The notes beneath the pieces are model-generated. The model was not told the origin of the DNA and did not search any database. It saw only the letters and a list, made by a program, of their open reading frames with translations. Of a stretch of DNA of 64,000 nucleotides, positions 1 to 64,000 are shown in pieces; the first letter of the stretch is position 1; each line of letters opens with the position of its first letter. The position numbers and the translations under genes are program-made. Source of the DNA: a virus; the IMG/VR virus record IMGVR_UViG_3300027906_000009, positions 1 through 64,000 of that record; one strand, given 5' to 3'.

Positions 1-56
1 TCTCTTAATAACAAATAATTTAAATAAGATTGTTGTGTAAATATTCTCCTTGACAT
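1..56 (-). CDS. Probable 5' end of next gene (MSRRIFTQQSYLNYLLLR...), runs off the window
   Basis: ATG at 56 lies immediately after the stop of the LysM gene and the frame is open to position 1; only 18 codons are visible. Confidence 0.4.
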   Translation of the reverse strand, partial: MSRRIFTQQSYLNYLLLR

Positions 57-57
57 G

Positions 58-417
58 TTACAAAATCACCACATTAAATATTTGCTCTTGTACTTCTTCC
101 AGTGGTACTGGAACCTTAATTGTGTCTCCTATTTTGCAATGAAAATCTGTTGGCTTGGTATTATACCAAGCTAAAATCCACCACAAACGCGGGTCTCCGT
201 AATACTTGTGGGCTATTTTAGATAAGTTATCCCCTACACTATAGAGGTGACGATGATGGCTTATATTCTCTTTAAATTCCAAGGAGTTTGGGTCGCCAAA
301 TGGAATTATACCATGATGTATTATTTCTGTATACCCTGTTCTTTCAAAAAAATCTACATAAATCCCTGCATCTTTGTTATTTCTTAATTTAAAAGCGTGT
401 GAGTCCCAATCAGTCAT
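58..417 (-). CDS. LysM-domain / tail protein X-like baseplate protein (T4 gp53-like role)
   Basis: GDNLSKIAHKYYGDPRLWWILAWYN...GDTIKVP LysM pattern; lies downstream of tape measure and tube-initiator genes. Confidence 0.8.
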   Translation of the reverse strand: MTDWDSHAFKLRNNKDAGIYVDFFERTGYTEIIHHGIIPFGDPNSLEFKENISHHRHLYSVGDNLSKIAHKYYGDPRLWWILAWYNTKPTDFHCKIGDTIKVPVPLEEVQEQIFNVVIL

Positions 418-435
418 AATATTTTCTCCTTCTTA

Positions 436-1122
436 TTAGTCTTCGTCCGGATCATCGCTGGCTTGGACGGCAACCTCTGATATCTCATTTATGCTAGCCC
501 CCCATGGCCAGGAATCTTGTAACCTCATGCCACTTTCGTTAAAGCCCAGCGGGTGTTCATGGAGGGGTTGGAACTGGAAACTTAACGAAAAAATCATCGG
601 TATTAAATTACCTTCCTGTGTTATATAGTGGCCTGATTCAAATTTAGGTTGAAAGTTGATTCCTTGAACTGTTCCCAGAAGGCCGTTTGAATTTGTTGGG
701 CTATGTATATAATTAGCATACTTGATCCTCATCAATGGAGGGGCTGAGATTGTTCTAGATTTATCGTTATTTCCAATGGGTGCACTATATACAGGATATA
801 ACATGCTGGTTAAATTTTCAATATTTTTAAAATTTTGTATTGCTTGGTTTTTTGATTCTGAAACTACATCCATGGCTATTTGTATTTGACGGGTTGTTGA
901 TTGATAATTTTTTACTGCATCTGTCCTGCCGAATGGTTGATCACCTCCCCAGCCAACATTATAGTTGTCTGAAAATTGAGTGATAAATGCCGGAAACGAT
1001 ACATTCATCGGCACAACAGCGCTTCGAAAATGTATAACCCCTGCGGCACCTGCATGGGATTGGGCAATATTATTTATAGAATAAAGGGTAGAGCGTTGTC
1101 CATTTGAATCTTCTATTGACAT
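436..1122 (-). CDS. Tail tube initiator / baseplate-tube junction protein (gp48/gp54-like, CIS tube-like)
   Basis: F-x-AFIT-x-FSD...W...GR-x-D...Y..T-x-R motif and PPLMRI; sits between tape measure and LysM genes. Confidence 0.6.
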   Translation of the reverse strand: MSIEDSNGQRSTLYSINNIAQSHAGAAGVIHFRSAVVPMNVSFPAFITQFSDNYNVGWGGDQPFGRTDAVKNYQSTTRQIQIAMDVVSESKNQAIQNFKNIENLTSMLYPVYSAPIGNNDKSRTISAPPLMRIKYANYIHSPTNSNGLLGTVQGINFQPKFESGHYITQEGNLIPMIFSLSFQFQPLHEHPLGFNESGMRLQDSWPWGASINEISEVAVQASDDPDED

Positions 1123-1149
1123 AATATTATATTAACTCCTTAACCATCA

Positions 1150-3279
1150 TTACAGCTTTCTCACTTTCTCGGTTGGCACACCCAGCCCCTTAAGCGCTTC
1201 AATGTTTGTGTTGGTTGCCGCGATGACTTCATTTAACTTTTCTTTGGTTGCCTTCGGAGTGCTCGGGTGATTCAACATTTTAGATAAAATACCAGTCATA
1301 CCTTTCAATGCGCCAACAATCGCGGTGGTCTGTGTGGTGCTGACTCGTCTGTTTTGGGCTGCGGATACTTGTTGGCTTTTGACCACTGCTGCTATCGCGA
1401 CATTGTTCTGGGGGCCCATTAAATAGCTAAAGCCAGGTACCCCTGTGGGGGCTTTAGACGGGGTTATGACTTCATCGGTGTCCGGTGTGGTGATGCCCTT
1501 AGAGGAGTTTTTAAGAGCATCGTTGATTTCTTTAAGGCGCTTCTTGCCCTCGGTGCCGGTGAATATACCGGAGTCTCCGGTTATCTCATTGTACTCTGCC
1601 TCGGAAATGCCTGCGCGTTTCATCGCGGCTTTGAGTTTGTCGTCTCCACTAAGGTCACTTAGGCCTTTATTACCTTTGGTTCTGAAATATCTTAGAAAGT
1701 CTCTTGATATACCTAATCGGCCGGCTGATTTGTCTCTCAAAATTTTAATAAAGGATGCTTCTGCGGGGCTAACGTCATCCATGGGTTCATTAAGATCAAA
1801 TGCCTTCGCCGAGGCGCGAATTGCGGCGACTTTTTTATTCAACGCTCGGGCGTCGATGGTGCCTTGACTAAAATCTTGTAAGGCGGTTTGAACTCGGCCG
1901 GCCAAGACGCCGCGGTTCTTATCGGGTAATGTCTGCAATATTCTTAACACATCAATAAGCATCGGGGCGGCATTGACAGCCGCAGAAAGATCTGCCGGTT
2001 TGCCGATGCCAGTTTTGGTCCCTACACTTTGGCCGAATTCAAGACCGATGCCGGCCTTGGTGAAGGATTTGGTCGCGTCGAGGTTATAACCTTGGTTTGT
2101 GAGCATACCACCGGGCGTGTACATTCTCCTATCATAAACCAAGCCTTGTTGTGTTTTAGGTATGATACCGATCCTCATCAGAGTTTCTACATTCGCTTCT
2201 AACTGTTTGGTAAAGCTTGTCATTCCTGCTGCAAGGTCCGTCAATGCCTTGTTCGCTTGACCTGGGGCGTCGAAAGACTCATTGACTTTTCTTCCCAATT
2301 TGGTTTTAAGAGATCCTCCGGCCGTAGATCCAGGTTGGTCGCCAAAAAGTAAAAACCTTCTTGCGTCCTCACGGCTGTATCCAGTCAAGCCCCTGATAGT
2401 ATCTAATGCAAAGACTCCCAATTTACTGCCCGATTTAATTTCACCATATATTGGGTGCCTCATAATTGCCTCTCGCACCTTCACCATGCGGTCACTCTCA
2501 CTCATCATTAATATTTCGTTTGGACTAAATACCACCTGCCCTAATATAGAATTCAGTTTTCCTGCGAAGGCGCTGGCTCCGGATAGTGTGTCTAATTTTT
2601 GGCCAAAGCCGGACATTAAAGTCCCTACGGAGACCCCGGTTGTTGCTGATAGTTGTTGAATTTTTTTAAATTCATTTTGTATCATGGGAGCATTGTATGC
2701 CATCGCTTTTGCAACTAATTGAAAATTTTGCGAAACCACACTAGGTAACATTTTTATTTCTTTGGCGAAATCAACAATTCCTTGGTTCAAATTTAATACT
2801 TCCTTTGCAGAAAGATTTAATGTATATGTTCCCAATTCTACATTTTTATTAAATTCACCATAACTTAAGCCCATCTCTCTCAACGTTCCAGCCAGAGCCG
2901 TCATTTTATCTGCATATAAGTCCATGCCCGTGCCGAGTTCAGTCTCAGCTAAGGTTCCGAACTGTTGAAAGGAGCCCATCAGTGCGTTAAAAGCTTCTGT
3001 TGCTGGTTTTGTTGATCCTAAGAATTTATTCATAAACATTGCCGCGTTTTGCAGGGAAGTCTCTAGGGGGCCCCCTTTTGCAAAAACGGCGCCGCGGGTT
3101 GCAACTCTCGACAATGTTTTTTCGATGTCTTTAACTAAGTTGTTAATATCATCGGTTTGTTCTAATATACCGCCTTCTCTAACTTTTATAAAAGACTCAG
3201 CCTCAATGCCGTCGATTCTGCTTTTTAACTTAGCGACTTGAGCTTTAAGTTTCGCGATTTGTTCATTTGCGGGATTCAT
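1150..3279 (-). CDS. Putative tail tape measure protein (709 aa)
   Basis: Ala/Gly/Leu-rich helical composition; follows tube and tail chaperone genes. Confidence 0.6.
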   Translation of the reverse strand: MNPANEQIAKLKAQVAKLKSRIDGIEAESFIKVREGGILEQTDDINNLVKDIEKTLSRVATRGAVFAKGGPLETSLQNAAMFMNKFLGSTKPATEAFNALMGSFQQFGTLAETELGTGMDLYADKMTALAGTLREMGLSYGEFNKNVELGTYTLNLSAKEVLNLNQGIVDFAKEIKMLPSVVSQNFQLVAKAMAYNAPMIQNEFKKIQQLSATTGVSVGTLMSGFGQKLDTLSGASAFAGKLNSILGQVVFSPNEILMMSESDRMVKVREAIMRHPIYGEIKSGSKLGVFALDTIRGLTGYSREDARRFLLFGDQPGSTAGGSLKTKLGRKVNESFDAPGQANKALTDLAAGMTSFTKQLEANVETLMRIGIIPKTQQGLVYDRRMYTPGGMLTNQGYNLDATKSFTKAGIGLEFGQSVGTKTGIGKPADLSAAVNAAPMLIDVLRILQTLPDKNRGVLAGRVQTALQDFSQGTIDARALNKKVAAIRASAKAFDLNEPMDDVSPAEASFIKILRDKSAGRLGISRDFLRYFRTKGNKGLSDLSGDDKLKAAMKRAGISEAEYNEITGDSGIFTGTEGKKRLKEINDALKNSSKGITTPDTDEVITPSKAPTGVPGFSYLMGPQNNVAIAAVVKSQQVSAAQNRRVSTTQTTAIVGALKGMTGILSKMLNHPSTPKATKEKLNEVIAATNTNIEALKGLGVPTEKVRKL

Positions 3280-3319
3280 TTTATAGCCTCTAAGATAAAT
3301 AGATATTTTTTAAAAAATA

Positions 3320-3487
3320 TTACTCTTCTTCTTGTGGGGAAATATGCTTAATGGTTCTTTGGACAAACCACCTTCTTAAACCTATGGGAAAATTATAGGC
3401 TTCTGTAAAAGAAAAGTTACCTTCTTTGACTAACAAAAATATCTCTTCGTATATATTTTGTTGTGCACTAGAGAAAGCCTCTGCGAA
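3320..3487 (-). CDS. Downstream tail-assembly chaperone segment, probably translated by frameshift from the upstream gene
   Basis: YEEIFLLVKEGNFSFTEAYNFPIGLRRWFV resembles the C-terminal 'T' part of tail chaperones; it overlaps the upstream ORF in the +1 frame and has no good start or RBS. Confidence 0.6.
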   Translation of the reverse strand, partial: FAEAFSSAQQNIYEEIFLLVKEGNFSFTEAYNFPIGLRRWFVQRTIKHISPQEEE

Positions 3488-4412
3488 ACAATGCCCAAGA
3501 CAAGGGCACCTCCTTTTCAGAGACATTATTACACACCTGACAGGTTGTCTCTTGAAGCGTCGAGATTCTCGGACGGCAACTATTATAAAATTCTTTGAGG
3601 TAAGCCGCATCGGCTGCTGGTAACACTTCAATTAGTTCTGAAATAATTGAAGGGTCGGAAACTGTGTTTGCTGTTATAATTACTTGCTTCATGAATTCAA
3701 GTGTATAATTAAACTGCAAATTATATTTTTCTTTTTGTTCTCTACTTTTGTTGATAGTTTTAGCAACTTGTTCATCAAAGTTTACAATTTCCAGTTCTAT
3801 ATCAGTTACTGGTAGTTTAATGAAAAAAGTGTTTGATACTTCTGAGTATTTTGGCAACTGGTTTTCATCTTCTTCATCTTCCTTATAAAAGCTTGGCTCT
3901 ATAATTTCATGCTTTGTTAGATCAAACTCGTGCGGAGTTGTTTTTCCACAATTTTCACAGAATGTTTCTGTCTTAAAAAGTGCACCATAACCGCTTATTC
4001 TTGCCTGTAGTAAAACTGCCATCTTGTCTTCTTCTAACAAGCTCTCAGAATCAACACCAGGAGTTAACATAATATTATCTATCAACTTATCGAACAGGGT
4101 CTTACCATTAGGATTACTTGCAGAACTCAACAAATCTTCATCCCTTGCCGTCATATGTCTTACTGTTACTTCTTTTAGACCCCTCAGCGCGTGGCCGTGG
4201 GGATAAAACCTACCACCAGACGGGAGTTTTACTATTTCTTCTGGTTTTATAAAAGGCAACCCAAAAAGGTCTCTTATGTTTTTTCGGGATCCAGGTGGGG
4301 CCCCGGGGGGTGTGGGTGGAGCCTCAACTTGAGGGCTTTGTTCTTGTTTTTCTTCTGACTCTTTATAATCCGGGTTTGTATTACCGGTGAATTTTTTTGA
4401 ATTTCTACTCAT
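3468..4412 (-). CDS. Tail/baseplate hub assembly chaperone (T4 gp26-like) with CxxC pairs
   Basis: LPSGGRFY, MTARDEDLL, LLQARISGYG, CENC and CQVC; lies between tube and tape measure genes. Confidence 0.75.
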   Translation of the reverse strand: MSRNSKKFTGNTNPDYKESEEKQEQSPQVEAPPTPPGAPPGSRKNIRDLFGLPFIKPEEIVKLPSGGRFYPHGHALRGLKEVTVRHMTARDEDLLSSASNPNGKTLFDKLIDNIMLTPGVDSESLLEEDKMAVLLQARISGYGALFKTETFCENCGKTTPHEFDLTKHEIIEPSFYKEDEEDENQLPKYSEVSNTFFIKLPVTDIELEIVNFDEQVAKTINKSREQKEKYNLQFNYTLEFMKQVIITANTVSDPSIISELIEVLPAADAAYLKEFYNSCRPRISTLQETTCQVCNNVSEKEVPLSWALFRRGFL

Positions 4413-4470
4413 TTATCCTCTTTCTTAAACTAAACTATATTATCAAACTTTAACTAAAAATTTAAATTTA

Positions 4471-5037
4471 TTATCCTTCGCGGTTGTTCCAATTCCACTG
4501 CGGCTTTTGTTCTGTGGCTAACTCATTCAAAGTCGCCCAGTCATATTTAACTCCGATTTGTATATTCAATGCTTCATCCGAGCTATAATCTAGACCGTCA
4601 AAAGATACTGAGGTTATTTGAGGGTTTTTTAATATCCACTCTTCTAACACCTCTGCATTACTATTTGCTGAAATTTGTTGAATTTTAAATTCTCCCAAAG
4701 TGGTGACCATATCATTCTTTGAGATAGTTTTCATACCCGTTGCTGACGCAAGTACGTTTGTTGGTAACTCATAACCAAATGCTTGCAACATATTGTATAA
4801 TGTCTGTGCTGCGTCGGGATCTACTGGGTCGACCAATGTTAAGCTAACATCCTGCCAGGTCACTCTTCCAGGGAAGTTAAACGTGTGCTGTAAAAACTGA
4901 TGTGAAGTTGAGCCGATGTTAAAAGACGGCTTTGTCACAGATTTGATTATAAATTGAGGCGCGCCTGCGAAGTACAAAAGCCATCTAAACTTTCTCTTTG
5001 GCTCCATCCCCGCATTATTCCAAAATTGATCTGACAT
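4471..5037 (-). CDS. Tail tube protein (T4 gp19-like)
   Basis: EPKRKFRW, PGRVTWQDVSLTLVDP, EEWIL...FDGLDYSS...YDWA; directly downstream of the sheath gene. Confidence 0.85.
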   Translation of the reverse strand: MSDQFWNNAGMEPKRKFRWLLYFAGAPQFIIKSVTKPSFNIGSTSHQFLQHTFNFPGRVTWQDVSLTLVDPVDPDAAQTLYNMLQAFGYELPTNVLASATGMKTISKNDMVTTLGEFKIQQISANSNAEVLEEWILKNPQITSVSFDGLDYSSDEALNIQIGVKYDWATLNELATEQKPQWNWNNREG

Positions 5038-5077
5038 GATTTTAATCTCCTAAAATATATAGTATTTAATTTTATTT

Positions 5078-8000
5078 TTAATCGTCAAATTCAGCACCAG
5101 TGCTTGTGATTATGAAATCAACTGCGATGAACTCTATTGACCTTGCAGGCTTCAAGAATATCTTAGCGTACATAATATTTCTGTCTACTAAATCTGGGGT
5201 TGTTGTGCTCTCGTCTAATATAACTTTAAAGTCAGACAACCCAAATCTAACCTTTACATCTTCTAACAATGGAACTACTTGTCCAGTAAACCGAGACCAA
5301 GTCGATGGAACGTTTTGGTCGAAAAGAAGATTGCTACAAATTCTTGAAACTTCTTTTTTGATGAAAATTAGAAGCCTTCTAACATTAATCCTGTCAAGAG
5401 CGGACTGTGTAGATTGGAGAGTCTTCTGTCCAAAAACTACGATTCCCTCGGAAACAAAAGATGCGATCGGATTTATGTTTGCTTCATATAGGGTGTCCCT
5501 ATCTTTAGACATAAGCTGTTCCGAGGTCTGCAAGACCGGCAACCCTGCGTTTCCTTGATTGAGCCCACCTCGATTGAAGCCGGCTGGGGCGAACCATACA
5601 GCATCTCTCTGTTCTGTATATGCCATAACACCCAAAGCAATAACTGATGGTGGTACCCAAACGTCTCTTGACGATCTGGTATCTCTTATCTTCAACCAAG
5701 GATAATAAGTTGTCCCATAAGAAGAATTAATTTGTCTTTTCACTAAAGCTGCAGCGGATAACTCAGGTGTAGTGCCGTCGACTCTATCCTTAAAGTTCGT
5801 ACACTTTCTTTGAGAAGGTGGAACATATACATCTGGAAGGTCGATAATAGCTAATGAGTCTGCTCTTGCTTCGCATGTATTGACTAACTTTGTAGTCAAG
5901 GATGTGTTTGTTATTCCTGGCATCGCTGCTAAATTGTGTTCTACTACTTCTGCATCCCTTATTAATTCTATTGCCCTGTCGACCGAAGCATATGCATAAG
6001 AGGTTGCTGATGTTTTACCTTGTAGCACATCATTATTGAAAGGATTTGCTTCAGTAATGTTTGTTCCATCGAAGCCGCCCAAGAGAGGCATATGAAAGCC
6101 CTTGATTATGTTTAATAGTGGCCTTAAAGAGCCCCCGTCATTGTCAGCTAACACTGCAGAATATGAAGTGCCTCCGCCATCCACAAAACCTGTTCCTGTA
6201 ACTGTCGCTCCAGTAAAGTTAGTTGCATTGATAGAAGTTTGGCCTGCAATGCCGACAACGTCCTGGGTCAGAGTTAATACTGGACCTACAGCCAAAGCGG
6301 TGAGCGCTTGATCTGTTTGTGCGTTAATAACTGTGGCCAACCTATTAACAAAAGCATTCAAGTCGGCAAGTGCGGCGCGGCCGACTCTAAAGCGGCCGCT
6401 GCTATCTTTACTACCATCGGAATGGTTCTGGCCGGCGACAACTATATATGTTCCGGAGACCAAATTTGCATCCGTCAAGATCAATGTGTCATCTCCATCT
6501 GGAATCGCTGTAAAAGTTATTACTGCCGTAGCGTTTCGGCCAGTCTTGGAGCCGCGTTTCCAAACAATATCACCAACATCTGAATTTCTACTTATATTTA
6601 AAACTGTTGTTCCCGCGTCCTGGGCCTGTTGGCTTAAACTCACAACCACTTCATCCATTGAAAATGCCCAAGAATGTTCTGATAGGGAACCATCCGCGAC
6701 ACCATCGTCTTGGTCTGTAGCTAAGCCATTTAACTCTGACATTCTTCGAGTATGATCAACATACCCTTCATTTATTTGTTCTGTTGTTGTCCACTCACCT
6801 AGGCGAGCGCCACTCTTGCGTGAGAGCAAGTATGGCGTTGCTCCAAGATAAAATTGATCGTTCAAGGATCCACTACAAACGGATGGGAATTCAGGCCACT
6901 GGAAATTAATTGAACCAGAAGAAGATTGTGAAAGATGAATTTTGCCTTGCAAAAAGCCTCCGGCAGCGTTGACACCAGAAGCTGTAGATCCGTTGACAGA
7001 AGCTGATGCTTTCTTAGGTTGTACTGGACCGAAGAAACCAAACGGTATCAAAGATTTATTAGGTAATCCATTCGACTGGATATCTGCATCAAGTTGAACT
7101 CTTATATATTCTGAAATATTTGGATTCGATTCTCTTAATTTGTTTCTTTTTTCACCTGAATGCCATTCAAAATACTGGTCCCCTATTGCTTTTGCGATAA
7201 AGTTGTCGGATTTAGGATTAAGATTACACCTATCAAACCTTTCTACTTCTACTAACCTACCGGTGCCGTATTCTATTCTTTTAACAACAACACTAAACTC
7301 GCCGTATGGGTCGAGTGCACCTTCGCGGGCAACTTTTATATCTTCTATTCCAACTATTACGTTTCTTGAAGCTTCAGAGCCCTCTTGTAACGCCACTAAT
7401 CTAAATAATTTTGTATTGTTTGTTGCATCAAATACACCCGCGTTTCTTGATGTATCTTGGGCTATAACCCAACCAGTACGACCTTCGCCGAGTTGGTGTT
7501 TCGGCCCTCTGTGCCCCTCCATGCCAGAGGCTAGTTTCATTATGACGGCTGTTCTTTTAACACCAGAGGAGCCTGACATTCTAGCAGTTAACTTAGATGC
7601 AGTTTCCTCGAACGTTTCTCCTAGCCAATACTTACTTGCTAGTGAGGCTGCAGTTGGATTTGCAATGTTGTCGTTTGACATGACAGGATTCGTGTTAAAC
7701 TCTTCTCTCATTTCTTCTAGCGATGAAACAACATCTTTCGTTGTTGAACCATCAGTTAACTGAAACGTTACTCGGTTCTGAGAACTGAAATGCACAGGGG
7801 TTCCTGGGTTTGCAGTTATTATATTTGACCCTGATGTATTTTGACCTCTTAGTTTAACGCTGAATGATCCCGTTGTTCCATAAAAAATTGCTGCAAGGTC
7901 TGCGGTTTGGGCCGATGGTGGTGTTGCTGAACCTGAATGTGTAAAAACGAATAAACCGTATGCATTACTAGCGGCCCAGCCGGCTTCTGAATTTGGGACT

Positions 8001-8347
8001 GAGGCTGATGCTTCTTCTCCCGAGATACCTGCTAACCTCACCACTGTTATTGGTGAATCAATATTGGCTGACAAATAAGCCTTTGCTGCGTATGGTAAAT
8101 AGCTTTCTCCAAGTAAATCAGTACCATCTCGCCAAGGATCTCGTCCTTCATTTCCAGGCATCGGCAATCCGAATACTCTATTAAATTCATCCTGTGTTTG
8201 TACTTTATAAGGTTTTAGGGATGGACCCTGCCTTGTGCGCCCAATTAACACTGGACCAACACCCGGGCCCTGGCCTGGAAGTTGTGATAAATCTATTTCT
8301 TTTAAAAATACTCCAGGGGAAACAAATCTGAATTTTCTTGTAGCCAT
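5078..8347 (-). CDS. Contractile tail sheath protein (T4 gp18-like), enlarged by insertions
   Basis: FVSPGVFLKEID N-terminus; YYPW, WFAPAGFNRG, RDTLYEANINPI, GQKTL, DRINVRRLL, IEFIAVDF. Start placed at the ATG at 8347, which has an AAGGAG RBS. Confidence 0.95.
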   Translation of the reverse strand: MATRKFRFVSPGVFLKEIDLSQLPGQGPGVGPVLIGRTRQGPSLKPYKVQTQDEFNRVFGLPMPGNEGRDPWRDGTDLLGESYLPYAAKAYLSANIDSPITVVRLAGISGEEASASVPNSEAGWAASNAYGLFVFTHSGSATPPSAQTADLAAIFYGTTGSFSVKLRGQNTSGSNIITANPGTPVHFSSQNRVTFQLTDGSTTKDVVSSLEEMREEFNTNPVMSNDNIANPTAASLASKYWLGETFEETASKLTARMSGSSGVKRTAVIMKLASGMEGHRGPKHQLGEGRTGWVIAQDTSRNAGVFDATNNTKLFRLVALQEGSEASRNVIVGIEDIKVAREGALDPYGEFSVVVKRIEYGTGRLVEVERFDRCNLNPKSDNFIAKAIGDQYFEWHSGEKRNKLRESNPNISEYIRVQLDADIQSNGLPNKSLIPFGFFGPVQPKKASASVNGSTASGVNAAGGFLQGKIHLSQSSSGSINFQWPEFPSVCSGSLNDQFYLGATPYLLSRKSGARLGEWTTTEQINEGYVDHTRRMSELNGLATDQDDGVADGSLSEHSWAFSMDEVVVSLSQQAQDAGTTVLNISRNSDVGDIVWKRGSKTGRNATAVITFTAIPDGDDTLILTDANLVSGTYIVVAGQNHSDGSKDSSGRFRVGRAALADLNAFVNRLATVINAQTDQALTALAVGPVLTLTQDVVGIAGQTSINATNFTGATVTGTGFVDGGGTSYSAVLADNDGGSLRPLLNIIKGFHMPLLGGFDGTNITEANPFNNDVLQGKTSATSYAYASVDRAIELIRDAEVVEHNLAAMPGITNTSLTTKLVNTCEARADSLAIIDLPDVYVPPSQRKCTNFKDRVDGTTPELSAAALVKRQINSSYGTTYYPWLKIRDTRSSRDVWVPPSVIALGVMAYTEQRDAVWFAPAGFNRGGLNQGNAGLPVLQTSEQLMSKDRDTLYEANINPIASFVSEGIVVFGQKTLQSTQSALDRINVRRLLIFIKKEVSRICSNLLFDQNVPSTWSRFTGQVVPLLEDVKVRFGLSDFKVILDESTTTPDLVDRNIMYAKIFLKPARSIEFIAVDFIITSTGAEFDD

Positions 8348-8424
8348 GCTTAACATCTCCTTATGAGGATAAAATAATTGTTATTTTACTTATTAAATAG
8401 TTTTTCTTTCTTGCAATGGAAAGA

Positions 8425-8456
8425 AGAAAAAGAAAAGCCCGCCAAAAAGGCGGGCT
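8425..8456 (-). terminator. Rho-independent terminator after the fibre gene
   Basis: AGCCCGCC-TTTTT-GGCGGGCT 8-bp stem followed by TTTCTTTTT on the - strand. Confidence 0.85.
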
Positions 8457-8493
8457 GAGGTGGGAAATATGATAGGATTTGAAAGTTATTTCA

Positions 8494-11400
8494 TTATTTT
8501 TTGATGTAATGAATTACTACTGCATCGTCGGAATCGACAACGCCAGATTCAAACACAACCTTCTGGCTTGAACCAGAACCCTCGATCGCATAGTCGAAGA
8601 TAGATGCGCCCAAACCTGAACTGCCGCTTTGAGTCTGCAAAACACCGTTCAAGAATACTTGCACAGAATCTGCAAGAGGTTCTTGACTTAACGAAGCAGA
8701 GATATTGTTTGTTAAAGCACCAGTTCCTAGGAAAGTATCCTTTATTGCATCGACGGCTAGGACGCCAGATGAAACTTGGAGACCATCACCACTCATAAAA
8801 GTACCAAAATCGCTTACAAGTGCTTGTTTCATAGTACCACCATCATTTAGAACAACGCCGTCCCCTGCTACAAGGGTAACCGAGGCTGCAGTCGTGTCGC
8901 CATCCATGATGTTGAGTTCTGCTGCAGTTGCACTAACAAGAGTTCCAGCGAGCTTGAGGCCAGCTTCTGATCCGTCGTGGTCAGCTAAGTCCAGTGAAGC
9001 ATAACTACCATCAACCGTCAAAGAGTGTGCCGGAGCAGACTGTTTTATGGTCATGCTGTCAATGCCCGATGCACTGAAGGAAGAACCTCCTGACATTGAG
9101 ATTGATACACCTATCGACGTACCCGAAGAGTACGAGGATAATACAGTGGTAGCTATAACTGATCCGTCTGCAATCTTGACAGTACCGTTAGATCCAACCT
9201 TACTATTAAACGCTGATGCCTTAGCTGCGCTTGAGAAGTTAAGAGTAGTAACAGAAGCCGAGATTGTAGATTCCGTAAAGGCTGACTTGAAAGCTCCCAG
9301 GTCCTTTGAAGTGCTACTAATATCCGACTTGTTCACGGTAAGTGATGAAGCCGAAGAAGCGGCAGAGTTGAAAGAGACACTGATTGAGGTGTCACCAGAG
9401 GAGACCGAGCTACTGACAGTAAACGCGATCTTATCACTTCCGGATCCTTGGAATACAATGACCTCTCCACTGCTTATCGAAGTTCCTACTTCTGGAGATA
9501 ACGTAAGTGCAGATGTTGATTGACTTAAAGACGACTCCTGAATTCTGGTCGCTTGGAATGCAGAGAAAGAAGTAGTCAGTCTATCAGACGATGCATCGTC
9601 GCCATAACGATCGGCTGATGAGTGAGTGATCTTTGCATCATACGAAGAAGCACCCATACTCAAGATAGCACCATCTGCCATATAAAGATCAGACCATCTC
9701 GTTGACGTATCGCCAAGGCCTGCTTGGTCGTTAGAGCCAGGCTTAACTTGTGCACCTGCTGCATCGAGAATAATATCCCCAGCAACGTCAAGTGTCAAGT
9801 CCCCAGAGGCGACATCAATCTCGTTTGCTGCAAAAGTAAACAAGGTTGCAGAGTCGTCCTTCATAACGATCTGACCGCTGTCAGCGTTAAGATCAATATC
9901 TCCTGCTGCGTCGATAATAACCTTCTGAGAAGATCCAGCAGCAGACAATGTAAGAGCACCGGCTGCGGTTTCGACCTTTCCTGCGTCTGTCATCAAGACA
10001 TCGCCTTCAAGGTGAAGATCTTGCCATGCTGCGGATGTGGATCCAAGATCCGATGTATCATCTGCATTTGGTAAAAGGTTACCGTCAACCTTTACGTCTC
10101 CGCCGCCCGGATCCAAAACGATATCAGCCGCGGCGATAAGTTTGAGATCAGTATCGACATCGATATAGTCGTTGGCGCCGTCTATTTCAAGCTTGCCGGC
10201 ACGGAAGGCTCCCAAGGTCATGTCAGCAACGGTAACTGCTTCACCACCAGAAGTATCTTTTGTACCAACACCCCATGTGTCATTGGCGACTCGGCCGATG
10301 ACCATGTCCGTGGAAGAACCACCGTTTTCAATTGCGATACCACCCTGACCGTTTGCTGAAGAGTTTGCCTTGTTGAGAACAACAATTGGATCTTCGACAA
10401 GAAGGTTAGTCGTATCAAGTGTGGTTGTGGTTCCTTGTATTGTCAAGTCGCCGCCAACGACCACTGCGCCGTTGAAGGTTGCCTTACCGGCATCAGACAT
10501 ATCAAGAGTAAGAGCAGTGATTGAAGAACCACCATCATTACCCATAAAGATAATATCCTTGTCAGAAACAGCAGACTTGATTGTCAAGTTGCTCGATGCC
10601 ATGTTGACACTACCAATCTCTGTTCCAGCGTCCTTAAAGACAACATCATCGCCTGCAGCATCAAGAACGATATCTGCAACAGAATCGAGCAAGATGTCAC
10701 CAGAGTTAGATGATTGCAAGGTTACACCAGTGTGACCATCAACAGTTGCTGTGCCAGCAATAGAGTCAATTGTCAACCCACCAGCGGCAGTAGATACTGT
10801 CATTGCGTCCTGTGCAAGAATGTCACCTTCGAGGTGAAGGTCTTGCCATGCAGCCGAAGTTGATCCAAGATCATAAGTGTCATCAGCGCCTGGGAGGAGA
10901 CCTGCAGAAGTTATACTAGCATACGTGGTACTAGCATCTTTGAAAGATACAGTTCCGCCGTCGGCATTGATCTCAATATCACCAGTTGCATCTAAGATGA
11001 TGTTCTGACTCGAAGCAGCAGTAGATAGCGTTAGTGCGCCGGCGGCAGTTTCAACTTTGCCCGCATCTGTGAAAAGCACATCTCCTTCGAGGTGAAGGTC
11101 TTGCCAAGCGGCTGAAGTTGATCCAAGATCGTAGGTATCGTCGGCCCCTGGGAGGAGACCTGCAGAAGTTATACTAGCATACGTGGTACTAGCATCTTTA
11201 AAAGATACAGTTCCACCGTCAGCATTGATTTCAATGTCACCAGTCGCATCTAAGATAATATTTTGACTCGATGCAGCGGTAGATAGTGTTAGTGCGCCGG
11301 CTGCAGTTTCAACTTTGCCCGCATCTGTGAAAAGCACGTCTCCTTCAAGGTGAAGGTCTTGCCATGCAGCCGAAGTTGATCCAAGATCATAAGCGTCATC

Positions 11401-12159
11401 TGCATTTGGCAAAAGGTTACCGTCAACCTTGACATCTGATCCACCTGGGTCGAGAAGAATATCTGCTGCAGCGATAATTTGAAGATCTGTAGATACATCA
11501 ATATAATCGGTGGTGCCGTCTATTTCTAATCTTGCTGTTTGAAGATTGCCTGCCAAGGTCATCTTATTTGTACTTGGGTTGTAATTTAAATGAGAACCAT
11601 CTACTCGCAACTTACCGTCACCTGAGCCCTTTGTAACCGAGGTAACTGAAGAAATACTAGATTTATTCATCGTCGTTGCGTTTGACAAGCCCGCGTTAAA
11701 AGTTACAGCAACACTCGTAGCACTGGAACTTACGGAGCTATCAAAAGTAAAGGCTATCTTGTTGCTGCTGCTATCCGTAAAGATCACAGCTAAGCCTGCT
11801 GCAGCGGAAACACCATACTCCGGGCTGAAGGTTAACGAGGTGGTGGCGCTTGTTACAGTGCTCTCCTGGAGTCTTGATGTTTGGAACGATGAGTAGCTGG
11901 TGGCGTTATCACCGTTATATTCATTATCGTCATCTGCAAATACGAGTTGATATGCTCCAGATGCTCCTGACTCTCTTAGGTCCATCTTCGAAAAGTAATC
12001 CTGCATCGCCGCGGCGGTGATTGTTTGTGTTGCGCCTGCAGGTGAAGATGAAGCTGCATCTTGTGTAAGAAAGACGTAGTCATCGTCTAGGGTGGTGACT
12101 GCCGAGGCTAAAGATCCTGTAATCTTTAACTGTAATGGTTGTATAGTTGTTCTAGCCAT
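8494..12159 (-). CDS. Repetitive fibre / virion appendage protein (1221 aa)
   Basis: Repeats of P..DD..DLGS....W..L and ILDA.GDI; ITIQGTTTTLDTTNLLVEDP fibre motif; C-terminal VFLNGVLQ...DY module. Confidence 0.7.
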   Translation of the reverse strand: MARTTIQPLQLKITGSLASAVTTLDDDYVFLTQDAASSSPAGATQTITAAAMQDYFSKMDLRESGASGAYQLVFADDDNEYNGDNATSYSSFQTSRLQESTVTSATTSLTFSPEYGVSAAAGLAVIFTDSSSNKIAFTFDSSVSSSATSVAVTFNAGLSNATTMNKSSISSVTSVTKGSGDGKLRVDGSHLNYNPSTNKMTLAGNLQTARLEIDGTTDYIDVSTDLQIIAAADILLDPGGSDVKVDGNLLPNADDAYDLGSTSAAWQDLHLEGDVLFTDAGKVETAAGALTLSTAASSQNIILDATGDIEINADGGTVSFKDASTTYASITSAGLLPGADDTYDLGSTSAAWQDLHLEGDVLFTDAGKVETAAGALTLSTAASSQNIILDATGDIEINADGGTVSFKDASTTYASITSAGLLPGADDTYDLGSTSAAWQDLHLEGDILAQDAMTVSTAAGGLTIDSIAGTATVDGHTGVTLQSSNSGDILLDSVADIVLDAAGDDVVFKDAGTEIGSVNMASSNLTIKSAVSDKDIIFMGNDGGSSITALTLDMSDAGKATFNGAVVVGGDLTIQGTTTTLDTTNLLVEDPIVVLNKANSSANGQGGIAIENGGSSTDMVIGRVANDTWGVGTKDTSGGEAVTVADMTLGAFRAGKLEIDGANDYIDVDTDLKLIAAADIVLDPGGGDVKVDGNLLPNADDTSDLGSTSAAWQDLHLEGDVLMTDAGKVETAAGALTLSAAGSSQKVIIDAAGDIDLNADSGQIVMKDDSATLFTFAANEIDVASGDLTLDVAGDIILDAAGAQVKPGSNDQAGLGDTSTRWSDLYMADGAILSMGASSYDAKITHSSADRYGDDASSDRLTTSFSAFQATRIQESSLSQSTSALTLSPEVGTSISSGEVIVFQGSGSDKIAFTVSSSVSSGDTSISVSFNSAASSASSLTVNKSDISSTSKDLGAFKSAFTESTISASVTTLNFSSAAKASAFNSKVGSNGTVKIADGSVIATTVLSSYSSGTSIGVSISMSGGSSFSASGIDSMTIKQSAPAHSLTVDGSYASLDLADHDGSEAGLKLAGTLVSATAAELNIMDGDTTAASVTLVAGDGVVLNDGGTMKQALVSDFGTFMSGDGLQVSSGVLAVDAIKDTFLGTGALTNNISASLSQEPLADSVQVFLNGVLQTQSGSSGLGASIFDYAIEGSGSSQKVVFESGVVDSDDAVVIHYIKK
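10820..11410 (-). repeat. 258-bp (86-aa) tandem repeat, ~2.3 copies, inside the fibre gene
   Basis: GATCCAAGA anchor at 10862, 11120 and 11378 (258-bp spacing); a further diverged copy at ~10040. Confidence 0.9.
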
Positions 12160-12325
12160 AATATTATTTCCTCCTATGTTTTTTAAATATTTTGGAAGAC
12201 TATAATAAAATTATAAAATTATAAAATTGAATGATTATTAAAAATTATTTAATGTAAGGTTATATTATAAAAATGGCGCTTAAAGGATCTAACTGGACTG
12301 GCATTATAAATAGCAATCTGAAGAT

Positions 12326-12538
12326 TCAAGAGAACAATATTTTTTTGAGGTTTCTGACATTATTATCAAATCTGCAAAAATCAGAATCTAGAAATTCCAA
12401 AGCTAAAGACTGACAAACCTGGTTTGGATCATCAAAACTAAAGAAAAATTTTCCTGTTTCTAATCTTCTACATTCTTTTAGCTTAATTCCCCTAAGTTGG
12501 AGATATGCTGCTATGCCAATGTCACTCGTGTTATACAT
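12326..12538 (-). CDS. Small conserved phage protein, DUF5659-like
   Basis: Y-x-TSDIGIAAYL...G.KL...FFF.F pattern; has its own upstream CTATTTA motif. Confidence 0.55.
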   Translation of the reverse strand: MYNTSDIGIAAYLQLRGIKLKECRRLETGKFFFSFDDPNQVCQSLALEFLDSDFCRFDNNVRNLKKILFS

Positions 12539-12593
12539 ATTATTCTCAATCCTGTTTTACTTTTATATGTACAACTAAATAGTAATCTATTTG

Positions 12594-12968
12594 CTATTCT
12601 TGAAAATCTTTTCTAATAAAATAGGATTTCTCACCTTCAGATTGAGGCAGTTTTAGCTCGTATGTTAACTCTGGTGATACTGATAGTTCATCTCTTAACG
12701 CGGATGCCTTCTCATACATCATAGATTCTAGATTTTGAATTCTTCCTAGCAGTTGCATCTTTTTCTTTTCATAATCCAACGCCATTCTTGATAAATACTG
12801 TTCTGTTTGTTTCAGTGCCTGCTTATTGTGGAATAGGTCTTCTACCTGTTCCCATTCAATTTCAATTATTTCCTCTTCGTTGAACCCTCTAGGCTCTGGT
12901 GTTTCTTCTTGCTGTTGGGGAGTCTCTACTAGATCTTCCACATTAAGGTTGTTGTTTTCATCACTCAT
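12594..12968 (-). CDS. Hypothetical acidic coiled-coil protein
   Basis: 124-aa ORF with AGGAG RBS and a sigma70-like promoter upstream. Confidence 0.7.
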   Translation of the reverse strand: MSDENNNLNVEDLVETPQQQEETPEPRGFNEEEIIEIEWEQVEDLFHNKQALKQTEQYLSRMALDYEKKKMQLLGRIQNLESMMYEKASALRDELSVSPELTYELKLPQSEGEKSYFIRKDFQE

Positions 12969-13014
12969 ATTTGCTTCTCCTTTGCTTGTTTATGTGATTT
13001 TAATTGTGTTATTA

Positions 13015-13043
13015 AATATAACATATTATATAAAAAAAGTAAA
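13015..13043 (-). promoter_or_regulatory. Sigma70-like promoter
   Basis: TTTACT-17 bp-TATATT with TG extended -10, upstream of the ORF starting at 12968. Confidence 0.5.
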
Positions 13044-13044
13044 A

Positions 13045-13866
13045 CTATAAATTGTATTTTTTCATTTCTTCTTCGGAGACCATTACGCGTTCGCGAGGTA
13101 TTTTGACCTCTACTATGTTTTCCCTTATTGAGATAAAAGGTTTTTCGCGGCTGGGTCCGTGTCCCACAAGATAACCTACAACTCTTATATCTATAGACAT
13201 CTCAAACTTTCTGGCGTCGCCTTCGAAAGAAGATAAGTTGTCTTGTGACTGAAATTGCGGCTGAATAAAGCCCTCATATTTGTGGTCTCCAAATTCTAGT
13301 CTTACTGCTCTAACTGTACCAGGGTTTGTTATAAATGGCAACATTAAATCGTTAATTTGCTGCTGATATTCAGTTCTTAGTGTGACCTGATAGGATAATT
13401 CTACATTAACTGGCATTGGGATTGTCAAAATTTTATAGACTTTCTTTTTATTATTTATCGGATACGTTTCTTGTCCTGCTAACCTGTTTGCGGTTGCATT
13501 CGCAAAGTTTCTAGATTTTGCTTCGTTCAACACTCGACTTACTTCAAACGTGCCACCTTCTGAACCATATGACTCTGGGATATTGCCCACAAACACGCCC
13601 GGGGAGGCTGCTGGTTTTTGAAATGAATTTCTTTTTATAGAAATAGCTGGAAATACTAAGGCGCCTTGAATATCCCTTGAATCCGGTGAGTTTTTAGACA
13701 GAAAAGAGCGTTCAGAAGTACCCCACAAGATCGGAACAGTCGAAACACCCTTGTTAGTGTCTACTTGTAGGTTTAGTTTTTTCACAAATTCATATACAGA
13801 CCGGTCGATTGTCTCTATTGTAGAGGGTTCGAAGTGTATTTTCTCTAATTCTTTGTTTTCAGACAT
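13045..13866 (-). CDS. Tail completion/terminator-type neck protein (gp15-like)
   Basis: STIETIDRS, VPILWGTSER, PAISIKR, PMPVNVELSY; follows two neck genes. Likely start is the ATG at 13866. Confidence 0.6.
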   Translation of the reverse strand: MSENKELEKIHFEPSTIETIDRSVYEFVKKLNLQVDTNKGVSTVPILWGTSERSFLSKNSPDSRDIQGALVFPAISIKRNSFQKPAASPGVFVGNIPESYGSEGGTFEVSRVLNEAKSRNFANATANRLAGQETYPINNKKKVYKILTIPMPVNVELSYQVTLRTEYQQQINDLMLPFITNPGTVRAVRLEFGDHKYEGFIQPQFQSQDNLSSFEGDARKFEMSIDIRVVGYLVGHGPSREKPFISIRENIVEVKIPRERVMVSEEEMKKYNL

Positions 13867-14347
13867 TAAAAAGCCCCTCTCTAGCCCTAACACATGTGGC
13901 GGCAATTTCAAAGCTTGATTCTACCTGGCCAAAGAGCCACTTAGGTTCTTCAAGTGTTAAAATTTCATAAAAATATTGACCATATTGTATAAAATCACCT
14001 TCCCTTACAAACAAGTCTTGATCCTCTGTAAGCCTTCTTTTGTGGAACGCTACATTTATCCTTTCTATTCTGTCGACTCCCAAAGCAGTGACAGTTGTCG
14101 TTTGTGAAACATATTTCACCATTGCGTAAATCCTAACTGGATCCATAAAAACCTTATCAATAGCTTCGCCGTAAAGATCATGAAAGTTTGTGTCCTTTAA
14201 ACTGACGGGGTAATAGATTATTGTTTGGCCCACGACCTTTTCTATTACTTCATCGTTAACCTGCTTTACTAAATCCTTTTCTTTTTGCCCCACGAATAAA
14301 GGCGGCGGTGGACTTTCAGGTTGTGACCATTTGTTATCATCAGACAT
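13859..14347 (-). CDS. Head closure / neck protein (gp14-like)
   Basis: PPPLF, GQTIIYY, HDLYGEA, EGDFIQY; position in the neck module. Confidence 0.65.
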   Translation of the reverse strand: MSDDNKWSQPESPPPPLFVGQKEKDLVKQVNDEVIEKVVGQTIIYYPVSLKDTNFHDLYGEAIDKVFMDPVRIYAMVKYVSQTTTVTALGVDRIERINVAFHKRRLTEDQDLFVREGDFIQYGQYFYEILTLEEPKWLFGQVESSFEIAATCVRAREGLFNV

Positions 14348-14352
14348 CTATA

Positions 14353-15978
14353 TTACCCTACAAAGATATAATTTGGAACCTTCTCGAGTACTTTTTCAGT
14401 ATTTTCGAGCATATTCGCATCTTGCTCAGCCATCTTTGTATATGTAAGCTGAGCTAGAGTTTCTTTCAGTTCATCTCTAAGTTTATTTTGCTCTTCTTTT
14501 GCTTCTGATAGCAATGCAGTGCCATTTAGTGTTACTGCTTCTCCTGGAATCGGAACTGAACTGAACTTAGAACGAACTTGTCCCAGCGTTTCTTTGCATA
14601 ATGCTAGTGCAAACCGGCGGATCCACTGCTTTCCTATAGAATTTATGTTTTCATATGGCAAATTCCCAATAGGTAGCGTATTCATGTTATTAACACCGTC
14701 TACTGATTTGTCATCTTCACTCTCCCAGACGTCTTCGGGTATTGAGAATTCAACCCACATCTTGCGGGGACCACCTGTATAAGGTATCGGACTAAGCCTT
14801 ATCTTGTTATTTCTCAATTCATAAGAAAAGTGCGACATTCTAGTGTATATCGCATCTTCGAAAGCCATTGCTTGTGCTTTGTTCTGCCAAGCCGGTATTA
14901 ACTGAAAGGTTGAATCATCAGAAAACTGTCCATAATTGTGTAGATTCCCAACAACGTTTAATCCACCATAATAACCAAAGAATCTCCACATTGCATGCGG
15001 AGTTTTATAATACACTTTCTTTATTAATATTTTTCTGCCGGCAATATCCTTAGAAGTGTAGGGATAAGTAATACCTCCAGAGAAATTTGACTTACTCATT
15101 CCTGCGTCGCCGGCGTCTGTCAAAGTTATATCCGTGTTTCCAGTAGACCCAGGAGTAACTTGTGTGATAGTTACCACGGAACCACTAGCAGAAGCTTTGA
15201 TTTTAGTGTTTAGATCTAAGACAGTGGCCAAATTTGTTGCTGCTGCCTCTTTTGATCCACCAAGTATAAACGTAACATTGTTTTTATCAGTTGTATCACT
15301 TGAAGCTGCTACCTTTGCAACAATCTCCGTTTTATCTGCGGCAATAATTTTAATTTGATCATCATTTGCAAGTTTTGCTATATCTGTTATTGTAACCGAA
15401 CCTGTTGCAACAATTTGGCTTTGTGACGTTATAATTTGTTGTAGGTCGTACTCTTGTTGCGGAGGGTTTACATCAAATGACGCAGAATATTGCACGGAAC
15501 TGTTTAAGCCAATCTCTGAAGCTAGACCCTCTCCTACTCGTCGGGCCATGCTGTAGTCGAACTTTGGATATTTTAAGGCCACATGGGAGCCTGACAGGCT
15601 TCCACTTAAAGAACCACTCATCAGAACACCCTTTGAGTCAAAGGATCCTGTAGTGTTGCCAAGAGCGTCTGATAGCACATTTGTTGCTTGGTGTAAATTA
15701 ACTATATATGAATACTCAAGCACTGCTTCCTCGTACGCAGCATAAACATTTCCTTGTGTTATTTCTAAATCTAAAATATCTCCCCCAAGTTTCTTATAAA
15801 CATAGGAAACTTGATCCACAGCACCCGAAAGAAACTGACTAGAGTATAAAGAAGAATTTTCATCTGAATAAATTTTATATGGCACAGATTGATTAACCAA
15901 ACTGTTTTGGTCTGAACCTGTCATTGGTAGCACAATTGCTGATAATGTGCTTTTTGGTGTCAATGTAGGTTTGTACAT
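14353..15978 (-). CDS. Head-tail adaptor / neck protein (gp13-like) carrying an inserted domain
   Basis: KKLGGDILDLEI, EEAVLEY, QWIRRFALALCKETLGQVRSKF, LNGTALL, C-terminal IFVG. Confidence 0.75.
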   Translation of the reverse strand: MYKPTLTPKSTLSAIVLPMTGSDQNSLVNQSVPYKIYSDENSSLYSSQFLSGAVDQVSYVYKKLGGDILDLEITQGNVYAAYEEAVLEYSYIVNLHQATNVLSDALGNTTGSFDSKGVLMSGSLSGSLSGSHVALKYPKFDYSMARRVGEGLASEIGLNSSVQYSASFDVNPPQQEYDLQQIITSQSQIVATGSVTITDIAKLANDDQIKIIAADKTEIVAKVAASSDTTDKNNVTFILGGSKEAAATNLATVLDLNTKIKASASGSVVTITQVTPGSTGNTDITLTDAGDAGMSKSNFSGGITYPYTSKDIAGRKILIKKVYYKTPHAMWRFFGYYGGLNVVGNLHNYGQFSDDSTFQLIPAWQNKAQAMAFEDAIYTRMSHFSYELRNNKIRLSPIPYTGGPRKMWVEFSIPEDVWESEDDKSVDGVNNMNTLPIGNLPYENINSIGKQWIRRFALALCKETLGQVRSKFSSVPIPGEAVTLNGTALLSEAKEEQNKLRDELKETLAQLTYTKMAEQDANMLENTEKVLEKVPNYIFVG

Positions 15979-16038
15979 TATTAGCCCTCACTAAGTATAG
16001 TTCAATACTATAACTAGTTATTGAGCCAAGCATTTAAC

Positions 16039-16332
16039 CTAGGCATCTGCTTTTGTTTTGGTGGTTCGCCTTTTGCGAGTTGTGGAGGTTGTTTTTTTCT
16101 TAGTGGAAGTTGTTGTTTTTTTCGCAGGAGTTCGCTTTTTTCTAGTGGTCTTTGGCTTTTCTTCCACTTCGGTCACTACTTCTTCTATTACTTCATCTTT
16201 AGGGGTCTCGGCCACCTCTTCAACTTTGTTGGTGGTGACCAAGCCCAAAAGATTTGCAAATTTAGCTTCCCATTTTTTCTTTATTTTTCCGAATCTCTTA
16301 AATTCTAAAAATATTTTCTTTTTCTTGCCCAT
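16039..16332 (-). CDS. Small protein with a Lys/Thr/Arg-rich histone-H1-like tail
   Basis: MGKKKK N-terminus, acidic middle, KPKTTRKKRTPAKKTTTSTKKK tail; AAGGA RBS. Confidence 0.65.
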   Translation of the reverse strand: MGKKKKIFLEFKRFGKIKKKWEAKFANLLGLVTTNKVEEVAETPKDEVIEEVVTEVEEKPKTTRKKRTPAKKTTTSTKKKTTSTTRKRRTTKTKADA

Positions 16333-16348
16333 TATTTATCCTTTCTTA

Positions 16349-17359
16349 TTACGCTCTTTTGACTGTCACGCTATCAGTAAAAGTATCTCCTGTTGAGACG
16401 TAGTTAGGGATGGCGTCGGCGGCGCCTTCGGGTAGTCTCATGGCTGTGACTGTCAATTTAATATGCGAAGTTTTACCTGATGCGATTTGAGCAAGAAGTA
16501 AGTCTGCCACCGCGTCTTTACTGTGGCCATCTTTCAGAACCCAATTAGGGGCTGAAGATTCTCCTCCATCGTCAGTGTTTGCGAGGTCTAATGCCGCGAA
16601 GGGACCAGCTTCTGCGGCCAATGCTGCGGCTGCATCGTCAGCATGATCAGCAGTAGTTACTGTCTTAAAAGTAGCTGTGATTTTCACCGCATGTTTTGAA
16701 CCGGCGTCGCCGCCCGCGGAGGTTGAGGCAGGATTATATTTGAGTGTCTCACCGGGGCGGGTACCAACAACACCGATTTCTGTCAGGTCGATATCGATTT
16801 GTCCATTTGTGTTATCTTTTTTTAAGAAATCAGCGGTGGGTGTCATAGTAATCACTGAGCGGGCGATATCAAATTTCTTTGTGATTGTTGCTGCTGTCGC
16901 GGTTGTTCCCGCTTCATTGTAGAGTGTGCAGACTAATGTATGCTCACCTGCAGTGAGAACTTTGTGTGATGAATTATTTATAATCATACCTTTACCTGCG
17001 CCGGATGATTCTTTTGGCATTGCTCTATATTTCTTTCTTCCAGAGCCACTTCCGTCGACAATAATATTGCCAGCGTCATTGGTGTTATTGCTGAGTGCTG
17101 TCGCATTACCATCTACTGACCATTTAACAATGTCTCCGTCTAATTTATCTCCGCCGGTGGTGTCACCAGGGCCCTGGAGGTAACCAGTAAATTTAAAGGT
17201 TTGGTTTCCGTTGTCCACAATATCTAGACTTTGGAATCTTACGTCAAGCTTTGTCGAATCCAGACTTTCGTCATTGGCTCCGTCGACGTTATCTAAAAAC
17301 TGAAAATATTTTGTCATAAACTTTGATGATCTGTGTATTGCTCTTTTTTTCTTGCCCAT
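16349..17359 (-). CDS. Putative head decoration / Ig-like virion protein
   Basis: Lies directly downstream of the capsid gene; beta-rich (WSVDG...GEHTLVCTLY). Likely start is the ATG at 17359 with a GGAGG RBS. Confidence 0.55.
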   Translation of the reverse strand: MGKKKRAIHRSSKFMTKYFQFLDNVDGANDESLDSTKLDVRFQSLDIVDNGNQTFKFTGYLQGPGDTTGGDKLDGDIVKWSVDGNATALSNNTNDAGNIIVDGSGSGRKKYRAMPKESSGAGKGMIINNSSHKVLTAGEHTLVCTLYNEAGTTATAATITKKFDIARSVITMTPTADFLKKDNTNGQIDIDLTEIGVVGTRPGETLKYNPASTSAGGDAGSKHAVKITATFKTVTTADHADDAAAALAAEAGPFAALDLANTDDGGESSAPNWVLKDGHSKDAVADLLLAQIASGKTSHIKLTVTAMRLPEGAADAIPNYVSTGDTFTDSVTVKRA

Positions 17360-17394
17360 TTTAATGGATCCTCCTTCAATAGGGTTATACAATA

Positions 17395-17402
17395 TAAATA
17401 GT
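17395..17402 (-). promoter_or_regulatory. Representative copy of the recurrent ACTATTTA motif (candidate late promoter)
   Basis: The same or a near-identical motif occurs upstream of at least 11 genes (see findings). Confidence 0.6.
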
Positions 17403-17420
17403 GTTACGTTTTACCAATAG

Positions 17421-17454
17421 AAAAAGAAAAGCCCCGCCAACTTAATGACGGGGC
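17421..17454 (-). terminator. Rho-independent terminator after the major capsid gene
   Basis: GCCCCGTC-ATTAAGTT-GGCGGGGC followed by TTTTCTTTTT on the - strand. Confidence 0.85.
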
Positions 17455-17486
17455 CCAACTTTAATCTATTTCTAGATTGTCAATCC

Positions 17487-19307
17487 TTAAGAGGATCGAC
17501 CGGACTCACCAAGGAGACCACGTACAACAACAAGGCCATACATATCTGGTCGCACCATCTTCTTGGCGTAACGGGTCATGACACCCTTACGTGGCACGAA
17601 GTCTTCCGTACCAAAGATGGTTGGTGTTACCTGCAACGGTACATATGGGGCGTATACGAAGCCGCTCTCAAGGAACGAACTACCCTTACGGCCCACAAGA
17701 AGTACGTTGCGCAAGAAATAAGGATCAACGTAAACGTCGAACTTCTTGCTCAAGCTACCAGACTTAATAGCACCGATGGTGCCACGGTCCTGGTCAGCAG
17801 TTACGCTTGCGCGGAAGCCACTAGTGAACTCAAGGATGTTAGCAACCTCAGGGGAACAAACAACAAAGTTTGCGCCACCGCGGAGCGTCTTTCTATGGAT
17901 CTGAGCACTCACATCATTGATTGTTTCAATGAGTGTTTCATACCACTCGCTAACTGTACCGGTGAAGTCTGGGGCTGCCGATTGATGTCCAACTTCTGCT
18001 CCAGATGAGTCAACAAACAAGCCAGGTGAGCGGCTCCAGTAACGAGTTCCGGCAGTTGCGCCCTCAACAAGTTCGTGAAGAAGTTCACGATCAATTTCCA
18101 AGGCGATCTGCTCAGAAAGAATACCAGTAAGCTCGACTTCTGCATCGAGATTGTGATATGCATTAAGGTCCTGACCGAGTTCAGGAGACCACTTTGCCTT
18201 CAACTTCTTGGTTGTCGCTGTTACAGCAATCGAATCAACCTTGATATCAATTTCTGACATTTCAGTTGTATTTTCGGATCCGCCTTTTCCACCAGAAGCC
18301 TTCTGGGCTCCTCCGGCGCCTGAAATGCCTGCACCTGGCTCTTCAAGAACCATTGTACCTGCAAGTAAAGCACCTGGTGCGGCTGAACCAACATTATCGA
18401 TTTCATCTCGCTGCACGAAAGTAACGGCATCACCATCAAGCTCGTTTGATCGAAGAACACCACCATTCGCTGCGCCGTTTCCACTGAAGTCTTGACCCTC
18501 TAGTGCATACACCAAGCGAAGTTTACCACTAACAATTGAAGTCAACCTTCTAATTAAAGATGCATTGGCTTGGTTTGGATGTGCAAGTTCCAATGCCCCA
18601 AGTCGACCTCTGTCGATCTTCGCTGGTATATTAATATCTACAATTTGAACTCGGATATCAGCGCGCTGCAAGTCAGCATCGTAACGAATTGCTTTTTGCA
18701 AAACTTCTCTATCCTTGCCATCTACTACTGCAGACGGTATCACGGCGGCGGCTGTAGACATGTTTACAGTGTTAGTTCCAACCAAAGAAACCTGCGCGGT
18801 GCCGGCAACGGTGGCGGAGCCTGGTGCACTACTGTGCGAGTGTCCAACCTCATAGTGCCCGCCAGGACCAGATGCATCAGCACCTTCAAGGTCAACACCT
18901 TCCTGGATCTCCTTACCAAGTTTGTTACCACCATAAACCGACTCGGTTGCTCCGGCCCCAAGGCGCGCTTTGGTGTGGCTAAAATCAAGGAAGAAAATGA
19001 GACCGGACGGCAAGCTCATTGGCTGAACCGATACGAGATCATTTGCTATAAGTCCACCGAATACACGGCGAACGATAGGGAATGCAACTGCAGCGAAGCC
19101 TTCGACATCACCTGCAGCCATAGACGAGGCTTCTCGAAGAAGTTCCTTCGCCTGGTTTTCGAGAAGCACTGCCATTCCCTGCTTTGCTTGTCCGGCGCTA
19201 AGGCCTTCAAGCAAACCAGTGGCTTCCCACTTGTTTAAGAGAGCTTGTCCTTCAGCTTGCATATCGCGAGACTGAACGCCCTCTGTTAGTCTTTGTAAAA
19301 CAGACAT
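17487..19307 (-). CDS. Major capsid protein (T4 gp23-like)
   Basis: LLENQ, FPIVRRVF, LVSVQPMSLPSGLIFFLDF, KKLKAKWSPELGQDLNAYH, EIDRE, YAPYVPL, GVMTRYA. Confidence 0.97.
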   Translation of the reverse strand: MSVLQRLTEGVQSRDMQAEGQALLNKWEATGLLEGLSAGQAKQGMAVLLENQAKELLREASSMAAGDVEGFAAVAFPIVRRVFGGLIANDLVSVQPMSLPSGLIFFLDFSHTKARLGAGATESVYGGNKLGKEIQEGVDLEGADASGPGGHYEVGHSHSSAPGSATVAGTAQVSLVGTNTVNMSTAAAVIPSAVVDGKDREVLQKAIRYDADLQRADIRVQIVDINIPAKIDRGRLGALELAHPNQANASLIRRLTSIVSGKLRLVYALEGQDFSGNGAANGGVLRSNELDGDAVTFVQRDEIDNVGSAAPGALLAGTMVLEEPGAGISGAGGAQKASGGKGGSENTTEMSEIDIKVDSIAVTATTKKLKAKWSPELGQDLNAYHNLDAEVELTGILSEQIALEIDRELLHELVEGATAGTRYWSRSPGLFVDSSGAEVGHQSAAPDFTGTVSEWYETLIETINDVSAQIHRKTLRGGANFVVCSPEVANILEFTSGFRASVTADQDRGTIGAIKSGSLSKKFDVYVDPYFLRNVLLVGRKGSSFLESGFVYAPYVPLQVTPTIFGTEDFVPRKGVMTRYAKKMVRPDMYGLVVVRGLLGESGRSS

Positions 19308-19328
19308 AATAAAATCACCTCCTTTTCT

Positions 19329-20540
19329 TTAAGATTTTTGTGTCTTTATACCTGCTAACATCTGCATTCTATTGAATAAGGGGTTAGCATCCTTTTTTGG
19401 TTGCTCATTACGAGCCGCGACAAGTAGTGAAGATTTTCTAGATACCATTTCATTTAATGTTGTGTCCCGTTTCACGTCTGAAATAGTTCCAACAGTATCA
19501 CTCATTGTATCAAAAACAATCTTTGCTTCTTGTACTGTTTCGGCTTTGGAAATGGCTTCGACAATTTTTCTTTTTTGTCGCTCATTCAAGGAGGCATTTT
19601 CTAGAGCCTGGTTAATATACAGCAACTTTGCGTTTGAAACATTCATCGTTTCCAACTTTTCTTGCAATGTATTAAAAGCTGTTTCATATTTATTGTTATT
19701 AGTCTGCAGCTTCTTAGCCGCAGACGTTAAAGTCTTGTTTTCTTTTTGTAAAGCAGCAACATTTTTGCGAAGTTCTTCGTTTTCTTCCTTTACTTTGCTG
19801 TCCTGCTCTCTTGCCAATAACATGGCTTCATATTCTTTCATAATAGATTCTGGGGTTCCTGCCCAGCCTGATTTTTGTGGCTCGCCTTCGACGCGGACTC
19901 TCTCAAGAAGCTCGTCTAAGTCGACTTCTTCTTCACTAATTCCCATTTCGTCCAATATTTCTTGGACCATGTCTTGAGATACATCGATTCCTGCGCTGGG
20001 GCCTGCTGTGTCATCTACTGATAAATCTGATAAGTCGATCTCATCGTCAGTTGGTTCTTCGTTTGCAAATTTGTCCTCAATATCAATCCCTATTTCATCA
20101 TCGCTAAAGTCATCATCACCACCAAAGACGCCAATTTCATCTTCATCTTCGTAGTCTGCATCTAGGGAGTCTAATTTAATTGTTACAAGTTCGTCTTCAT
20201 CTGCAGAGAAACCATCTGGCAGGGTACCCATTAAAGAGTCTGGATCTAAGGGCTCCTGTTCTTCCTCGCCGATTTCTGGTGCTGGGTCTAATGCTGGTTC
20301 CTCTGTTGTGCCGAGGCCTTCAGTGTCACCTTCAAGGCCGGCGAAAGGGTCGTCTCCGAAATCATCTAAGCCGCCCAGATCACCCATTTCGTCATCTAAT
20401 TCTTGTTCATTCAATAGGCGCCCAACAGCGTTTTTTACTTCTTCGGAATACTTTTCGATTACAAGCTGCTCTGCGTTTTTTAGCGCGGCTTCTTTGAGCG
20501 CTTTGGCATCGATTATGGCCTTTTCTAGTAAGTTTGACAT
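19329..20540 (-). CDS. Prohead scaffolding/core protein (gp22-like)
   Basis: LLEKAIIDAKALKEAA, acidic middle, coiled coil, NAKLLY, C-terminal RMQMLAGI; immediately upstream of the capsid gene. Confidence 0.8.
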   Translation of the reverse strand: MSNLLEKAIIDAKALKEAALKNAEQLVIEKYSEEVKNAVGRLLNEQELDDEMGDLGGLDDFGDDPFAGLEGDTEGLGTTEEPALDPAPEIGEEEQEPLDPDSLMGTLPDGFSADEDELVTIKLDSLDADYEDEDEIGVFGGDDDFSDDEIGIDIEDKFANEEPTDDEIDLSDLSVDDTAGPSAGIDVSQDMVQEILDEMGISEEEVDLDELLERVRVEGEPQKSGWAGTPESIMKEYEAMLLAREQDSKVKEENEELRKNVAALQKENKTLTSAAKKLQTNNNKYETAFNTLQEKLETMNVSNAKLLYINQALENASLNERQKRKIVEAISKAETVQEAKIVFDTMSDTVGTISDVKRDTTLNEMVSRKSSLLVAARNEQPKKDANPLFNRMQMLAGIKTQKS

Positions 20541-20637
20541 TCTTTTGACTCCTAACAATTTAAACAGTTATGCACAAACAAATATATTTGTCTCTAAATA
20601 AATAGTATTTTATTCTTTTAAAGGGAAGGAAAAAATT

Positions 20638-21108
20638 TTATGATGTAGAGAAGGTAGAACAAGCTGCATAAACCTGTATTGATGCGGCGGCGGCGTCGTC
20701 GTTGTCAGTAAGGGTAAATTTTATCTTATCTATACCGCCAATCTCAACAAGGTGATGGCCGGCCGTGGCGAGTGCCGCCAAAGACGTGCCTGCTGTAGAT
20801 GAAAGTGGTATATCAGAATAAGCGTTTGGGTTTCCATCCGCGTCGTATGTTGCTGCAGCGTACATTTGACCAACAATAGCCAAACGGGCACCATTTGCGG
20901 GAGCCTGAACAACAACGTGAAGGAACCTCTGGTTTTCAGTTATGCAAGTGACTGTTGTAGTCGCGCCAATTTGGAGTGTCAGTGGGGCTCCGGCTGCATT
21001 GATACCTGCTCGATGCGGTGATAATATATTTTTAGGGGTCCTTGTCCTCCCCCAGCTATTATAACTTCTCTTTTCACCCGAGGATGGTACATTATTAAAT
21101 CCTGCCAT
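20638..21108 (-). CDS. Hypothetical virion-associated protein
   Basis: 156-aa ORF with GGAG RBS in the head module; SWGRTR-x-PKN N-terminal segment and beta-rich body. Confidence 0.6.
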   Translation of the reverse strand: MAGFNNVPSSGEKRSYNSWGRTRTPKNILSPHRAGINAAGAPLTLQIGATTTVTCITENQRFLHVVVQAPANGARLAIVGQMYAAATYDADGNPNAYSDIPLSSTAGTSLAALATAGHHLVEIGGIDKIKFTLTDNDDAAAASIQVYAACSTFSTS

Positions 21109-21119
21109 TTTAAAATCTC

Positions 21120-21356
21120 CTATTTAAGTTTATCAAATTTATCTTTATAGTCTTGTGTTGACTTTTGTGAAAGGCGGCGCTTTCTGGCTCTCTTTTCTTT
21201 CCGCTTGACAGATTTTTTCTTAAAAAACCGCCTTTCCTTCAATTCATCGAAGAGTCCAGACTTTTTACACTTTCTGGTAAACTTCTTTATCATTCTTTCT
21301 ACTTGTGATTGATCCCTAATCACTATTTCTACATGCACTGGCGTTCGCTTTCCCAT
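21120..21356 (-). CDS. rpsU: Phage-encoded ribosomal protein bS21
   Basis: V-x-I-x(5)-VERMIKKFTRKCKKSGLFDELKERRFFKKKSVKRKEK matches the bS21 pattern (E.AL+RFK+....G...E.+.R.Y.KPS.KR). Confidence 0.85.
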   Translation of the reverse strand: MGKRTPVHVEIVIRDQSQVERMIKKFTRKCKKSGLFDELKERRFFKKKSVKRKEKRARKRRLSQKSTQDYKDKFDKLK

Positions 21357-21366
21357 CTTTGTTCCT

Positions 21367-21777
21367 TTACTTCAACTTTTGCCATTTTTGGCCCGCAAGG
21401 CCAAACAAATTACTAATATCTACTCCTGCATCCCCAGGGGCTCTGCCTGCCATTGGCGAATGAGTGTTTGACTGGCCGGTATTTGGTAATGGTTCCGTTC
21501 CCTCAAACACTCCTTTCATCTTTTCTCCGCCTATCGCGCTTAACATCTTGTTTTTTGTTTCCAAGAGCTTCTTTTTTCTCTCTTTTTCGGCTGATCTCTT
21601 GTTTTCTCTTAAAAACTTCTCATCAGCTTTACTTGGCTGTGGTGATTCCAGTATTTGACCTTGTGCTTTCGTAATGCCGAAAGCAACTTCGGCTACTAAA
21701 TTTGAAAGAACCCCTTCTTCAAACAAAATTTCTTTTACACATTCTTTTATAATGCTTTTTAATTCAGATTTCTTCAT
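21367..21777 (-). CDS. Conserved head-module hypothetical protein with MKKSELKSIIKE leader
   Basis: Overlaps the protease stop (ATGA); FEGTEPL and D.GVDIS motifs. Confidence 0.7.
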   Translation of the reverse strand: MKKSELKSIIKECVKEILFEEGVLSNLVAEVAFGITKAQGQILESPQPSKADEKFLRENKRSAEKERKKKLLETKNKMLSAIGGEKMKGVFEGTEPLPNTGQSNTHSPMAGRAPGDAGVDISNLFGLAGQKWQKLK

Positions 21778-22379
21778 TTTTCACCAAACTTATACAAAAA
21801 ATTGTTTAAAGATCTTTGAATTTTATCTTCTTTAGTAAAAATGTTTGATCTTTCTTTGGCTTCGGTCATCATAAATGCACCTGGCGTGGATGGATCCGAA
21901 ACCATGTCAAAACATATTAACTGAAAGTCGTCCTCAACCATGGTTACTCCATTGTTCTCTGAAACCGAACCCATTCCTCTTGAGGATATTCCAAGTTTAA
22001 CTCCGGCCATTACTAATTCTTTTAACACTCTACCTGATGGTGTGTTGAGTACTTCTATTTTTCCCATACACTTTTTTTCTTCCATCCATATCTTGGTTAC
22101 CAGGTGAGAAGCATTAGCTAAATTTATAACACTTGTGTCTGGATGATCCAATTCCCCAAGGGCGCGTCGCTCGTCGACCATCTTCATATAATTTGAGACT
22201 TCTCTTTCTAAAATCTTATGAGGATATACACGGCCGTTGCCGTTTTGTGTTTCGGACATTTGCATGACTCCAGATAGTATAATGGCGCCTTCAGCTACGC
22301 GCCTTTTTTCATCTTCGGTTAAAAGGTCCTGACATATACCACCTTCACACAACTCATAATATTCTCTTAATAATTTCAT
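21774..22379 (-). CDS. Prohead core protease (T4 gp21-like)
   Basis: NGNGRVYP, ALGELDHP, NTPSG, GISSRGMGS, FDMVSDPSTPGA. Confidence 0.95.
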   Translation of the reverse strand: MKLLREYYELCEGGICQDLLTEDEKRRVAEGAIILSGVMQMSETQNGNGRVYPHKILEREVSNYMKMVDERRALGELDHPDTSVINLANASHLVTKIWMEEKKCMGKIEVLNTPSGRVLKELVMAGVKLGISSRGMGSVSENNGVTMVEDDFQLICFDMVSDPSTPGAFMMTEAKERSNIFTKEDKIQRSLNNFLYKFGEK

Positions 22380-22483
22380 TTCTTACCTCTATGAAGTGCG
22401 GGGGCCACCCGCACCGGTTGCTTGCCCGTACAACAACGACGTACTGGCTGTAGTTTCCATTTTTTTGTTTCTATAAATCCCAT
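22376..22483 (-). CDS. Small 35-aa ORF not in the ORF track (MGFIETKKWKLQPVRRCCTGKQPVRVAPALHRGKK)
   Basis: AGGAG RBS; starts 1 nt after the upstream stop; its TGA overlaps the protease ATG (ATGA). Confidence 0.55.
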   Translation of the reverse strand: MGFIETKKWKLQPVRRCCTGKQPVRVAPALHRGKK

Positions 22484-22484
22484 T

Positions 22485-22802
22485 TTACTCTCTCCTCTCA
22501 TCACAGATAGTATGGTTTACATTAATCCCATCATCACCCATTAGCATACTTCCTAAAAAGGACGCTGCAGAAGCAGCACAACCTAATAATAAAGCAGTGA
22601 TTAAAGAATCATCAAAATTAATTAGTTGAGTATAGTCGTTTATGGTCCATAAAAATAAGCCCACCCAAAAGCCGGCGCACATAGGACAGCTAAATAATTT
22701 ACCAAACCATCCTTTTGTGGGGCGAATGGGTTCAAATATTTTTCCATAAACTAAAATTTGCGTAAGACCATAAGAGATCAGGCAAAACCAAATAAAATTC
22801 AT
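22485..22802 (-). CDS. Small membrane protein, DUF1360-like (CxxC-xGFW)
   Basis: Hydrophobic segments and LFSCPMCAGFWVG motif. Confidence 0.65.
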   Translation of the reverse strand: MNFIWFCLISYGLTQILVYGKIFEPIRPTKGWFGKLFSCPMCAGFWVGLFLWTINDYTQLINFDDSLITALLLGCAASAASFLGSMLMGDDGINVNHTICDERRE

Positions 22803-23344
22803 TCGTCCTCGCTTTCATCTTCTCTAATGAGTGAATAATTATATTGAAAACCATAAGGGCGAATTCGCGAGTCCATGGACCCCTTCTTTGCGTCTTGTGG
22901 TACATCGCCCAACTCTGTAGAGTCTTCATCAGAGGGTTGCAGTAGAGCGTCAAGCCGGTCATCATCAAATTCCTTAGAAGATTTAAAGTAAGGCTTCTCC
23001 CCAGTTATATATTCATGCAAAACATACAGAAATACCTGACTTTGATCAATACCTGGTATTTTTGATTGTAGAACTTCTGCTTCTAGGGAACCAAAAACAT
23101 TACCGCCCTTAATCGAAGAATGGCTCACGATTCCTTTTTTTGCCAAAAAAGAAAACATTCTATCTTGGGCTGCGTAAACTTGATCATTCATAGCCTCTTT
23201 TGGGAAAGAAATACATTTGCTCTGTTCCGGCATAAAAACTATATCTATATCTTCGTGATCTAAAATTAGAATATTGCCGTCTAAAGTTCTTCTTGCTTTT
23301 AATTTAATTTTTGGATCAAATTCAATCTTTGCTTTAATTGCCAT
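22799..23344 (-). CDS. Conserved head-module hypothetical protein
   Basis: Translationally coupled ORF; RRTLDGNILILDHEDIDIV, DSTELG.VP...KGS. Confidence 0.7.
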   Translation of the reverse strand: MAIKAKIEFDPKIKLKARRTLDGNILILDHEDIDIVFMPEQSKCISFPKEAMNDQVYAAQDRMFSFLAKKGIVSHSSIKGGNVFGSLEAEVLQSKIPGIDQSQVFLYVLHEYITGEKPYFKSSKEFDDDRLDALLQPSDEDSTELGDVPQDAKKGSMDSRIRPYGFQYNYSLIREDESEDE

Positions 23345-24176
23345 TTTCTTCTATCTCATCTATTTCTTCTATCATCTGCTGAGCGCTCAGGATTATTTCA
23401 ACTACTTCAGTATCTATGTGCTTATCTTTTATATCTTCTAAGATATTATACACTTTTTCAAATCTTTCTTTAAGAGAATTATCATTCGCAATGCTAGTAG
23501 ATTTCTTATATTGATTAATTTTTGATTTTAATTCTCCAACTTCTTCATTTAAATAAATTTTTAACTCCAAACCATTATCGGCAAAAGATGATATATATTT
23601 ACTTAACAAAATCTTTTGATTTTCTGATAGTAAATTTGAATATTCTTCATTAAATTTATTGACAAAAGTCTTATAAGTCAAAGTATCAATTGGCTGCTGG
23701 ATCGTTTTACTTTGCATTTCAATTGAAGATGACATTTCGTTTACAATACTTTGTTCTAACAATACCCTGTCCTTTACTGGTAGGGCACTTTGAAAAATTG
23801 AGTACACAGACGCAATAGTTTTGTAATTTGGTACGAAATTACCATATACCTTTGTGGACAAGGTTCTATTGATCTTGCTGATCATGGCGCTCTGTTCTTG
23901 GAACAACCTCTTCTTGTCCAGGGAATCATACCTCTGTTTTACTTGAAAAACTATTTTTTCTGCTGTCGATTTTTCTATATCCTTAGTTTCATATATAGAT
24001 TTATAGAGTTCTAGTTCTTCTTTCAAAAGTGATGAACCTTCGAAACAATCCTTAATAATAGAAACAATCTTATTTTGTTTGTTTCTGTTATTTTTCACGA
24101 CAGATTCAGTAAGTTCTCTAACCAGCGCCTCATAAACAAACGCGGTATTTCTTTTTTTATTGTGTCTCAGTCTCAT
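23334..24176 (-). CDS. Conserved head-module protein (possible prohead core component)
   Basis: HNKKRNTAFVYEAL N-terminus, VPNYKTIASVY; directly downstream of the portal gene. Confidence 0.7.
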   Translation of the reverse strand: MRLRHNKKRNTAFVYEALVRELTESVVKNNRNKQNKIVSIIKDCFEGSSLLKEELELYKSIYETKDIEKSTAEKIVFQVKQRYDSLDKKRLFQEQSAMISKINRTLSTKVYGNFVPNYKTIASVYSIFQSALPVKDRVLLEQSIVNEMSSSIEMQSKTIQQPIDTLTYKTFVNKFNEEYSNLLSENQKILLSKYISSFADNGLELKIYLNEEVGELKSKINQYKKSTSIANDNSLKERFEKVYNILEDIKDKHIDTEVVEIILSAQQMIEEIDEIEENGN

Positions 24177-26148
24177 TCTTTTGTTTCCTCGCTTTTAAGC
24201 TCTCGAATAAAGCATCTAGTTCTTTTTGGTTTTTTAAGATCTTGTGCTCCTCTGCTTTATAATTAGTTTCTTTCTCTTCATAAATACTGGTACCTTTTGC
24301 AATCCCACTCAACTCACTATATCCAGGAAACATTTTTCTTGTGGTACCGGTCTCTGGAGTTGCTGCTCTATTAAGGTTCTTCTTTCTTGGTCCGGATGTT
24401 TTTCTCCTATCGCCTCCTGGTGTCAAGGTTCTAGGTTCATACCATCCATGAGACTTATCAGTTGTTGTTCTGCCTTTACTGTCCTCTCTTTTACCAGGAG
24501 GTGCAGCCAAGAGATCTCCCTCTTCGGGACCTGGTGAGTCTGCTGCCGTGTCTCCGGCATCAAGATCTGGCCCTGCTCCCAATTCAGGCTCAGGGCCTAC
24601 AACACCCGCGCCGCCGGGTTCGCCTAGGTCAAGGGCCCCGCCTGGGCCTGGGTCGGGGCCTGCGTTGAGGCCCGCGGTGAGAGCAGCCTGTTCCGCCTCG
24701 CCTGCAGTCTCAAGTGCTGCTTCATATTTTTTATCATAAAACATCTCTCTTCTGTTTCTAATAAATTCTTCATCTGACATTCCGAATAACTTCTTAGCCA
24801 ACCACTGTTTTGAAAAGAAGCCCTCTGTGGCGGCGCCAACAATATCAAATTTAGTCTTCCAATATTCAAGCTCTTGCATTTCAGAGATTTTTGAGGGGTT
24901 ATTCAAATGGCACCTGAAAGAAACAAGATCCTCGTCTCTATAGCCCAAAGTATAGAGATGAATCACGCCAATTTTTTCTATCTCAGAAATGAGAGACTTT
25001 TGCAACCTTTGTACTGTTCGTGCAAATCTTATATCCTTCTGTGCTAGGGTTGTCTTATCCTCTTCTGTTTTTTCCCCATCTGATGAAATATAGGCTGACG
25101 GTATCTTTAATGCAGAAAACAATTTGTCTCTTAAATATTTTACGTCTTCGATGTCTCCGGTAAATTTGCCTCCGGGGACGCTTTCAATTCTTGTAGAAGA
25201 TTGTCCTCTAACGGGTACAAAATAATCTTCTTCGATCGAAAGTGGATTATAACGGAGATCAACGCGTCCGGTTTCAGCATCAACTACTTGGTTCCTTTTC
25301 ATTGTGGTCATGACCTTTTGCATATACTGTTCTACATCTTGTGGGGGAATATTCCCCACGTCAATATAGAAGGCGCGGCGCTCGGGTGATCTAACAATTC
25401 TATAAGCCATCATCGCGTCTTCGAGTAAAGTGAGTTGTCTCCATATTCTCCTTGATGGTTCTAAAACGGAAGTTCCATAAGGGTTGTATTTATCCTGTCC
25501 CAATACTCTAAAATGTGCTATTTGCCAATTTTCAAATGTTAAGCCAGCAGAATTCCATTGGAATTGTACATAATTTGGATTTGTTTTGTCTTCCCCTTCT
25601 AATCTTTCAACTTCTCTTGTTGGAAGGCCAATAACTGAAGTTACGCCTAAATCGTTATCGATGTCAAGATACAAGAAGTAGTCTCCATATTTACACATTG
25701 TTCTACACCAGGAGAATAAATTATGCTCAATGTTCAAAACATCGCTATAAAGTGACTGCAATATGGCCCTGATCTCTTCGTTATCACATTCAACTGTCAT
25801 CATATGTGATAAGGCTGAATAGGTTGTCATTTCATCTGCATAGATGTCTAAAGCTGATGCTATCTCCGGCGTGTATTCCATTTGATCAAAATCCACATAT
25901 CTTTCAGTTCTCTGCTGAGAGGTCATATATCCTGCTTGTAGATTGTCATAAGGATTATAGGCGGTTTTCATAAAATCTCTGCCAGAGGCAGAAGTGAACT
26001 TTGAGGCAAACTTATCTAAGTCTATCCTTCTTAATCTGTGACTGTTCTGTGTTCTATATTGTGTTAGGGGACCGGAAAGTAATTTTGTTAATCTCCGGAA
26101 CAGTGTGCTTTGTGGATTTCTAGTGTTGTTGTTTGTTTTCTTTACCAT
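24157..26148 (-). CDS. Portal protein (T4 gp20-like)
   Basis: MEYTPEIASALDIYADE, PYGTSVLE, LLEDAMMAYRIVRSPERRAFYIDVGN, EEDYFVPVR, DVKYLRDKLFSALKIP. Confidence 0.95.
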   Translation of the reverse strand: MVKKTNNNTRNPQSTLFRRLTKLLSGPLTQYRTQNSHRLRRIDLDKFASKFTSASGRDFMKTAYNPYDNLQAGYMTSQQRTERYVDFDQMEYTPEIASALDIYADEMTTYSALSHMMTVECDNEEIRAILQSLYSDVLNIEHNLFSWCRTMCKYGDYFLYLDIDNDLGVTSVIGLPTREVERLEGEDKTNPNYVQFQWNSAGLTFENWQIAHFRVLGQDKYNPYGTSVLEPSRRIWRQLTLLEDAMMAYRIVRSPERRAFYIDVGNIPPQDVEQYMQKVMTTMKRNQVVDAETGRVDLRYNPLSIEEDYFVPVRGQSSTRIESVPGGKFTGDIEDVKYLRDKLFSALKIPSAYISSDGEKTEEDKTTLAQKDIRFARTVQRLQKSLISEIEKIGVIHLYTLGYRDEDLVSFRCHLNNPSKISEMQELEYWKTKFDIVGAATEGFFSKQWLAKKLFGMSDEEFIRNRREMFYDKKYEAALETAGEAEQAALTAGLNAGPDPGPGGALDLGEPGGAGVVGPEPELGAGPDLDAGDTAADSPGPEEGDLLAAPPGKREDSKGRTTTDKSHGWYEPRTLTPGGDRRKTSGPRKKNLNRAATPETGTTRKMFPGYSELSGIAKGTSIYEEKETNYKAEEHKILKNQKELDALFESLKARKQKNETETQ

Positions 26149-26151
26149 TTT

Positions 26152-27738
26152 TTATCCTTTAAATAACCACGGGAAATCTTGATATGCTTTGTTTTGCTTA
26201 TTCACAGAATCCTGTATGGTTAATTTTCTATTTCCTATCATGCCTTTTATCCTAGTATCTAATTGGTTTGAATTTTTTGTTATAGATCCAATAAATGCTT
26301 TTGCGTAATCAATATCTCTTTGATTTGAAGTCAATGCTGTGTCGCGGACCCAACACCCTATTGCGGCCGCTATAATTAAATCATCGTTATAAGATCTCAT
26401 AGCTTCTGGTTTTCCATTGTTCCATATAAAAGTTCTCATTTCTGATAGCAAACGAGATGAATATACTTTAATTAGGTTATTTCTGATGAATTCTTCTAGT
26501 TTAGCTACAATTAAAGGACGAGTTTTCGAGGTCATAGAGAAGCCCACAACAGCGTTTGACATTTGATCAGCCTGGTATTCTTCCACAAATTCGTGAGTTG
26601 ACTTTACAGAGTGGTACAAATTAGGGTATTGCCTTTCTTTTAATTTGTCAAGTACGGCGAACCCTACAGAATTGTTTTCAACCACTAAAAGTGCTGATCC
26701 GTATTCCTGTCCCATATCATATAAAACCCTGGAAAATACATCAGGTGTACATTTCCCTTGATATTCGGCTACTATTTCCATAGTCTCCAGCTTAAATACA
26801 TGACAAACAGAATAATCTTTGCCGTCGCCCCTTGCTACATCTGCAGCCAGCAAGTAAGTATTTCCCTCTTGCTTGTTTTCCCATATCCATAGATTTCTAT
26901 CAAAACCAGTTCTATATTTGGGATCTTTTGTCATTTCACTATACTTCGATATGTCTTCAGGGGCAAAAACTGTTTCGCCCGACATATTGAAATTACACTC
27001 TAATTCTTGTGCTATTTCTCTCCTTGACATATTTCTGGTCTCTTTTTCAAACCACTGATCATCCCTGTCTGGGTGTGCCTGCCATGGTAATTTAGTGTAG
27101 TAAAAATCGTTTGTTTTATTCTCTGCCTCAACATATATCTTGTGAAACCAGTTTCCTACGCCATTTGGAGTCGATAGTGCTATGCAGCGGCCGCCAGTAG
27201 AGAGTGTAGGGTAAAGGCCCATCCACAACTCATCTAAACCTTCGACATGAGCAGCCTCATCGATAACCAACAAAGACAAAGCTTCCGATCGGCCAGCGTC
27301 ACCAGAGGTAGAAGATGCTTTGATCTGAGATCCATTAGATAATTGGAATGAAGTCCGGTTGTCGATATCAACGTTTGAAATTCTTAACCAAGGTGGCAGG
27401 TTTTTGATTATTGCTTTTACTTTTTTTACTAAATTTGCTGCAGTGTTAAATTTAGTAGCTATAACCAAAACGTTCTTTTCCCTGTGAAACATCATCATCC
27501 AAGCTACATAGGCTGCTGTGATAGTGGATATCCCTAACTGGCGCGCTTTTAATATAACGTTAAACCTATGATCTTCGAAGTCTTCTAATAATTTTTCTTG
27601 AAAGTCATATAAATGAAAAGGTATTAAGCCTTTTTGAGGGTGTGTTATTTTTGCGTATGTGTGAATGAAATAGTCGGGCTTTTTGCCACAACGGACAATC
27701 TCTTTCATTATTTCTCTTTTTGTGAGTTTTATTGCCAC
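26152..27738 (-). CDS. Terminase large subunit (T4 gp17-like)
   Basis: LYDFQ, LKARQLGIST (Walker A), LLVIDEAAH (Walker B), STPNG, ADVARGDG nuclease motif, NDDLI. Confidence 0.95.
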   Translation of the reverse strand: MAIKLTKREIMKEIVRCGKKPDYFIHTYAKITHPQKGLIPFHLYDFQEKLLEDFEDHRFNVILKARQLGISTITAAYVAWMMMFHREKNVLVIATKFNTAANLVKKVKAIIKNLPPWLRISNVDIDNRTSFQLSNGSQIKASSTSGDAGRSEALSLLVIDEAAHVEGLDELWMGLYPTLSTGGRCIALSTPNGVGNWFHKIYVEAENKTNDFYYTKLPWQAHPDRDDQWFEKETRNMSRREIAQELECNFNMSGETVFAPEDISKYSEMTKDPKYRTGFDRNLWIWENKQEGNTYLLAADVARGDGKDYSVCHVFKLETMEIVAEYQGKCTPDVFSRVLYDMGQEYGSALLVVENNSVGFAVLDKLKERQYPNLYHSVKSTHEFVEEYQADQMSNAVVGFSMTSKTRPLIVAKLEEFIRNNLIKVYSSRLLSEMRTFIWNNGKPEAMRSYNDDLIIAAAIGCWVRDTALTSNQRDIDYAKAFIGSITKNSNQLDTRIKGMIGNRKLTIQDSVNKQNKAYQDFPWLFKG

Positions 27739-27746
27739 CGAAGTTC

Positions 27747-28244
27747 CTATTTGAGACCACCAAGTTTAAGCATTTTATCATAAGCTGGGTCTGTGGGTCT
27801 TTCTTCTACCTCACTTGAAACATCTTCCGAGGTGCCGCCAATTTTGTAGCACTTGTGCACCTTGACGCTGCAGCGGATTCGAGATATATATTCAACCAAA
27901 ACATCTACTTCGCTCGGTTCAGATAAGGTAAGCGCGGACTTTTTAACTTTCTTGTATTCTTTTTGAATAAAGGATTTTACCTTTTCCACCATTGACTCCA
28001 TTTCACCCTCAAAATCATTAGAGTGAACCTCTTTAAGAGGTATCTCTGCGTGGTATTTAATGTGAAGCCGGTCGCCAGCTATGGAGGCACCAAACCCGTC
28101 CATAACCCTCTGATCAAGGAGAGGGTTACCTTCCTCTCTTCGAAGTCCTATTTTTATTGGCTCCCCGTTCTCGTCGTGGGCGCCGTCATAGGTGTTGGAT
28201 AGTACCTGTGAAATACAGTCTATAATTTCTAAAGTTGTTGCCAT
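27747..28244 (-). CDS. Conserved hypothetical protein upstream of terminase
   Basis: 165-aa ORF, YDGAHD...IGLRREEG.P; preceded by two ACTATTTA motifs and a GAGG RBS. Confidence 0.7.
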   Translation of the reverse strand: MATTLEIIDCISQVLSNTYDGAHDENGEPIKIGLRREEGNPLLDQRVMDGFGASIAGDRLHIKYHAEIPLKEVHSNDFEGEMESMVEKVKSFIQKEYKKVKKSALTLSEPSEVDVLVEYISRIRCSVKVHKCYKIGGTSEDVSSEVEERPTDPAYDKMLKLGGLK

Positions 28245-28289
28245 TGTGTATATTCCTCTTGCAATAAATAGTTTGCTATTAATAAATAG

Positions 28290-28661
28290 TTAGTCATTTG
28301 GCCTCCAGCCAGATTTCCACCTTTCTTCCCTGTCTTCGATATACTGAATATAACAATTGAAGCAGCATTGGTATTTTATCATGTATAGATCATCGTACTG
28401 GGAAAATGAATAGGATGAACAAATGGGACAAATTCTGGGGATTTTTTGTTTCTGGCTTTTGTCCTTTATTGTAAATCCTTCTTTTTCTTCTATTTTTTCA
28501 TTTTTGTTGCTTTTAGTGTAAAAATCTTTGAGATCTTGTAGATATTTTTCTTCTTTATCCTTCGTCCAGGATCCTTTTGGGTTTTGTATTGCCTCTGAGC
28601 CATACTTGTCTTTTATGGCTTTTTCAATTTTTGCTATCTTATTTAAATCTTTTTCTTTCAT
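28290..28661 (-). CDS. Zn-finger hypothetical protein
   Basis: CPIC...CCFNCY; C-terminal RW..GWRP. Confidence 0.7.
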   Translation of the reverse strand: MKEKDLNKIAKIEKAIKDKYGSEAIQNPKGSWTKDKEEKYLQDLKDFYTKSNKNEKIEEKEGFTIKDKSQKQKIPRICPICSSYSFSQYDDLYMIKYQCCFNCYIQYIEDREERWKSGWRPND

Positions 28662-28665
28662 AGTA

Positions 28666-29169
28666 TCACTTTGCCGCGAATATTATAGCTAAAGTGGTTA
28701 ATACACCTGCGGCTACGCCTCCGGCTGCCCACCAAAGCGAGTTATCGTTTGGTGTCTGCATTGTGACACCTGTGAGTTCACTGATTTGATTGTTTTTTAT
28801 TTGCAATATTTGTTCGTGTTCTTTGTTCAAGCTATCAATTTGAATCTGAAGCTGGTCGATCTCAAAAGTATAGCTTGCTCTAATTCTTGCTATATCGTGC
28901 TGGCATCTTAGCTGGCACTTTTCTTTCTCTCTTTCAGCGGAAGAAATCAGTAAAGAGTTAGCTGTACTGTTATAACACCATATGGGATCACCGTCAGGAC
29001 TAAGATTTAGTTTATTAATAATTTCTTCGTCAGTAACATATATCGCTGACGCCGGTGGAGAAAACTCTTTATCTAGTTCCAAATCAGCTAATGCGGAAAA
29101 TGGGTAACACAATATTAATATAATTGCAACTAGTCTAGTTTTTAAATTTAATTCCAAAGTCATTTTCAA
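28666..29169 (-). CDS. Exported coiled-coil protein with a C-terminal TM helix (spanin-like candidate)
   Basis: N-terminal hydrophobic signal, central coiled coil, C-terminal LWWAAGGVAAGVLTTLAIIF; start codon uncertain. Confidence 0.5.
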   Translation of the reverse strand: MKMTLELNLKTRLVAIILILCYPFSALADLELDKEFSPPASAIYVTDEEIINKLNLSPDGDPIWCYNSTANSLLISSAEREKEKCQLRCQHDIARIRASYTFEIDQLQIQIDSLNKEHEQILQIKNNQISELTGVTMQTPNDNSLWWAAGGVAAGVLTTLAIIFAAK

Positions 29170-29542
29170 TCTTTCTTATAATCTCTTCAGGGTTACCTTT
29201 AGATTTTATCACAATTTTTCTGACATCTTCAATTTGTTTTTCAGAAAGTTGCTTGTTTTCCTCTTTGAATCTTTCCTCTAACCTTAGAATAGTCTCTTTA
29301 AATTGTTTTTGCAAATTCCTAAGGTTAATTATTTCTTCATTGTGAATTCGATTTATGGTTTCTATTTCTTCCCTGTGTGCTCTCTTATTAATTTCAATAG
29401 TCTTTCTTAAAGCTTCTGTATTTTTTTTTGAAAAAATATAAATGAATAAAGACCAGCATATCAATAGTGGTATTTTCCAATTATGTTTTAGCCACACCCA
29501 GGATTTTTCTAAACCCGTTTTAAAAATTAGCCACGTCATCAT
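29135..29542 (-). CDS. N-terminal TM plus coiled-coil protein (i-spanin/Rz-like candidate)
   Basis: WLKHNWKIPLLICWSLFIYIF TM segment followed by a long coiled coil; overlaps both neighbours. Confidence 0.5.
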   Translation of the reverse strand: MMTWLIFKTGLEKSWVWLKHNWKIPLLICWSLFIYIFSKKNTEALRKTIEINKRAHREEIETINRIHNEEIINLRNLQKQFKETILRLEERFKEENKQLSEKQIEDVRKIVIKSKGNPEEIIRKIENDFGIKFKN

Positions 29543-29741
29543 TACTTGGTCCATGTTTCCATTTAACAGCCATGTCAACTAGTGCTTGAGTACCTATATA
29601 TGCTAGTGTTATAGCGGTCCAATTATCACTAGTGACTGTGCCATATGCGCAAAGGCCTGTTGCTGTTAGCCATGCTAAAAATTTTCTTGATATAAATTTT
29701 TCTGTATGTTTGTCTGCGAATGCTTTCAATTCTGCCATCAT
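29520..29741 (-). CDS. Small 2-TM holin-like membrane protein
   Basis: SRKFLAW...W...LAYIG.QALVD pattern; 73 aa; dual-Met start. Confidence 0.5.
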   Translation of the reverse strand: MMAELKAFADKHTEKFISRKFLAWLTATGLCAYGTVTSDNWTAITLAYIGTQALVDMAVKWKHGPSNDDVANF

Positions 29742-29749
29742 AAATCCCC

Positions 29750-32700
29750 CTATATGTTTACATGTGCATAACCATCTCTTTTCTCAATGTTTATTTGCAT
29801 ATCCACACAATCTTTTAGATTATCTAGATGTGAAATAAGAAGAAAAGTTTTAAAATAGCCTTTGACCATATCTAAGATACGTACAAAGCCTTCCATGTTC
29901 TCTTCATCAAGAGCAGTTCCCGGCTCGTCAAGTATAAATAGGTCAGACTTTGGTAAACTGGACACAGTTAAAAAAGCCAAACGTATGGCCATGCTTGCAA
30001 TAGTCTTCTCAGCGCCGGATCCCATCTCGAGCGGACGTGGGTCGTGGCTAGGATGCTTAATAAAAATATCTAACTTGTCTTCGTTGTTAGAAATGAACAC
30101 TTCAAACTCCACAATATTAGTCAATATCTTAGATATCTCCTGGTTAATGTAAGGCAGTCTTTCTTTAATAATTTCATATGAAACACCATTAGGATGACAA
30201 CAGACCATAAAAAGATGATAAGCTGCAAAGCTTTGTTCTAGTTCTCTAAACTCTTGCTGTTGGTCTTGTGTATGTGATAACTTTTGTTCGGAAGATCCAT
30301 GTTTTTTGTGTAGTTGCATAATCTTTTGTTCACACAAATTGATCTCCTGTTCTTTATTTTCAGATTGCTTTTCTAACTTTTCCTTGTCTGATATTAATTG
30401 CTTTAAATTCTCAATGGCTTCCTTGTTTTCTTCATATTCTGTGGCTTTATTTTTAAGATCATCGAGTGCAACCTGCTCTTTAAATAAAAGACTGTCAGCC
30501 CGTTCAATAATTAGATTACTAGTCGTTATTGAATTTGCGAGACAATCTCTTTTCTCAACCAAAGCACTATGTTTCTCTATATATTTATCTACTTTTGTCA
30601 TCTCATCGTGAGAGATTTCGGCGCCTATAATATTAATCTTCCGGGTTGTTATAGACATTTCTGATGCTTTTTGTTTAACCGCTTCTCCAATAAGCGGATG
30701 ACAACTGGCACATACTTTGTCCTGTTCTGTTACTAATAGTCTTTTTTGCTCAGACAAGTTCTTCAAAAGTAAAATCAAATTATTTAATTCGTCGCTAACT
30801 TTTGTAAAAGACTCTTTCTTTTTCTTATAATTTTCAATTTCAAAGTCCTTCAAAAAGTCTTCAATCTTTTCATACTTAAGCTTATTATCATCAATATTTT
30901 TTTGCGCATTCGTTTTCTTAGCGTTTATTTGCAAAATGGCTTTCTCCTTTTCCGTTATCTTCTTGGCAGTAATAACAGGATCAATAATTTCTGCTGGAAC
31001 TGAGGATATTTTATTTTGTAGGAGGCCGGCCTCTTGCATTAATTCTAGCATTTCTTCTTTTAGAGATATACAGATTGCTTTATTTTTCTCGATAGCAAGT
31101 TCACTTTTAATAATTTCTGTCTTAATATTTTTAATATTTGCATCAAAGTCAATACCCTCTAAACGCCTTAGAGCTACTTTTATTTCAGCAGATGCCTCTT
31201 TGGCCATCTTAAATTTCTTATCAAAAATTTCTAAATCCAAAAACTTTGCAAGAAACTCTTTCCTTTTAGTTGAGCCTTCGTTGATAAACGAAAGGGAATC
31301 TAATTGAGAAGCCATTGAGGTTGCTAGGAAGTCTGGTAGTGTGCCAAAATACTTTCTTACATTCTTATCAGTGTCTTGTCTGGAAGTACCGTTGAGGCCT
31401 GTATGGTTTCCAATAGCGTCTTGTGAATAAAACTCCAAGTCAGTTGTTGCCTCTTGAGTTTCAACTCCTTTTGAGCGTTTTGTATATTTGTTGGACTTGC
31501 GCTCAATAATATAATCTGTTCCATCTACTTTGATTGTTGCTGTTGCGACGCATTCATCTTTATTTTGATTGATAATATTTAGATTCTTACGAATAGATTT
31601 GGAAGTAGAGTTGTACATAGAATAAAGTAACGTATCAACAATAGAAGACTTGCCAGAGTAATTTTTACCAAATATACCAACAATACCTTCTAGTTTTGTA
31701 AAGTCGATGATATTACCTTCGCTATAGTTAAATAGATTGTCCCACTCCAAACTCTGAAGTGACCAATTAACATTTCGCATGACATCTTCATTTTCTTCTA
31801 TCTGCTTATTAAACTGTTTATTTAGTTCATATACTTTTTCCAAAACTTCTTGCGTTGCTTCATATTCTTTTAGATACTCAGCCATTAGAGACTCTTGAGT
31901 ATTCAAATCTCGCAGGTCTTGTTTTTCCAACCCTTCGGGGGCGGCAACCTTGATTTGTTTACCGGCTGCCCTATTGAGGTAAGTTACTGATTCTGGATTG
32001 TATTTATATTTCGCAATGTCTACAGCCTTGCGAACCTTATCTAAAGATACGTTATTCTCAGAAACTATTCTAAGTCTCGCTCCTTCCGGTGGTTTCTGTC
32101 TTGGCAGGTTGCCCTTTTCTGTCAGAGAAAGAGTAACGAAAGGTCTTGGGTTATTGAAGGTAATGAGTCTATTGGTAAAATCATCTTTACTTTCAATGTC
32201 CCAAAGTAAATAACCTTTGTCCAGTGACTCACCAAAATTTTGTTGTACTGTGGATCCAGCATACCAGATGCGACCTTCCTTATCTAGCTTCTGTGTTTTG
32301 TGGATATCTCCAAGAAAGGCAAAGTCAAACTCTTCAAAGATTTCGATACTGTGGTCGCCGCCTAGTGTCCAGTTACTGTCTGTTTTGGATTTATCAATAG
32401 CACCGTGATATAATGCTATGTTAACTAGGTTGTAGTCTGTTGGTTCAGTCCAGTTTTCCTCATCAAATACAGATAAAACATTTAGACAAAACTTATCATT
32501 GATTTTAGTCTCTCCGGCGTTTTTTAACAGGATGAGATTTGGGTCATTGATAGCCTTTGCGATTGGTGAAAGAGCGTCTTGTCTGGAGCCATTTCGAAGG
32601 TTACCGTCGTGATTGCCTAAAATCACATAGGTTGGCGCGATTGCCGCAAGGTTCTGGAAGAAATCTCTACACATATCTACAAACTCTGGTGAGATTTGTG

Positions 32701-32848
32701 TCTTAGTATGGGCAATATCTCCGCAATGGATAATGCAGTCCACTTTCTCTTCTTTTAGCGATTTGTAAAGTTGTTGAAATATTTCTTTGTATTCAAAATG
32801 ATATTTTAGGTTTCGGATATGGGTATCCGCGATATGAGCAAATCTCAT
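29750..32848 (-). CDS. Fused SbcD(Mre11)-SbcC(Rad50) recombination nuclease/ATPase (T4 gp47+gp46-like)
   Basis: Phosphoesterase motifs ADTH, GD, GNHD, YHG, GDIH; Walker A GKNYSGKSS; coiled coils with CASC hook; GSGAEK signature; FILDEP; ISH. Confidence 0.92.
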   Translation of the reverse strand: MRFAHIADTHIRNLKYHFEYKEIFQQLYKSLKEEKVDCIIHCGDIAHTKTQISPEFVDMCRDFFQNLAAIAPTYVILGNHDGNLRNGSRQDALSPIAKAINDPNLILLKNAGETKINDKFCLNVLSVFDEENWTEPTDYNLVNIALYHGAIDKSKTDSNWTLGGDHSIEIFEEFDFAFLGDIHKTQKLDKEGRIWYAGSTVQQNFGESLDKGYLLWDIESKDDFTNRLITFNNPRPFVTLSLTEKGNLPRQKPPEGARLRIVSENNVSLDKVRKAVDIAKYKYNPESVTYLNRAAGKQIKVAAPEGLEKQDLRDLNTQESLMAEYLKEYEATQEVLEKVYELNKQFNKQIEENEDVMRNVNWSLQSLEWDNLFNYSEGNIIDFTKLEGIVGIFGKNYSGKSSIVDTLLYSMYNSTSKSIRKNLNIINQNKDECVATATIKVDGTDYIIERKSNKYTKRSKGVETQEATTDLEFYSQDAIGNHTGLNGTSRQDTDKNVRKYFGTLPDFLATSMASQLDSLSFINEGSTKRKEFLAKFLDLEIFDKKFKMAKEASAEIKVALRRLEGIDFDANIKNIKTEIIKSELAIEKNKAICISLKEEMLELMQEAGLLQNKISSVPAEIIDPVITAKKITEKEKAILQINAKKTNAQKNIDDNKLKYEKIEDFLKDFEIENYKKKKESFTKVSDELNNLILLLKNLSEQKRLLVTEQDKVCASCHPLIGEAVKQKASEMSITTRKINIIGAEISHDEMTKVDKYIEKHSALVEKRDCLANSITTSNLIIERADSLLFKEQVALDDLKNKATEYEENKEAIENLKQLISDKEKLEKQSENKEQEINLCEQKIMQLHKKHGSSEQKLSHTQDQQQEFRELEQSFAAYHLFMVCCHPNGVSYEIIKERLPYINQEISKILTNIVEFEVFISNNEDKLDIFIKHPSHDPRPLEMGSGAEKTIASMAIRLAFLTVSSLPKSDLFILDEPGTALDEENMEGFVRILDMVKGYFKTFLLISHLDNLKDCVDMQINIEKRDGYAHVNI

Positions 32849-32878
32849 TTATTCTCCATGAATAATTGTTATGTTCTA

Positions 32879-32907
32879 AGTATAACAGGGATTGGTGTGG
32901 GTGTCAA
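32879..32907 (-). promoter_or_regulatory. Near-consensus sigma70 promoter for the SbcCD gene
   Basis: TTGACA-17 bp-TATACT with TG extended -10, 30 nt upstream of the ATG at 32848. Confidence 0.8.
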
Positions 32908-33078
32908 CTAAATTCTTTTGAGACCAAGCTCTTCTAGCTGATTTGGTGTAAGTTTCTCAAGAATGATAGCGAATGCTTTCTTTTCTGATTCGGTGATCAT
33001 ATTGAGGTCACCTGTTTCTGCTAAGTGATTCATCTCTTCTGCGATGATTTCTTTTAGTCTTCTTTTTGTAAGTTCCAT
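32908..33078 (-). CDS. Small 56-aa ORF not in the ORF track (MELTKRRLKEIIAEEMNHLAETG...LGLKRI)
   Basis: AGGAG RBS, TAATG coupling to the upstream gene, ends at TAG 32910-32908; shares the leader motif with its neighbour. Confidence 0.75.
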   Translation of the reverse strand: MELTKRRLKEIIAEEMNHLAETGDLNMITESEKKAFAIILEKLTPNQLEELGLKRI

Positions 33079-33287
33079 TATTGTGCTCCTTGTTGGTCTT
33101 CTGCGTGTTGAACTAGTGCTTTTACTGCCGTGTACAGATCAATTATCCTGTGCTGATCTGTATAATTTTGCCCAGCTTTGCTCGATTCCATTTTTTGGAT
33201 CATTTTCCGTGCTACAGGCAAACCTCGACCTTGAATAACTTCATTTATCTCTTCTTTTATTATCTTAATGAGTTCTGATTTTTTCAT
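33078..33287 (-). CDS. Small protein with MKKSELIKIIKEEI leader
   Basis: Likely start is the ATG at 33287 with GAGG RBS and ACTATTTA upstream (33319-33326). Confidence 0.7.
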   Translation of the reverse strand: MKKSELIKIIKEEINEVIQGRGLPVARKMIQKMESSKAGQNYTDQHRIIDLYTAVKALVQHAEDQQGAQ

Positions 33288-33297
33288 TGTTGTTCCT

Positions 33298-34215
33298 CTA
33301 GAAGTCAAGTTTATAATGTAAATAGTCTAAATCGGACACAATATCCGCATTTTGTTTTCGCTGTTCTACCACTTTTTGTGGCATCTCTCCGATGTCTGAA
33401 TAACCGCTGACATCAATAGACATAACTTTAATACCATATTCTCTTAGTTTCTTTGCTATCCCAAACTCTTTTTCTTTAACATCTTCGTCCAAAGCCAGAT
33501 ATACATCTGGTTTTCTTTCGCATATCTTTTGGAACAGTCTTGAACCCTCTCTCAAGGTTGAGCCAAGTAAGGGTACAGCGTTCTTGCATTTCATTGCGTC
33601 AAATACACCCTCAGTTAAAACAACATTGTTGTCCCAATCAATATTTAAATCGTTAAAAATAATATCTTTGCTAATTTTTGGATTCTTATATTTCATCCAG
33701 TTTCCCGTATATGATCTTGCTACAAAAAAATTAACATTACCGTCTTTGTCGAAGCCCGGAACAATAACTCTGTCTTGATATTCGCCGTAGTTACAAAAGC
33801 CGATCTTCCATATCAATATATCTTTGTCTGAAAAGCCTCGAGAGTAAAGATAATTTAGGGCCCGTTTCTTAATCTTGGTCTTTCTACCAGTCAGAGTTTG
33901 AAAATTATCTGGTAGATCTACAATTTGAGATTGTTCTACTAAGCGCTCTTGGAAGATCTCTTCATATTTTGCAAGATTTACTTCACCCGCAAGGTTGCGC
34001 CAGTCGGCGTAATAGACTGGTGAATGCCTTCGAATGAGTGAAGATATCTTTGTACCGGAGTAGTCGCAAATCCAACACTTGAACACATTTTTTTCTATGT
34101 TGACCGATAATTTTAGTTTATGGTGATTACACTTTGGGCAACGAAATTGATGTTCATTGTCGTTAGTCCAGCAACGACCAAGGGCTCTCTTAAGTAATTT
34201 CAGCTTCTCTGACAA
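33298..34215 (-). CDS. DNA primase (Zn-binding domain plus TOPRIM)
   Basis: CPKC...CWIC; YLYSRG; RVIVP; KYKNP; EGVFD; LALDED. Confidence 0.9.
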   Translation of the reverse strand: MSEKLKLLKRALGRCWTNDNEHQFRCPKCNHHKLKLSVNIEKNVFKCWICDYSGTKISSLIRRHSPVYYADWRNLAGEVNLAKYEEIFQERLVEQSQIVDLPDNFQTLTGRKTKIKKRALNYLYSRGFSDKDILIWKIGFCNYGEYQDRVIVPGFDKDGNVNFFVARSYTGNWMKYKNPKISKDIIFNDLNIDWDNNVVLTEGVFDAMKCKNAVPLLGSTLREGSRLFQKICERKPDVYLALDEDVKEKEFGIAKKLREYGIKVMSIDVSGYSDIGEMPQKVVEQRKQNADIVSDLDYLHYKLDF

Positions 34216-34723
34216 GCTTATCTCCTGCTAATGCGATTATAATACTATCACACATGTCTAGTGTACCAGGTTTTGGGTTTCCGTGTTTTGTATATTGTAC
34301 CGCAATATGTGAGTACTTGTCAAGAATAAATTCAAGAACCTTCTCTTTTGAATTTTCACCCCTTTTAATTTTAAGTCCAGCTAACTTACGGGCGGAGGAT
34401 GCGGCGAGCATTTGAGGGTGATTTCCGAAAATATCATAACAGAACCACGATATAATCCCATTAAACCTAGATAAAGTTGACAATGTTTGTGCTGATGAGA
34501 AGCCTGATCGGAACGTATGTAGAGATTGTTCTATGAACACTTTACTAATATTATGCTTCCTTTTTAAGAGCATTAATTTAATTCTTATATGGTGAGCTTT
34601 CTCATATAAAGATGGAAACTTATTTTTATTTCTAGTATCCCAATAAGTACTTTCCACAATCTTATTATTTTTAATTATTGTGGCTCCTGTAATGGAAGTT
34701 GATATATCTAATCCTAATATCAC
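34190..34723 (-). CDS. RuvC-like Holliday junction resolvase
   Basis: MILGLDISTSITG, VFIEQ, D-x-x-DSIIIA acidic motifs. Confidence 0.8.
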   Translation of the reverse strand: MILGLDISTSITGATIIKNNKIVESTYWDTRNKNKFPSLYEKAHHIRIKLMLLKRKHNISKVFIEQSLHTFRSGFSSAQTLSTLSRFNGIISWFCYDIFGNHPQMLAASSARKLAGLKIKRGENSKEKVLEFILDKYSHIAVQYTKHGNPKPGTLDMCDSIIIALAGDKLVREAEIT

Positions 34724-35334
34724 TATTTTTGCCTTTCATCCAAAAAAGAAAAAATTTTACTTAATATCTTTTCTTTCTCCTGTTCGTCTTCTGTGGCGAA
34801 CCACTTCCAGACTAGTTTAGATTCTATATCATTAAGCTGTTTTTTTATATCACTTATTTCTTTTTCAGTTTTTTTAATTTCAATTTTAGAAATATTTGGC
34901 AGTTCGATTTCTAAATTTATAGCTATATCAGAAAGAATAATTATGTCGTTTTCTAATAGTGCTTTCTGGGCCATTAAGAACATATCTATCTTAATCTGTT
35001 TCTCGTTTTTTGATAACTCTGATCCTAACTTATCAGGGTGGATTTTTAATGCTATTTTTCGAAATAATTTCTTAACTAAAGTATCTGGTTTGTTATTTTT
35101 TAATTTTTGTTCTAAGGGGCTTTGGGGCGATGCAGTCTTCTGTTGTATATCTTTATTTGTAGGTTCTTCTATTTTTTGTTCTTCTGAAAGAATATTTCTC
35201 TCTTTCCTGTAAATTTCTTCTATTTTTGATGATGCAAGATGTATTATTTCTTTAGAGATTTGCAACTCTTCTCGAAGTGACTTTAACTTGTTAGCTAAAA
35301 AGATAATTTTTTTTTGCAAAAAGTTGTTTTTCAT
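34723..35334 (-). CDS. J-domain (DnaJ-like) protein with flanking coiled coils
   Basis: VKKLFRKIALKIHPDK...F..AQKA, i.e. helix II-HPD-helix III. Confidence 0.75.
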   Translation of the reverse strand: MKNNFLQKKIIFLANKLKSLREELQISKEIIHLASSKIEEIYRKERNILSEEQKIEEPTNKDIQQKTASPQSPLEQKLKNNKPDTLVKKLFRKIALKIHPDKLGSELSKNEKQIKIDMFLMAQKALLENDIIILSDIAINLEIELPNISKIEIKKTEKEISDIKKQLNDIESKLVWKWFATEDEQEKEKILSKIFSFLDERQK

Positions 35335-35337
35335 TAT

Positions 35338-36522
35338 TCAAAGATCTATGCTCATTTTAATCATAAAATCTTTTTTTTCAACTTTTTTTATAGGATTTGC
35401 CAAAGAAACAACTGCTATCAAATTTTTGTTTTTATCATATATTCCTACTTTGGAAATATAGGTTTCTCCATCATATTCTTCTTCATACTCTTTATACAGT
35501 GATTTGTTTATTTTTTTTATATTCCTCCTTCTTTCTACATAATGAGAACCAGAAAAGGAATAATTTGATGATGATAGATATTCTAAATAAGTTGGGTTCA
35601 AAGAATAGTTCTCTTCGCTTTTTTCTGCGTATGCATACATTGTAAGAGAAGGTATTTTATTTACACCATTTGCGGTGATTGTATATGATGAAGAAGCAAT
35701 ATTTTTGTGAGCAATGGCTGTACCCACCTGCCTCACTCCTGTCCCAAAATTATTCCAACTTGGAGAAGATAAGGAAGAATTAGAATAAAAATAATCAGTA
35801 TAACTAGAATGCAAAGAAGAGCTAGAATGCAACATTATTATTCCCTGATTGTACAAAATAGTTCCCACTGTCTGGCCAGAAGTAGAACCAGAAGTCTGTA
35901 TTAATCTACCATCCTTTTTTATATCAGCAGCCTCTGCTAGCAGCGCGCCTGTCAAGTGATATTTTAAATTAATAGTACCTCTCTCTAATTTAGAACCATA
36001 TACAATACCGGGAATACAAATTAAGTTCAGTTCAGATTGTTTAATTTGATCGTAATTATTGTGATAGTTAAAAGGTACCTGGGTTTTCAAGGGATTATTA
36101 AGAGCCACTATATATTTTTTATTGGAATGGGGTAAGCCCAATGAGGAACTAAAAATGGGCCCGCTTGGTATATATATTCTAGACAAAGAAGAAGTTACAG
36201 GATAGGACTGGGTCATCGTTGAGCCATATGCAAACATTGATAGGTCGTCGAACTGACTTGTACTAACGGTTCGATAAGCGTGACGCGTACTGGTCTTTTC
36301 TATAAAACCATGAACCATTGAGCCTGATGGTCGATTTATATTTAATTCATGAAGGCTAACTTCTCCCTGAGATATATGCTTAATAGTATTAGAAAAATCA
36401 CCTTGTAAATTTTTTTCTTCTTGATAATATACTGAACCGCTGTGAACTATATAATTAATCTCTGGTTTCGTCAAGACAGTATTATAAACTAGGTCTTTCT
36501 TTTCGAAACTTTTAAAAGACAT
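35338..36522 (-). CDS. Conserved baseplate/virion protein (paralog of the adjacent 481-aa protein)
   Basis: C-terminal NYSLNPTY...TYISKVGIYD...LIAVVSLANPIKK. Confidence 0.65.
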   Translation of the reverse strand: MSFKSFEKKDLVYNTVLTKPEINYIVHSGSVYYQEEKNLQGDFSNTIKHISQGEVSLHELNINRPSGSMVHGFIEKTSTRHAYRTVSTSQFDDLSMFAYGSTMTQSYPVTSSLSRIYIPSGPIFSSSLGLPHSNKKYIVALNNPLKTQVPFNYHNNYDQIKQSELNLICIPGIVYGSKLERGTINLKYHLTGALLAEAADIKKDGRLIQTSGSTSGQTVGTILYNQGIIMLHSSSSLHSSYTDYFYSNSSLSSPSWNNFGTGVRQVGTAIAHKNIASSSYTITANGVNKIPSLTMYAYAEKSEENYSLNPTYLEYLSSSNYSFSGSHYVERRRNIKKINKSLYKEYEEEYDGETYISKVGIYDKNKNLIAVVSLANPIKKVEKKDFMIKMSIDL

Positions 36523-36523
36523 T

Positions 36524-37969
36524 TTAAAAGTCCAAGCGAACGCGGAGGGTCAATTCATTAGTTGGATCTTTTCTGAGGGGTTCTGACAACTTAGCAACGG
36601 CTAATAACTCATTATCTGCTGAATATAGCCCAACTGTTGTGACATAGGATCTTGGGAGATTAAGAATCTCATTTGTGCCCGGATTAGTTTTAACCCTAAT
36701 TTTACTTCCTGTTAAGTATGTTGGGTTGGAACTATAATTAAATTCTGCGTTGTTTGCTCTACAAAAATAAATTGTAGAATTCAATTCAGTTGTGTTGTTA
36801 AAAGATATATTTTGGACCCTTCTCCTTATTCCATCTGCAAAGTTATCAATAGTTGCTTTCTTTAAAACATCGGAAGCAGAAGATGTAGCATTATTCATTA
36901 TTTGTGCTGCACTTGGAAAAACTGATGGGTTCAATACTGCGACTCCGGCTTGATAGTAGATCAAACCAACACTTCCAGCGTCAACGCCGCCTATAAATGC
37001 TCCATCTGCATCATTGGCTCCGCCATTGATACTCATACCTGAGAGTCCATTAGCGATCGCGGTGTTACCGGCGGCACCGGAGTGTTTCTGGGTGATTGTC
37101 ATCTCGTATGGGCCCGAGGATCCTCCGGGTCGAGTCACAGCGCTGACTGTTACCAAGTCTTTAATAGTGGCATTTGCTTCTATTCTAGCCTTCAAGTTCG
37201 ACAGGCCTGCGTCAGTGCCTCCGCGGGCGAAAGTATTACCAGTATTGGAGGAGTTGTGAGTAGTGAAGACCTCGGCTGCTTGCAGCGTCCCATCTGCTTT
37301 GAGTACAATGAAAGAAATTGTCTGGCCGGCGCCTGAGTCATTTTGAGAAGATAATGTTGCCGACGCGGCCTGAGCGGTGGCTTTTAAAATGCCATATTCG
37401 CCGGCAGGGGAGTTAATTTTATATGAATTAACTGCGTCTGAGTCTGAAATAGTAGAGATTGAATTGAAAGGAGATGCATAAGTTGTGTTCGTTCCAACTT
37501 TCATAGAAAAGCTACCCTTTTTAATCTCATCTTTTACAAGCAGTCTTGAAAAATTTAAAAATATAACATCATCATGTTTAGTGCCGCCTGTACCAGAAAA
37601 GTCTCCATCAGCGTCAAATCTTCTAATTTTAGAATCAGTATCAAAACCGACTAAAACTTGCGCCATTTGATTATATATATTTACTTTTTTTGATACTTGA
37701 GAATTTGCTGAGCTAGAAACAGATGCTGCATTTGTACTGAATCCTGCTGAAATATCAAAAATATGGTTTGCGGAAGAGCTTTGGTATGGGTAATCATATA
37801 CTGACTGGAACATTCCATGAGAAAAACTTTTTATATTGATCTCTCTGCCGGATGATGCTGCTGCATATGTTCCTGCTAGTAACGTTCCTGTAATTGGTAT
37901 GCTTTCATGCAAAAGCGTTCTTGATGTTGTTTTGTCTCTTTGTGTTAGTGGTTTAAACGAAACTGCCAT
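36524..37969 (-). CDS. Conserved baseplate/virion protein carrying an inserted domain
   Basis: YFCRA...EFNYSSNPTY...YVTTVGLY...LLAVAKLSEPLRK...VRLDF. Confidence 0.7.
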   Translation of the reverse strand: MAVSFKPLTQRDKTTSRTLLHESIPITGTLLAGTYAAASSGREINIKSFSHGMFQSVYDYPYQSSSANHIFDISAGFSTNAASVSSSANSQVSKKVNIYNQMAQVLVGFDTDSKIRRFDADGDFSGTGGTKHDDVIFLNFSRLLVKDEIKKGSFSMKVGTNTTYASPFNSISTISDSDAVNSYKINSPAGEYGILKATAQAASATLSSQNDSGAGQTISFIVLKADGTLQAAEVFTTHNSSNTGNTFARGGTDAGLSNLKARIEANATIKDLVTVSAVTRPGGSSGPYEMTITQKHSGAAGNTAIANGLSGMSINGGANDADGAFIGGVDAGSVGLIYYQAGVAVLNPSVFPSAAQIMNNATSSASDVLKKATIDNFADGIRRRVQNISFNNTTELNSTIYFCRANNAEFNYSSNPTYLTGSKIRVKTNPGTNEILNLPRSYVTTVGLYSADNELLAVAKLSEPLRKDPTNELTLRVRLDF

Positions 37970-37994
37970 TTTTTTCTCCTAAAATTAACTATTA

Positions 37995-39017
37995 TTACGT
38001 TGAAAAGGTTTTGCCCTTTATTATTCTTATTGGTATATCTACAGAATTTCCGGTTGTAGCACCAGTGACTGTGATATTCGTGTCTATGTATTTATAAGTT
38101 GCCAGTTTGGCGCCGCGGAAGCTTAAATTGACCCCAGATGATCCGAATTCATCAAAAAGACTATCTCCCTGGTGTATCAAATCTGAAACCCTTGGCGTAA
38201 CTCTTAGTATACTGCCGAGAGGACCGTCAAACATCTCCCGTGATTTGAATTTCTTTATTGCATCAGGCTCAGCGCCTGATGTTATTTTATGACGCATTCT
38301 ACCTTTTATGTTTTCTCTTGTTCCGACAATGGCGGATGACTGTTGTGAATCTACAATATAATATGTAGCTATTGAATCGTCATCGATAAATTGCTCTGTC
38401 ATGGTAATTACGGAATCCGTAGCGTTTTTGCCTCCAATAAATCCCTGTAGTCTCAACAATCTATGATCCATTTTCACTATGTAGGATGTTTCCAGAAGGG
38501 ATCCATCTATGTCTTGAGTTATAGACATTCCATTTTCGCTCGAATCGATTCCCTGGTCGACGCATATATGTGTGGTTTCCGAAGAGAACTCTCCCGGTAG
38601 GCCGTGGAGAAAGCCTGTTGCCGCGGTTGTTGTTGCATTATTGTCCACTTCAAAGGTCTTTGAGTCTGCAAGCAGATAATATCCACCAGTAGCCGCAATT
38701 GGCTTACAATCATCATAAGTATTATTGATCTTCAATATTGGCATAAACAAAACATTGTCCGCGGACAATGTTAGCAATCTAGATTTCATAATCGACTGGT
38801 CGCTGGTAAAAGCCTCTAATACTGGGGATTGTAAAATTTCCAGGTCATAAAAGGCACTGCCTCTTGCATCAGATGAATTCCACAGTTCGTAGTTTATCTC
38901 TTCATCACCTAACGCGAATTTTGCAATATTAAATTTACCCGATGCAAGTCTCTTTCTGCCTAAATCTGTTAAGACAGCGTCCAGAATAATATCGCCCGAG
39001 TTGTCTAAAAATGCCAT
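37995..39017 (-). CDS. Conserved virion structural protein
   Basis: MAFLDNSGDIILDAVLTDLGRKRLA...FALGDEEINY...PVLEA; AGGAG RBS and ACTAATTA upstream. Confidence 0.7.
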   Translation of the reverse strand: MAFLDNSGDIILDAVLTDLGRKRLASGKFNIAKFALGDEEINYELWNSSDARGSAFYDLEILQSPVLEAFTSDQSIMKSRLLTLSADNVLFMPILKINNTYDDCKPIAATGGYYLLADSKTFEVDNNATTTAATGFLHGLPGEFSSETTHICVDQGIDSSENGMSITQDIDGSLLETSYIVKMDHRLLRLQGFIGGKNATDSVITMTEQFIDDDSIATYYIVDSQQSSAIVGTRENIKGRMRHKITSGAEPDAIKKFKSREMFDGPLGSILRVTPRVSDLIHQGDSLFDEFGSSGVNLSFRGAKLATYKYIDTNITVTGATTGNSVDIPIRIIKGKTFST

Positions 39018-39107
39018 TATAATACTCCTTTTAAATACAAAATCATTAGTAATTAGTATTTTATATGTAATAATTCTTTTTTATTTGCGTCTCATTTCCT
39101 ATATTTT

Positions 39108-42100
39108 TTAATATTCCCCAGGATGTCCAGGACCGAATGGTGGCTTCTTACGTTTGCCCGCGCGTCCAGAGGGAGTTTGTTGTTTTTCGCCTTGTCCAGT
39201 TCCACCAACGCCGGAATATATTTTACTTGGAATTCTACCCTGGCCAGAGCCACCAGGGCCGGCGCCGAAGGGCATTTGTCGGTTTCCTTGACCAGAGCCA
39301 CCAGGGCCTGCGCCGAAGGGCATTTGTCGGCTTCCTTGACCAGAGCCACCAGGGCCTGCGCCGAAGGGCATTTGTCGGCTTCCTTGACCAGAGCCACCAG
39401 GGCCTGCGCCTGGTGGTGAACCACCCTGATCTTGGGGAATTTCCCCCATTGCTACGCCGAGCCAATATAAGTTACCTAACAGAATATTCGTGTTGTCGCC
39501 AAATACGCCCTGCCTGAATAATGATAGCTGTCTCATAATATTTTCTTTCTCTATTTTTTTATTAACACACGAGTTTACAAACTCCGTTACTATTAAATCA
39601 TCCCACAGACTACGTGTAAGATCGCGATAGCCCGCAAATAAGCCAGGATTATTTCTAAGATTAATATGAGAATAGGAGGTTCTGATATCCATTGATTCAC
39701 CTGTTTCTGTTGACGTTACCCTAAATACAAAATCCCTATTCCAAACTGAATCTTCTTGATTAGCCGAGCCCAAAGAAACCCCATCGGTACCCCTAGAGGT
39801 TTCAGTCAGACCCTCTGGGTCGTCTTCGTTTGGATACTCTGAAGATGCACTTAAGTCTATGTAAGTTTGAATATCTGCCAAGTCCACTTCTAAATATCTA
39901 TCAAATTCTAGACTATCTTCTTCAATATTAGGAAAGTTATATATGTCTAACTCCCAATAACCATCTGTGTCTATCATAACCTTCACAACTTTTGATGGAT
40001 TTGATATACCTGCATAATCTCGAGTACGGAATGTCAAATAATATGTTTTATTTTTTCTAAAATACACTGAGAAGTAGGGATACCGCGCAGTTGTCTCCTC
40101 GAATCTGCCTTGTGAAAAGTCTTCATAATCCTGTGGAGGTTCAGATAAAACCAACATCTGATAGTGAGTTGGGTTTGAATCTGAACCATATTGTATATCA
40201 GTTTCACCTTCTTCGATATTTTGCACTCTCGTCATTCTTTCAATTATCTGCCTATCGCCCTCTATAATGGAAATTGGTGTCTCGGTGTATCTGCCGTGAT
40301 TTTGATCAAAAACTATTAAAGACTGCACAAGGTCAATTCCGACATCTCCTCTATAAAATTTTACCTCTGGTGATAATGGAGGGAGATCTGCGACCAAAAC
40401 ATCTTGCGAGAAATAAGGTGCTTCGATAATTGAAAAATATGTATTTGTTACGACGGGAATTTTAAGTGAAAAACTCGGGCCATGGACCACATTGTTACCT
40501 TCGTCATCGATTGAGCCCACTGGGTTGCGGACTGTTCCAAGCTTATAGCCCAAATCTCTAGTATACTTATATTTTGACCCTACAACAAAATTTATAGTAT
40601 ATATATTATAAGTGTATTCTTGACCATATAATATTTGAGTATCTAAAAACTCAAACTGTGACATACCCGGATCATTAAAGAAATAAAATTGTTGTATTAC
40701 CTCATTAGTTGCTTTGTTAATTTTCTCTATACGATAAGCCATTACTTCTGAATATGAAAGATTTCCTTTCAAAATCCTATCAAATGTCCTAGTTTTATCT
40801 GCTATGAAAGTTAACAATTGTTCTCCAAAATCAGCGAGGTTGGAAACCATATTAGCTTTCCAAACACCGCGGGAATCTGGGTTTAAAAAAGTGGCTGTAC
40901 CGGGGTCCGTTGAAAAACCTAATGGATAATCATCCGGGTCCATAGCTTCTGCCAAGGATCTAGAATTAAGTGTACCCTCAGTCGAAGTTAAATAAGCTTC
41001 AATAAGATTTAATATATCTTCCTGTGCGCGGGGTTTGTAATATTTTGATACTTTCTCTCCAGTATTTATATTGGGATAAATAGGAAAATCCACTTTTGTT
41101 TCTAGGATTTGTGCGTAAACCTTTTCCGTTGATATGCTCTCTGGATCCAAAATTCCTATCATCAGAGAGTCTAAATCATGATCTCTCAATAATTTAGTTA
41201 TCTCCCCCTTATCTTGATCCGGTGTTGGGAAGGCAATTCTGGTATGGATCTGCGCTAGTGGTTGTGCTATATTAAAAAAGCTTGCAAAATCTGTGTTGGC
41301 TGCCGGGTCCATCGCGGACTCATTTATATTTAACATTTTCACTGTTTCTTCTGCCGGAAACTTTTGCACCATTTCGTCTTCAGCACAAGGAAATGGGACA
41401 CTGTCAGTCCCTTCACCATGTCCATATTCATAAGAAAATCTCCTATAAATACTTTGCTTTGTTAGTTCTGGCGGAATGGCCATTTCTGGTCTTCTTGATG
41501 CATAATCATATTCTCCTCCTAGCCAGGTAGGAACTTCATCTTCATATATGAGTTGATTTGGTATCCTAACTTGTATATCTACCAAGTGTGGGAAAACTTC
41601 AGATCTTTGATCTGCTTCTTGTGCAAAATAAGCAGCAGGTGCTTTGAAGGAATTATCACTAAATTGTCTCTGTTTATCTGGCACCATACTCTCCATGAGT
41701 GCTCTTGCGTCGTCAGAATCGAAGTTTGCTATTTGAGAAATAACTGTATGGTCCAAATTCAATGAAACGAGTTCTCTATTTCTTATATTTATCTGACTCG
41801 CTATTGGATTAGGATCGTCCGGATCTTGTATTAAAGCTTCGGGACCGTTATTTTCAGTATTATTAATATGAAAGGGTACCCCCATTATCATTTCTGCAGA
41901 TTCAAAGCCTAAATATTGATTAAAGTTACCTGAAGCCTCATAGAATTCACTGTAAACTCTCCCTGTGCAAAACCGAAATTCGTCTACTAAATCATCCGAT
42001 AACAATCGTAGATCCGATGCTTGGCTTCCCTGTAGTGCCTGGGATGCGTCGTTAACGGCAAAAATTGGACTTCGAGGTAACCAGGTGAATATGTATGGCG

Positions 42101-42332
42101 CATAATAAAACTGCCTAGGGACTATAATGGAATATCTATAGTTTGGAGGCTCTGGAATATCATTTTGCGCAGATGGAAATTGTGGTAAGGTACTTGAAAG
42201 ATCGTAATCTCTAGCTGGACCTGGCGGGTCCGAGGAGGGGGAGGGGGATGATCCGTCACCCGAGGAGGCCCCGGGGGTACTAGAACCTTCTTCAATTTCT
42301 AACTCTCGACACGGGTCTTCAAATTCTGACAT
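39108..42332 (-). CDS. Large acidic putative virion protein with a C-terminal Gly/Pro/Gln repeat
   Basis: 1074-aa ORF in the baseplate cluster; YRIEK...FLDTQILYGQEYTY, YYLTFR...SNPS (FN3-like pattern). Confidence 0.65.
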   Translation of the reverse strand: MSEFEDPCRELEIEEGSSTPGASSGDGSSPSPSSDPPGPARDYDLSSTLPQFPSAQNDIPEPPNYRYSIIVPRQFYYAPYIFTWLPRSPIFAVNDASQALQGSQASDLRLLSDDLVDEFRFCTGRVYSEFYEASGNFNQYLGFESAEMIMGVPFHINNTENNGPEALIQDPDDPNPIASQINIRNRELVSLNLDHTVISQIANFDSDDARALMESMVPDKQRQFSDNSFKAPAAYFAQEADQRSEVFPHLVDIQVRIPNQLIYEDEVPTWLGGEYDYASRRPEMAIPPELTKQSIYRRFSYEYGHGEGTDSVPFPCAEDEMVQKFPAEETVKMLNINESAMDPAANTDFASFFNIAQPLAQIHTRIAFPTPDQDKGEITKLLRDHDLDSLMIGILDPESISTEKVYAQILETKVDFPIYPNINTGEKVSKYYKPRAQEDILNLIEAYLTSTEGTLNSRSLAEAMDPDDYPLGFSTDPGTATFLNPDSRGVWKANMVSNLADFGEQLLTFIADKTRTFDRILKGNLSYSEVMAYRIEKINKATNEVIQQFYFFNDPGMSQFEFLDTQILYGQEYTYNIYTINFVVGSKYKYTRDLGYKLGTVRNPVGSIDDEGNNVVHGPSFSLKIPVVTNTYFSIIEAPYFSQDVLVADLPPLSPEVKFYRGDVGIDLVQSLIVFDQNHGRYTETPISIIEGDRQIIERMTRVQNIEEGETDIQYGSDSNPTHYQMLVLSEPPQDYEDFSQGRFEETTARYPYFSVYFRKNKTYYLTFRTRDYAGISNPSKVVKVMIDTDGYWELDIYNFPNIEEDSLEFDRYLEVDLADIQTYIDLSASSEYPNEDDPEGLTETSRGTDGVSLGSANQEDSVWNRDFVFRVTSTETGESMDIRTSYSHINLRNNPGLFAGYRDLTRSLWDDLIVTEFVNSCVNKKIEKENIMRQLSLFRQGVFGDNTNILLGNLYWLGVAMGEIPQDQGGSPPGAGPGGSGQGSRQMPFGAGPGGSGQGSRQMPFGAGPGGSGQGNRQMPFGAGPGGSGQGRIPSKIYSGVGGTGQGEKQQTPSGRAGKRKKPPFGPGHPGEY
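39238..39410 (-). repeat. 48-bp tandem repeat, ~3.6 copies (GAGPGGSGQGSRQMPF)
   Basis: CCAGAGCCACC anchor at 39244, 39292, 39340 and 39388. Confidence 0.95.
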
Positions 42333-42337
42333 TTTCT

Positions 42338-45300
42338 TTATATCTCCAAAAATATTGAGTTGTTTACTGCTATGGCCTGACCCTCGTCAACCATGGGATC
42401 AAGTTTTACAAAAATAATACCAGGGGATAACATAGGTTGGTTTTCTATCTCTATATCACTAATATCAATTGGCTGCGGGTCTAAACCCGGAGTATAAATT
42501 TTAAGCTGTCTGCCATGGTCCTCAAATGGATTATTTTCCAGCGACACGCCTGGGCGAGGTTGGTCAAATATTTTTTTTGTTTTTCCTTCATTCAAAAAAT
42601 TAGTCTTATAGCTTTTATTATTGATAATATCATCAGATAATACCCTGTAATTGCTAAACATCTTTAATAACATATCATAAATGCTTGATACCTTTTCTTT
42701 TGTTAGGGATAAATCTTTATAACTTTTTTCAACTTCGTCTAAGAAAAAGTTCTTTTTGTCCCCCCTATACGCGGCTCTACAGATTGCTTCTCTGAAGCCG
42801 GCTGATGTGTCAGGTAATATAAAGTTAAAAAGCTCATTGTCTCGAAAGTTTGGCAAATTAGAAAACAATTCTGTCCCCCCTTTGGATAATCCGAATGATA
42901 TGCCTTTATAAAATTTCTTAAGAGCAGAAGAATAAAAACTAAACTCTGGCTTTTCCGAGAAACCCAGATCTCTAAGAGAAGGATCCTGAAGTAAAATTAT
43001 TTTCTTGTCAATTTGAGATTTCTTTTCTTTTTTTGCAGATCGATATTCTTCTGAACTAATAACAGTCTTTACCGACCCATGTGTTTTGTTATCTGGGTGG
43101 ATATGTTTTGTACTCTTTCCTCGCGAGGAGGCAGATTTCTGATTGTTGGTGCTTTCTTTTGAAAGTTTCTTTTCCTTTGTATCATTTCTCGTTTTTTTAA
43201 CTAAACAAAATCTATATGGAGAGACCATAGTGGATCCTGATTTCGTTTTTTTTAAAAATTTCGTAGTGTCCCTTTTTGTCAACTCTTTTTTATAATTTTC
43301 AAATTTTTTAGATGGCTGATAGTTTGTCTCCTCTTTTGAGAAGTCTGCTAATAAAGAGGTTGGTTTAAAGGATTCTATAACTATGCCCGTTTTAGTACTT
43401 ACAGATATTATTTTAGCAGGGTATCGGGAGGACATACTAGGAATTGTATATTCAGTATTTGCAATACCATAATCTATAATTTTTTCCTCTCCTGAGAGGA
43501 TGACATTTTTTAAAGATTTATAAGAGTTATCCAGTATAATCAACAACTCCCTTAGTCTATTTATTTTTATAAATGACAAATTAAACGCAGATTGTAAATT
43601 TACAGTGCTTTCCGCTACTAAGTCTTGCCTTGTCTTTCCAGATAATAATGATTGTGTATTATATAAATAATTAATTGCTTGGGTTACTATACTTTGGTTA
43701 CTTGCGTCTTCTAGAAAAGAAGAAGTGAATTGTTGCTTGTTATAATTGTAACTTCCAGAATGGCCATCAAGGGACAAGACATTATGTGGTACAGATGCTT
43801 TATTTATAAATGATTCAAACTGTTTTAAAAATTCCTTTAATTGTTTGGTTTCTTGTTCTAAAACCATACTTATTCCATCACAAACTTCTAGTTCAATTTT
43901 GTAGGTATATTTTCCTGTATCAATATTATTAAATATGTCGTAATCTCTTATAATAAATTGTCTGGAATGTGGACTTCCAGGTACAAAAATATAGGTATTT
44001 TTTTTTGTTCTATTTAGAGTATGAATTCGCGATTCGAAAATAGAGCCGCGGTTGTTTCTTGTTTTATATAGATTATCTTTTAACATATCATCTGTTATTA
44101 AAAAAGCCGGTTTCTTAGTATTTTTTTTATCGCTGGATGATATAATTTCAAAACTTGGCTCATTCTTGTCGTATTCTACGTATTTTAAAGAAGATTGTTT
44201 ATTAGGTTGAGATGCTTTATTTTCTAATCTTTTTCTAAAAACTCTTAGATTTAAAATGTTGCTATAATATAACATTTTTCTTATCATCTGTTGATTATCA
44301 TACTTTTCATATAGAGAAATTAAAAATCCAAATCTCGAAAAATATTTTGCTAATCTTTTAAAGTTTACACTTGCGATGAACCCATAGTGGCTATCACTCA
44401 GGGCGCCCGATTCAGAAGAGGGATCATAGACCATATTTATATGAGAAGTTAGGTTTGTGCCATAGTCCAGTATATTAATATTATTAACTGACTCTATATT
44501 TTTATATTTTTCGAATGATTTTTCTGCATCTCTCAATGTGTTTGACATATCGAAGAAAGAGTGTATCTGTTGTGTTATTTCTTGATCATAACTGGGGTCG
44601 AAACCGTCTAAAGAAAACGCCATGTTTGGGTTTTGTCTTTGTTTCGTAGAAGTAGCGGCGAGAGGAAGATCTGATGTTATCTTATAATTTAATACTTCTC
44701 TAACTTCTAGCTTTTCACCCATCAGTCCTTTTTCGTGGCCGGCCATCCAACCAATATAGCCATTGGGGCCAGGGTTTGTTTCTCCGTGATAGTGTGCTGC
44801 TCCGTAATATGGCTGCAAGTGATTTGACTTTCCAGGGTTCGTTATATAAAAAACATCTCTAAATTCAGGGACCCTCAATATGCCGGTTTGGGTTTTAGAT
44901 AATAAGAGATCATACGACGCGCTGGTTCCGAAACTAATTTTTGTTGATTTTAGTGAATCATCAATCTCATTATTGATGAAGCACAATAGATGCAATTTTT
45001 CTAAATTTCTATTTTCTTGGATCTTGGAGATCCTATTGTGACTTATGCTGGTTTCATACATTATCTCAAAGTTATTCCTACCTTGTATATCTGATTGGTT
45101 AAATTCTATAGAATTATGATTTTGTAAAACTTCAGTCATTGGTATCTTTGTATATATTATATTTCCTTTATCTTTTCTATTAATGGAGTCCCACTTATTT
45201 AACAGACCCAATCTTGTATGTGCATTTAGAAATTGTGGTAAATATTTTTCTGCTTCAGAATCCACAAGTACCATATATAAAAAAGATTTATCCACAAAAG

Positions 45301-45439
45301 AACTTTGAGAAAAAGAATTAAATGATATTTGATCCCCCTGGTTATATAATAAAATTGTAATGTCAACTTTATTAGTGTCTGACGAGACATGTACTCTTTT
45401 AGTTTGTACAGCCGGGAAAAGATTAGAGTTGTATTTCAT
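42338..45439 (-). CDS. Large hypothetical protein (1033 aa), probably virion-associated
   Basis: Long ORF coupled to neighbours; contains the short motif YYGAAHYH...GYIGWMAGH. Confidence 0.65.
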   Translation of the reverse strand: MKYNSNLFPAVQTKRVHVSSDTNKVDITILLYNQGDQISFNSFSQSSFVDKSFLYMVLVDSEAEKYLPQFLNAHTRLGLLNKWDSINRKDKGNIIYTKIPMTEVLQNHNSIEFNQSDIQGRNNFEIMYETSISHNRISKIQENRNLEKLHLLCFINNEIDDSLKSTKISFGTSASYDLLLSKTQTGILRVPEFRDVFYITNPGKSNHLQPYYGAAHYHGETNPGPNGYIGWMAGHEKGLMGEKLEVREVLNYKITSDLPLAATSTKQRQNPNMAFSLDGFDPSYDQEITQQIHSFFDMSNTLRDAEKSFEKYKNIESVNNINILDYGTNLTSHINMVYDPSSESGALSDSHYGFIASVNFKRLAKYFSRFGFLISLYEKYDNQQMIRKMLYYSNILNLRVFRKRLENKASQPNKQSSLKYVEYDKNEPSFEIISSSDKKNTKKPAFLITDDMLKDNLYKTRNNRGSIFESRIHTLNRTKKNTYIFVPGSPHSRQFIIRDYDIFNNIDTGKYTYKIELEVCDGISMVLEQETKQLKEFLKQFESFINKASVPHNVLSLDGHSGSYNYNKQQFTSSFLEDASNQSIVTQAINYLYNTQSLLSGKTRQDLVAESTVNLQSAFNLSFIKINRLRELLIILDNSYKSLKNVILSGEEKIIDYGIANTEYTIPSMSSRYPAKIISVSTKTGIVIESFKPTSLLADFSKEETNYQPSKKFENYKKELTKRDTTKFLKKTKSGSTMVSPYRFCLVKKTRNDTKEKKLSKESTNNQKSASSRGKSTKHIHPDNKTHGSVKTVISSEEYRSAKKEKKSQIDKKIILLQDPSLRDLGFSEKPEFSFYSSALKKFYKGISFGLSKGGTELFSNLPNFRDNELFNFILPDTSAGFREAICRAAYRGDKKNFFLDEVEKSYKDLSLTKEKVSSIYDMLLKMFSNYRVLSDDIINNKSYKTNFLNEGKTKKIFDQPRPGVSLENNPFEDHGRQLKIYTPGLDPQPIDISDIEIENQPMLSPGIIFVKLDPMVDEGQAIAVNNSIFLEI

Positions 45440-46275
45440 ACATCTTCTCCCCTCTTGTAGTATCCGTTCTGCTTTTCTGTTTCTTCTTTCATTATCACAT
45501 CTTTGTCAGTTTTTATTTTAAATAATTTATTAATCTCTTTTAGTTTTTTAATTTTTCGCAGCACATCGTCGCCAGAATCGGTCTTTTCTACTTCAAAGAC
45601 CTCTATCTTAAAATTCTTAAAAGCTGAGTCTGCATTAAGTTGTTGTAAATCTAGCACTATTTTTTCTCTTAAAAGTTTAATTTTTGAGTTGTCCCTGAAG
45701 ATTATTTCGTCTGAGGCTAAGTCCACAAACTTTTCTGCGGAATACATGCTGGGATTCTCTATGTCTCCTCTCTCTTCCTTTAGGTTAAATTCTGGTATTA
45801 TATGGATTGTTGGCCTTTTTCTTGGCACACCTGAGCCTGTGATCTCTGAAAAGGTTATTTTTTCAAATTCTTTACCAAAATTGCGAAGATCAAATCGTGG
45901 TGCTTGTTGCACTCCTATATTCTTATTATTTAAAGGGTATAATAATATTTTTTCTTGTATTTTTTCTGCCACCTCTTTTATGATTGGTTCAAAAATATCT
46001 CTTTCTTTGCTTTCTATTTTCCTAGACTCCAAATCAAAACGTTCTTCTACGGGGCTTGTTAAATATTGTGTCTTTAATTTTGGAGTATTTTTCAAGATCC
46101 TGTCTTTGACATCGTTCTGGTGCTCGACAAAACCTGCACACTGAGAATTATATAATATATCATCATCAAAAAATTGATAAAACTGCGGCTTAAAAGACCC
46201 TATTGAATATAAATATTTGCCATATTGAGTAAGCTGTATATCCATAACTTCTTGTTGTTTGTCAAAAAATACCAT
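45436..46275 (-). CDS. Conserved virion protein (N-terminus paralogous to the 340-aa protein)
   Basis: FFDKQQEVMDIQLTQYGKYLYSIGSFKPQFYQFFDDDILY. Confidence 0.65.
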   Translation of the reverse strand: MVFFDKQQEVMDIQLTQYGKYLYSIGSFKPQFYQFFDDDILYNSQCAGFVEHQNDVKDRILKNTPKLKTQYLTSPVEERFDLESRKIESKERDIFEPIIKEVAEKIQEKILLYPLNNKNIGVQQAPRFDLRNFGKEFEKITFSEITGSGVPRKRPTIHIIPEFNLKEERGDIENPSMYSAEKFVDLASDEIIFRDNSKIKLLREKIVLDLQQLNADSAFKNFKIEVFEVEKTDSGDDVLRKIKKLKEINKLFKIKTDKDVIMKEETEKQNGYYKRGEDV

Positions 46276-46287
46276 TTACTTGTCCTT

Positions 46288-49200
46288 TTAACTTTCTTTC
46301 TCTTTAATATATGTAACGCTTATTGCGTCGCTGGTGCCGATCGAATCCACAAAAGTCACAGTGTTTCCGGAAATGGTATAATCGTTTCCGGTACCTGAGG
46401 TTTGTAAAACTCCGTTAAGATAAATAGATTCTGTTCCACTTTTTATTCTAAAACCGGTTCCAGGGTTGACTGTGATTGCATTGCCAGATGGTGCTGCGGC
46501 GCCGGATGCCTTCATTTGATGTCTAAATATCATATTGTCGAGTGCTAAAAATTTAGTCGCATCAACTTCAGATTGACCAGTTTGGATATTATCAAGAGCT
46601 TTGGGCGATAATTTGATTTTATTCTGTATGTCGTCTAATAAACTTAACTCAAATTGTGGCGCTATAGGCTCAGGCGCCTCCTGAATATCTCTTGAGAAAT
46701 AATCAACTTTAGAGTCTATCTTTATCATCTCAATTATAGAGAAGAAATCATAAGGCCAATTGTATGAATATTTCGAAAATATCTCTCTATCTCTTCTGAT
46801 TGTTGACTGTACAGTTTTACCTCCAAGTTCTTGGGCCCCCGAAAGGTCAAGTATATCTTCCCTATTTTTTGAAATAGAATCTTTTATAACATTGACGTAA
46901 TCCGACTCTGCCCTATATTTAACTTTAAAGACTAACCATCTTACTTCTTTTTCTAGAAAAAGTTCGGGATTTTTATATATTGAACCTTTTCCTTTGAACA
47001 GATTATCAACATCTGGCAATACTATGCTAGAAATATATTCTACATCTGTATCTATTTCACTCTGGAGAACTCTAGAATGTTGTGCAACTGAAATACTCTT
47101 TCCACTTTCTGGGTAGAGATTCTGCCACAAGTGGGAAAGATCTTCTTGTCCTATTTCAGCTTTAAATTGAAAAATATATGATACAAAAGGATCTACATCA
47201 TCGTTTTTTATAAAGTCAAATTGTGGCGGAAACACATATTTGTCCATCATTCTTAACTGATAGGCTATATTTTCTTGTGCTAAAATTCCAGGATTTTCAT
47301 AAAATGATTCATACGATTCTTCTACTAATTCTGTTTCTTGGTCATTTGATGACAATCTTAAAGCATCAAGAAATTGCTGCTTTTTAAATGAGTTGTAATT
47401 TCTAGATTCTGCTAAAGATGACGGATCCATATCGAAAAACCTCAGTTCACATTCGTCTTCAAGGTAATACGGTATTGCCACTACGGCCTCACAAACTCTT
47501 TTCTTAGATGCTAGTCTTCCTAATTTATATTTTCTAGAAGGGTTTGCCTCCTGTGGGACTGAATATGCATAATTGTAAGTGTCTCTAACAAAACCAACTG
47601 CTGAAGCTAAGTCTCCCACACTAGTCTTTCCGTCGTCTCTGGCGCCTAAAATAGTTAGATAGTAACCTTTTCCTTCGTTTGTGGGCAGCTTTTCGCCATA
47701 TTGGTGCCACATTCCCCTTGATGCTGTTAAATAAGGAGTACTTGAACTGTTGAATTCTTGATAATAGTTTGTTTGGTTTCGGGTTTTCCATGGGGACCCT
47801 GAAACTTGATCTACCTGGTTGGTGGTTAAATTTAACGCGGAGACCTTATTATTTGAAAAATCCATAACTGGCGTTTCCCATCTTGGGTGTATTACCCATC
47901 TGTAATTAGCCGGGCCGTCTTGTTGGGAGGAGGTAGTTTTGCCCGGGGATCCTTGAAAATTATAATTATCTGCCGCTAGGCTTACATATCTTGTTAGATT
48001 TAGACTGGCTGAAACCACCATCGATTCTTTAAAATTAGTATTAGTTGAGGCATTATTTGGTGATTGCATATTTGTATATGTAACACTCATTCCGTTAATA
48101 ATTTCTGGTATTGTATACCTTCTTGTTTCCGAAGGAGTAAAAGAAATCTCCGCATATGGATCTGTGTTTGGGTCTAAATATGGTGGCACATATGGCAAAA
48201 ATCCATGTGAGCCCGACGTTGCGGCCTTTGTCTCCGTTAAAAAATCGACCTTTGATGGCAATACTGAGGCGCCGCCTGCAAAACCTGTTTTTCGGTTGGT
48301 CGAGTCCGTGGTGCCAAACTGACCACCAGTGCCTGATATTGTAGTATTTCCCGCATCTCCTGATTCAACTTGTGTTAAAGTTATTATATCTGTAGAGGTT
48401 GAGTAATTAGCTGTAATTAAGTTTTGGTGGCCATTTGCATGCCCTATGGCTGTTGCAAGTGAAGTACCTATTTGGTCAGGCGTATTACCAGAGGAATAGG
48501 ATCCTAATGCCACTAAAATGTTACCTGAACTATCTGTGTTTCCTGTTCCGAAAGTTGTACCTGATGTGCCATTTGAAAATCCTGCGATACTTAAACCTGC
48601 TGAAAAATTTGTTGCTATAGCATTGTTGCCTGCTGTGCCGGCTGTTGCCTGGGTTAGTGTCAACTTTCTGGATCCATCATTTGAAACATTAATTGTGTTG
48701 TTATGGCCATTTGTACTCTCTATTACAGTTTCAGCTTGGGCAATGACTGAATGCATTCCAGTTGACATACCAAAAACTTGTATTTTAACCCTGCCGCTGC
48801 TGTCTGTTTGTCCACTGGTACTAAAGGTGTCATGTACAAAAATATATGTTTTTTCAGTTGGAGAAGACTGTGCGTCCTTCAAAGTAAAGGTTGCGCCGTT
48901 TAGATCACTAGCTTTACTTACTGCGGTTGCTATTTCTATAGTAGCAGTGGCAGCGACTGCTGCGGTGTCTAAGACAAACTTATAAGTTTTTGTTTGACTG
49001 TTTGTTGACTGTAGAGTTACTGTATTATTGTTAAGCGCGTTTCGCCAGTCTGGGTCATTTCCAGAAAGAGATGATGGTACAGACATGTCGAGCGAGCCTG
49101 ATGCTGGAGTCCCAGGAACAGTTGTTGTTTCTGGTGTATATGTAGCTATTTCCGGGGTGCTTTCATCCACCGGTGGCCCGAAAGCAGAGTGCCTGTCATA

Positions 49201-52200
49201 CATCACTACATCATTATTAGTAATATAAACCCTCATTTTGTAGACAACTCCATTGTTTAATAGTGGACTAACTGGTTGTGATATAGCAGTCTGTAATTTT
49301 TCATCTTCTAAGAAAAATTTAACTGTTTCCGAAGCAAAATTACCAATTGCGCTCTTATACGGTAACATTGAGTTTACAAAACCTTGATATGTACTAGAAA
49401 AATTTATTGCGTTATTTGTGATAGTTTTTTGCCTATTCAAGGTGCCAAATGTAGGAGGATACTCATTAACCTTTAAATATTCCCTTGTGCCATAAAAAAT
49501 ACTGGCGCTTGGGTGTGGTTCATTATCAGGAACTATCTGGTTGTATAGCCTCTCGGGATATAAAAGATCATCAAAATTTACTCTCCTGGATGTTTCCCCT
49601 TTTAATCTTGGTATACCTGAATCAACAGTATTATTTATCAGAGAGCCCGTATAGCAAACACTTGATCCCAAACTCGCTCCATCAAAATTTCCAATAGGTA
49701 TATAAACTTTACTGTTGACCAAATAATTTTCAAAAGCTCCGTCAGTCGAGGAAAATAGAGGATAATCAACTGCAAGGCCAGATTTAATAGAATTAAATAA
49801 AACACCTGGTGCTAGGAGCGGCTTTGAAACTTTAGATTTTGTATTCTCTATCTTCAAATCTAACAGAGCCAGTGCAGTACCCTCTGTTATTTGTGTGTTA
49901 GATATATAACTGGCGTTATAAGAGCCTGATTTTAAATAATTTCTGTGGAAAATTTCTGATACTTGGACTGCACGTTCTGCAGGATACATTCCCCTATATG
50001 GCAAAAATCTTTTTGCTGCAGAGCATTTTAGTGTTAATTTGCCAGCGAATAAATCTACATTTTGATTATCTAAATTTTCCTGAAATGGTTGAAAATATTT
50101 CATAAAATCAGAAGTAGAATATGTTTTAAAAAATTGAGTCCCTATCGATATATCACCCGATGATGAGTGATAAATCGCTCCTGTCAAATGTAAAAAGTCG
50201 TCTGTAATGGTAGGATTATCCAAATCCGAAGAAGCATATATATCTTCTATATATTTACTTATTGTAAATTCTGGTATTATAGAATAGTTTTGACCTACAA
50301 GTCTAATTTCTTCTGCATATTTGTCGTAAGAATCGTAAAACGGTCCGATTTTGTTGCTTGAGGTTGCTTCCCACAATGATTCTCCTGCCAAGAATTCGTC
50401 GGATCCGAAAATTTGCGGGATTCTTCTGTTATAGATAGGTGCAAATGGGGGGGCGCCTCGCAAGAAATTATTTCCAAGTGGAAAAATACTATAATCATTT
50501 TGTAAAATTCCTTCGTTTCTTGTAGCCTGATCTCGATTGTTCGAGAATTGGGTCCCATCATTAAAGAAAGATGATGTAATGCTGATTGGTTTAGTAGAGA
50601 AATCACTTCTAGAATCCAAAACCCATTTACTTGTTTTAATCATGGACCTACTATTTTCAGAAGCAAACGGATTATAAGTCATCTTATGGCTCATGAGGTC
50701 GACCATTTCATAGGTTCCAAAATAATCTTTTTGAAACTCTTTGTGGTTAATTATTTGGGTTGGCTGTAAAAATAACTTTTGATCATAAGCTGATTGGCTT
50801 ACTAAATAATCTGAATAATTTAAATTTCCTGTTAAAGCTAGAGATCTGTTTGCAAGTTTAGAGTCCCATCCAAAAAACTTAAATTTTTCTCTAGTTCTTG
50901 CATTTTTTGTATATGTATTTATTTCTCTTGGATATATCGTTTCTAAATAATTTAGTTCTGTTTTGTTATATTGTCCCCTGATTAGGTCTAATCTACCTAT
51001 CGTGTTATTTAGTATTTTTAAATTTTCGTGATCTAAAAATGGCTCTTCTTCAAACCTTATCAGGTCTGACATCTCTTGATTTGCGAATCCTGTAATGTTA
51101 TTTTGTAATGGCAAACTAAGTGTGAAACTTGGCATTAATTGTATATTTTCTCGAGATGAAGCCCTGTACGCTTCTAGTACAATCTCATGAAAAAACTGGT
51201 CGAAATTCCACATCGACTCAAGTTGACGCTGGTTTAAGTTCCTAGCTTGATTGTCTCCTAGAAACCCAAACAACTGGCCGGATTCATAAGTATGTATACT
51301 TAAACTAAGCGGCTTGTATTTTGAAGTGGCCATAACTTCTTTAAAGTTAGTAATGCTCCTAGGCTTTGCAAAAGTTCGATTGTCTTCTTCTGTCCTGGAG
51401 TAATCAAATTGATACCCCTGCCTGTGTGATGTAAATGGCACCTTTGATGTGAACACCGCTGAAAATATATTGTTTTTCTTGTGAGCCCTGGATATGGCGT
51501 GCTGGGATCCTCTTATTTGTTTCCACGATGGCCAGCCGTATGGGCCTTGGCGGTTTAATATTATAGAATTTAATGTTGATGCATCCCCAAAGAAACCAGA
51601 TGCTGTTCGAATTGAATTTTCCGGGTTACCGCGGTGCATAGTATCAGGATTAATAAGGTTATTTACAAAATCTTGTTTGGTACCAGTAAAAATCTGATCC
51701 GTGCCGAGTGTGTTTGTATTTATAGACAAGGGTTCCAAAACAATTGTATTTAAATTCACAAAGTCAACAGGCGTGAACGTGCCGGCTGTGAATGAAGCAT
51801 CCTCTGCGCCGTAAATTTGTGTTGCACCTCCGAAGGTGCCGGCGCCGAGTTCACTAGATGCCAAAAAAGTTATACTTGACTCTGATTTTATACCGGCAGC
51901 ATGCTCATAGGTGTGTTGATGTCCTGAATTGCCATTAAGTCTTGTAAAGTTCAACGGCAGGAGCGCAGAAGCGGTGATCCACAGGTATCCAATATCAGTT
52001 TGAGGTATCTCATGTTGTACGAATAAATTATCTGGCTTGTAATAAATATCTCCCGTCATGCTCGGACTCAATGGGCCGGACATAAACCTTCTATAATTTC
52101 TATTAGTTTTATGTATTGACGCTTGAGTTGTAGAACCCGAACGGTACCCAAACCGTTCAGAATATTCTGAAGATAAATTATTAAGAACCCCTCTAACCAG

Positions 52201-55200
52201 AGTGTTTCTGTAATTTATTGTACTGTATACTGAAAATTCCTCTGCTTCTCTATCCAAACCATACTTTCCGGATGTTTCGGGGCCGCCCGGTGGGGAAAAT
52301 CTATTTACGAAAACATGTTCTCTTCTTGTTCTATCTGGTACGAAATGGTTTACTGTGCCTATTATATATTCTGATTTATTAAGAGATCCTGTTAAATTTT
52401 TACCTTCTTGTTCTACTAAATAATTATTATTATTTGTTCTGCCGGCTGTTTGCACTATTTCATAATCTTTGTGATAATTTCCTTGCTTAATTGGGTCTGT
52501 GGAAGCTTTTATGTTGGCCATGCTATAAAGTCTACTAGATTCTATAGGACTATGAAACATGGTACTATACCTATCTGAAGTTTCGATAGTAAGTGAACTG
52601 GTAGTTTCTGATATTTTATATGCTTCGATTCTTTCTAAAGTTTGCCCTATTTTGTTTTTTCTGTGAGGGGGCCTAACATCAAGAAAATCAGGCTTATTTA
52701 TTTTTAGCGAATCTCCCATAAAGTGGTTATTCGTTATTTTTAATTGTGTTTTAAACTTGCTAAAGTCTGTGCCGACTGAAGAACTGTATAAAGAAAAAGG
52801 TAATACAAAGTCTGCATCTGCATTATTATAATCCTGAATGCCAGAAACATTAGTTTTTGATGTATATCTTTCTTTTTGAATTGGTCTCGTGATGTCATCG
52901 CATTGTTTAAACTCATATATATCATCTGATGATATTGTTATATTTGTGTTATTTTGATATATTATCTTGTAGAGATCTTCAACTTTATTGGTGTCTTTAT
53001 TATGCCCTATATTTAAAATCTTCTGCTTTGTAATTGTGTGTTTGTAGGGCCTAACTAGGTTTCTTAAAGCGTACTTTCTAAAATTGTTTCCTGGGTATGA
53101 ATTTGAGATTTTAGTGGTCAATGTATCTTTAATCTCTTTTCTCCCTGTGCTGGTGGGTACCTCTTTTCTATCCTTTTGCCATAAACAATTTTTATTTTCC
53201 TGTTGGTCGTGATGGCCATGCTCCCAATCATATAGCAGTTCATTTATTGACAACATATTAGTTTCAAGTTTTGGTGGCTTAGTATCTATTATCGCGTATT
53301 TATGGTGATATTTATTTCTTTCAAGTGCATGACTTTCAACTACATTGTGCATGCCTGTGTTGTAAATTGTCGATGCGGCCAGTGTATGCTCCACAAGATT
53401 TCCAAACGAGGCGCCTATCCATTTATAATAATTAACAAATTTTTCAAAACTAATCTCATTCTGTACATTTTCAAAATATTTTTCTTTCAAATATTGCAAT
53501 AATTTATAATTTGCTCGATATCTGTTAACTGGTTCACCTATAGCGTTATTAAGCAATTCAACTCCAGAAAAGAAACTTATCATATCTTTAGAAATCACCT
53601 CATACATGCTTTTTTCAAAAGATAGAATATTTGTTTCTGGAGTTAAAGAAAAATCAAATTTATCTACTGGGTTTTCTTTTAACTGTACTTGGTCTAAACC
53701 CTTAATGCTTGCTAATGGAGTATTTTTAATTTGGTTTATGTAATCCACATACACTATATCTGTCAACTTATTGTCAAAACCATGAGATTTAAAATCATAA
53801 TTGGTCGACAGGTCAGAATCATATATTGGAGATGTAATATCTTGTCCGGATGTTTCATCCTCAATAGTGAAATTTGCCGTGTTATTATTAGAAACTTTAC
53901 TAAAATTTATTCTAAAAAGTTTTGTGTTTTCTGATTTTATAGTTTGATCTGTGTTAATTTGTTTTGGTCTTAATTTTTGTCTTCCCCTGTGAGTGAAAGT
54001 CTTACTTCTTAATTGCAATTCTTCGTCTGTTAATTGATCCTTCCAAGCACTAAAATTGAGTATTCTTATATCGGTCTTATCTATAACTGAACCTGTAATG
54101 TTAGTCTTATTTGCTCCAATAAAAATAGTTTTATTCGCAGAGTTAAACAGATTGTAATTTGCCCTAGACAATTCTGATGTCAATGAAAAACTATCCATCA
54201 ATTTATCATCAATATAGTTGTATCCTGAAAATATAATTTCATATTTTTCAGTTCCGTGATCAATGAGTGGGCTGCTTGTCTTCTTTCTTATTCTTAGTGA
54301 TACGTTCCACCTTGAATCATCGTAGACCTTTTTCAGAAATGGTGTCTTCAAATCTTGTGATAAAAATTTACTAGATTTTAAGACAAAACGCGCTTTGGGA
54401 TCTACAAGATTTTGCTTCTCAACAATCACAGTAAAATTGGCATTGTCCGGCGAAGGTGTTACAAAATTATTTTGTACCCCAGATACCTGTTTTATACCGA
54501 AAACACTAGATGTAGATATTTCGTGCTGAGCTTCGACTCTTTTTGCAAAAATAAATGAGCCTTCAAAAGTATACTCGTTTGGCACAGTTGAAGTCGGTAT
54601 AAAACTTGAGTCGCCGGCTGATGTGTAGAATTGGTGTAAATTTGCGGAGCTATTATCTCGAAAATTTATTATTTGAACTCTTTCTGCCTTTTTTTCAGTC
54701 TTATTGTCTTTAAACGGGATTTCACCGCCCACTAGAGAATAAACATCACTAATAACGTCAGTTGAGACGCCGGCTAATTTATATATTGCAGCATACCCAG
54801 CTTCAGTGCCTTTTTTATTGAATATCGCCCTTCGATAATTTTTAATATTTTGATGTATAGTCCTTGCACTGACTTGCGTTGGTTTAGTATATCTAAGGTG
54901 GCCGGAAATTTGCTCCATCTGGTCTAGTAAGGGCTCCTCTTCCTGCAAAATCATTGATGTCATATCTGTGTCAATACCTTCATCCTCTGCTTGTTCTAGC
55001 GGTAGCCTTCCAGTATTCTGGTTTGATAATCCTGTTTGTATATACTCATCAACACAACCTACAAAGTATTTGTCCCCGTAATCTAAATAATTTTCGTCAT
55101 AGGATCCTGTAGTGTTTGTTCCCGCTTGAATCACACCGTCCCAATTGGGGCCTCTAGAGCGAAGAGTAGCATCGAGTTTATTTCTTACTTCATCAAATTG

Positions 55201-56646
55201 CACTGCCATCATTTGCAGGAGTATTTGAAATTCTCGCTTACTTTCACTGTCTTGTTCAACAAAATCCTGGCGCGCCCATTCCGGTATAAATCTTTCTAAA
55301 TTATTATTGTTCAACCTATCGTAAGCTTCTCCAATCTTTCTGGTTTTTGATATTAGTTTTTGAACTGTCTGATCTGAATTTTCTAATATCGGAGTCTGGA
55401 CTTCTGTATTTTTTGTTGCTTGTGATTGATTGATCGCTGATTCTGGTATTAGAGTATTTTCATCATATTCTCTTATTCTTCCTGTTATTTCGTTTCCAGA
55501 ATAATCAAAAACCAAACTATCTTTTTTTGTCTTGCCAATTGGTGGCTTATTGAAATTGTAATATAGGCCCATTCTAGACGTATATTCCTTATTAGAAAAA
55601 TCATTTGCAAACACTTTTTTATCAAAGTAGCGGCCGATTTCTCTATTGTTCCTAAGTCCCTTCCAATATTTGAAGTCGTCCAAAGAACCCGAAAACGAAC
55701 CGGGTGATGAGGTTGCAGTATTATCTTTTCCTATTTTTCCACAAATATAGGATTTTACTTCTGGCATTTCTCCTATTCCAGACTGCGTTACAGTCTGGTT
55801 TATCTGGCCATCTACATAAAGTTTAAATTTTAAATTATTATTTATTTTAATAGCAGAGACAGCATAATGGTGCCACTTGCCATCACCGACACTAGCAGTA
55901 GTAATTGGCTGTACTGGGTCTGCAGGGTCTCCTATTTGAATGTCTGTAGAGCCGGTTGTTGCCGTTGTATATGTGACGCGGAATGGTGAGCCGGCGGAGG
56001 CCGACAAATGAAGCTTAAACTTAGCTTGATTTTCTGGTTGAGTACTTCCTGGTAATGTACCAATATCAAAGACAACTTCTTGTTGTTTTGAAGCATTAAA
56101 CCCATCCTTTTTCATCCAAAACTCTACAGTATTTCCCTTTGAAGGACTTAATAAAACCCCTGGTTCGTCATTGCTAAGTTGTCCCAAGAATTCAATTTGG
56201 GGTATTTTTCCCGCTCCTCCATTAAATTCTATGTACTGTTTGTAATTAAATCTAACGCTGCCGACTGCGCCTGGCCATTTTTGATTGAAAAGAGCAGTAT
56301 CTAGACTTGGTGAGGTCATATACCAATCATAGTGTTCCTCTTGGGTGCCATCAAAGGGATAGTAATTAATTATGTTGTATATTGCATCTACATAATATTG
56401 TTGCGCGCTGCCATAAAACGCAAAAGTAGAAGGATCAAAAGAATTGATTGGTGGTCGAAAAGCATCCATAAAAGATTGTTGCTTTGATATCAGCGAATCT
56501 GATTCTGCCTCATTTGATAATTTATTATTTTTCTGATTTAGGTGGGCCCTATTTGATCTTTTAAAATACTCTTCTTTTCTTTTATCCGCGGCAGTAGCTA
56601 TAGTAATTTCCTGGCTATTTCCGTCTTTGCTGCTAAAATCTGTCAT
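46288..56646 (-). CDS. Giant baseplate/fibre protein (3452 aa) with LamG/ConA-like domain(s)
   Basis: TVEFWMK...DGKWHHYAV...LYVDG...FSGSLDDFKYW LamG signature; VESHALERNKY; C-terminal IYLNGVLQ...DY module. Confidence 0.8.
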   Translation of the reverse strand: MTDFSSKDGNSQEITIATAADKRKEEYFKRSNRAHLNQKNNKLSNEAESDSLISKQQSFMDAFRPPINSFDPSTFAFYGSAQQYYVDAIYNIINYYPFDGTQEEHYDWYMTSPSLDTALFNQKWPGAVGSVRFNYKQYIEFNGGAGKIPQIEFLGQLSNDEPGVLLSPSKGNTVEFWMKKDGFNASKQQEVVFDIGTLPGSTQPENQAKFKLHLSASAGSPFRVTYTTATTGSTDIQIGDPADPVQPITTASVGDGKWHHYAVSAIKINNNLKFKLYVDGQINQTVTQSGIGEMPEVKSYICGKIGKDNTATSSPGSFSGSLDDFKYWKGLRNNREIGRYFDKKVFANDFSNKEYTSRMGLYYNFNKPPIGKTKKDSLVFDYSGNEITGRIREYDENTLIPESAINQSQATKNTEVQTPILENSDQTVQKLISKTRKIGEAYDRLNNNNLERFIPEWARQDFVEQDSESKREFQILLQMMAVQFDEVRNKLDATLRSRGPNWDGVIQAGTNTTGSYDENYLDYGDKYFVGCVDEYIQTGLSNQNTGRLPLEQAEDEGIDTDMTSMILQEEEPLLDQMEQISGHLRYTKPTQVSARTIHQNIKNYRRAIFNKKGTEAGYAAIYKLAGVSTDVISDVYSLVGGEIPFKDNKTEKKAERVQIINFRDNSSANLHQFYTSAGDSSFIPTSTVPNEYTFEGSFIFAKRVEAQHEISTSSVFGIKQVSGVQNNFVTPSPDNANFTVIVEKQNLVDPKARFVLKSSKFLSQDLKTPFLKKVYDDSRWNVSLRIRKKTSSPLIDHGTEKYEIIFSGYNYIDDKLMDSFSLTSELSRANYNLFNSANKTIFIGANKTNITGSVIDKTDIRILNFSAWKDQLTDEELQLRSKTFTHRGRQKLRPKQINTDQTIKSENTKLFRINFSKVSNNNTANFTIEDETSGQDITSPIYDSDLSTNYDFKSHGFDNKLTDIVYVDYINQIKNTPLASIKGLDQVQLKENPVDKFDFSLTPETNILSFEKSMYEVISKDMISFFSGVELLNNAIGEPVNRYRANYKLLQYLKEKYFENVQNEISFEKFVNYYKWIGASFGNLVEHTLAASTIYNTGMHNVVESHALERNKYHHKYAIIDTKPPKLETNMLSINELLYDWEHGHHDQQENKNCLWQKDRKEVPTSTGRKEIKDTLTTKISNSYPGNNFRKYALRNLVRPYKHTITKQKILNIGHNKDTNKVEDLYKIIYQNNTNITISSDDIYEFKQCDDITRPIQKERYTSKTNVSGIQDYNNADADFVLPFSLYSSSVGTDFSKFKTQLKITNNHFMGDSLKINKPDFLDVRPPHRKNKIGQTLERIEAYKISETTSSLTIETSDRYSTMFHSPIESSRLYSMANIKASTDPIKQGNYHKDYEIVQTAGRTNNNNYLVEQEGKNLTGSLNKSEYIIGTVNHFVPDRTRREHVFVNRFSPPGGPETSGKYGLDREAEEFSVYSTINYRNTLVRGVLNNLSSEYSERFGYRSGSTTQASIHKTNRNYRRFMSGPLSPSMTGDIYYKPDNLFVQHEIPQTDIGYLWITASALLPLNFTRLNGNSGHQHTYEHAAGIKSESSITFLASSELGAGTFGGATQIYGAEDASFTAGTFTPVDFVNLNTIVLEPLSINTNTLGTDQIFTGTKQDFVNNLINPDTMHRGNPENSIRTASGFFGDASTLNSIILNRQGPYGWPSWKQIRGSQHAISRAHKKNNIFSAVFTSKVPFTSHRQGYQFDYSRTEEDNRTFAKPRSITNFKEVMATSKYKPLSLSIHTYESGQLFGFLGDNQARNLNQRQLESMWNFDQFFHEIVLEAYRASSRENIQLMPSFTLSLPLQNNITGFANQEMSDLIRFEEEPFLDHENLKILNNTIGRLDLIRGQYNKTELNYLETIYPREINTYTKNARTREKFKFFGWDSKLANRSLALTGNLNYSDYLVSQSAYDQKLFLQPTQIINHKEFQKDYFGTYEMVDLMSHKMTYNPFASENSRSMIKTSKWVLDSRSDFSTKPISITSSFFNDGTQFSNNRDQATRNEGILQNDYSIFPLGNNFLRGAPPFAPIYNRRIPQIFGSDEFLAGESLWEATSSNKIGPFYDSYDKYAEEIRLVGQNYSIIPEFTISKYIEDIYASSDLDNPTITDDFLHLTGAIYHSSSGDISIGTQFFKTYSTSDFMKYFQPFQENLDNQNVDLFAGKLTLKCSAAKRFLPYRGMYPAERAVQVSEIFHRNYLKSGSYNASYISNTQITEGTALALLDLKIENTKSKVSKPLLAPGVLFNSIKSGLAVDYPLFSSTDGAFENYLVNSKVYIPIGNFDGASLGSSVCYTGSLINNTVDSGIPRLKGETSRRVNFDDLLYPERLYNQIVPDNEPHPSASIFYGTREYLKVNEYPPTFGTLNRQKTITNNAINFSSTYQGFVNSMLPYKSAIGNFASETVKFFLEDEKLQTAISQPVSPLLNNGVVYKMRVYITNNDVVMYDRHSAFGPPVDESTPEIATYTPETTTVPGTPASGSLDMSVPSSLSGNDPDWRNALNNNTVTLQSTNSQTKTYKFVLDTAAVAATATIEIATAVSKASDLNGATFTLKDAQSSPTEKTYIFVHDTFSTSGQTDSSGRVKIQVFGMSTGMHSVIAQAETVIESTNGHNNTINVSNDGSRKLTLTQATAGTAGNNAIATNFSAGLSIAGFSNGTSGTTFGTGNTDSSGNILVALGSYSSGNTPDQIGTSLATAIGHANGHQNLITANYSTSTDIITLTQVESGDAGNTTISGTGGQFGTTDSTNRKTGFAGGASVLPSKVDFLTETKAATSGSHGFLPYVPPYLDPNTDPYAEISFTPSETRRYTIPEIINGMSVTYTNMQSPNNASTNTNFKESMVVSASLNLTRYVSLAADNYNFQGSPGKTTSSQQDGPANYRWVIHPRWETPVMDFSNNKVSALNLTTNQVDQVSGSPWKTRNQTNYYQEFNSSSTPYLTASRGMWHQYGEKLPTNEGKGYYLTILGARDDGKTSVGDLASAVGFVRDTYNYAYSVPQEANPSRKYKLGRLASKKRVCEAVVAIPYYLEDECELRFFDMDPSSLAESRNYNSFKKQQFLDALRLSSNDQETELVEESYESFYENPGILAQENIAYQLRMMDKYVFPPQFDFIKNDDVDPFVSYIFQFKAEIGQEDLSHLWQNLYPESGKSISVAQHSRVLQSEIDTDVEYISSIVLPDVDNLFKGKGSIYKNPELFLEKEVRWLVFKVKYRAESDYVNVIKDSISKNREDILDLSGAQELGGKTVQSTIRRDREIFSKYSYNWPYDFFSIIEMIKIDSKVDYFSRDIQEAPEPIAPQFELSLLDDIQNKIKLSPKALDNIQTGQSEVDATKFLALDNMIFRHQMKASGAAAPSGNAITVNPGTGFRIKSGTESIYLNGVLQTSGTGNDYTISGNTVTFVDSIGTSDAISVTYIKEKES

Positions 56647-59240
56647 TATTCCACTCTAAACCTAAATTTTTCATTTAAAATTGATTTTTGATCGCCATGA
56701 ATACAACAAAAAGAGATTTCATAAAGGTACCTTTGTTGTAAATAACTAGTGTCTAAAAGAAAGTTACAACCCCGTTCGTTATACCCAAGTCCAGAAAAAT
56801 TTACTGCACTCCCGGTTGAAAATGGCACAATCACTAAATCATCTGCAACTCTTTTTATTTGGTAATATACGTTATCGAAATAATCAGGTGATGCATATCC
56901 TGTTACTTTTGAATATACATTAGGATTACTTAGTTTATTTTTTATAGTTACATTTAATTGAGACTTTTCTCCTGATTTGTAGCTTGGTTTCAAATTTTGT
57001 ATAGATGCAATCTTGTCTATATTCACGCTTTCGCCAGAATATATATCTCTATATGATTTAACCTTAACAGGAGAATTACCACCAAAACCTCTTATATTGC
57101 CGGTATTCGAATCTAATGCTTTGGAATTACTTCCTGTTGGTATAGTCCATTTCTCATACAATGTGTCTTGAGCTATATTGTTTGATATGATGAAAGATGC
57201 TTTATAGACTCCCGTCGATTGTTTAACGCAAGTGACGTCAACTCCTGAAACTGCTTCTGAAGAGTTTCCTCTAAAATTTCTTTTTATTATTTGCAAGTCT
57301 AAGGCCGCTTTAGGAAGAGGCCATTTTACGTCAGGATCCGAATCAAATACTGATCCACTTAGTGGTAAAGATTTTAAATAAGTTATAATGTCACCACCAT
57401 TAGTGGGATCTGTTTTAGTGGTTAATGTGTCGTGTGTGTTCGATGCATTGAAAGATCCAAAATCGCCAAAGAATTTTGGAGGCTGCAGTGATGTAGTTAT
57501 GGGATTTCCCGATGCATCTGCAGTTCGGTGTAACGTAACAGAAGAATTCCAGCCATGATTGTTACCCCCTACAACTCGAGTATAAATTCTGATTTTATTG
57601 AAGCCATAATTGATTGCCCGGAAAAGATTCGAGAACCCTGGATGTCTGTTCATTGTCTCAACTAAACTTTCCGCCGTCTTAACAATATTTTCCATACCAT
57701 CAGGAGAATATGCCGGATATGCCTGGGGGTGTCGTTGGATATGCCTCATTGCTCTTGCTCTACTTGCAAAGTTACGCTGTTTCAAGCCGATGGGATAAAA
57801 ATAAAAAGAAGTAGTTTCCAGCGTTAAGGGATTATAGTAAGATACTATGACTATACCAGAACCAGTATTTTGACTATTACCTCCAGTTGCCTGATCGTAT
57901 GCTGATGTCTCTAAAAGAGTTAGCATCTCGAATTCAGCATAAGCATTTTTTAAATCATCAGCCTCACTGTTGGATGTTGTATATACCGTATTATCTAGTA
58001 CTATTGAGACGTGTTCTGACAAGCCTTTATCTGTCGTCAATGCAAATTTTGGAATTGATGGTAGGTCCACTAGTTTCCCATTTATATAATTGTGATAGTA
58101 AAGGTTGTTTGTGTTTTGTGCATTTGTAAGCTTAGGGTCAGCAGTAACAAGTTTTCCTCTATCATCAGTAATCCTAGAATCCCACTGTGCCTCTATTACG
58201 GGCCTCTGGAAATAATATTCCGATTCTCTTGCCGAAAACTTCTTTGTGAAATATGATTTTTTTAAACTTCCGTCTTCGAAAGATCCAGAAAGCTTAATTA
58301 AAAAGCCATTGTTTTGAATCCCTGCGCCGCCTGAAAAGTTAACAACAACAGATGCCATATTTTTTGTTATTGTCGTGTTTCCGTAATACCCTTTATGCTT
58401 CTGGGTTATATTTACCTTTAATGGGTCGCTTCCATCAATTGCTCCGGAAAATATAGTGTTGAATGCTGAACTATCGAATAAACCTTTAAATTTTCCCACC
58501 ACTGTTGATATATTGTTACTACTAACATCTAACAAATGTGTTTTGTCAGTTGATCCAGAAGTGTTAGCAGTTTGTACTATTCTGTAGTCGCCATTAGTGG
58601 CGCGGAATTTCAGTGTTTCACCAACGGGTGGCACGGTACCAAATTTTACAGATCCGGATGCTGCAGAAAAATAAGAGCTTTCTTGTGATTTGATATACTC
58701 TTCAATTATTGGCGTCACATTGATGCTCAAATCTTCTAAACCGGTATCGAAAGTTTGATTAAATTCTACTGGAATTGTAGCGCTATTCATCTCTTGTTTT
58801 ATAGGTATCGATGCGCCTTCGGTCGCCCAAGAGAGGCCGGTATCTCTATATTGCCAGTTACAAGTGTCCAAGTCCGAAAACTCTTCCATATCTAAGCCTA
58901 ATCCCTCCCTCCAAGATTCAAGAATCGGAATGGCTGAAATGGTAAAATTTTTAGGTATTGTATTCCCATGTTTTACATTAAACAAATTTAAATTAAATTG
59001 AACTGAAGATGATGCTGGTATCAAGTTTGAGGTTCTATTTGCGGTTATTTCAGTTATAGGAAATTGTACTAAAATTCTGGTTTTTTCTATTGATGAAGTA
59101 GTGGCTTGACCATAGACAGAATAAATTTCTAGAACGTCAGATGCGCCCATGTTCGATAATTTACCAGTCTGGGACATACCGCTTTTGAATGCTGTTGTGA
59201 TAGTGTTATCTTTATTTGCTGTGTATCTTTTTATGGCCAT
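56646..59240 (-). CDS. Baseplate-associated virion protein (DNRLRE-like N-terminus) with inserted domains
   Basis: KDNTI...TRILVQF...W.EG.G...NNGFLIK...KKFSARES...PVIEAQWD; directly downstream of the gp6-like gene. Confidence 0.65.
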   Translation of the reverse strand: MAIKRYTANKDNTITTAFKSGMSQTGKLSNMGASDVLEIYSVYGQATTSSIEKTRILVQFPITEITANRTSNLIPASSSVQFNLNLFNVKHGNTIPKNFTISAIPILESWREGLGLDMEEFSDLDTCNWQYRDTGLSWATEGASIPIKQEMNSATIPVEFNQTFDTGLEDLSINVTPIIEEYIKSQESSYFSAASGSVKFGTVPPVGETLKFRATNGDYRIVQTANTSGSTDKTHLLDVSSNNISTVVGKFKGLFDSSAFNTIFSGAIDGSDPLKVNITQKHKGYYGNTTITKNMASVVVNFSGGAGIQNNGFLIKLSGSFEDGSLKKSYFTKKFSARESEYYFQRPVIEAQWDSRITDDRGKLVTADPKLTNAQNTNNLYYHNYINGKLVDLPSIPKFALTTDKGLSEHVSIVLDNTVYTTSNSEADDLKNAYAEFEMLTLLETSAYDQATGGNSQNTGSGIVIVSYYNPLTLETTSFYFYPIGLKQRNFASRARAMRHIQRHPQAYPAYSPDGMENIVKTAESLVETMNRHPGFSNLFRAINYGFNKIRIYTRVVGGNNHGWNSSVTLHRTADASGNPITTSLQPPKFFGDFGSFNASNTHDTLTTKTDPTNGGDIITYLKSLPLSGSVFDSDPDVKWPLPKAALDLQIIKRNFRGNSSEAVSGVDVTCVKQSTGVYKASFIISNNIAQDTLYEKWTIPTGSNSKALDSNTGNIRGFGGNSPVKVKSYRDIYSGESVNIDKIASIQNLKPSYKSGEKSQLNVTIKNKLSNPNVYSKVTGYASPDYFDNVYYQIKRVADDLVIVPFSTGSAVNFSGLGYNERGCNFLLDTSYLQQRYLYEISFCCIHGDQKSILNEKFRFRVE

Positions 59241-61066
59241 TAGAATATTTTCCCTGTAATGTCTTGTATATTTTTAACTTCCCAAATATAATTTTCAGGC
59301 ATGAAAATTTCTGATCCATCTGGCAAGGTATTTCCAGGGATGTCCCAAGATGTGTCTGAATAACCTTCTCCTGTTTTTACAATAATTTTTATTCTATTGA
59401 TATTTTCAATTTTAGGAGATGTTATTTCATTTAGTTTTTGTGTTATCCTACCTATTGAAAATGGAGTTCCTATTGTGGGAGGATCTAATTGTAATTTTTC
59501 GTAAAGCTTTTCTTTTATTATGGACAAAGCTGTGTTTTTATTCTCTAAGCGAGACAACTTTAAATCAAGCTCAATCCCTAAATTTAAGATGCTGGCATCA
59601 TATATATCATATTCATCATGAATCATTTTAACCCTGTTTAAATATGTTCGGACATTCGATCTGAGTGCGGAGCCTGCAGGAGCTAGTGTACCATCTGAAG
59701 TTTCCGAAACTAAATAAATATTTATTCTCTTTCTCAGCCCAGCGAGATTTTGTGTAACATTTACTTTCTTTATCTTACCATATTTTTCAGGCATTCTATA
59801 TATTTGCGCTTTTAAGTCACGGTGAGTGACCGCTCTACCTTGAGAGCCTCTCGAAGCTCTTAGGATTTGCGAGATCTCTTGAGTTGAACCAAAAGATACA
59901 TGGCCGCTAAAAGGCTCCGGATTATTACAAGATATATTGTTTTTAATTTCACTCATCAAAGAATCTGATAATGTATTTTTATCAAATTCTACTATTGCTG
60001 CAGTTACAGTATTTATAGTCCCTGCTGAAGCTCCAGTATTCACCCCATCGTTTGACCTATAAGTTATTGTAAGAGTTGTATCTTGAGGCGCTATACCAAA
60101 AGATTCGGAATCTGAAAACATTTCCGGTATAGTATCAACTTCCTCTGCAGCTATATTCCCCCTTGATTGTACAACGTTTGCTGAGGGTTCTGCTGGGATA
60201 TCTGAGTTGTCCTGCCCTACCATCAATTGTTTATCTGAACCCTTGCCAAATAACATGTAGAATCTGCCACTCTCTTTTATTATCTGAAATCTTCTTGGGA
60301 CCTGTTTTGTTGTATATGTTGACATGCCTTGAGAATATTCTTGTGCATTTCGTGGTTTGGTCTCTACCTCTATTGTGTCTAGCAGTAAATTTGCTACTTG
60401 AAAATATTCGCGGCCGCGGCTGTCGATACAACTAATGATTTCAGAAAAAGATTGGTCCGATATTAATATTTTTGAAAAGTGTGGCGTCTCTTGTTTTCCC
60501 ACATCTACTGAAAAACTTCTTCTTTGGCCAAGTTTTGCAAGTTTTGTAATCTTTGCCAACTTCATCGCGGATGTGGATCCATCTACACTATACTGTGAAT
60601 TTATAATTTCCATTGTATTTGGGTGAAAATATGCTGATTCCGCCAACTCCACTACTTGACCTTCTGCGCCGGAAAAAAGACTTTCAGCCTCAATTTCAAA
60701 AGCGGCATCTATATCGGGGGCACCTAATGCATCTTGTGGGTATGGTGCAATTATATCTAAAAACCCATATAAAACTGGTTGGGCTCCGAGGATCCAGCCG
60801 TCGTTAAGAGCTAGTTGGTCTAGAGAATCTTGGCCTCTTGCTGTATTGACATGGCACTCATTGGCCACAAAATGAGCATAAAAGTTTAATTGCTCGCCCA
60901 TCATGGCCATTAAGTCAAACATCAATGCGCCAAAACTAGAGTCACTAAAATCCCTATAAGTATCAGGATATCTTGTTTTTGCTCTGTTTATTAAATCCGA
61001 CCTTATCTCATCAAAAGTAACATTTGTGTAATCAGTCGTGTTACCACTTCTTCTATTTTCTGACAT
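59240..61066 (-). CDS. Baseplate wedge protein (T4 gp6 / baseplate J-like)
   Basis: DYTNVTFDEIRSDL...YPDTYRDFSDSSFG...LNFY; FGKG; QGRAVT..D. Confidence 0.85.
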   Translation of the reverse strand: MSENRRSGNTTDYTNVTFDEIRSDLINRAKTRYPDTYRDFSDSSFGALMFDLMAMMGEQLNFYAHFVANECHVNTARGQDSLDQLALNDGWILGAQPVLYGFLDIIAPYPQDALGAPDIDAAFEIEAESLFSGAEGQVVELAESAYFHPNTMEIINSQYSVDGSTSAMKLAKITKLAKLGQRRSFSVDVGKQETPHFSKILISDQSFSEIISCIDSRGREYFQVANLLLDTIEVETKPRNAQEYSQGMSTYTTKQVPRRFQIIKESGRFYMLFGKGSDKQLMVGQDNSDIPAEPSANVVQSRGNIAAEEVDTIPEMFSDSESFGIAPQDTTLTITYRSNDGVNTGASAGTINTVTAAIVEFDKNTLSDSLMSEIKNNISCNNPEPFSGHVSFGSTQEISQILRASRGSQGRAVTHRDLKAQIYRMPEKYGKIKKVNVTQNLAGLRKRINIYLVSETSDGTLAPAGSALRSNVRTYLNRVKMIHDEYDIYDASILNLGIELDLKLSRLENKNTALSIIKEKLYEKLQLDPPTIGTPFSIGRITQKLNEITSPKIENINRIKIIVKTGEGYSDTSWDIPGNTLPDGSEIFMPENYIWEVKNIQDITGKIF

Positions 61067-61593
61067 TATAATTCCCTCTCGTCGCTTGTATAAGAGATCC
61101 CCTTTCTGAAAAATTCTGGCTTTTCTGATTCAAATTTATCTAACTCTTCTATAAATATTTGGTTTTGCGAGTTTAATGAAAAAGAAGATGCAAAAACAAC
61201 AGTATTGCGGATGGCGTAGATTAAAACAATTTTCATCCTATTGTTATCTATATCGTTGCTTTCTGAATTGAATTTAAGATCCATTAATTTTATCTGTGGC
61301 AAATATCTTTGAAGTTGCCCTACTATTTTTGATCTTAATCCCATAAATTGCTCAGATGTTGAAAAATCGAAAAGACATCTTCGCAGACCAATTCCAAGAT
61401 TTGGTTTCATTGGCCACTCTCCGGGGTTTGTCAATAATAAATTTATAAAATTTCTTTGATACGATTTTTCTTTTGATGTTATCGGCCTATATGGACCATA
61501 AATATGATCATAGACCAACGGAAAATCAGGTTGCTGTTGCTTTTCTATAAAAGAGTTTCTTACTCTTGATTTTGTATCACTTATAAACGACAT
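61066..61593 (-). CDS. Baseplate protein gp25-like (GPW/gp25 family)
   Basis: NFINLLLTNPGEWPMKPNLGIGLRRCLFD...QLQRYLPQI. Confidence 0.85.
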   Translation of the reverse strand: MSFISDTKSRVRNSFIEKQQQPDFPLVYDHIYGPYRPITSKEKSYQRNFINLLLTNPGEWPMKPNLGIGLRRCLFDFSTSEQFMGLRSKIVGQLQRYLPQIKLMDLKFNSESNDIDNNRMKIVLIYAIRNTVVFASSFSLNSQNQIFIEELDKFESEKPEFFRKGISYTSDEREL

Positions 61594-61625
61594 AATTTTT
61601 GTTCCACTTATTAAATAGTTTTAAT

Positions 61626-64000
61626 CTAATAATCTTCGCATTCTTCAGAAGGTATTTCTTCGTTATTAATTACTCTGCAGTTTGCCTTTTTTAGTATCAT
61701 ATCTGATTTAAGTGCAGGAGTCGAAAGCGCTAAGGCAGTCCAAAGCGACAGGGCATGCCCGTATCTGCCGTATTTTCCAACATCATATTTGTTGCCTTTC
61801 TTCCAATCATCAGCATCTTCAGGATTTAAACAAGGTATATTAAAACCCCTGGACATATCTAAAAATGGAAGATTACCACCGTAAATATACGCGAGGGTCT
61901 TTAGTGTAGTTTTCCCAAGGCGCGCCGGTAATTTTCGCCATGAAGAAGTAACGGCGTATACAACATCCAGCGCGGCTATCGGTGTTATCGGTGCATAGGC
62001 CCCTTTTTCTTTGTTTCGTTGATCAGGCGTATCTCCCCTTGGCAAGAGAAGGCCGGCAGTCGTTGTGTCATCCATGGTACCCTCCCACGCAATCGATTTC
62101 CAACCAAAATCTCCGTATGGGTTGTCCTCGTGTGCGGATTCTATCCTTCTTAAATCACAATTCAAATAATGTTCTCTCATTTCTTGATAAGCAGGATCTA
62201 ACACTCGAGCAATCCCTCTAAATATTATAGATGGAAATTGCAGCGCTAATTTTGCAAGGTCTTCAAGCATTTGCAAAAAGAATTCCCCGCCGGGGAAACC
62301 AAAACAAGAAGCTTTTGTTGGGTCTGCTGGAAACTGATCCGTTAAAGTCTTTTGATATTGGTCTGGCTTTAAGGGTATCAAACCCCATTGTTCTCGGGCT
62401 GAGGTTGAACAAAGTTTCATCAAAAAACTTATTGATTGTTTGCAAGATTCAAAAGTTGTAGGTAACTTATTATATCCTCCTAAAATTGATGAAGACATAA
62501 TAGAGTACATGCCCATATATCTTTTTATGGGAAAAATTGTTTCGAACAGATCTCTATATTCTTGCTTTTCTTTTAGTTTCTGAACAATAAAATTTCTAGA
62601 AATTTCTCTGTCCATGCCATCCTTTAGGATTGATTCGCACGATTCTAGGTCTATTACTCTTTCATGCTTTACCAAAGGTATAGACAGTGCTAGATTATCC
62701 TCTAGATAGCCGGTAGACCGCACCCAGACCCTATATGCTCTTTGGGTTCTAGATATATCACCGCTGCGTATATCTTCAATATTGCATATTTCCCTCATAG
62801 CATTATCACTAAAAACATCATTTGGCCAGGGCCCAGAAATATTAAAAGTCCCAGATTGATCTTCCCCAGTTGGAATTAGACTTGAATCAAAATTAGATAC
62901 CGCTAACAGATTTAGTCTACTGCCATGTTTTATAGTTGAATTTTCAAAAATATCGCGAAGTACTTCTGTGTCAAAAACGTTATTTATTCTTTCTATTAGC
63001 ATGTTGAAACTTGCAGTACTTACAATCATTTCACCAGTTTCTTCAGAATTTTGATTAAACTTATCACTAAGTCGTAATCCTAAACCATTAGTATTAGTAT
63101 TGGCTCGAATATTTGGGTCTTCTATAATCTCCTTCGTTATAATTTTACCTGATAGTGAAACGTATGTTTCTATGATAAAGTTAGAAGTATTTTTTTCATA
63201 TACCTTTGATTGGGTCCTTCCAGGGCCGATAACTTCTTGTGCGGCAGAATATAACAATCCTGGGGCCCCCTGAATCGTCGTAGGGCCGAGAAAGGAAGAG
63301 GGTTCGCAAACTGGTATGTAATTTTTAGTATACCAATCAATACCATCTTCATCTGAAGTGTTGGGGTTAAATACTTGTTTTGAATAATCCGGGAGCTTTA
63401 TAAGTTCCTCTTCTATTAGAGATTTTAAAGCCAAGTCTGTATTTGTTATACCTGTGGTTCTCTCTAAAATATCTCTCCACAAATGTTTACAATTTCGGTT
63501 TCGATCCAACTCTAATTTTACATGATATATTATATAATCTTTATATAAAGGTTCAGTTATAACCGGTTCTATATCCCAATCTGAAAATGCCAAACCTCCT
63601 TTTAGCAGCGTATCGATAAGACACACTCTAACGAAAGCAACTAACGCTAAATTTTGCAGTGATTTTTCTAGGGGACCTACTGAATCTATTGTCTGATTAA
63701 ATGCTGAGTTTTCCGGCTTGCTAGCTTCTTTATAATATTCTTTTTTTGCATCTGATAATATAATTTTATTAAAATCTAAAACGGAATCACTAGTAAGTCC
63801 ATATCTATTTCTGATACATTTATTCTCTTCGTCGATGTTTACTTCCGCTGCGAGTCTATTATGAAGTTGCCCTGCATACTCCTCATCAAAAAGAGGCGAC
63901 TCTCTAAAACTATTTCCCATATTTTGAAAAACAGTTTCTGTCACATCTTTGTAAACATCAGTATATAAACCAGAATGTGCGGCTGAAGTAAGAGTATCCG
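61626..64000 (-). CDS. C-terminal part of a large hypothetical virion protein (extends beyond the window)
   Basis: The frame is open from 64000 to the stop at 61626; the GTG at 63944 is an internal codon. Confidence 0.7.
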   Translation of the reverse strand, partial: DTLTSAAHSGLYTDVYKDVTETVFQNMGNSFRESPLFDEEYAGQLHNRLAAEVNIDEENKCIRNRYGLTSDSVLDFNKIILSDAKKEYYKEASKPENSAFNQTIDSVGPLEKSLQNLALVAFVRVCLIDTLLKGGLAFSDWDIEPVITEPLYKDYIIYHVKLELDRNRNCKHLWRDILERTTGITNTDLALKSLIEEELIKLPDYSKQVFNPNTSDEDGIDWYTKNYIPVCEPSSFLGPTTIQGAPGLLYSAAQEVIGPGRTQSKVYEKNTSNFIIETYVSLSGKIITKEIIEDPNIRANTNTNGLGLRLSDKFNQNSEETGEMIVSTASFNMLIERINNVFDTEVLRDIFENSTIKHGSRLNLLAVSNFDSSLIPTGEDQSGTFNISGPWPNDVFSDNAMREICNIEDIRSGDISRTQRAYRVWVRSTGYLEDNLALSIPLVKHERVIDLESCESILKDGMDREISRNFIVQKLKEKQEYRDLFETIFPIKRYMGMYSIMSSSILGGYNKLPTTFESCKQSISFLMKLCSTSAREQWGLIPLKPDQYQKTLTDQFPADPTKASCFGFPGGEFFLQMLEDLAKLALQFPSIIFRGIARVLDPAYQEMREHYLNCDLRRIESAHEDNPYGDFGWKSIAWEGTMDDTTTAGLLLPRGDTPDQRNKEKGAYAPITPIAALDVVYAVTSSWRKLPARLGKTTLKTLAYIYGGNLPFLDMSRGFNIPCLNPEDADDWKKGNKYDVGKYGRYGHALSLWTALALSTPALKSDMILKKANCRVINNEEIPSEECEDY

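What the first reader, a model, noticed from the sequence alone, without database searches (positions are those of the whole stretch)
6173..58664. A mobile ~110-130-aa domain inserted in frame into at least five unrelated virion proteins
Seen in sequence: one module with consensus A[TS][GA][ST][VIL]...T[LIF]x[LI]...(DSSG)...L...I...[LV]T[LI]TQxxxGxxGN[TN]xI...F(S/A/I)GG recurs in five genes. These are the tail sheath (~6173-6532; ATAVITF..VLTLTQDVVGIAGQTSI..GFVDG), the gp13-like neck protein (~15073-15408; ATGSVTI..VVTITQVTPGSTGNTDI..NFSGG), the 481-aa baseplate protein (~36986-37372; ASATLS..MTITQKHSGAAGNTAI..AFIGG), the 3452-aa protein (two copies, 48271-49104) and the 864-aa protein (~58326-58664; ASGSVKF..VNITQKHKGYYGNTTI..NFSGG). 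Internal evidence for insertion: the 394-aa paralog reads GRLIQTSGSTSGQTVGTILYNQG where the 481-aa protein reads GILKAT[insert]VDAGSVGLIYYQAG. The copies are diverged, so the spread is old or selected. Inference: a compact domain with adjacent N- and C-termini that plugs into surface loops and is displayed on neck, sheath and baseplate. It could be a virion-wide adhesion/decoration system or a selfish in-frame element. The L..VIN helix loosely recalls the flagellin/hook 'IN' motif.
Basis: partly seen in the sequence, partly recalled or inferred. Interest (0 to 1): 0.85.

Follow-up and report, generated by a model that had tools for sequence, protein, structure and literature searches.

The report
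Shuffled plug-in domain on phage virion proteins
An uncultured T4-like phage carries six copies of one small self-folding surface domain spliced in frame into five different tail, neck and baseplate-region proteins; related phages gain, lose, move and swap it, so it is a new, uncatalogued example of the known phage habit of shuffling decoration domains.

Summary
One 99-135-residue module occurs six times in five minus-strand virion genes: sheath, gp13-like neck protein, 481-aa protein, 3452-aa protein (two copies, one inside the other) and 864-aa protein. Leave-one-out profiles recover every copy. An AlphaFold model is very confident (pLDDT 96).

The fold is a beta-barrel with one helix. It matches the outer insertion domain of simple phage sheaths, the T7-type nozzle-tip domain, and flagellin D2 and FliD D3 domains. 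No Pfam, PHROG or PDB sequence family covers it.

Orthologues in IMG/VR show clean presence or absence:
- Neck: 6 of 27 orthologues carry it at one site.
- 481-aa protein: 3 of 80 carry it.
- Sheath: at least four different sites.

Copies resemble copies in other host genes more than copies at the same site. Duplicates end exactly at the domain edges. In one close pair of relatives, the domain is saturated at synonymous sites while its flanks are not, which indicates cassette replacement.

It is a recombination-shuffled accessory domain, not a selfish element. Its function, adhesion or bracing, is only inferred. This scan has already reported the same family on other genomes. Verdict: new member of a known kind, moderate interest.

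The parts
5078..8356 (-). Tail sheath gene (1092 aa), host protein 1
   Evidence: PHROG 23 tail sheath at E 1e-62 and Pfam Phage_sheath_1C over the C-terminal core, residues 731-1090. The N- and C-terminal cores align with the Microcystis phage Mel-JY01 sheath.
6179..6541 (-). Domain copy in the sheath (protein residues ~606-726), 'site A'
   Evidence: Database-derived profile E 3.9e-18; leave-one-out E 5.8e-5. The L023 orthologue is 64% identical and has a clean ~109-residue gap exactly here.
14353..15978 (-). gp13-like neck protein gene (541 aa), host protein 2
   Evidence: phmmer to solved gp13 neck proteins at E 5e-7; PHROG 211 head-tail adaptor Ad2 at E 1.4e-10.
15073..15423 (-). Domain copy in the neck protein (residues ~186-302)
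   Evidence: Profile E 1.1e-30. AlphaFold pLDDT 96.4, pTM 0.89. 21 of 27 orthologues lack it and have a 2-4-residue junction.
36524..37969 (-). 481-aa protein gene in the baseplate-region gene block, host protein 3. The function is inferred from position only.
   Evidence: No Pfam, PHROG or PDB sequence match. It lies in the block with a gp6-like baseplate wedge gene at 59240-61066.
36986..37390 (-). Domain copy in the 481-aa protein (residues ~194-328)
   Evidence: Profile E 7.9e-14. Only 3 of 80 orthologues carry a copy, at the same site; the rest are mostly 340-380 aa.
46288..56646 (-). 3452-aa giant virion-block protein gene, host protein 4
   Evidence: ORF list. No Pfam or PHROG family. 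Orthologues of 3431-3894 aa in related contigs carry 1-4 copies at other positions.
48568..48972 (-). Inner, complete domain copy in the giant protein (residues ~2559-2693)
48973..49104 (-). N-terminal piece of the outer, interrupted copy (residues ~2515-2558)
   Evidence: Aligns to profile positions 25-44 at 11.6 bits (E 0.0035), exactly the part missing from the C piece. Predicted as three strands with pLDDT 67-86.
48271..48567 (-). C-terminal piece of the outer copy (residues ~2694-2792)
   Evidence: Profile E 1.1e-10 over positions 36-126. The spliced N+C form aligns continuously over positions 25-126. Fold matches span model residues 1..278 with only 88-101 aligned residues to single FliD D3 or flagellin domains.
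56646..59240 (-). 864-aa protein gene, host protein 5
   Evidence: ORF list; no family match. Orthologues of 615-747 aa occur in five related contigs.
58326..58670 (-). Domain copy in the 864-aa protein (residues ~191-305)
   Evidence: Profile E 2.4e-12; leave-one-out E 4.8e-7. All five orthologues examined carry a copy at this site.

Best explanation
The repeated segment is an autonomous, self-folding accessory domain of about 115 residues, a beta-barrel closed by one helix. Its N- and C-terminal strands emerge side by side, so it can sit in a surface loop of another protein without disturbing that protein's fold.

In this lineage of uncultured T4-like myophages the domain is copied, lost, moved and exchanged among virion genes by in-frame recombination. 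The unit of exchange is exactly the domain. As a result it now sits in:
- the outer variable part of the sheath;
- one loop of the gp13-like neck protein;
- one loop of the 481-aa protein;
- the 864-aa protein;
- the 3452-aa protein, twice, with one copy inside a loop of the other.

Shown here: homology of the copies, the fold, insertion at discrete sites, polymorphism among orthologues, relatedness of copies across host genes, and cassette replacement in one pair of relatives.

Inferred, not shown:
- The domain faces outwards on the virion.
- It works as a decoration, either weak adhesion to host surface polymers or lateral bracing between subunits. Structurally similar outer domains of sheaths, nozzles, flagellins and FliD are all surface-exposed.
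- Short conserved edge motifs serve as recombination junctions (A-A/T-A-T...I-T at the start, F-x-G-G at the end).
For: - Homology: leave-one-out profiles recover each copy. A profile search of 1.84 billion representatives finds 229 clusters at E<1e-3, with 1-6 copies at varied positions. A profile built from those hits alone returns the six window copies at E 1e-30 to 1e-10.
- Host proteins elsewhere are phage tail parts: sheath, nozzle, tail collar, tail fibre, Tail_P2_I and LamG.
- Fold: pLDDT 96.4, pTM 0.89.
- Insertion: 21 of 27 neck orthologues lack the segment and have a 2-4-residue junction. 77 of 80 orthologues of the 481-aa protein lack it. The L023 sheath is 64% identical and has a clean gap. 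The sheath has at least four sites: A, B, C1 and C2.
- Repeated gain or loss: the neck flank tree needs at least 4 changes.
- Exchange among host genes:
  - The window neck copy is 50% identical to the copy in the 481-aa-type protein of G006. It is only 28% identical to G006's neck copy, although the neck flanks are 80% identical.
  - In G008, copies in two different proteins are 70% identical. Two copies in the G006 giant protein are 73% identical. In both pairs the similarity starts and stops at the domain edges.
- Cassette replacement: in L065 versus L066 sheaths the domain has pS 0.82 and pN 0.30, against pS 0.37 and pN 0.04 in the flanks.
- Nesting: profile split in the window and in the G006 orthologue, and the 278-residue model.
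Against: - No experiment or structure of this virion exists, so outward display and any binding or bracing role are inferred from analogues only.
- The synonymous-site evidence for cassette replacement comes from one pair of relatives. Every comparison involving the window itself is saturated.
- All five examined orthologues of the 864-aa protein carry the copy. At that site it could simply be ancestral.
- Presence counts are lower bounds. L038 and L035 carry degenerate copies that the profile missed.
- The nested reading rests on an 11.6-bit N piece and on alignment ranges, not on inspected coordinates.
Confidence: 0.82

Rival explanations
1. The domain's main job is internal to the virion. 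It would be a protein-protein docking or bracing module that links neighbouring sheath, neck and baseplate subunits or anchors fibres or whiskers, not a host-surface adhesin. This rival concerns function only. It accepts the same anatomy and mobility.
For: - The best structural analogues are assembly parts, namely sheath insertion domains and the T7-type nozzle tip.
- Evseev et al. (PMC9230969) discuss additional sheath domains as possible cement between subunits.
- The invariant T-Q...G..G-N-T..I...F.GG motif is compatible with a conserved contact or a structural turn.
Against: - Most natural orthologues of the neck and 481-aa proteins do without it, so it is not needed for assembly.
- Copies at the same site are only 24-44% identical between relatives while the flanks are 44-80% identical. 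That is unexpected for a fixed partner interface.
- Tandem and nested arrays look like stalks rather than specific docks.
Confidence: 0.3
2. The segment is an ancestral part of each host protein that has been deleted repeatedly. Under this view nothing was ever inserted or moved.
For: - All five examined orthologues of the 864-aa protein have it.
- Presence or absence at a single site, taken alone, cannot give direction.
Against: - Sheath orthologues have at least four different sites.
- The deepest-branching neck orthologues lack it.
- Copies in different host proteins are 50-70% identical, and the similarity ends at the domain edges.
- In L065/L066 the domain has far deeper synonymous divergence than its flanks.
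- One copy lies inside another.
Confidence: 0.04
3. It is a selfish in-frame genetic element, intein-like or linked to a homing endonuclease, that propagates for its own sake. A related alternative is that its variability is produced by a diversity-generating retroelement.
For: Sporadic distribution, and insertion at conserved sites of conserved genes.
Against: - The segment is about 115 residues and folds into a stable barrel that stays in the protein.
- It starts with Ala-Ala/Thr and ends with Gly-Gly. It lacks the Cys/Ser start and the His-Asn end of inteins.
- No Hint or endonuclease Pfam hit.
- No reverse transcriptase in the 91-kb contig, although the contig is only 48% complete.
- Divergence is spread over the whole domain, not confined to adenine-templated positions.
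Confidence: 0.03
4. The similarity is a compositional artefact of Thr/Ser/Ala/Gly-rich surface loops, not homology.
For: - Pairwise BLAST E-values between window copies are weak, 1e-5 to 0.7.
- HMMER reports high bias scores.
Against: - Leave-one-out profiles give full-length matches well separated from all other ORFs.
- Invariant T-Q, G, G-N, I, F and G-G columns.
- 229 database clusters.
- A confident common fold.
Confidence: 0.01

Closest known systems
Insertion domain of simple ('type 2') contractile-tail sheaths: InD of Vibrio phage XM1 gp6, D3 of PhiTE, and the outer domain of the A-1(L), Milano, 7-7-1, Mu and E217 sheaths
   Same: - It is likewise a single-segment insertion into a host domain, placed on the outside of the sheath (PMC10457771; PMC11972413).
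   Different: - No detectable sequence relationship.
- In those phages it is a fixed part of one protein. Here one sequence family is spread over five virion proteins, varies in site and number between close relatives, forms tandem and nested arrays, and carries a strongly conserved T-Q...G..G-N-T..I...F-x-G-G motif.
Promiscuous Ig-like domains on phage structural proteins (Fraser et al. 2006, as cited in PMC9230969)
   Same: The behaviour is the same. A small accessory domain is added to many unrelated virion proteins (sheath, tail, capsid decoration and baseplate), is exchanged horizontally, is dispensable for assembly, and is proposed to give weak adhesion to cell-surface carbohydrates.
   Different: - The fold is different, a barrel with a helix rather than an Ig sandwich.
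- There are no Big_2, I-set or FN3 Pfam hits in the copies.
- It is usually inserted inside loops rather than appended at termini, and it inserts into itself.
Nozzle-tip domain of T7-like tail tubular protein B (T7 gp12 about 147-280; P-SCSP1u, Kp7, Kp9, E1004)
   Same: - It is described as a beta-barrel with one helix replacing a strand, extruded from a loop of propeller blade 3 and pointing at the host outer membrane (PMC6702177).
- One database protein combines a Phage_nozzle Pfam match with this domain family.
   Different: In T7 it is a conserved, single, functionally fixed part of the nozzle. No sequence similarity to it was detected here.
Outer domains of flagellar proteins: flagellin D2 (P. 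aeruginosa FliC, Vibrio FlaA-D) and FliD D2/D3
   Same: - They are also surface-exposed, hypervariable and dispensable.
- They are inserted so that the chain returns to its starting point, and FliD D3 sits inside D2 as a nested pair.
   Different: - These are cellular filament proteins, and the match is lower than to the phage domains.
- No Flagellin_N, Flagellin_C or Flagellin_IN Pfam hit.
Polyphyletic insertional domains of RNA polymerase (BEAN and HABAS; PMC11515920)
   Same: It is a general precedent for one small domain family found inserted at non-equivalent loops of different proteins (abstract).
   Different: It is an unrelated fold and an unrelated system, with slow, lineage-tracking insertions. 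Only the abstract was read here.

Membership tests
Sheath insertion domain / FliD-D3-like barrel (structural class) | Beta-barrel closed by one helix, matched over the whole domain by solved examples | tested here: met
   [not shown]
Sheath insertion domain / FliD-D3-like barrel (structural class) | Single continuous insertion whose two ends rejoin the host chain at one point | tested here: met
   Orthologues lacking the domain bridge the site with 2-4 residues while the flanks stay conserved.
Sheath insertion domain / FliD-D3-like barrel (structural class) | Sequence-detectable homology to the solved members | tested here: inconclusive
   A profile of the five copies against all PDB sequences gave only chance-level hits at E 0.49 and 1. 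Common ancestry is therefore neither shown nor excluded.
Sheath insertion domain / FliD-D3-like barrel (structural class) | Exposed on the outer surface of the assembled particle | not testable with these tools
   This needs a map or model of the assembled sheath, neck and baseplate. It is inferred only from analogues.
Promiscuous Ig-like phage domains (Big_2, I-set, FN3) | Ig-type beta-sandwich and a match to the Pfam models | tested here: not met
   [not shown]
Inteins / Hint domains | Nucleophile (Cys/Ser/Thr) at the first residue, His-Asn at the end, and a Hint fold | tested here: not met
   Copies begin A-A/T/S and end G-G. There is no Hint Pfam hit, and the fold is a barrel of another kind.
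Flagellin (Flagellin_N, Flagellin_C, Flagellin_IN) | Match to the flagellin D0/D1 helices or to the Flagellin_IN motif model | tested here: not met
   No Pfam hit at E<=10 in the copies. The resemblance is only to the outer D2/D3 domains, at fold level.
DGR variable protein | Reverse transcriptase and a template repeat in the same genome | tested here: inconclusive
   No RVT_1 match in the 91-kb contig, and no DNA repeats between copies. The contig is only 48% complete.

The most novel reading that the evidence does not exclude
The copies may form a virion-wide, population-level surface-diversification system, not passive decoration. Interchangeable allelic domain cassettes would be swapped by recombination at fixed loops of otherwise conserved sheath, neck and baseplate proteins, and stacked by self-insertion. 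Selection would come from variable host surface polymers, or from host defences that recognise conserved virion proteins. This would be the equivalent of tail-fibre mosaicism spread over the whole particle.
Probability: 0.2. Interest if true: 0.7.

Novelty: new member of a known kind. Interest (0 to 1): 0.48.

Why it matters
- Pfam, PHROGs and the PDB sequence set do not catalogue this family. It nevertheless occurs in at least 229 protein clusters and marks the outward-facing, fast-changing parts of many uncultured phage tails.
- A profile for it would improve annotation of giant 'hypothetical' virion proteins. It would also flag permissive loops in sheath, neck and baseplate proteins that tolerate a 115-residue insert, which are useful as display sites in phage engineering.
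- The cassette swapping and self-nesting give a tractable case for studying how phages remodel their surface without touching the assembly core.
- The fold and the general behaviour are already known. This is an extension of existing knowledge, not a new principle.

Tried and rejected
1. The 394-aa versus 481-aa 'paralogue' argument: only the C-terminal ~110 residues align, so it is not usable for the insertion point.
2. The first nesting test used a 4-copy profile. The spliced form scored below the C piece alone. Only the deeper profile supported nesting.
3. Extra copies in the 156-aa ORF (20638-21108; E 2e-3, half a domain), the 340-aa protein and the 608-aa protein: hhalign probabilities were below 1%, so these were rejected.
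4. tblastn of the neck copy against 50,697 phage records gave no match at E<=1e-3. The family is too diverged for single-sequence BLAST.
5. The search for related loci with the 864-aa protein found no relative by peptide patterns. Orthologues were reached through handles instead.
6. ESM Atlas returned only unnamed viral clusters.
7. Synonymous-site tests involving the window were all saturated and uninformative.
The N-C distance and the packing of the outer copy were inferred from orthologue gaps and from alignment ranges.
10. One script call returned no answer and was repeated.

Full report
**Setting.** All long ORFs of the window lie on the minus strand. The window is the first 64 kb of a 91,314-base IMG/VR viral contig that CheckV rates 48% complete. 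Annotation shows a T4-like myophage structural block:
- a sheath with a conserved C-terminal core (Pfam Phage_sheath_1C; PHROG 23 at E 1e-62);
- a gp13-like neck protein (E 5e-7 to solved gp13);
- a gp6-like baseplate wedge N-terminus in the 608-aa protein;
- several giant proteins with no family match.

The nearest cultured sheath is that of Microcystis phage Mel-JY01, which aligns only in the core regions.

**The observation.** Translating the stated coordinates gives the quoted peptides. Pairwise BLAST between copies is weak, at E 1e-5 to 0.7. Even so, each copy's best non-self hits are the other copies. In leave-one-out tests a profile of four copies finds the fifth over its full length, at E 1e-3 to 2.5e-8 among 231 ORFs. 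The next unrelated ORF scores E 0.2-1. A profile of the five copies searched against 1.84 billion representatives gave 229 proteins at E<1e-3 and 21 at E<1e-10. These proteins range from 74 to 3780 aa and carry one to six copies at varied positions, often in tandem. A profile built only from 129 of those database segments returns the six window copies at E 1e-30 to 1e-10 and nothing else convincing. Refined coordinates are in the parts list. The copies share no DNA similarity.

**What the domain is.** Neither Pfam nor PHROGs has a model that covers it: the window copies get no convincing hit in either library. PDB sequences show no match either.

With 69 aligned homologues AlphaFold2 gives pLDDT 96.4 and pTM 0.89 for the neck copy. 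The model has about nine strands and one 12-residue helix. VIA-align on Foldseek's candidates gives whole-domain matches:

|---|---|
| Cyanophage P-SCSP1u nozzle, residues 143-241 | 10.5 |
| T7 gp12, residues 144-250 | 8.5 |
| A-1(L) sheath outer domain, residues 89-186 (rmsd 2.5, 91 aligned) | 9.6 |
| PhiTE sheath outer domain | 9.6 |
| Milano and Mu sheath outer domains | 8.0-8.7 |
| P. aeruginosa flagellin D2 | 7.6 |
| FliD D2-D3 | 6.5-7.4 |

**Is it inserted?** 599 or more IMG/VR loci encode relatives of the sheath, and 80 were fetched.
- **Neck.** Among 27 neck orthologues (E down to 1e-227), six carry the domain at one site. Twenty-one lack it and join the flanks through 2-4 residues. 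This fixes the domain's two ends next to each other.
- **481-aa protein.** Three of 80 orthologues carry it.
- **Sheath, site A.** L023 is 64% identical to the window's sheath and has a clean ~109-residue gap at the copy.
- **Sheath, other sites.** Other sheaths carry the domain at three other places: site B (L026, L059), C1 (L065, L066) and C2 (L061). Many carry none. L038 and L035 hold degenerate copies at B that the profile missed, so the counts are lower bounds.
- **864-aa protein.** All five orthologues examined carry a copy.
- **Giant proteins.** These carry one to four copies at differing positions.
- **A relative with none.** A 192.8-kb relative (G010) shows none at the sensitivity used.

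**Is it mobile?**
- A tree of neck flanks needs at least four gains or losses of the domain.
- A tree of 33 domain copies does not sort by host site. The window's neck copy pairs with a copy in G006's 481-aa-type protein (99/86 support), and the window's inner giant copy pairs with a sheath copy (96/84).
- By BLAST the window neck copy is 50% identical to that G006 copy. It is only 28% identical to G006's own neck copy, although the neck flanks are 80% identical.
- Recent duplicates exist. Two different proteins of G008 share 70%, with up to 87% DNA identity in 10-codon windows. Two copies in G006's giant protein share 73%. In both cases the similarity begins and ends at the domain boundaries.
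- In the close pair L065/L066 the sheath flanks have pN 0.038 and pS 0.37, whereas the domain has pN 0.295 and pS 0.82. Saturated synonymous sites inside otherwise similar genes mean the cassette was replaced, not merely evolving fast. In the same pair the neck copy has pS similar to its flanks and about 2.7-fold higher pN, which fits relaxed purifying selection.
- Comparisons involving the window are saturated everywhere and are uninformative on this point.

**Nesting.** With the deeper profile the 44 residues before the inner copy align to profile positions 25-44 (11.6 bits). The segment after it aligns to positions 36-126. The spliced form aligns continuously. G006's giant orthologue shows the same split, positions 8-60, then 10-126, then 60-119. 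The 278-residue model (pLDDT 81.8, pTM 0.68) predicts strands in the N piece. Several fold matches span model residues 1..278 while aligning only 88-101 residues to a single 100-120-residue FliD D3 or flagellin domain. That is expected if the N and C pieces close one barrel around the inner copy at residues 48-182. I rate nesting as probable, not proven.

**Mechanism and function.** Nothing enzymatic is present. There are no intein termini, no Hint or endonuclease hit, and no reverse transcriptase in the contig. The simplest mechanism is in-frame recombination in a recombination-proficient T4-like phage. It may use the conserved edge motifs as microhomology, with selection keeping only insertions in permissive outer loops. 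This is an inference. All solved analogues are surface-exposed accessory parts. Evseev et al. argue that additional sheath domains lie away from the tube and may aid adhesion or cement the tail (PMC9230969). I favour a decoration role, either weak adhesion or bracing, and cannot separate the two here.

**Comparison and novelty.** The behaviour parallels the promiscuous Ig-like domains of phages (cited). The fold is that of the sheath InD/D3, the nozzle tip and FliD D3. What is new is the sequence family, its spread over five virion proteins in one genome, its self-insertion, and the evidence for cassette swapping.

The scan's own notes show that follow-up agents reached similar conclusions for the same kind of domain on several other genomes. 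I treated those notes as leads only. My results were obtained independently, on this window and its relatives.

**Verdict.** This is a new member of a known kind, of moderate interest.

Noticed in passing
window 8494-12159 (-), 1221-aa protein upstream of the sheath; L011, L017, L018, L033, L034, L049, L050: Orthologues of this neighbouring 1209-1325-aa protein carry a partial copy covering only the C-terminal half of the domain (profile positions ~50-126). The window's own protein shows none. P0010, 1222 aa, has three such half-units in tandem.
   Followed up: partly
database proteins P0007, P0010, P0015, P0021, P0103: Many hits consist of tandem arrays of a shortened unit: helix, then the T-Q...G-N-T strand pair, then F-x-G-G, about 65-100 residues. 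The C-terminal half may therefore be a repeatable sub-module, or the arrays may be nested or strand-swapped in ways the linear profile cannot resolve.
   Followed up: no
window 29750-32848 (-): A single 1032-aa ORF matches both the SbcD-like (residues 1-343) and SbcC-like (285-1027) PHROG families. It is apparently a fused Mre11/Rad50-type nuclease.
   Followed up: no
window 20638-21108 (-), 156-aa ORF in the head-gene block: Weak half-domain match to the database-derived profile (E 2e-3, profile positions 9-72). hhalign does not support it. It is probably a compositional effect.
   Followed up: yes
L038 6503-9877 and L035 7516-10911 (sheath orthologues): These sheaths scored as 'no domain', yet they align across site B with a degenerate copy that keeps the I-T-I-T-Q motif and has lost G-N-T. 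This looks like decay of an inserted copy in place.
   Followed up: partly
G010 (192,821-base relative reached through L090): This large related contig, 71% complete, has a 45%-identical orthologue of the 481-aa protein. It shows no copy of the domain at E<=0.01 with the five-copy profile.
   Followed up: no
window 8001-12000 and 16001-20000: G+C is 0.45-0.46 in these two 4-kb bins, against 0.34-0.42 elsewhere in the window. No cause was examined.
   Followed up: no
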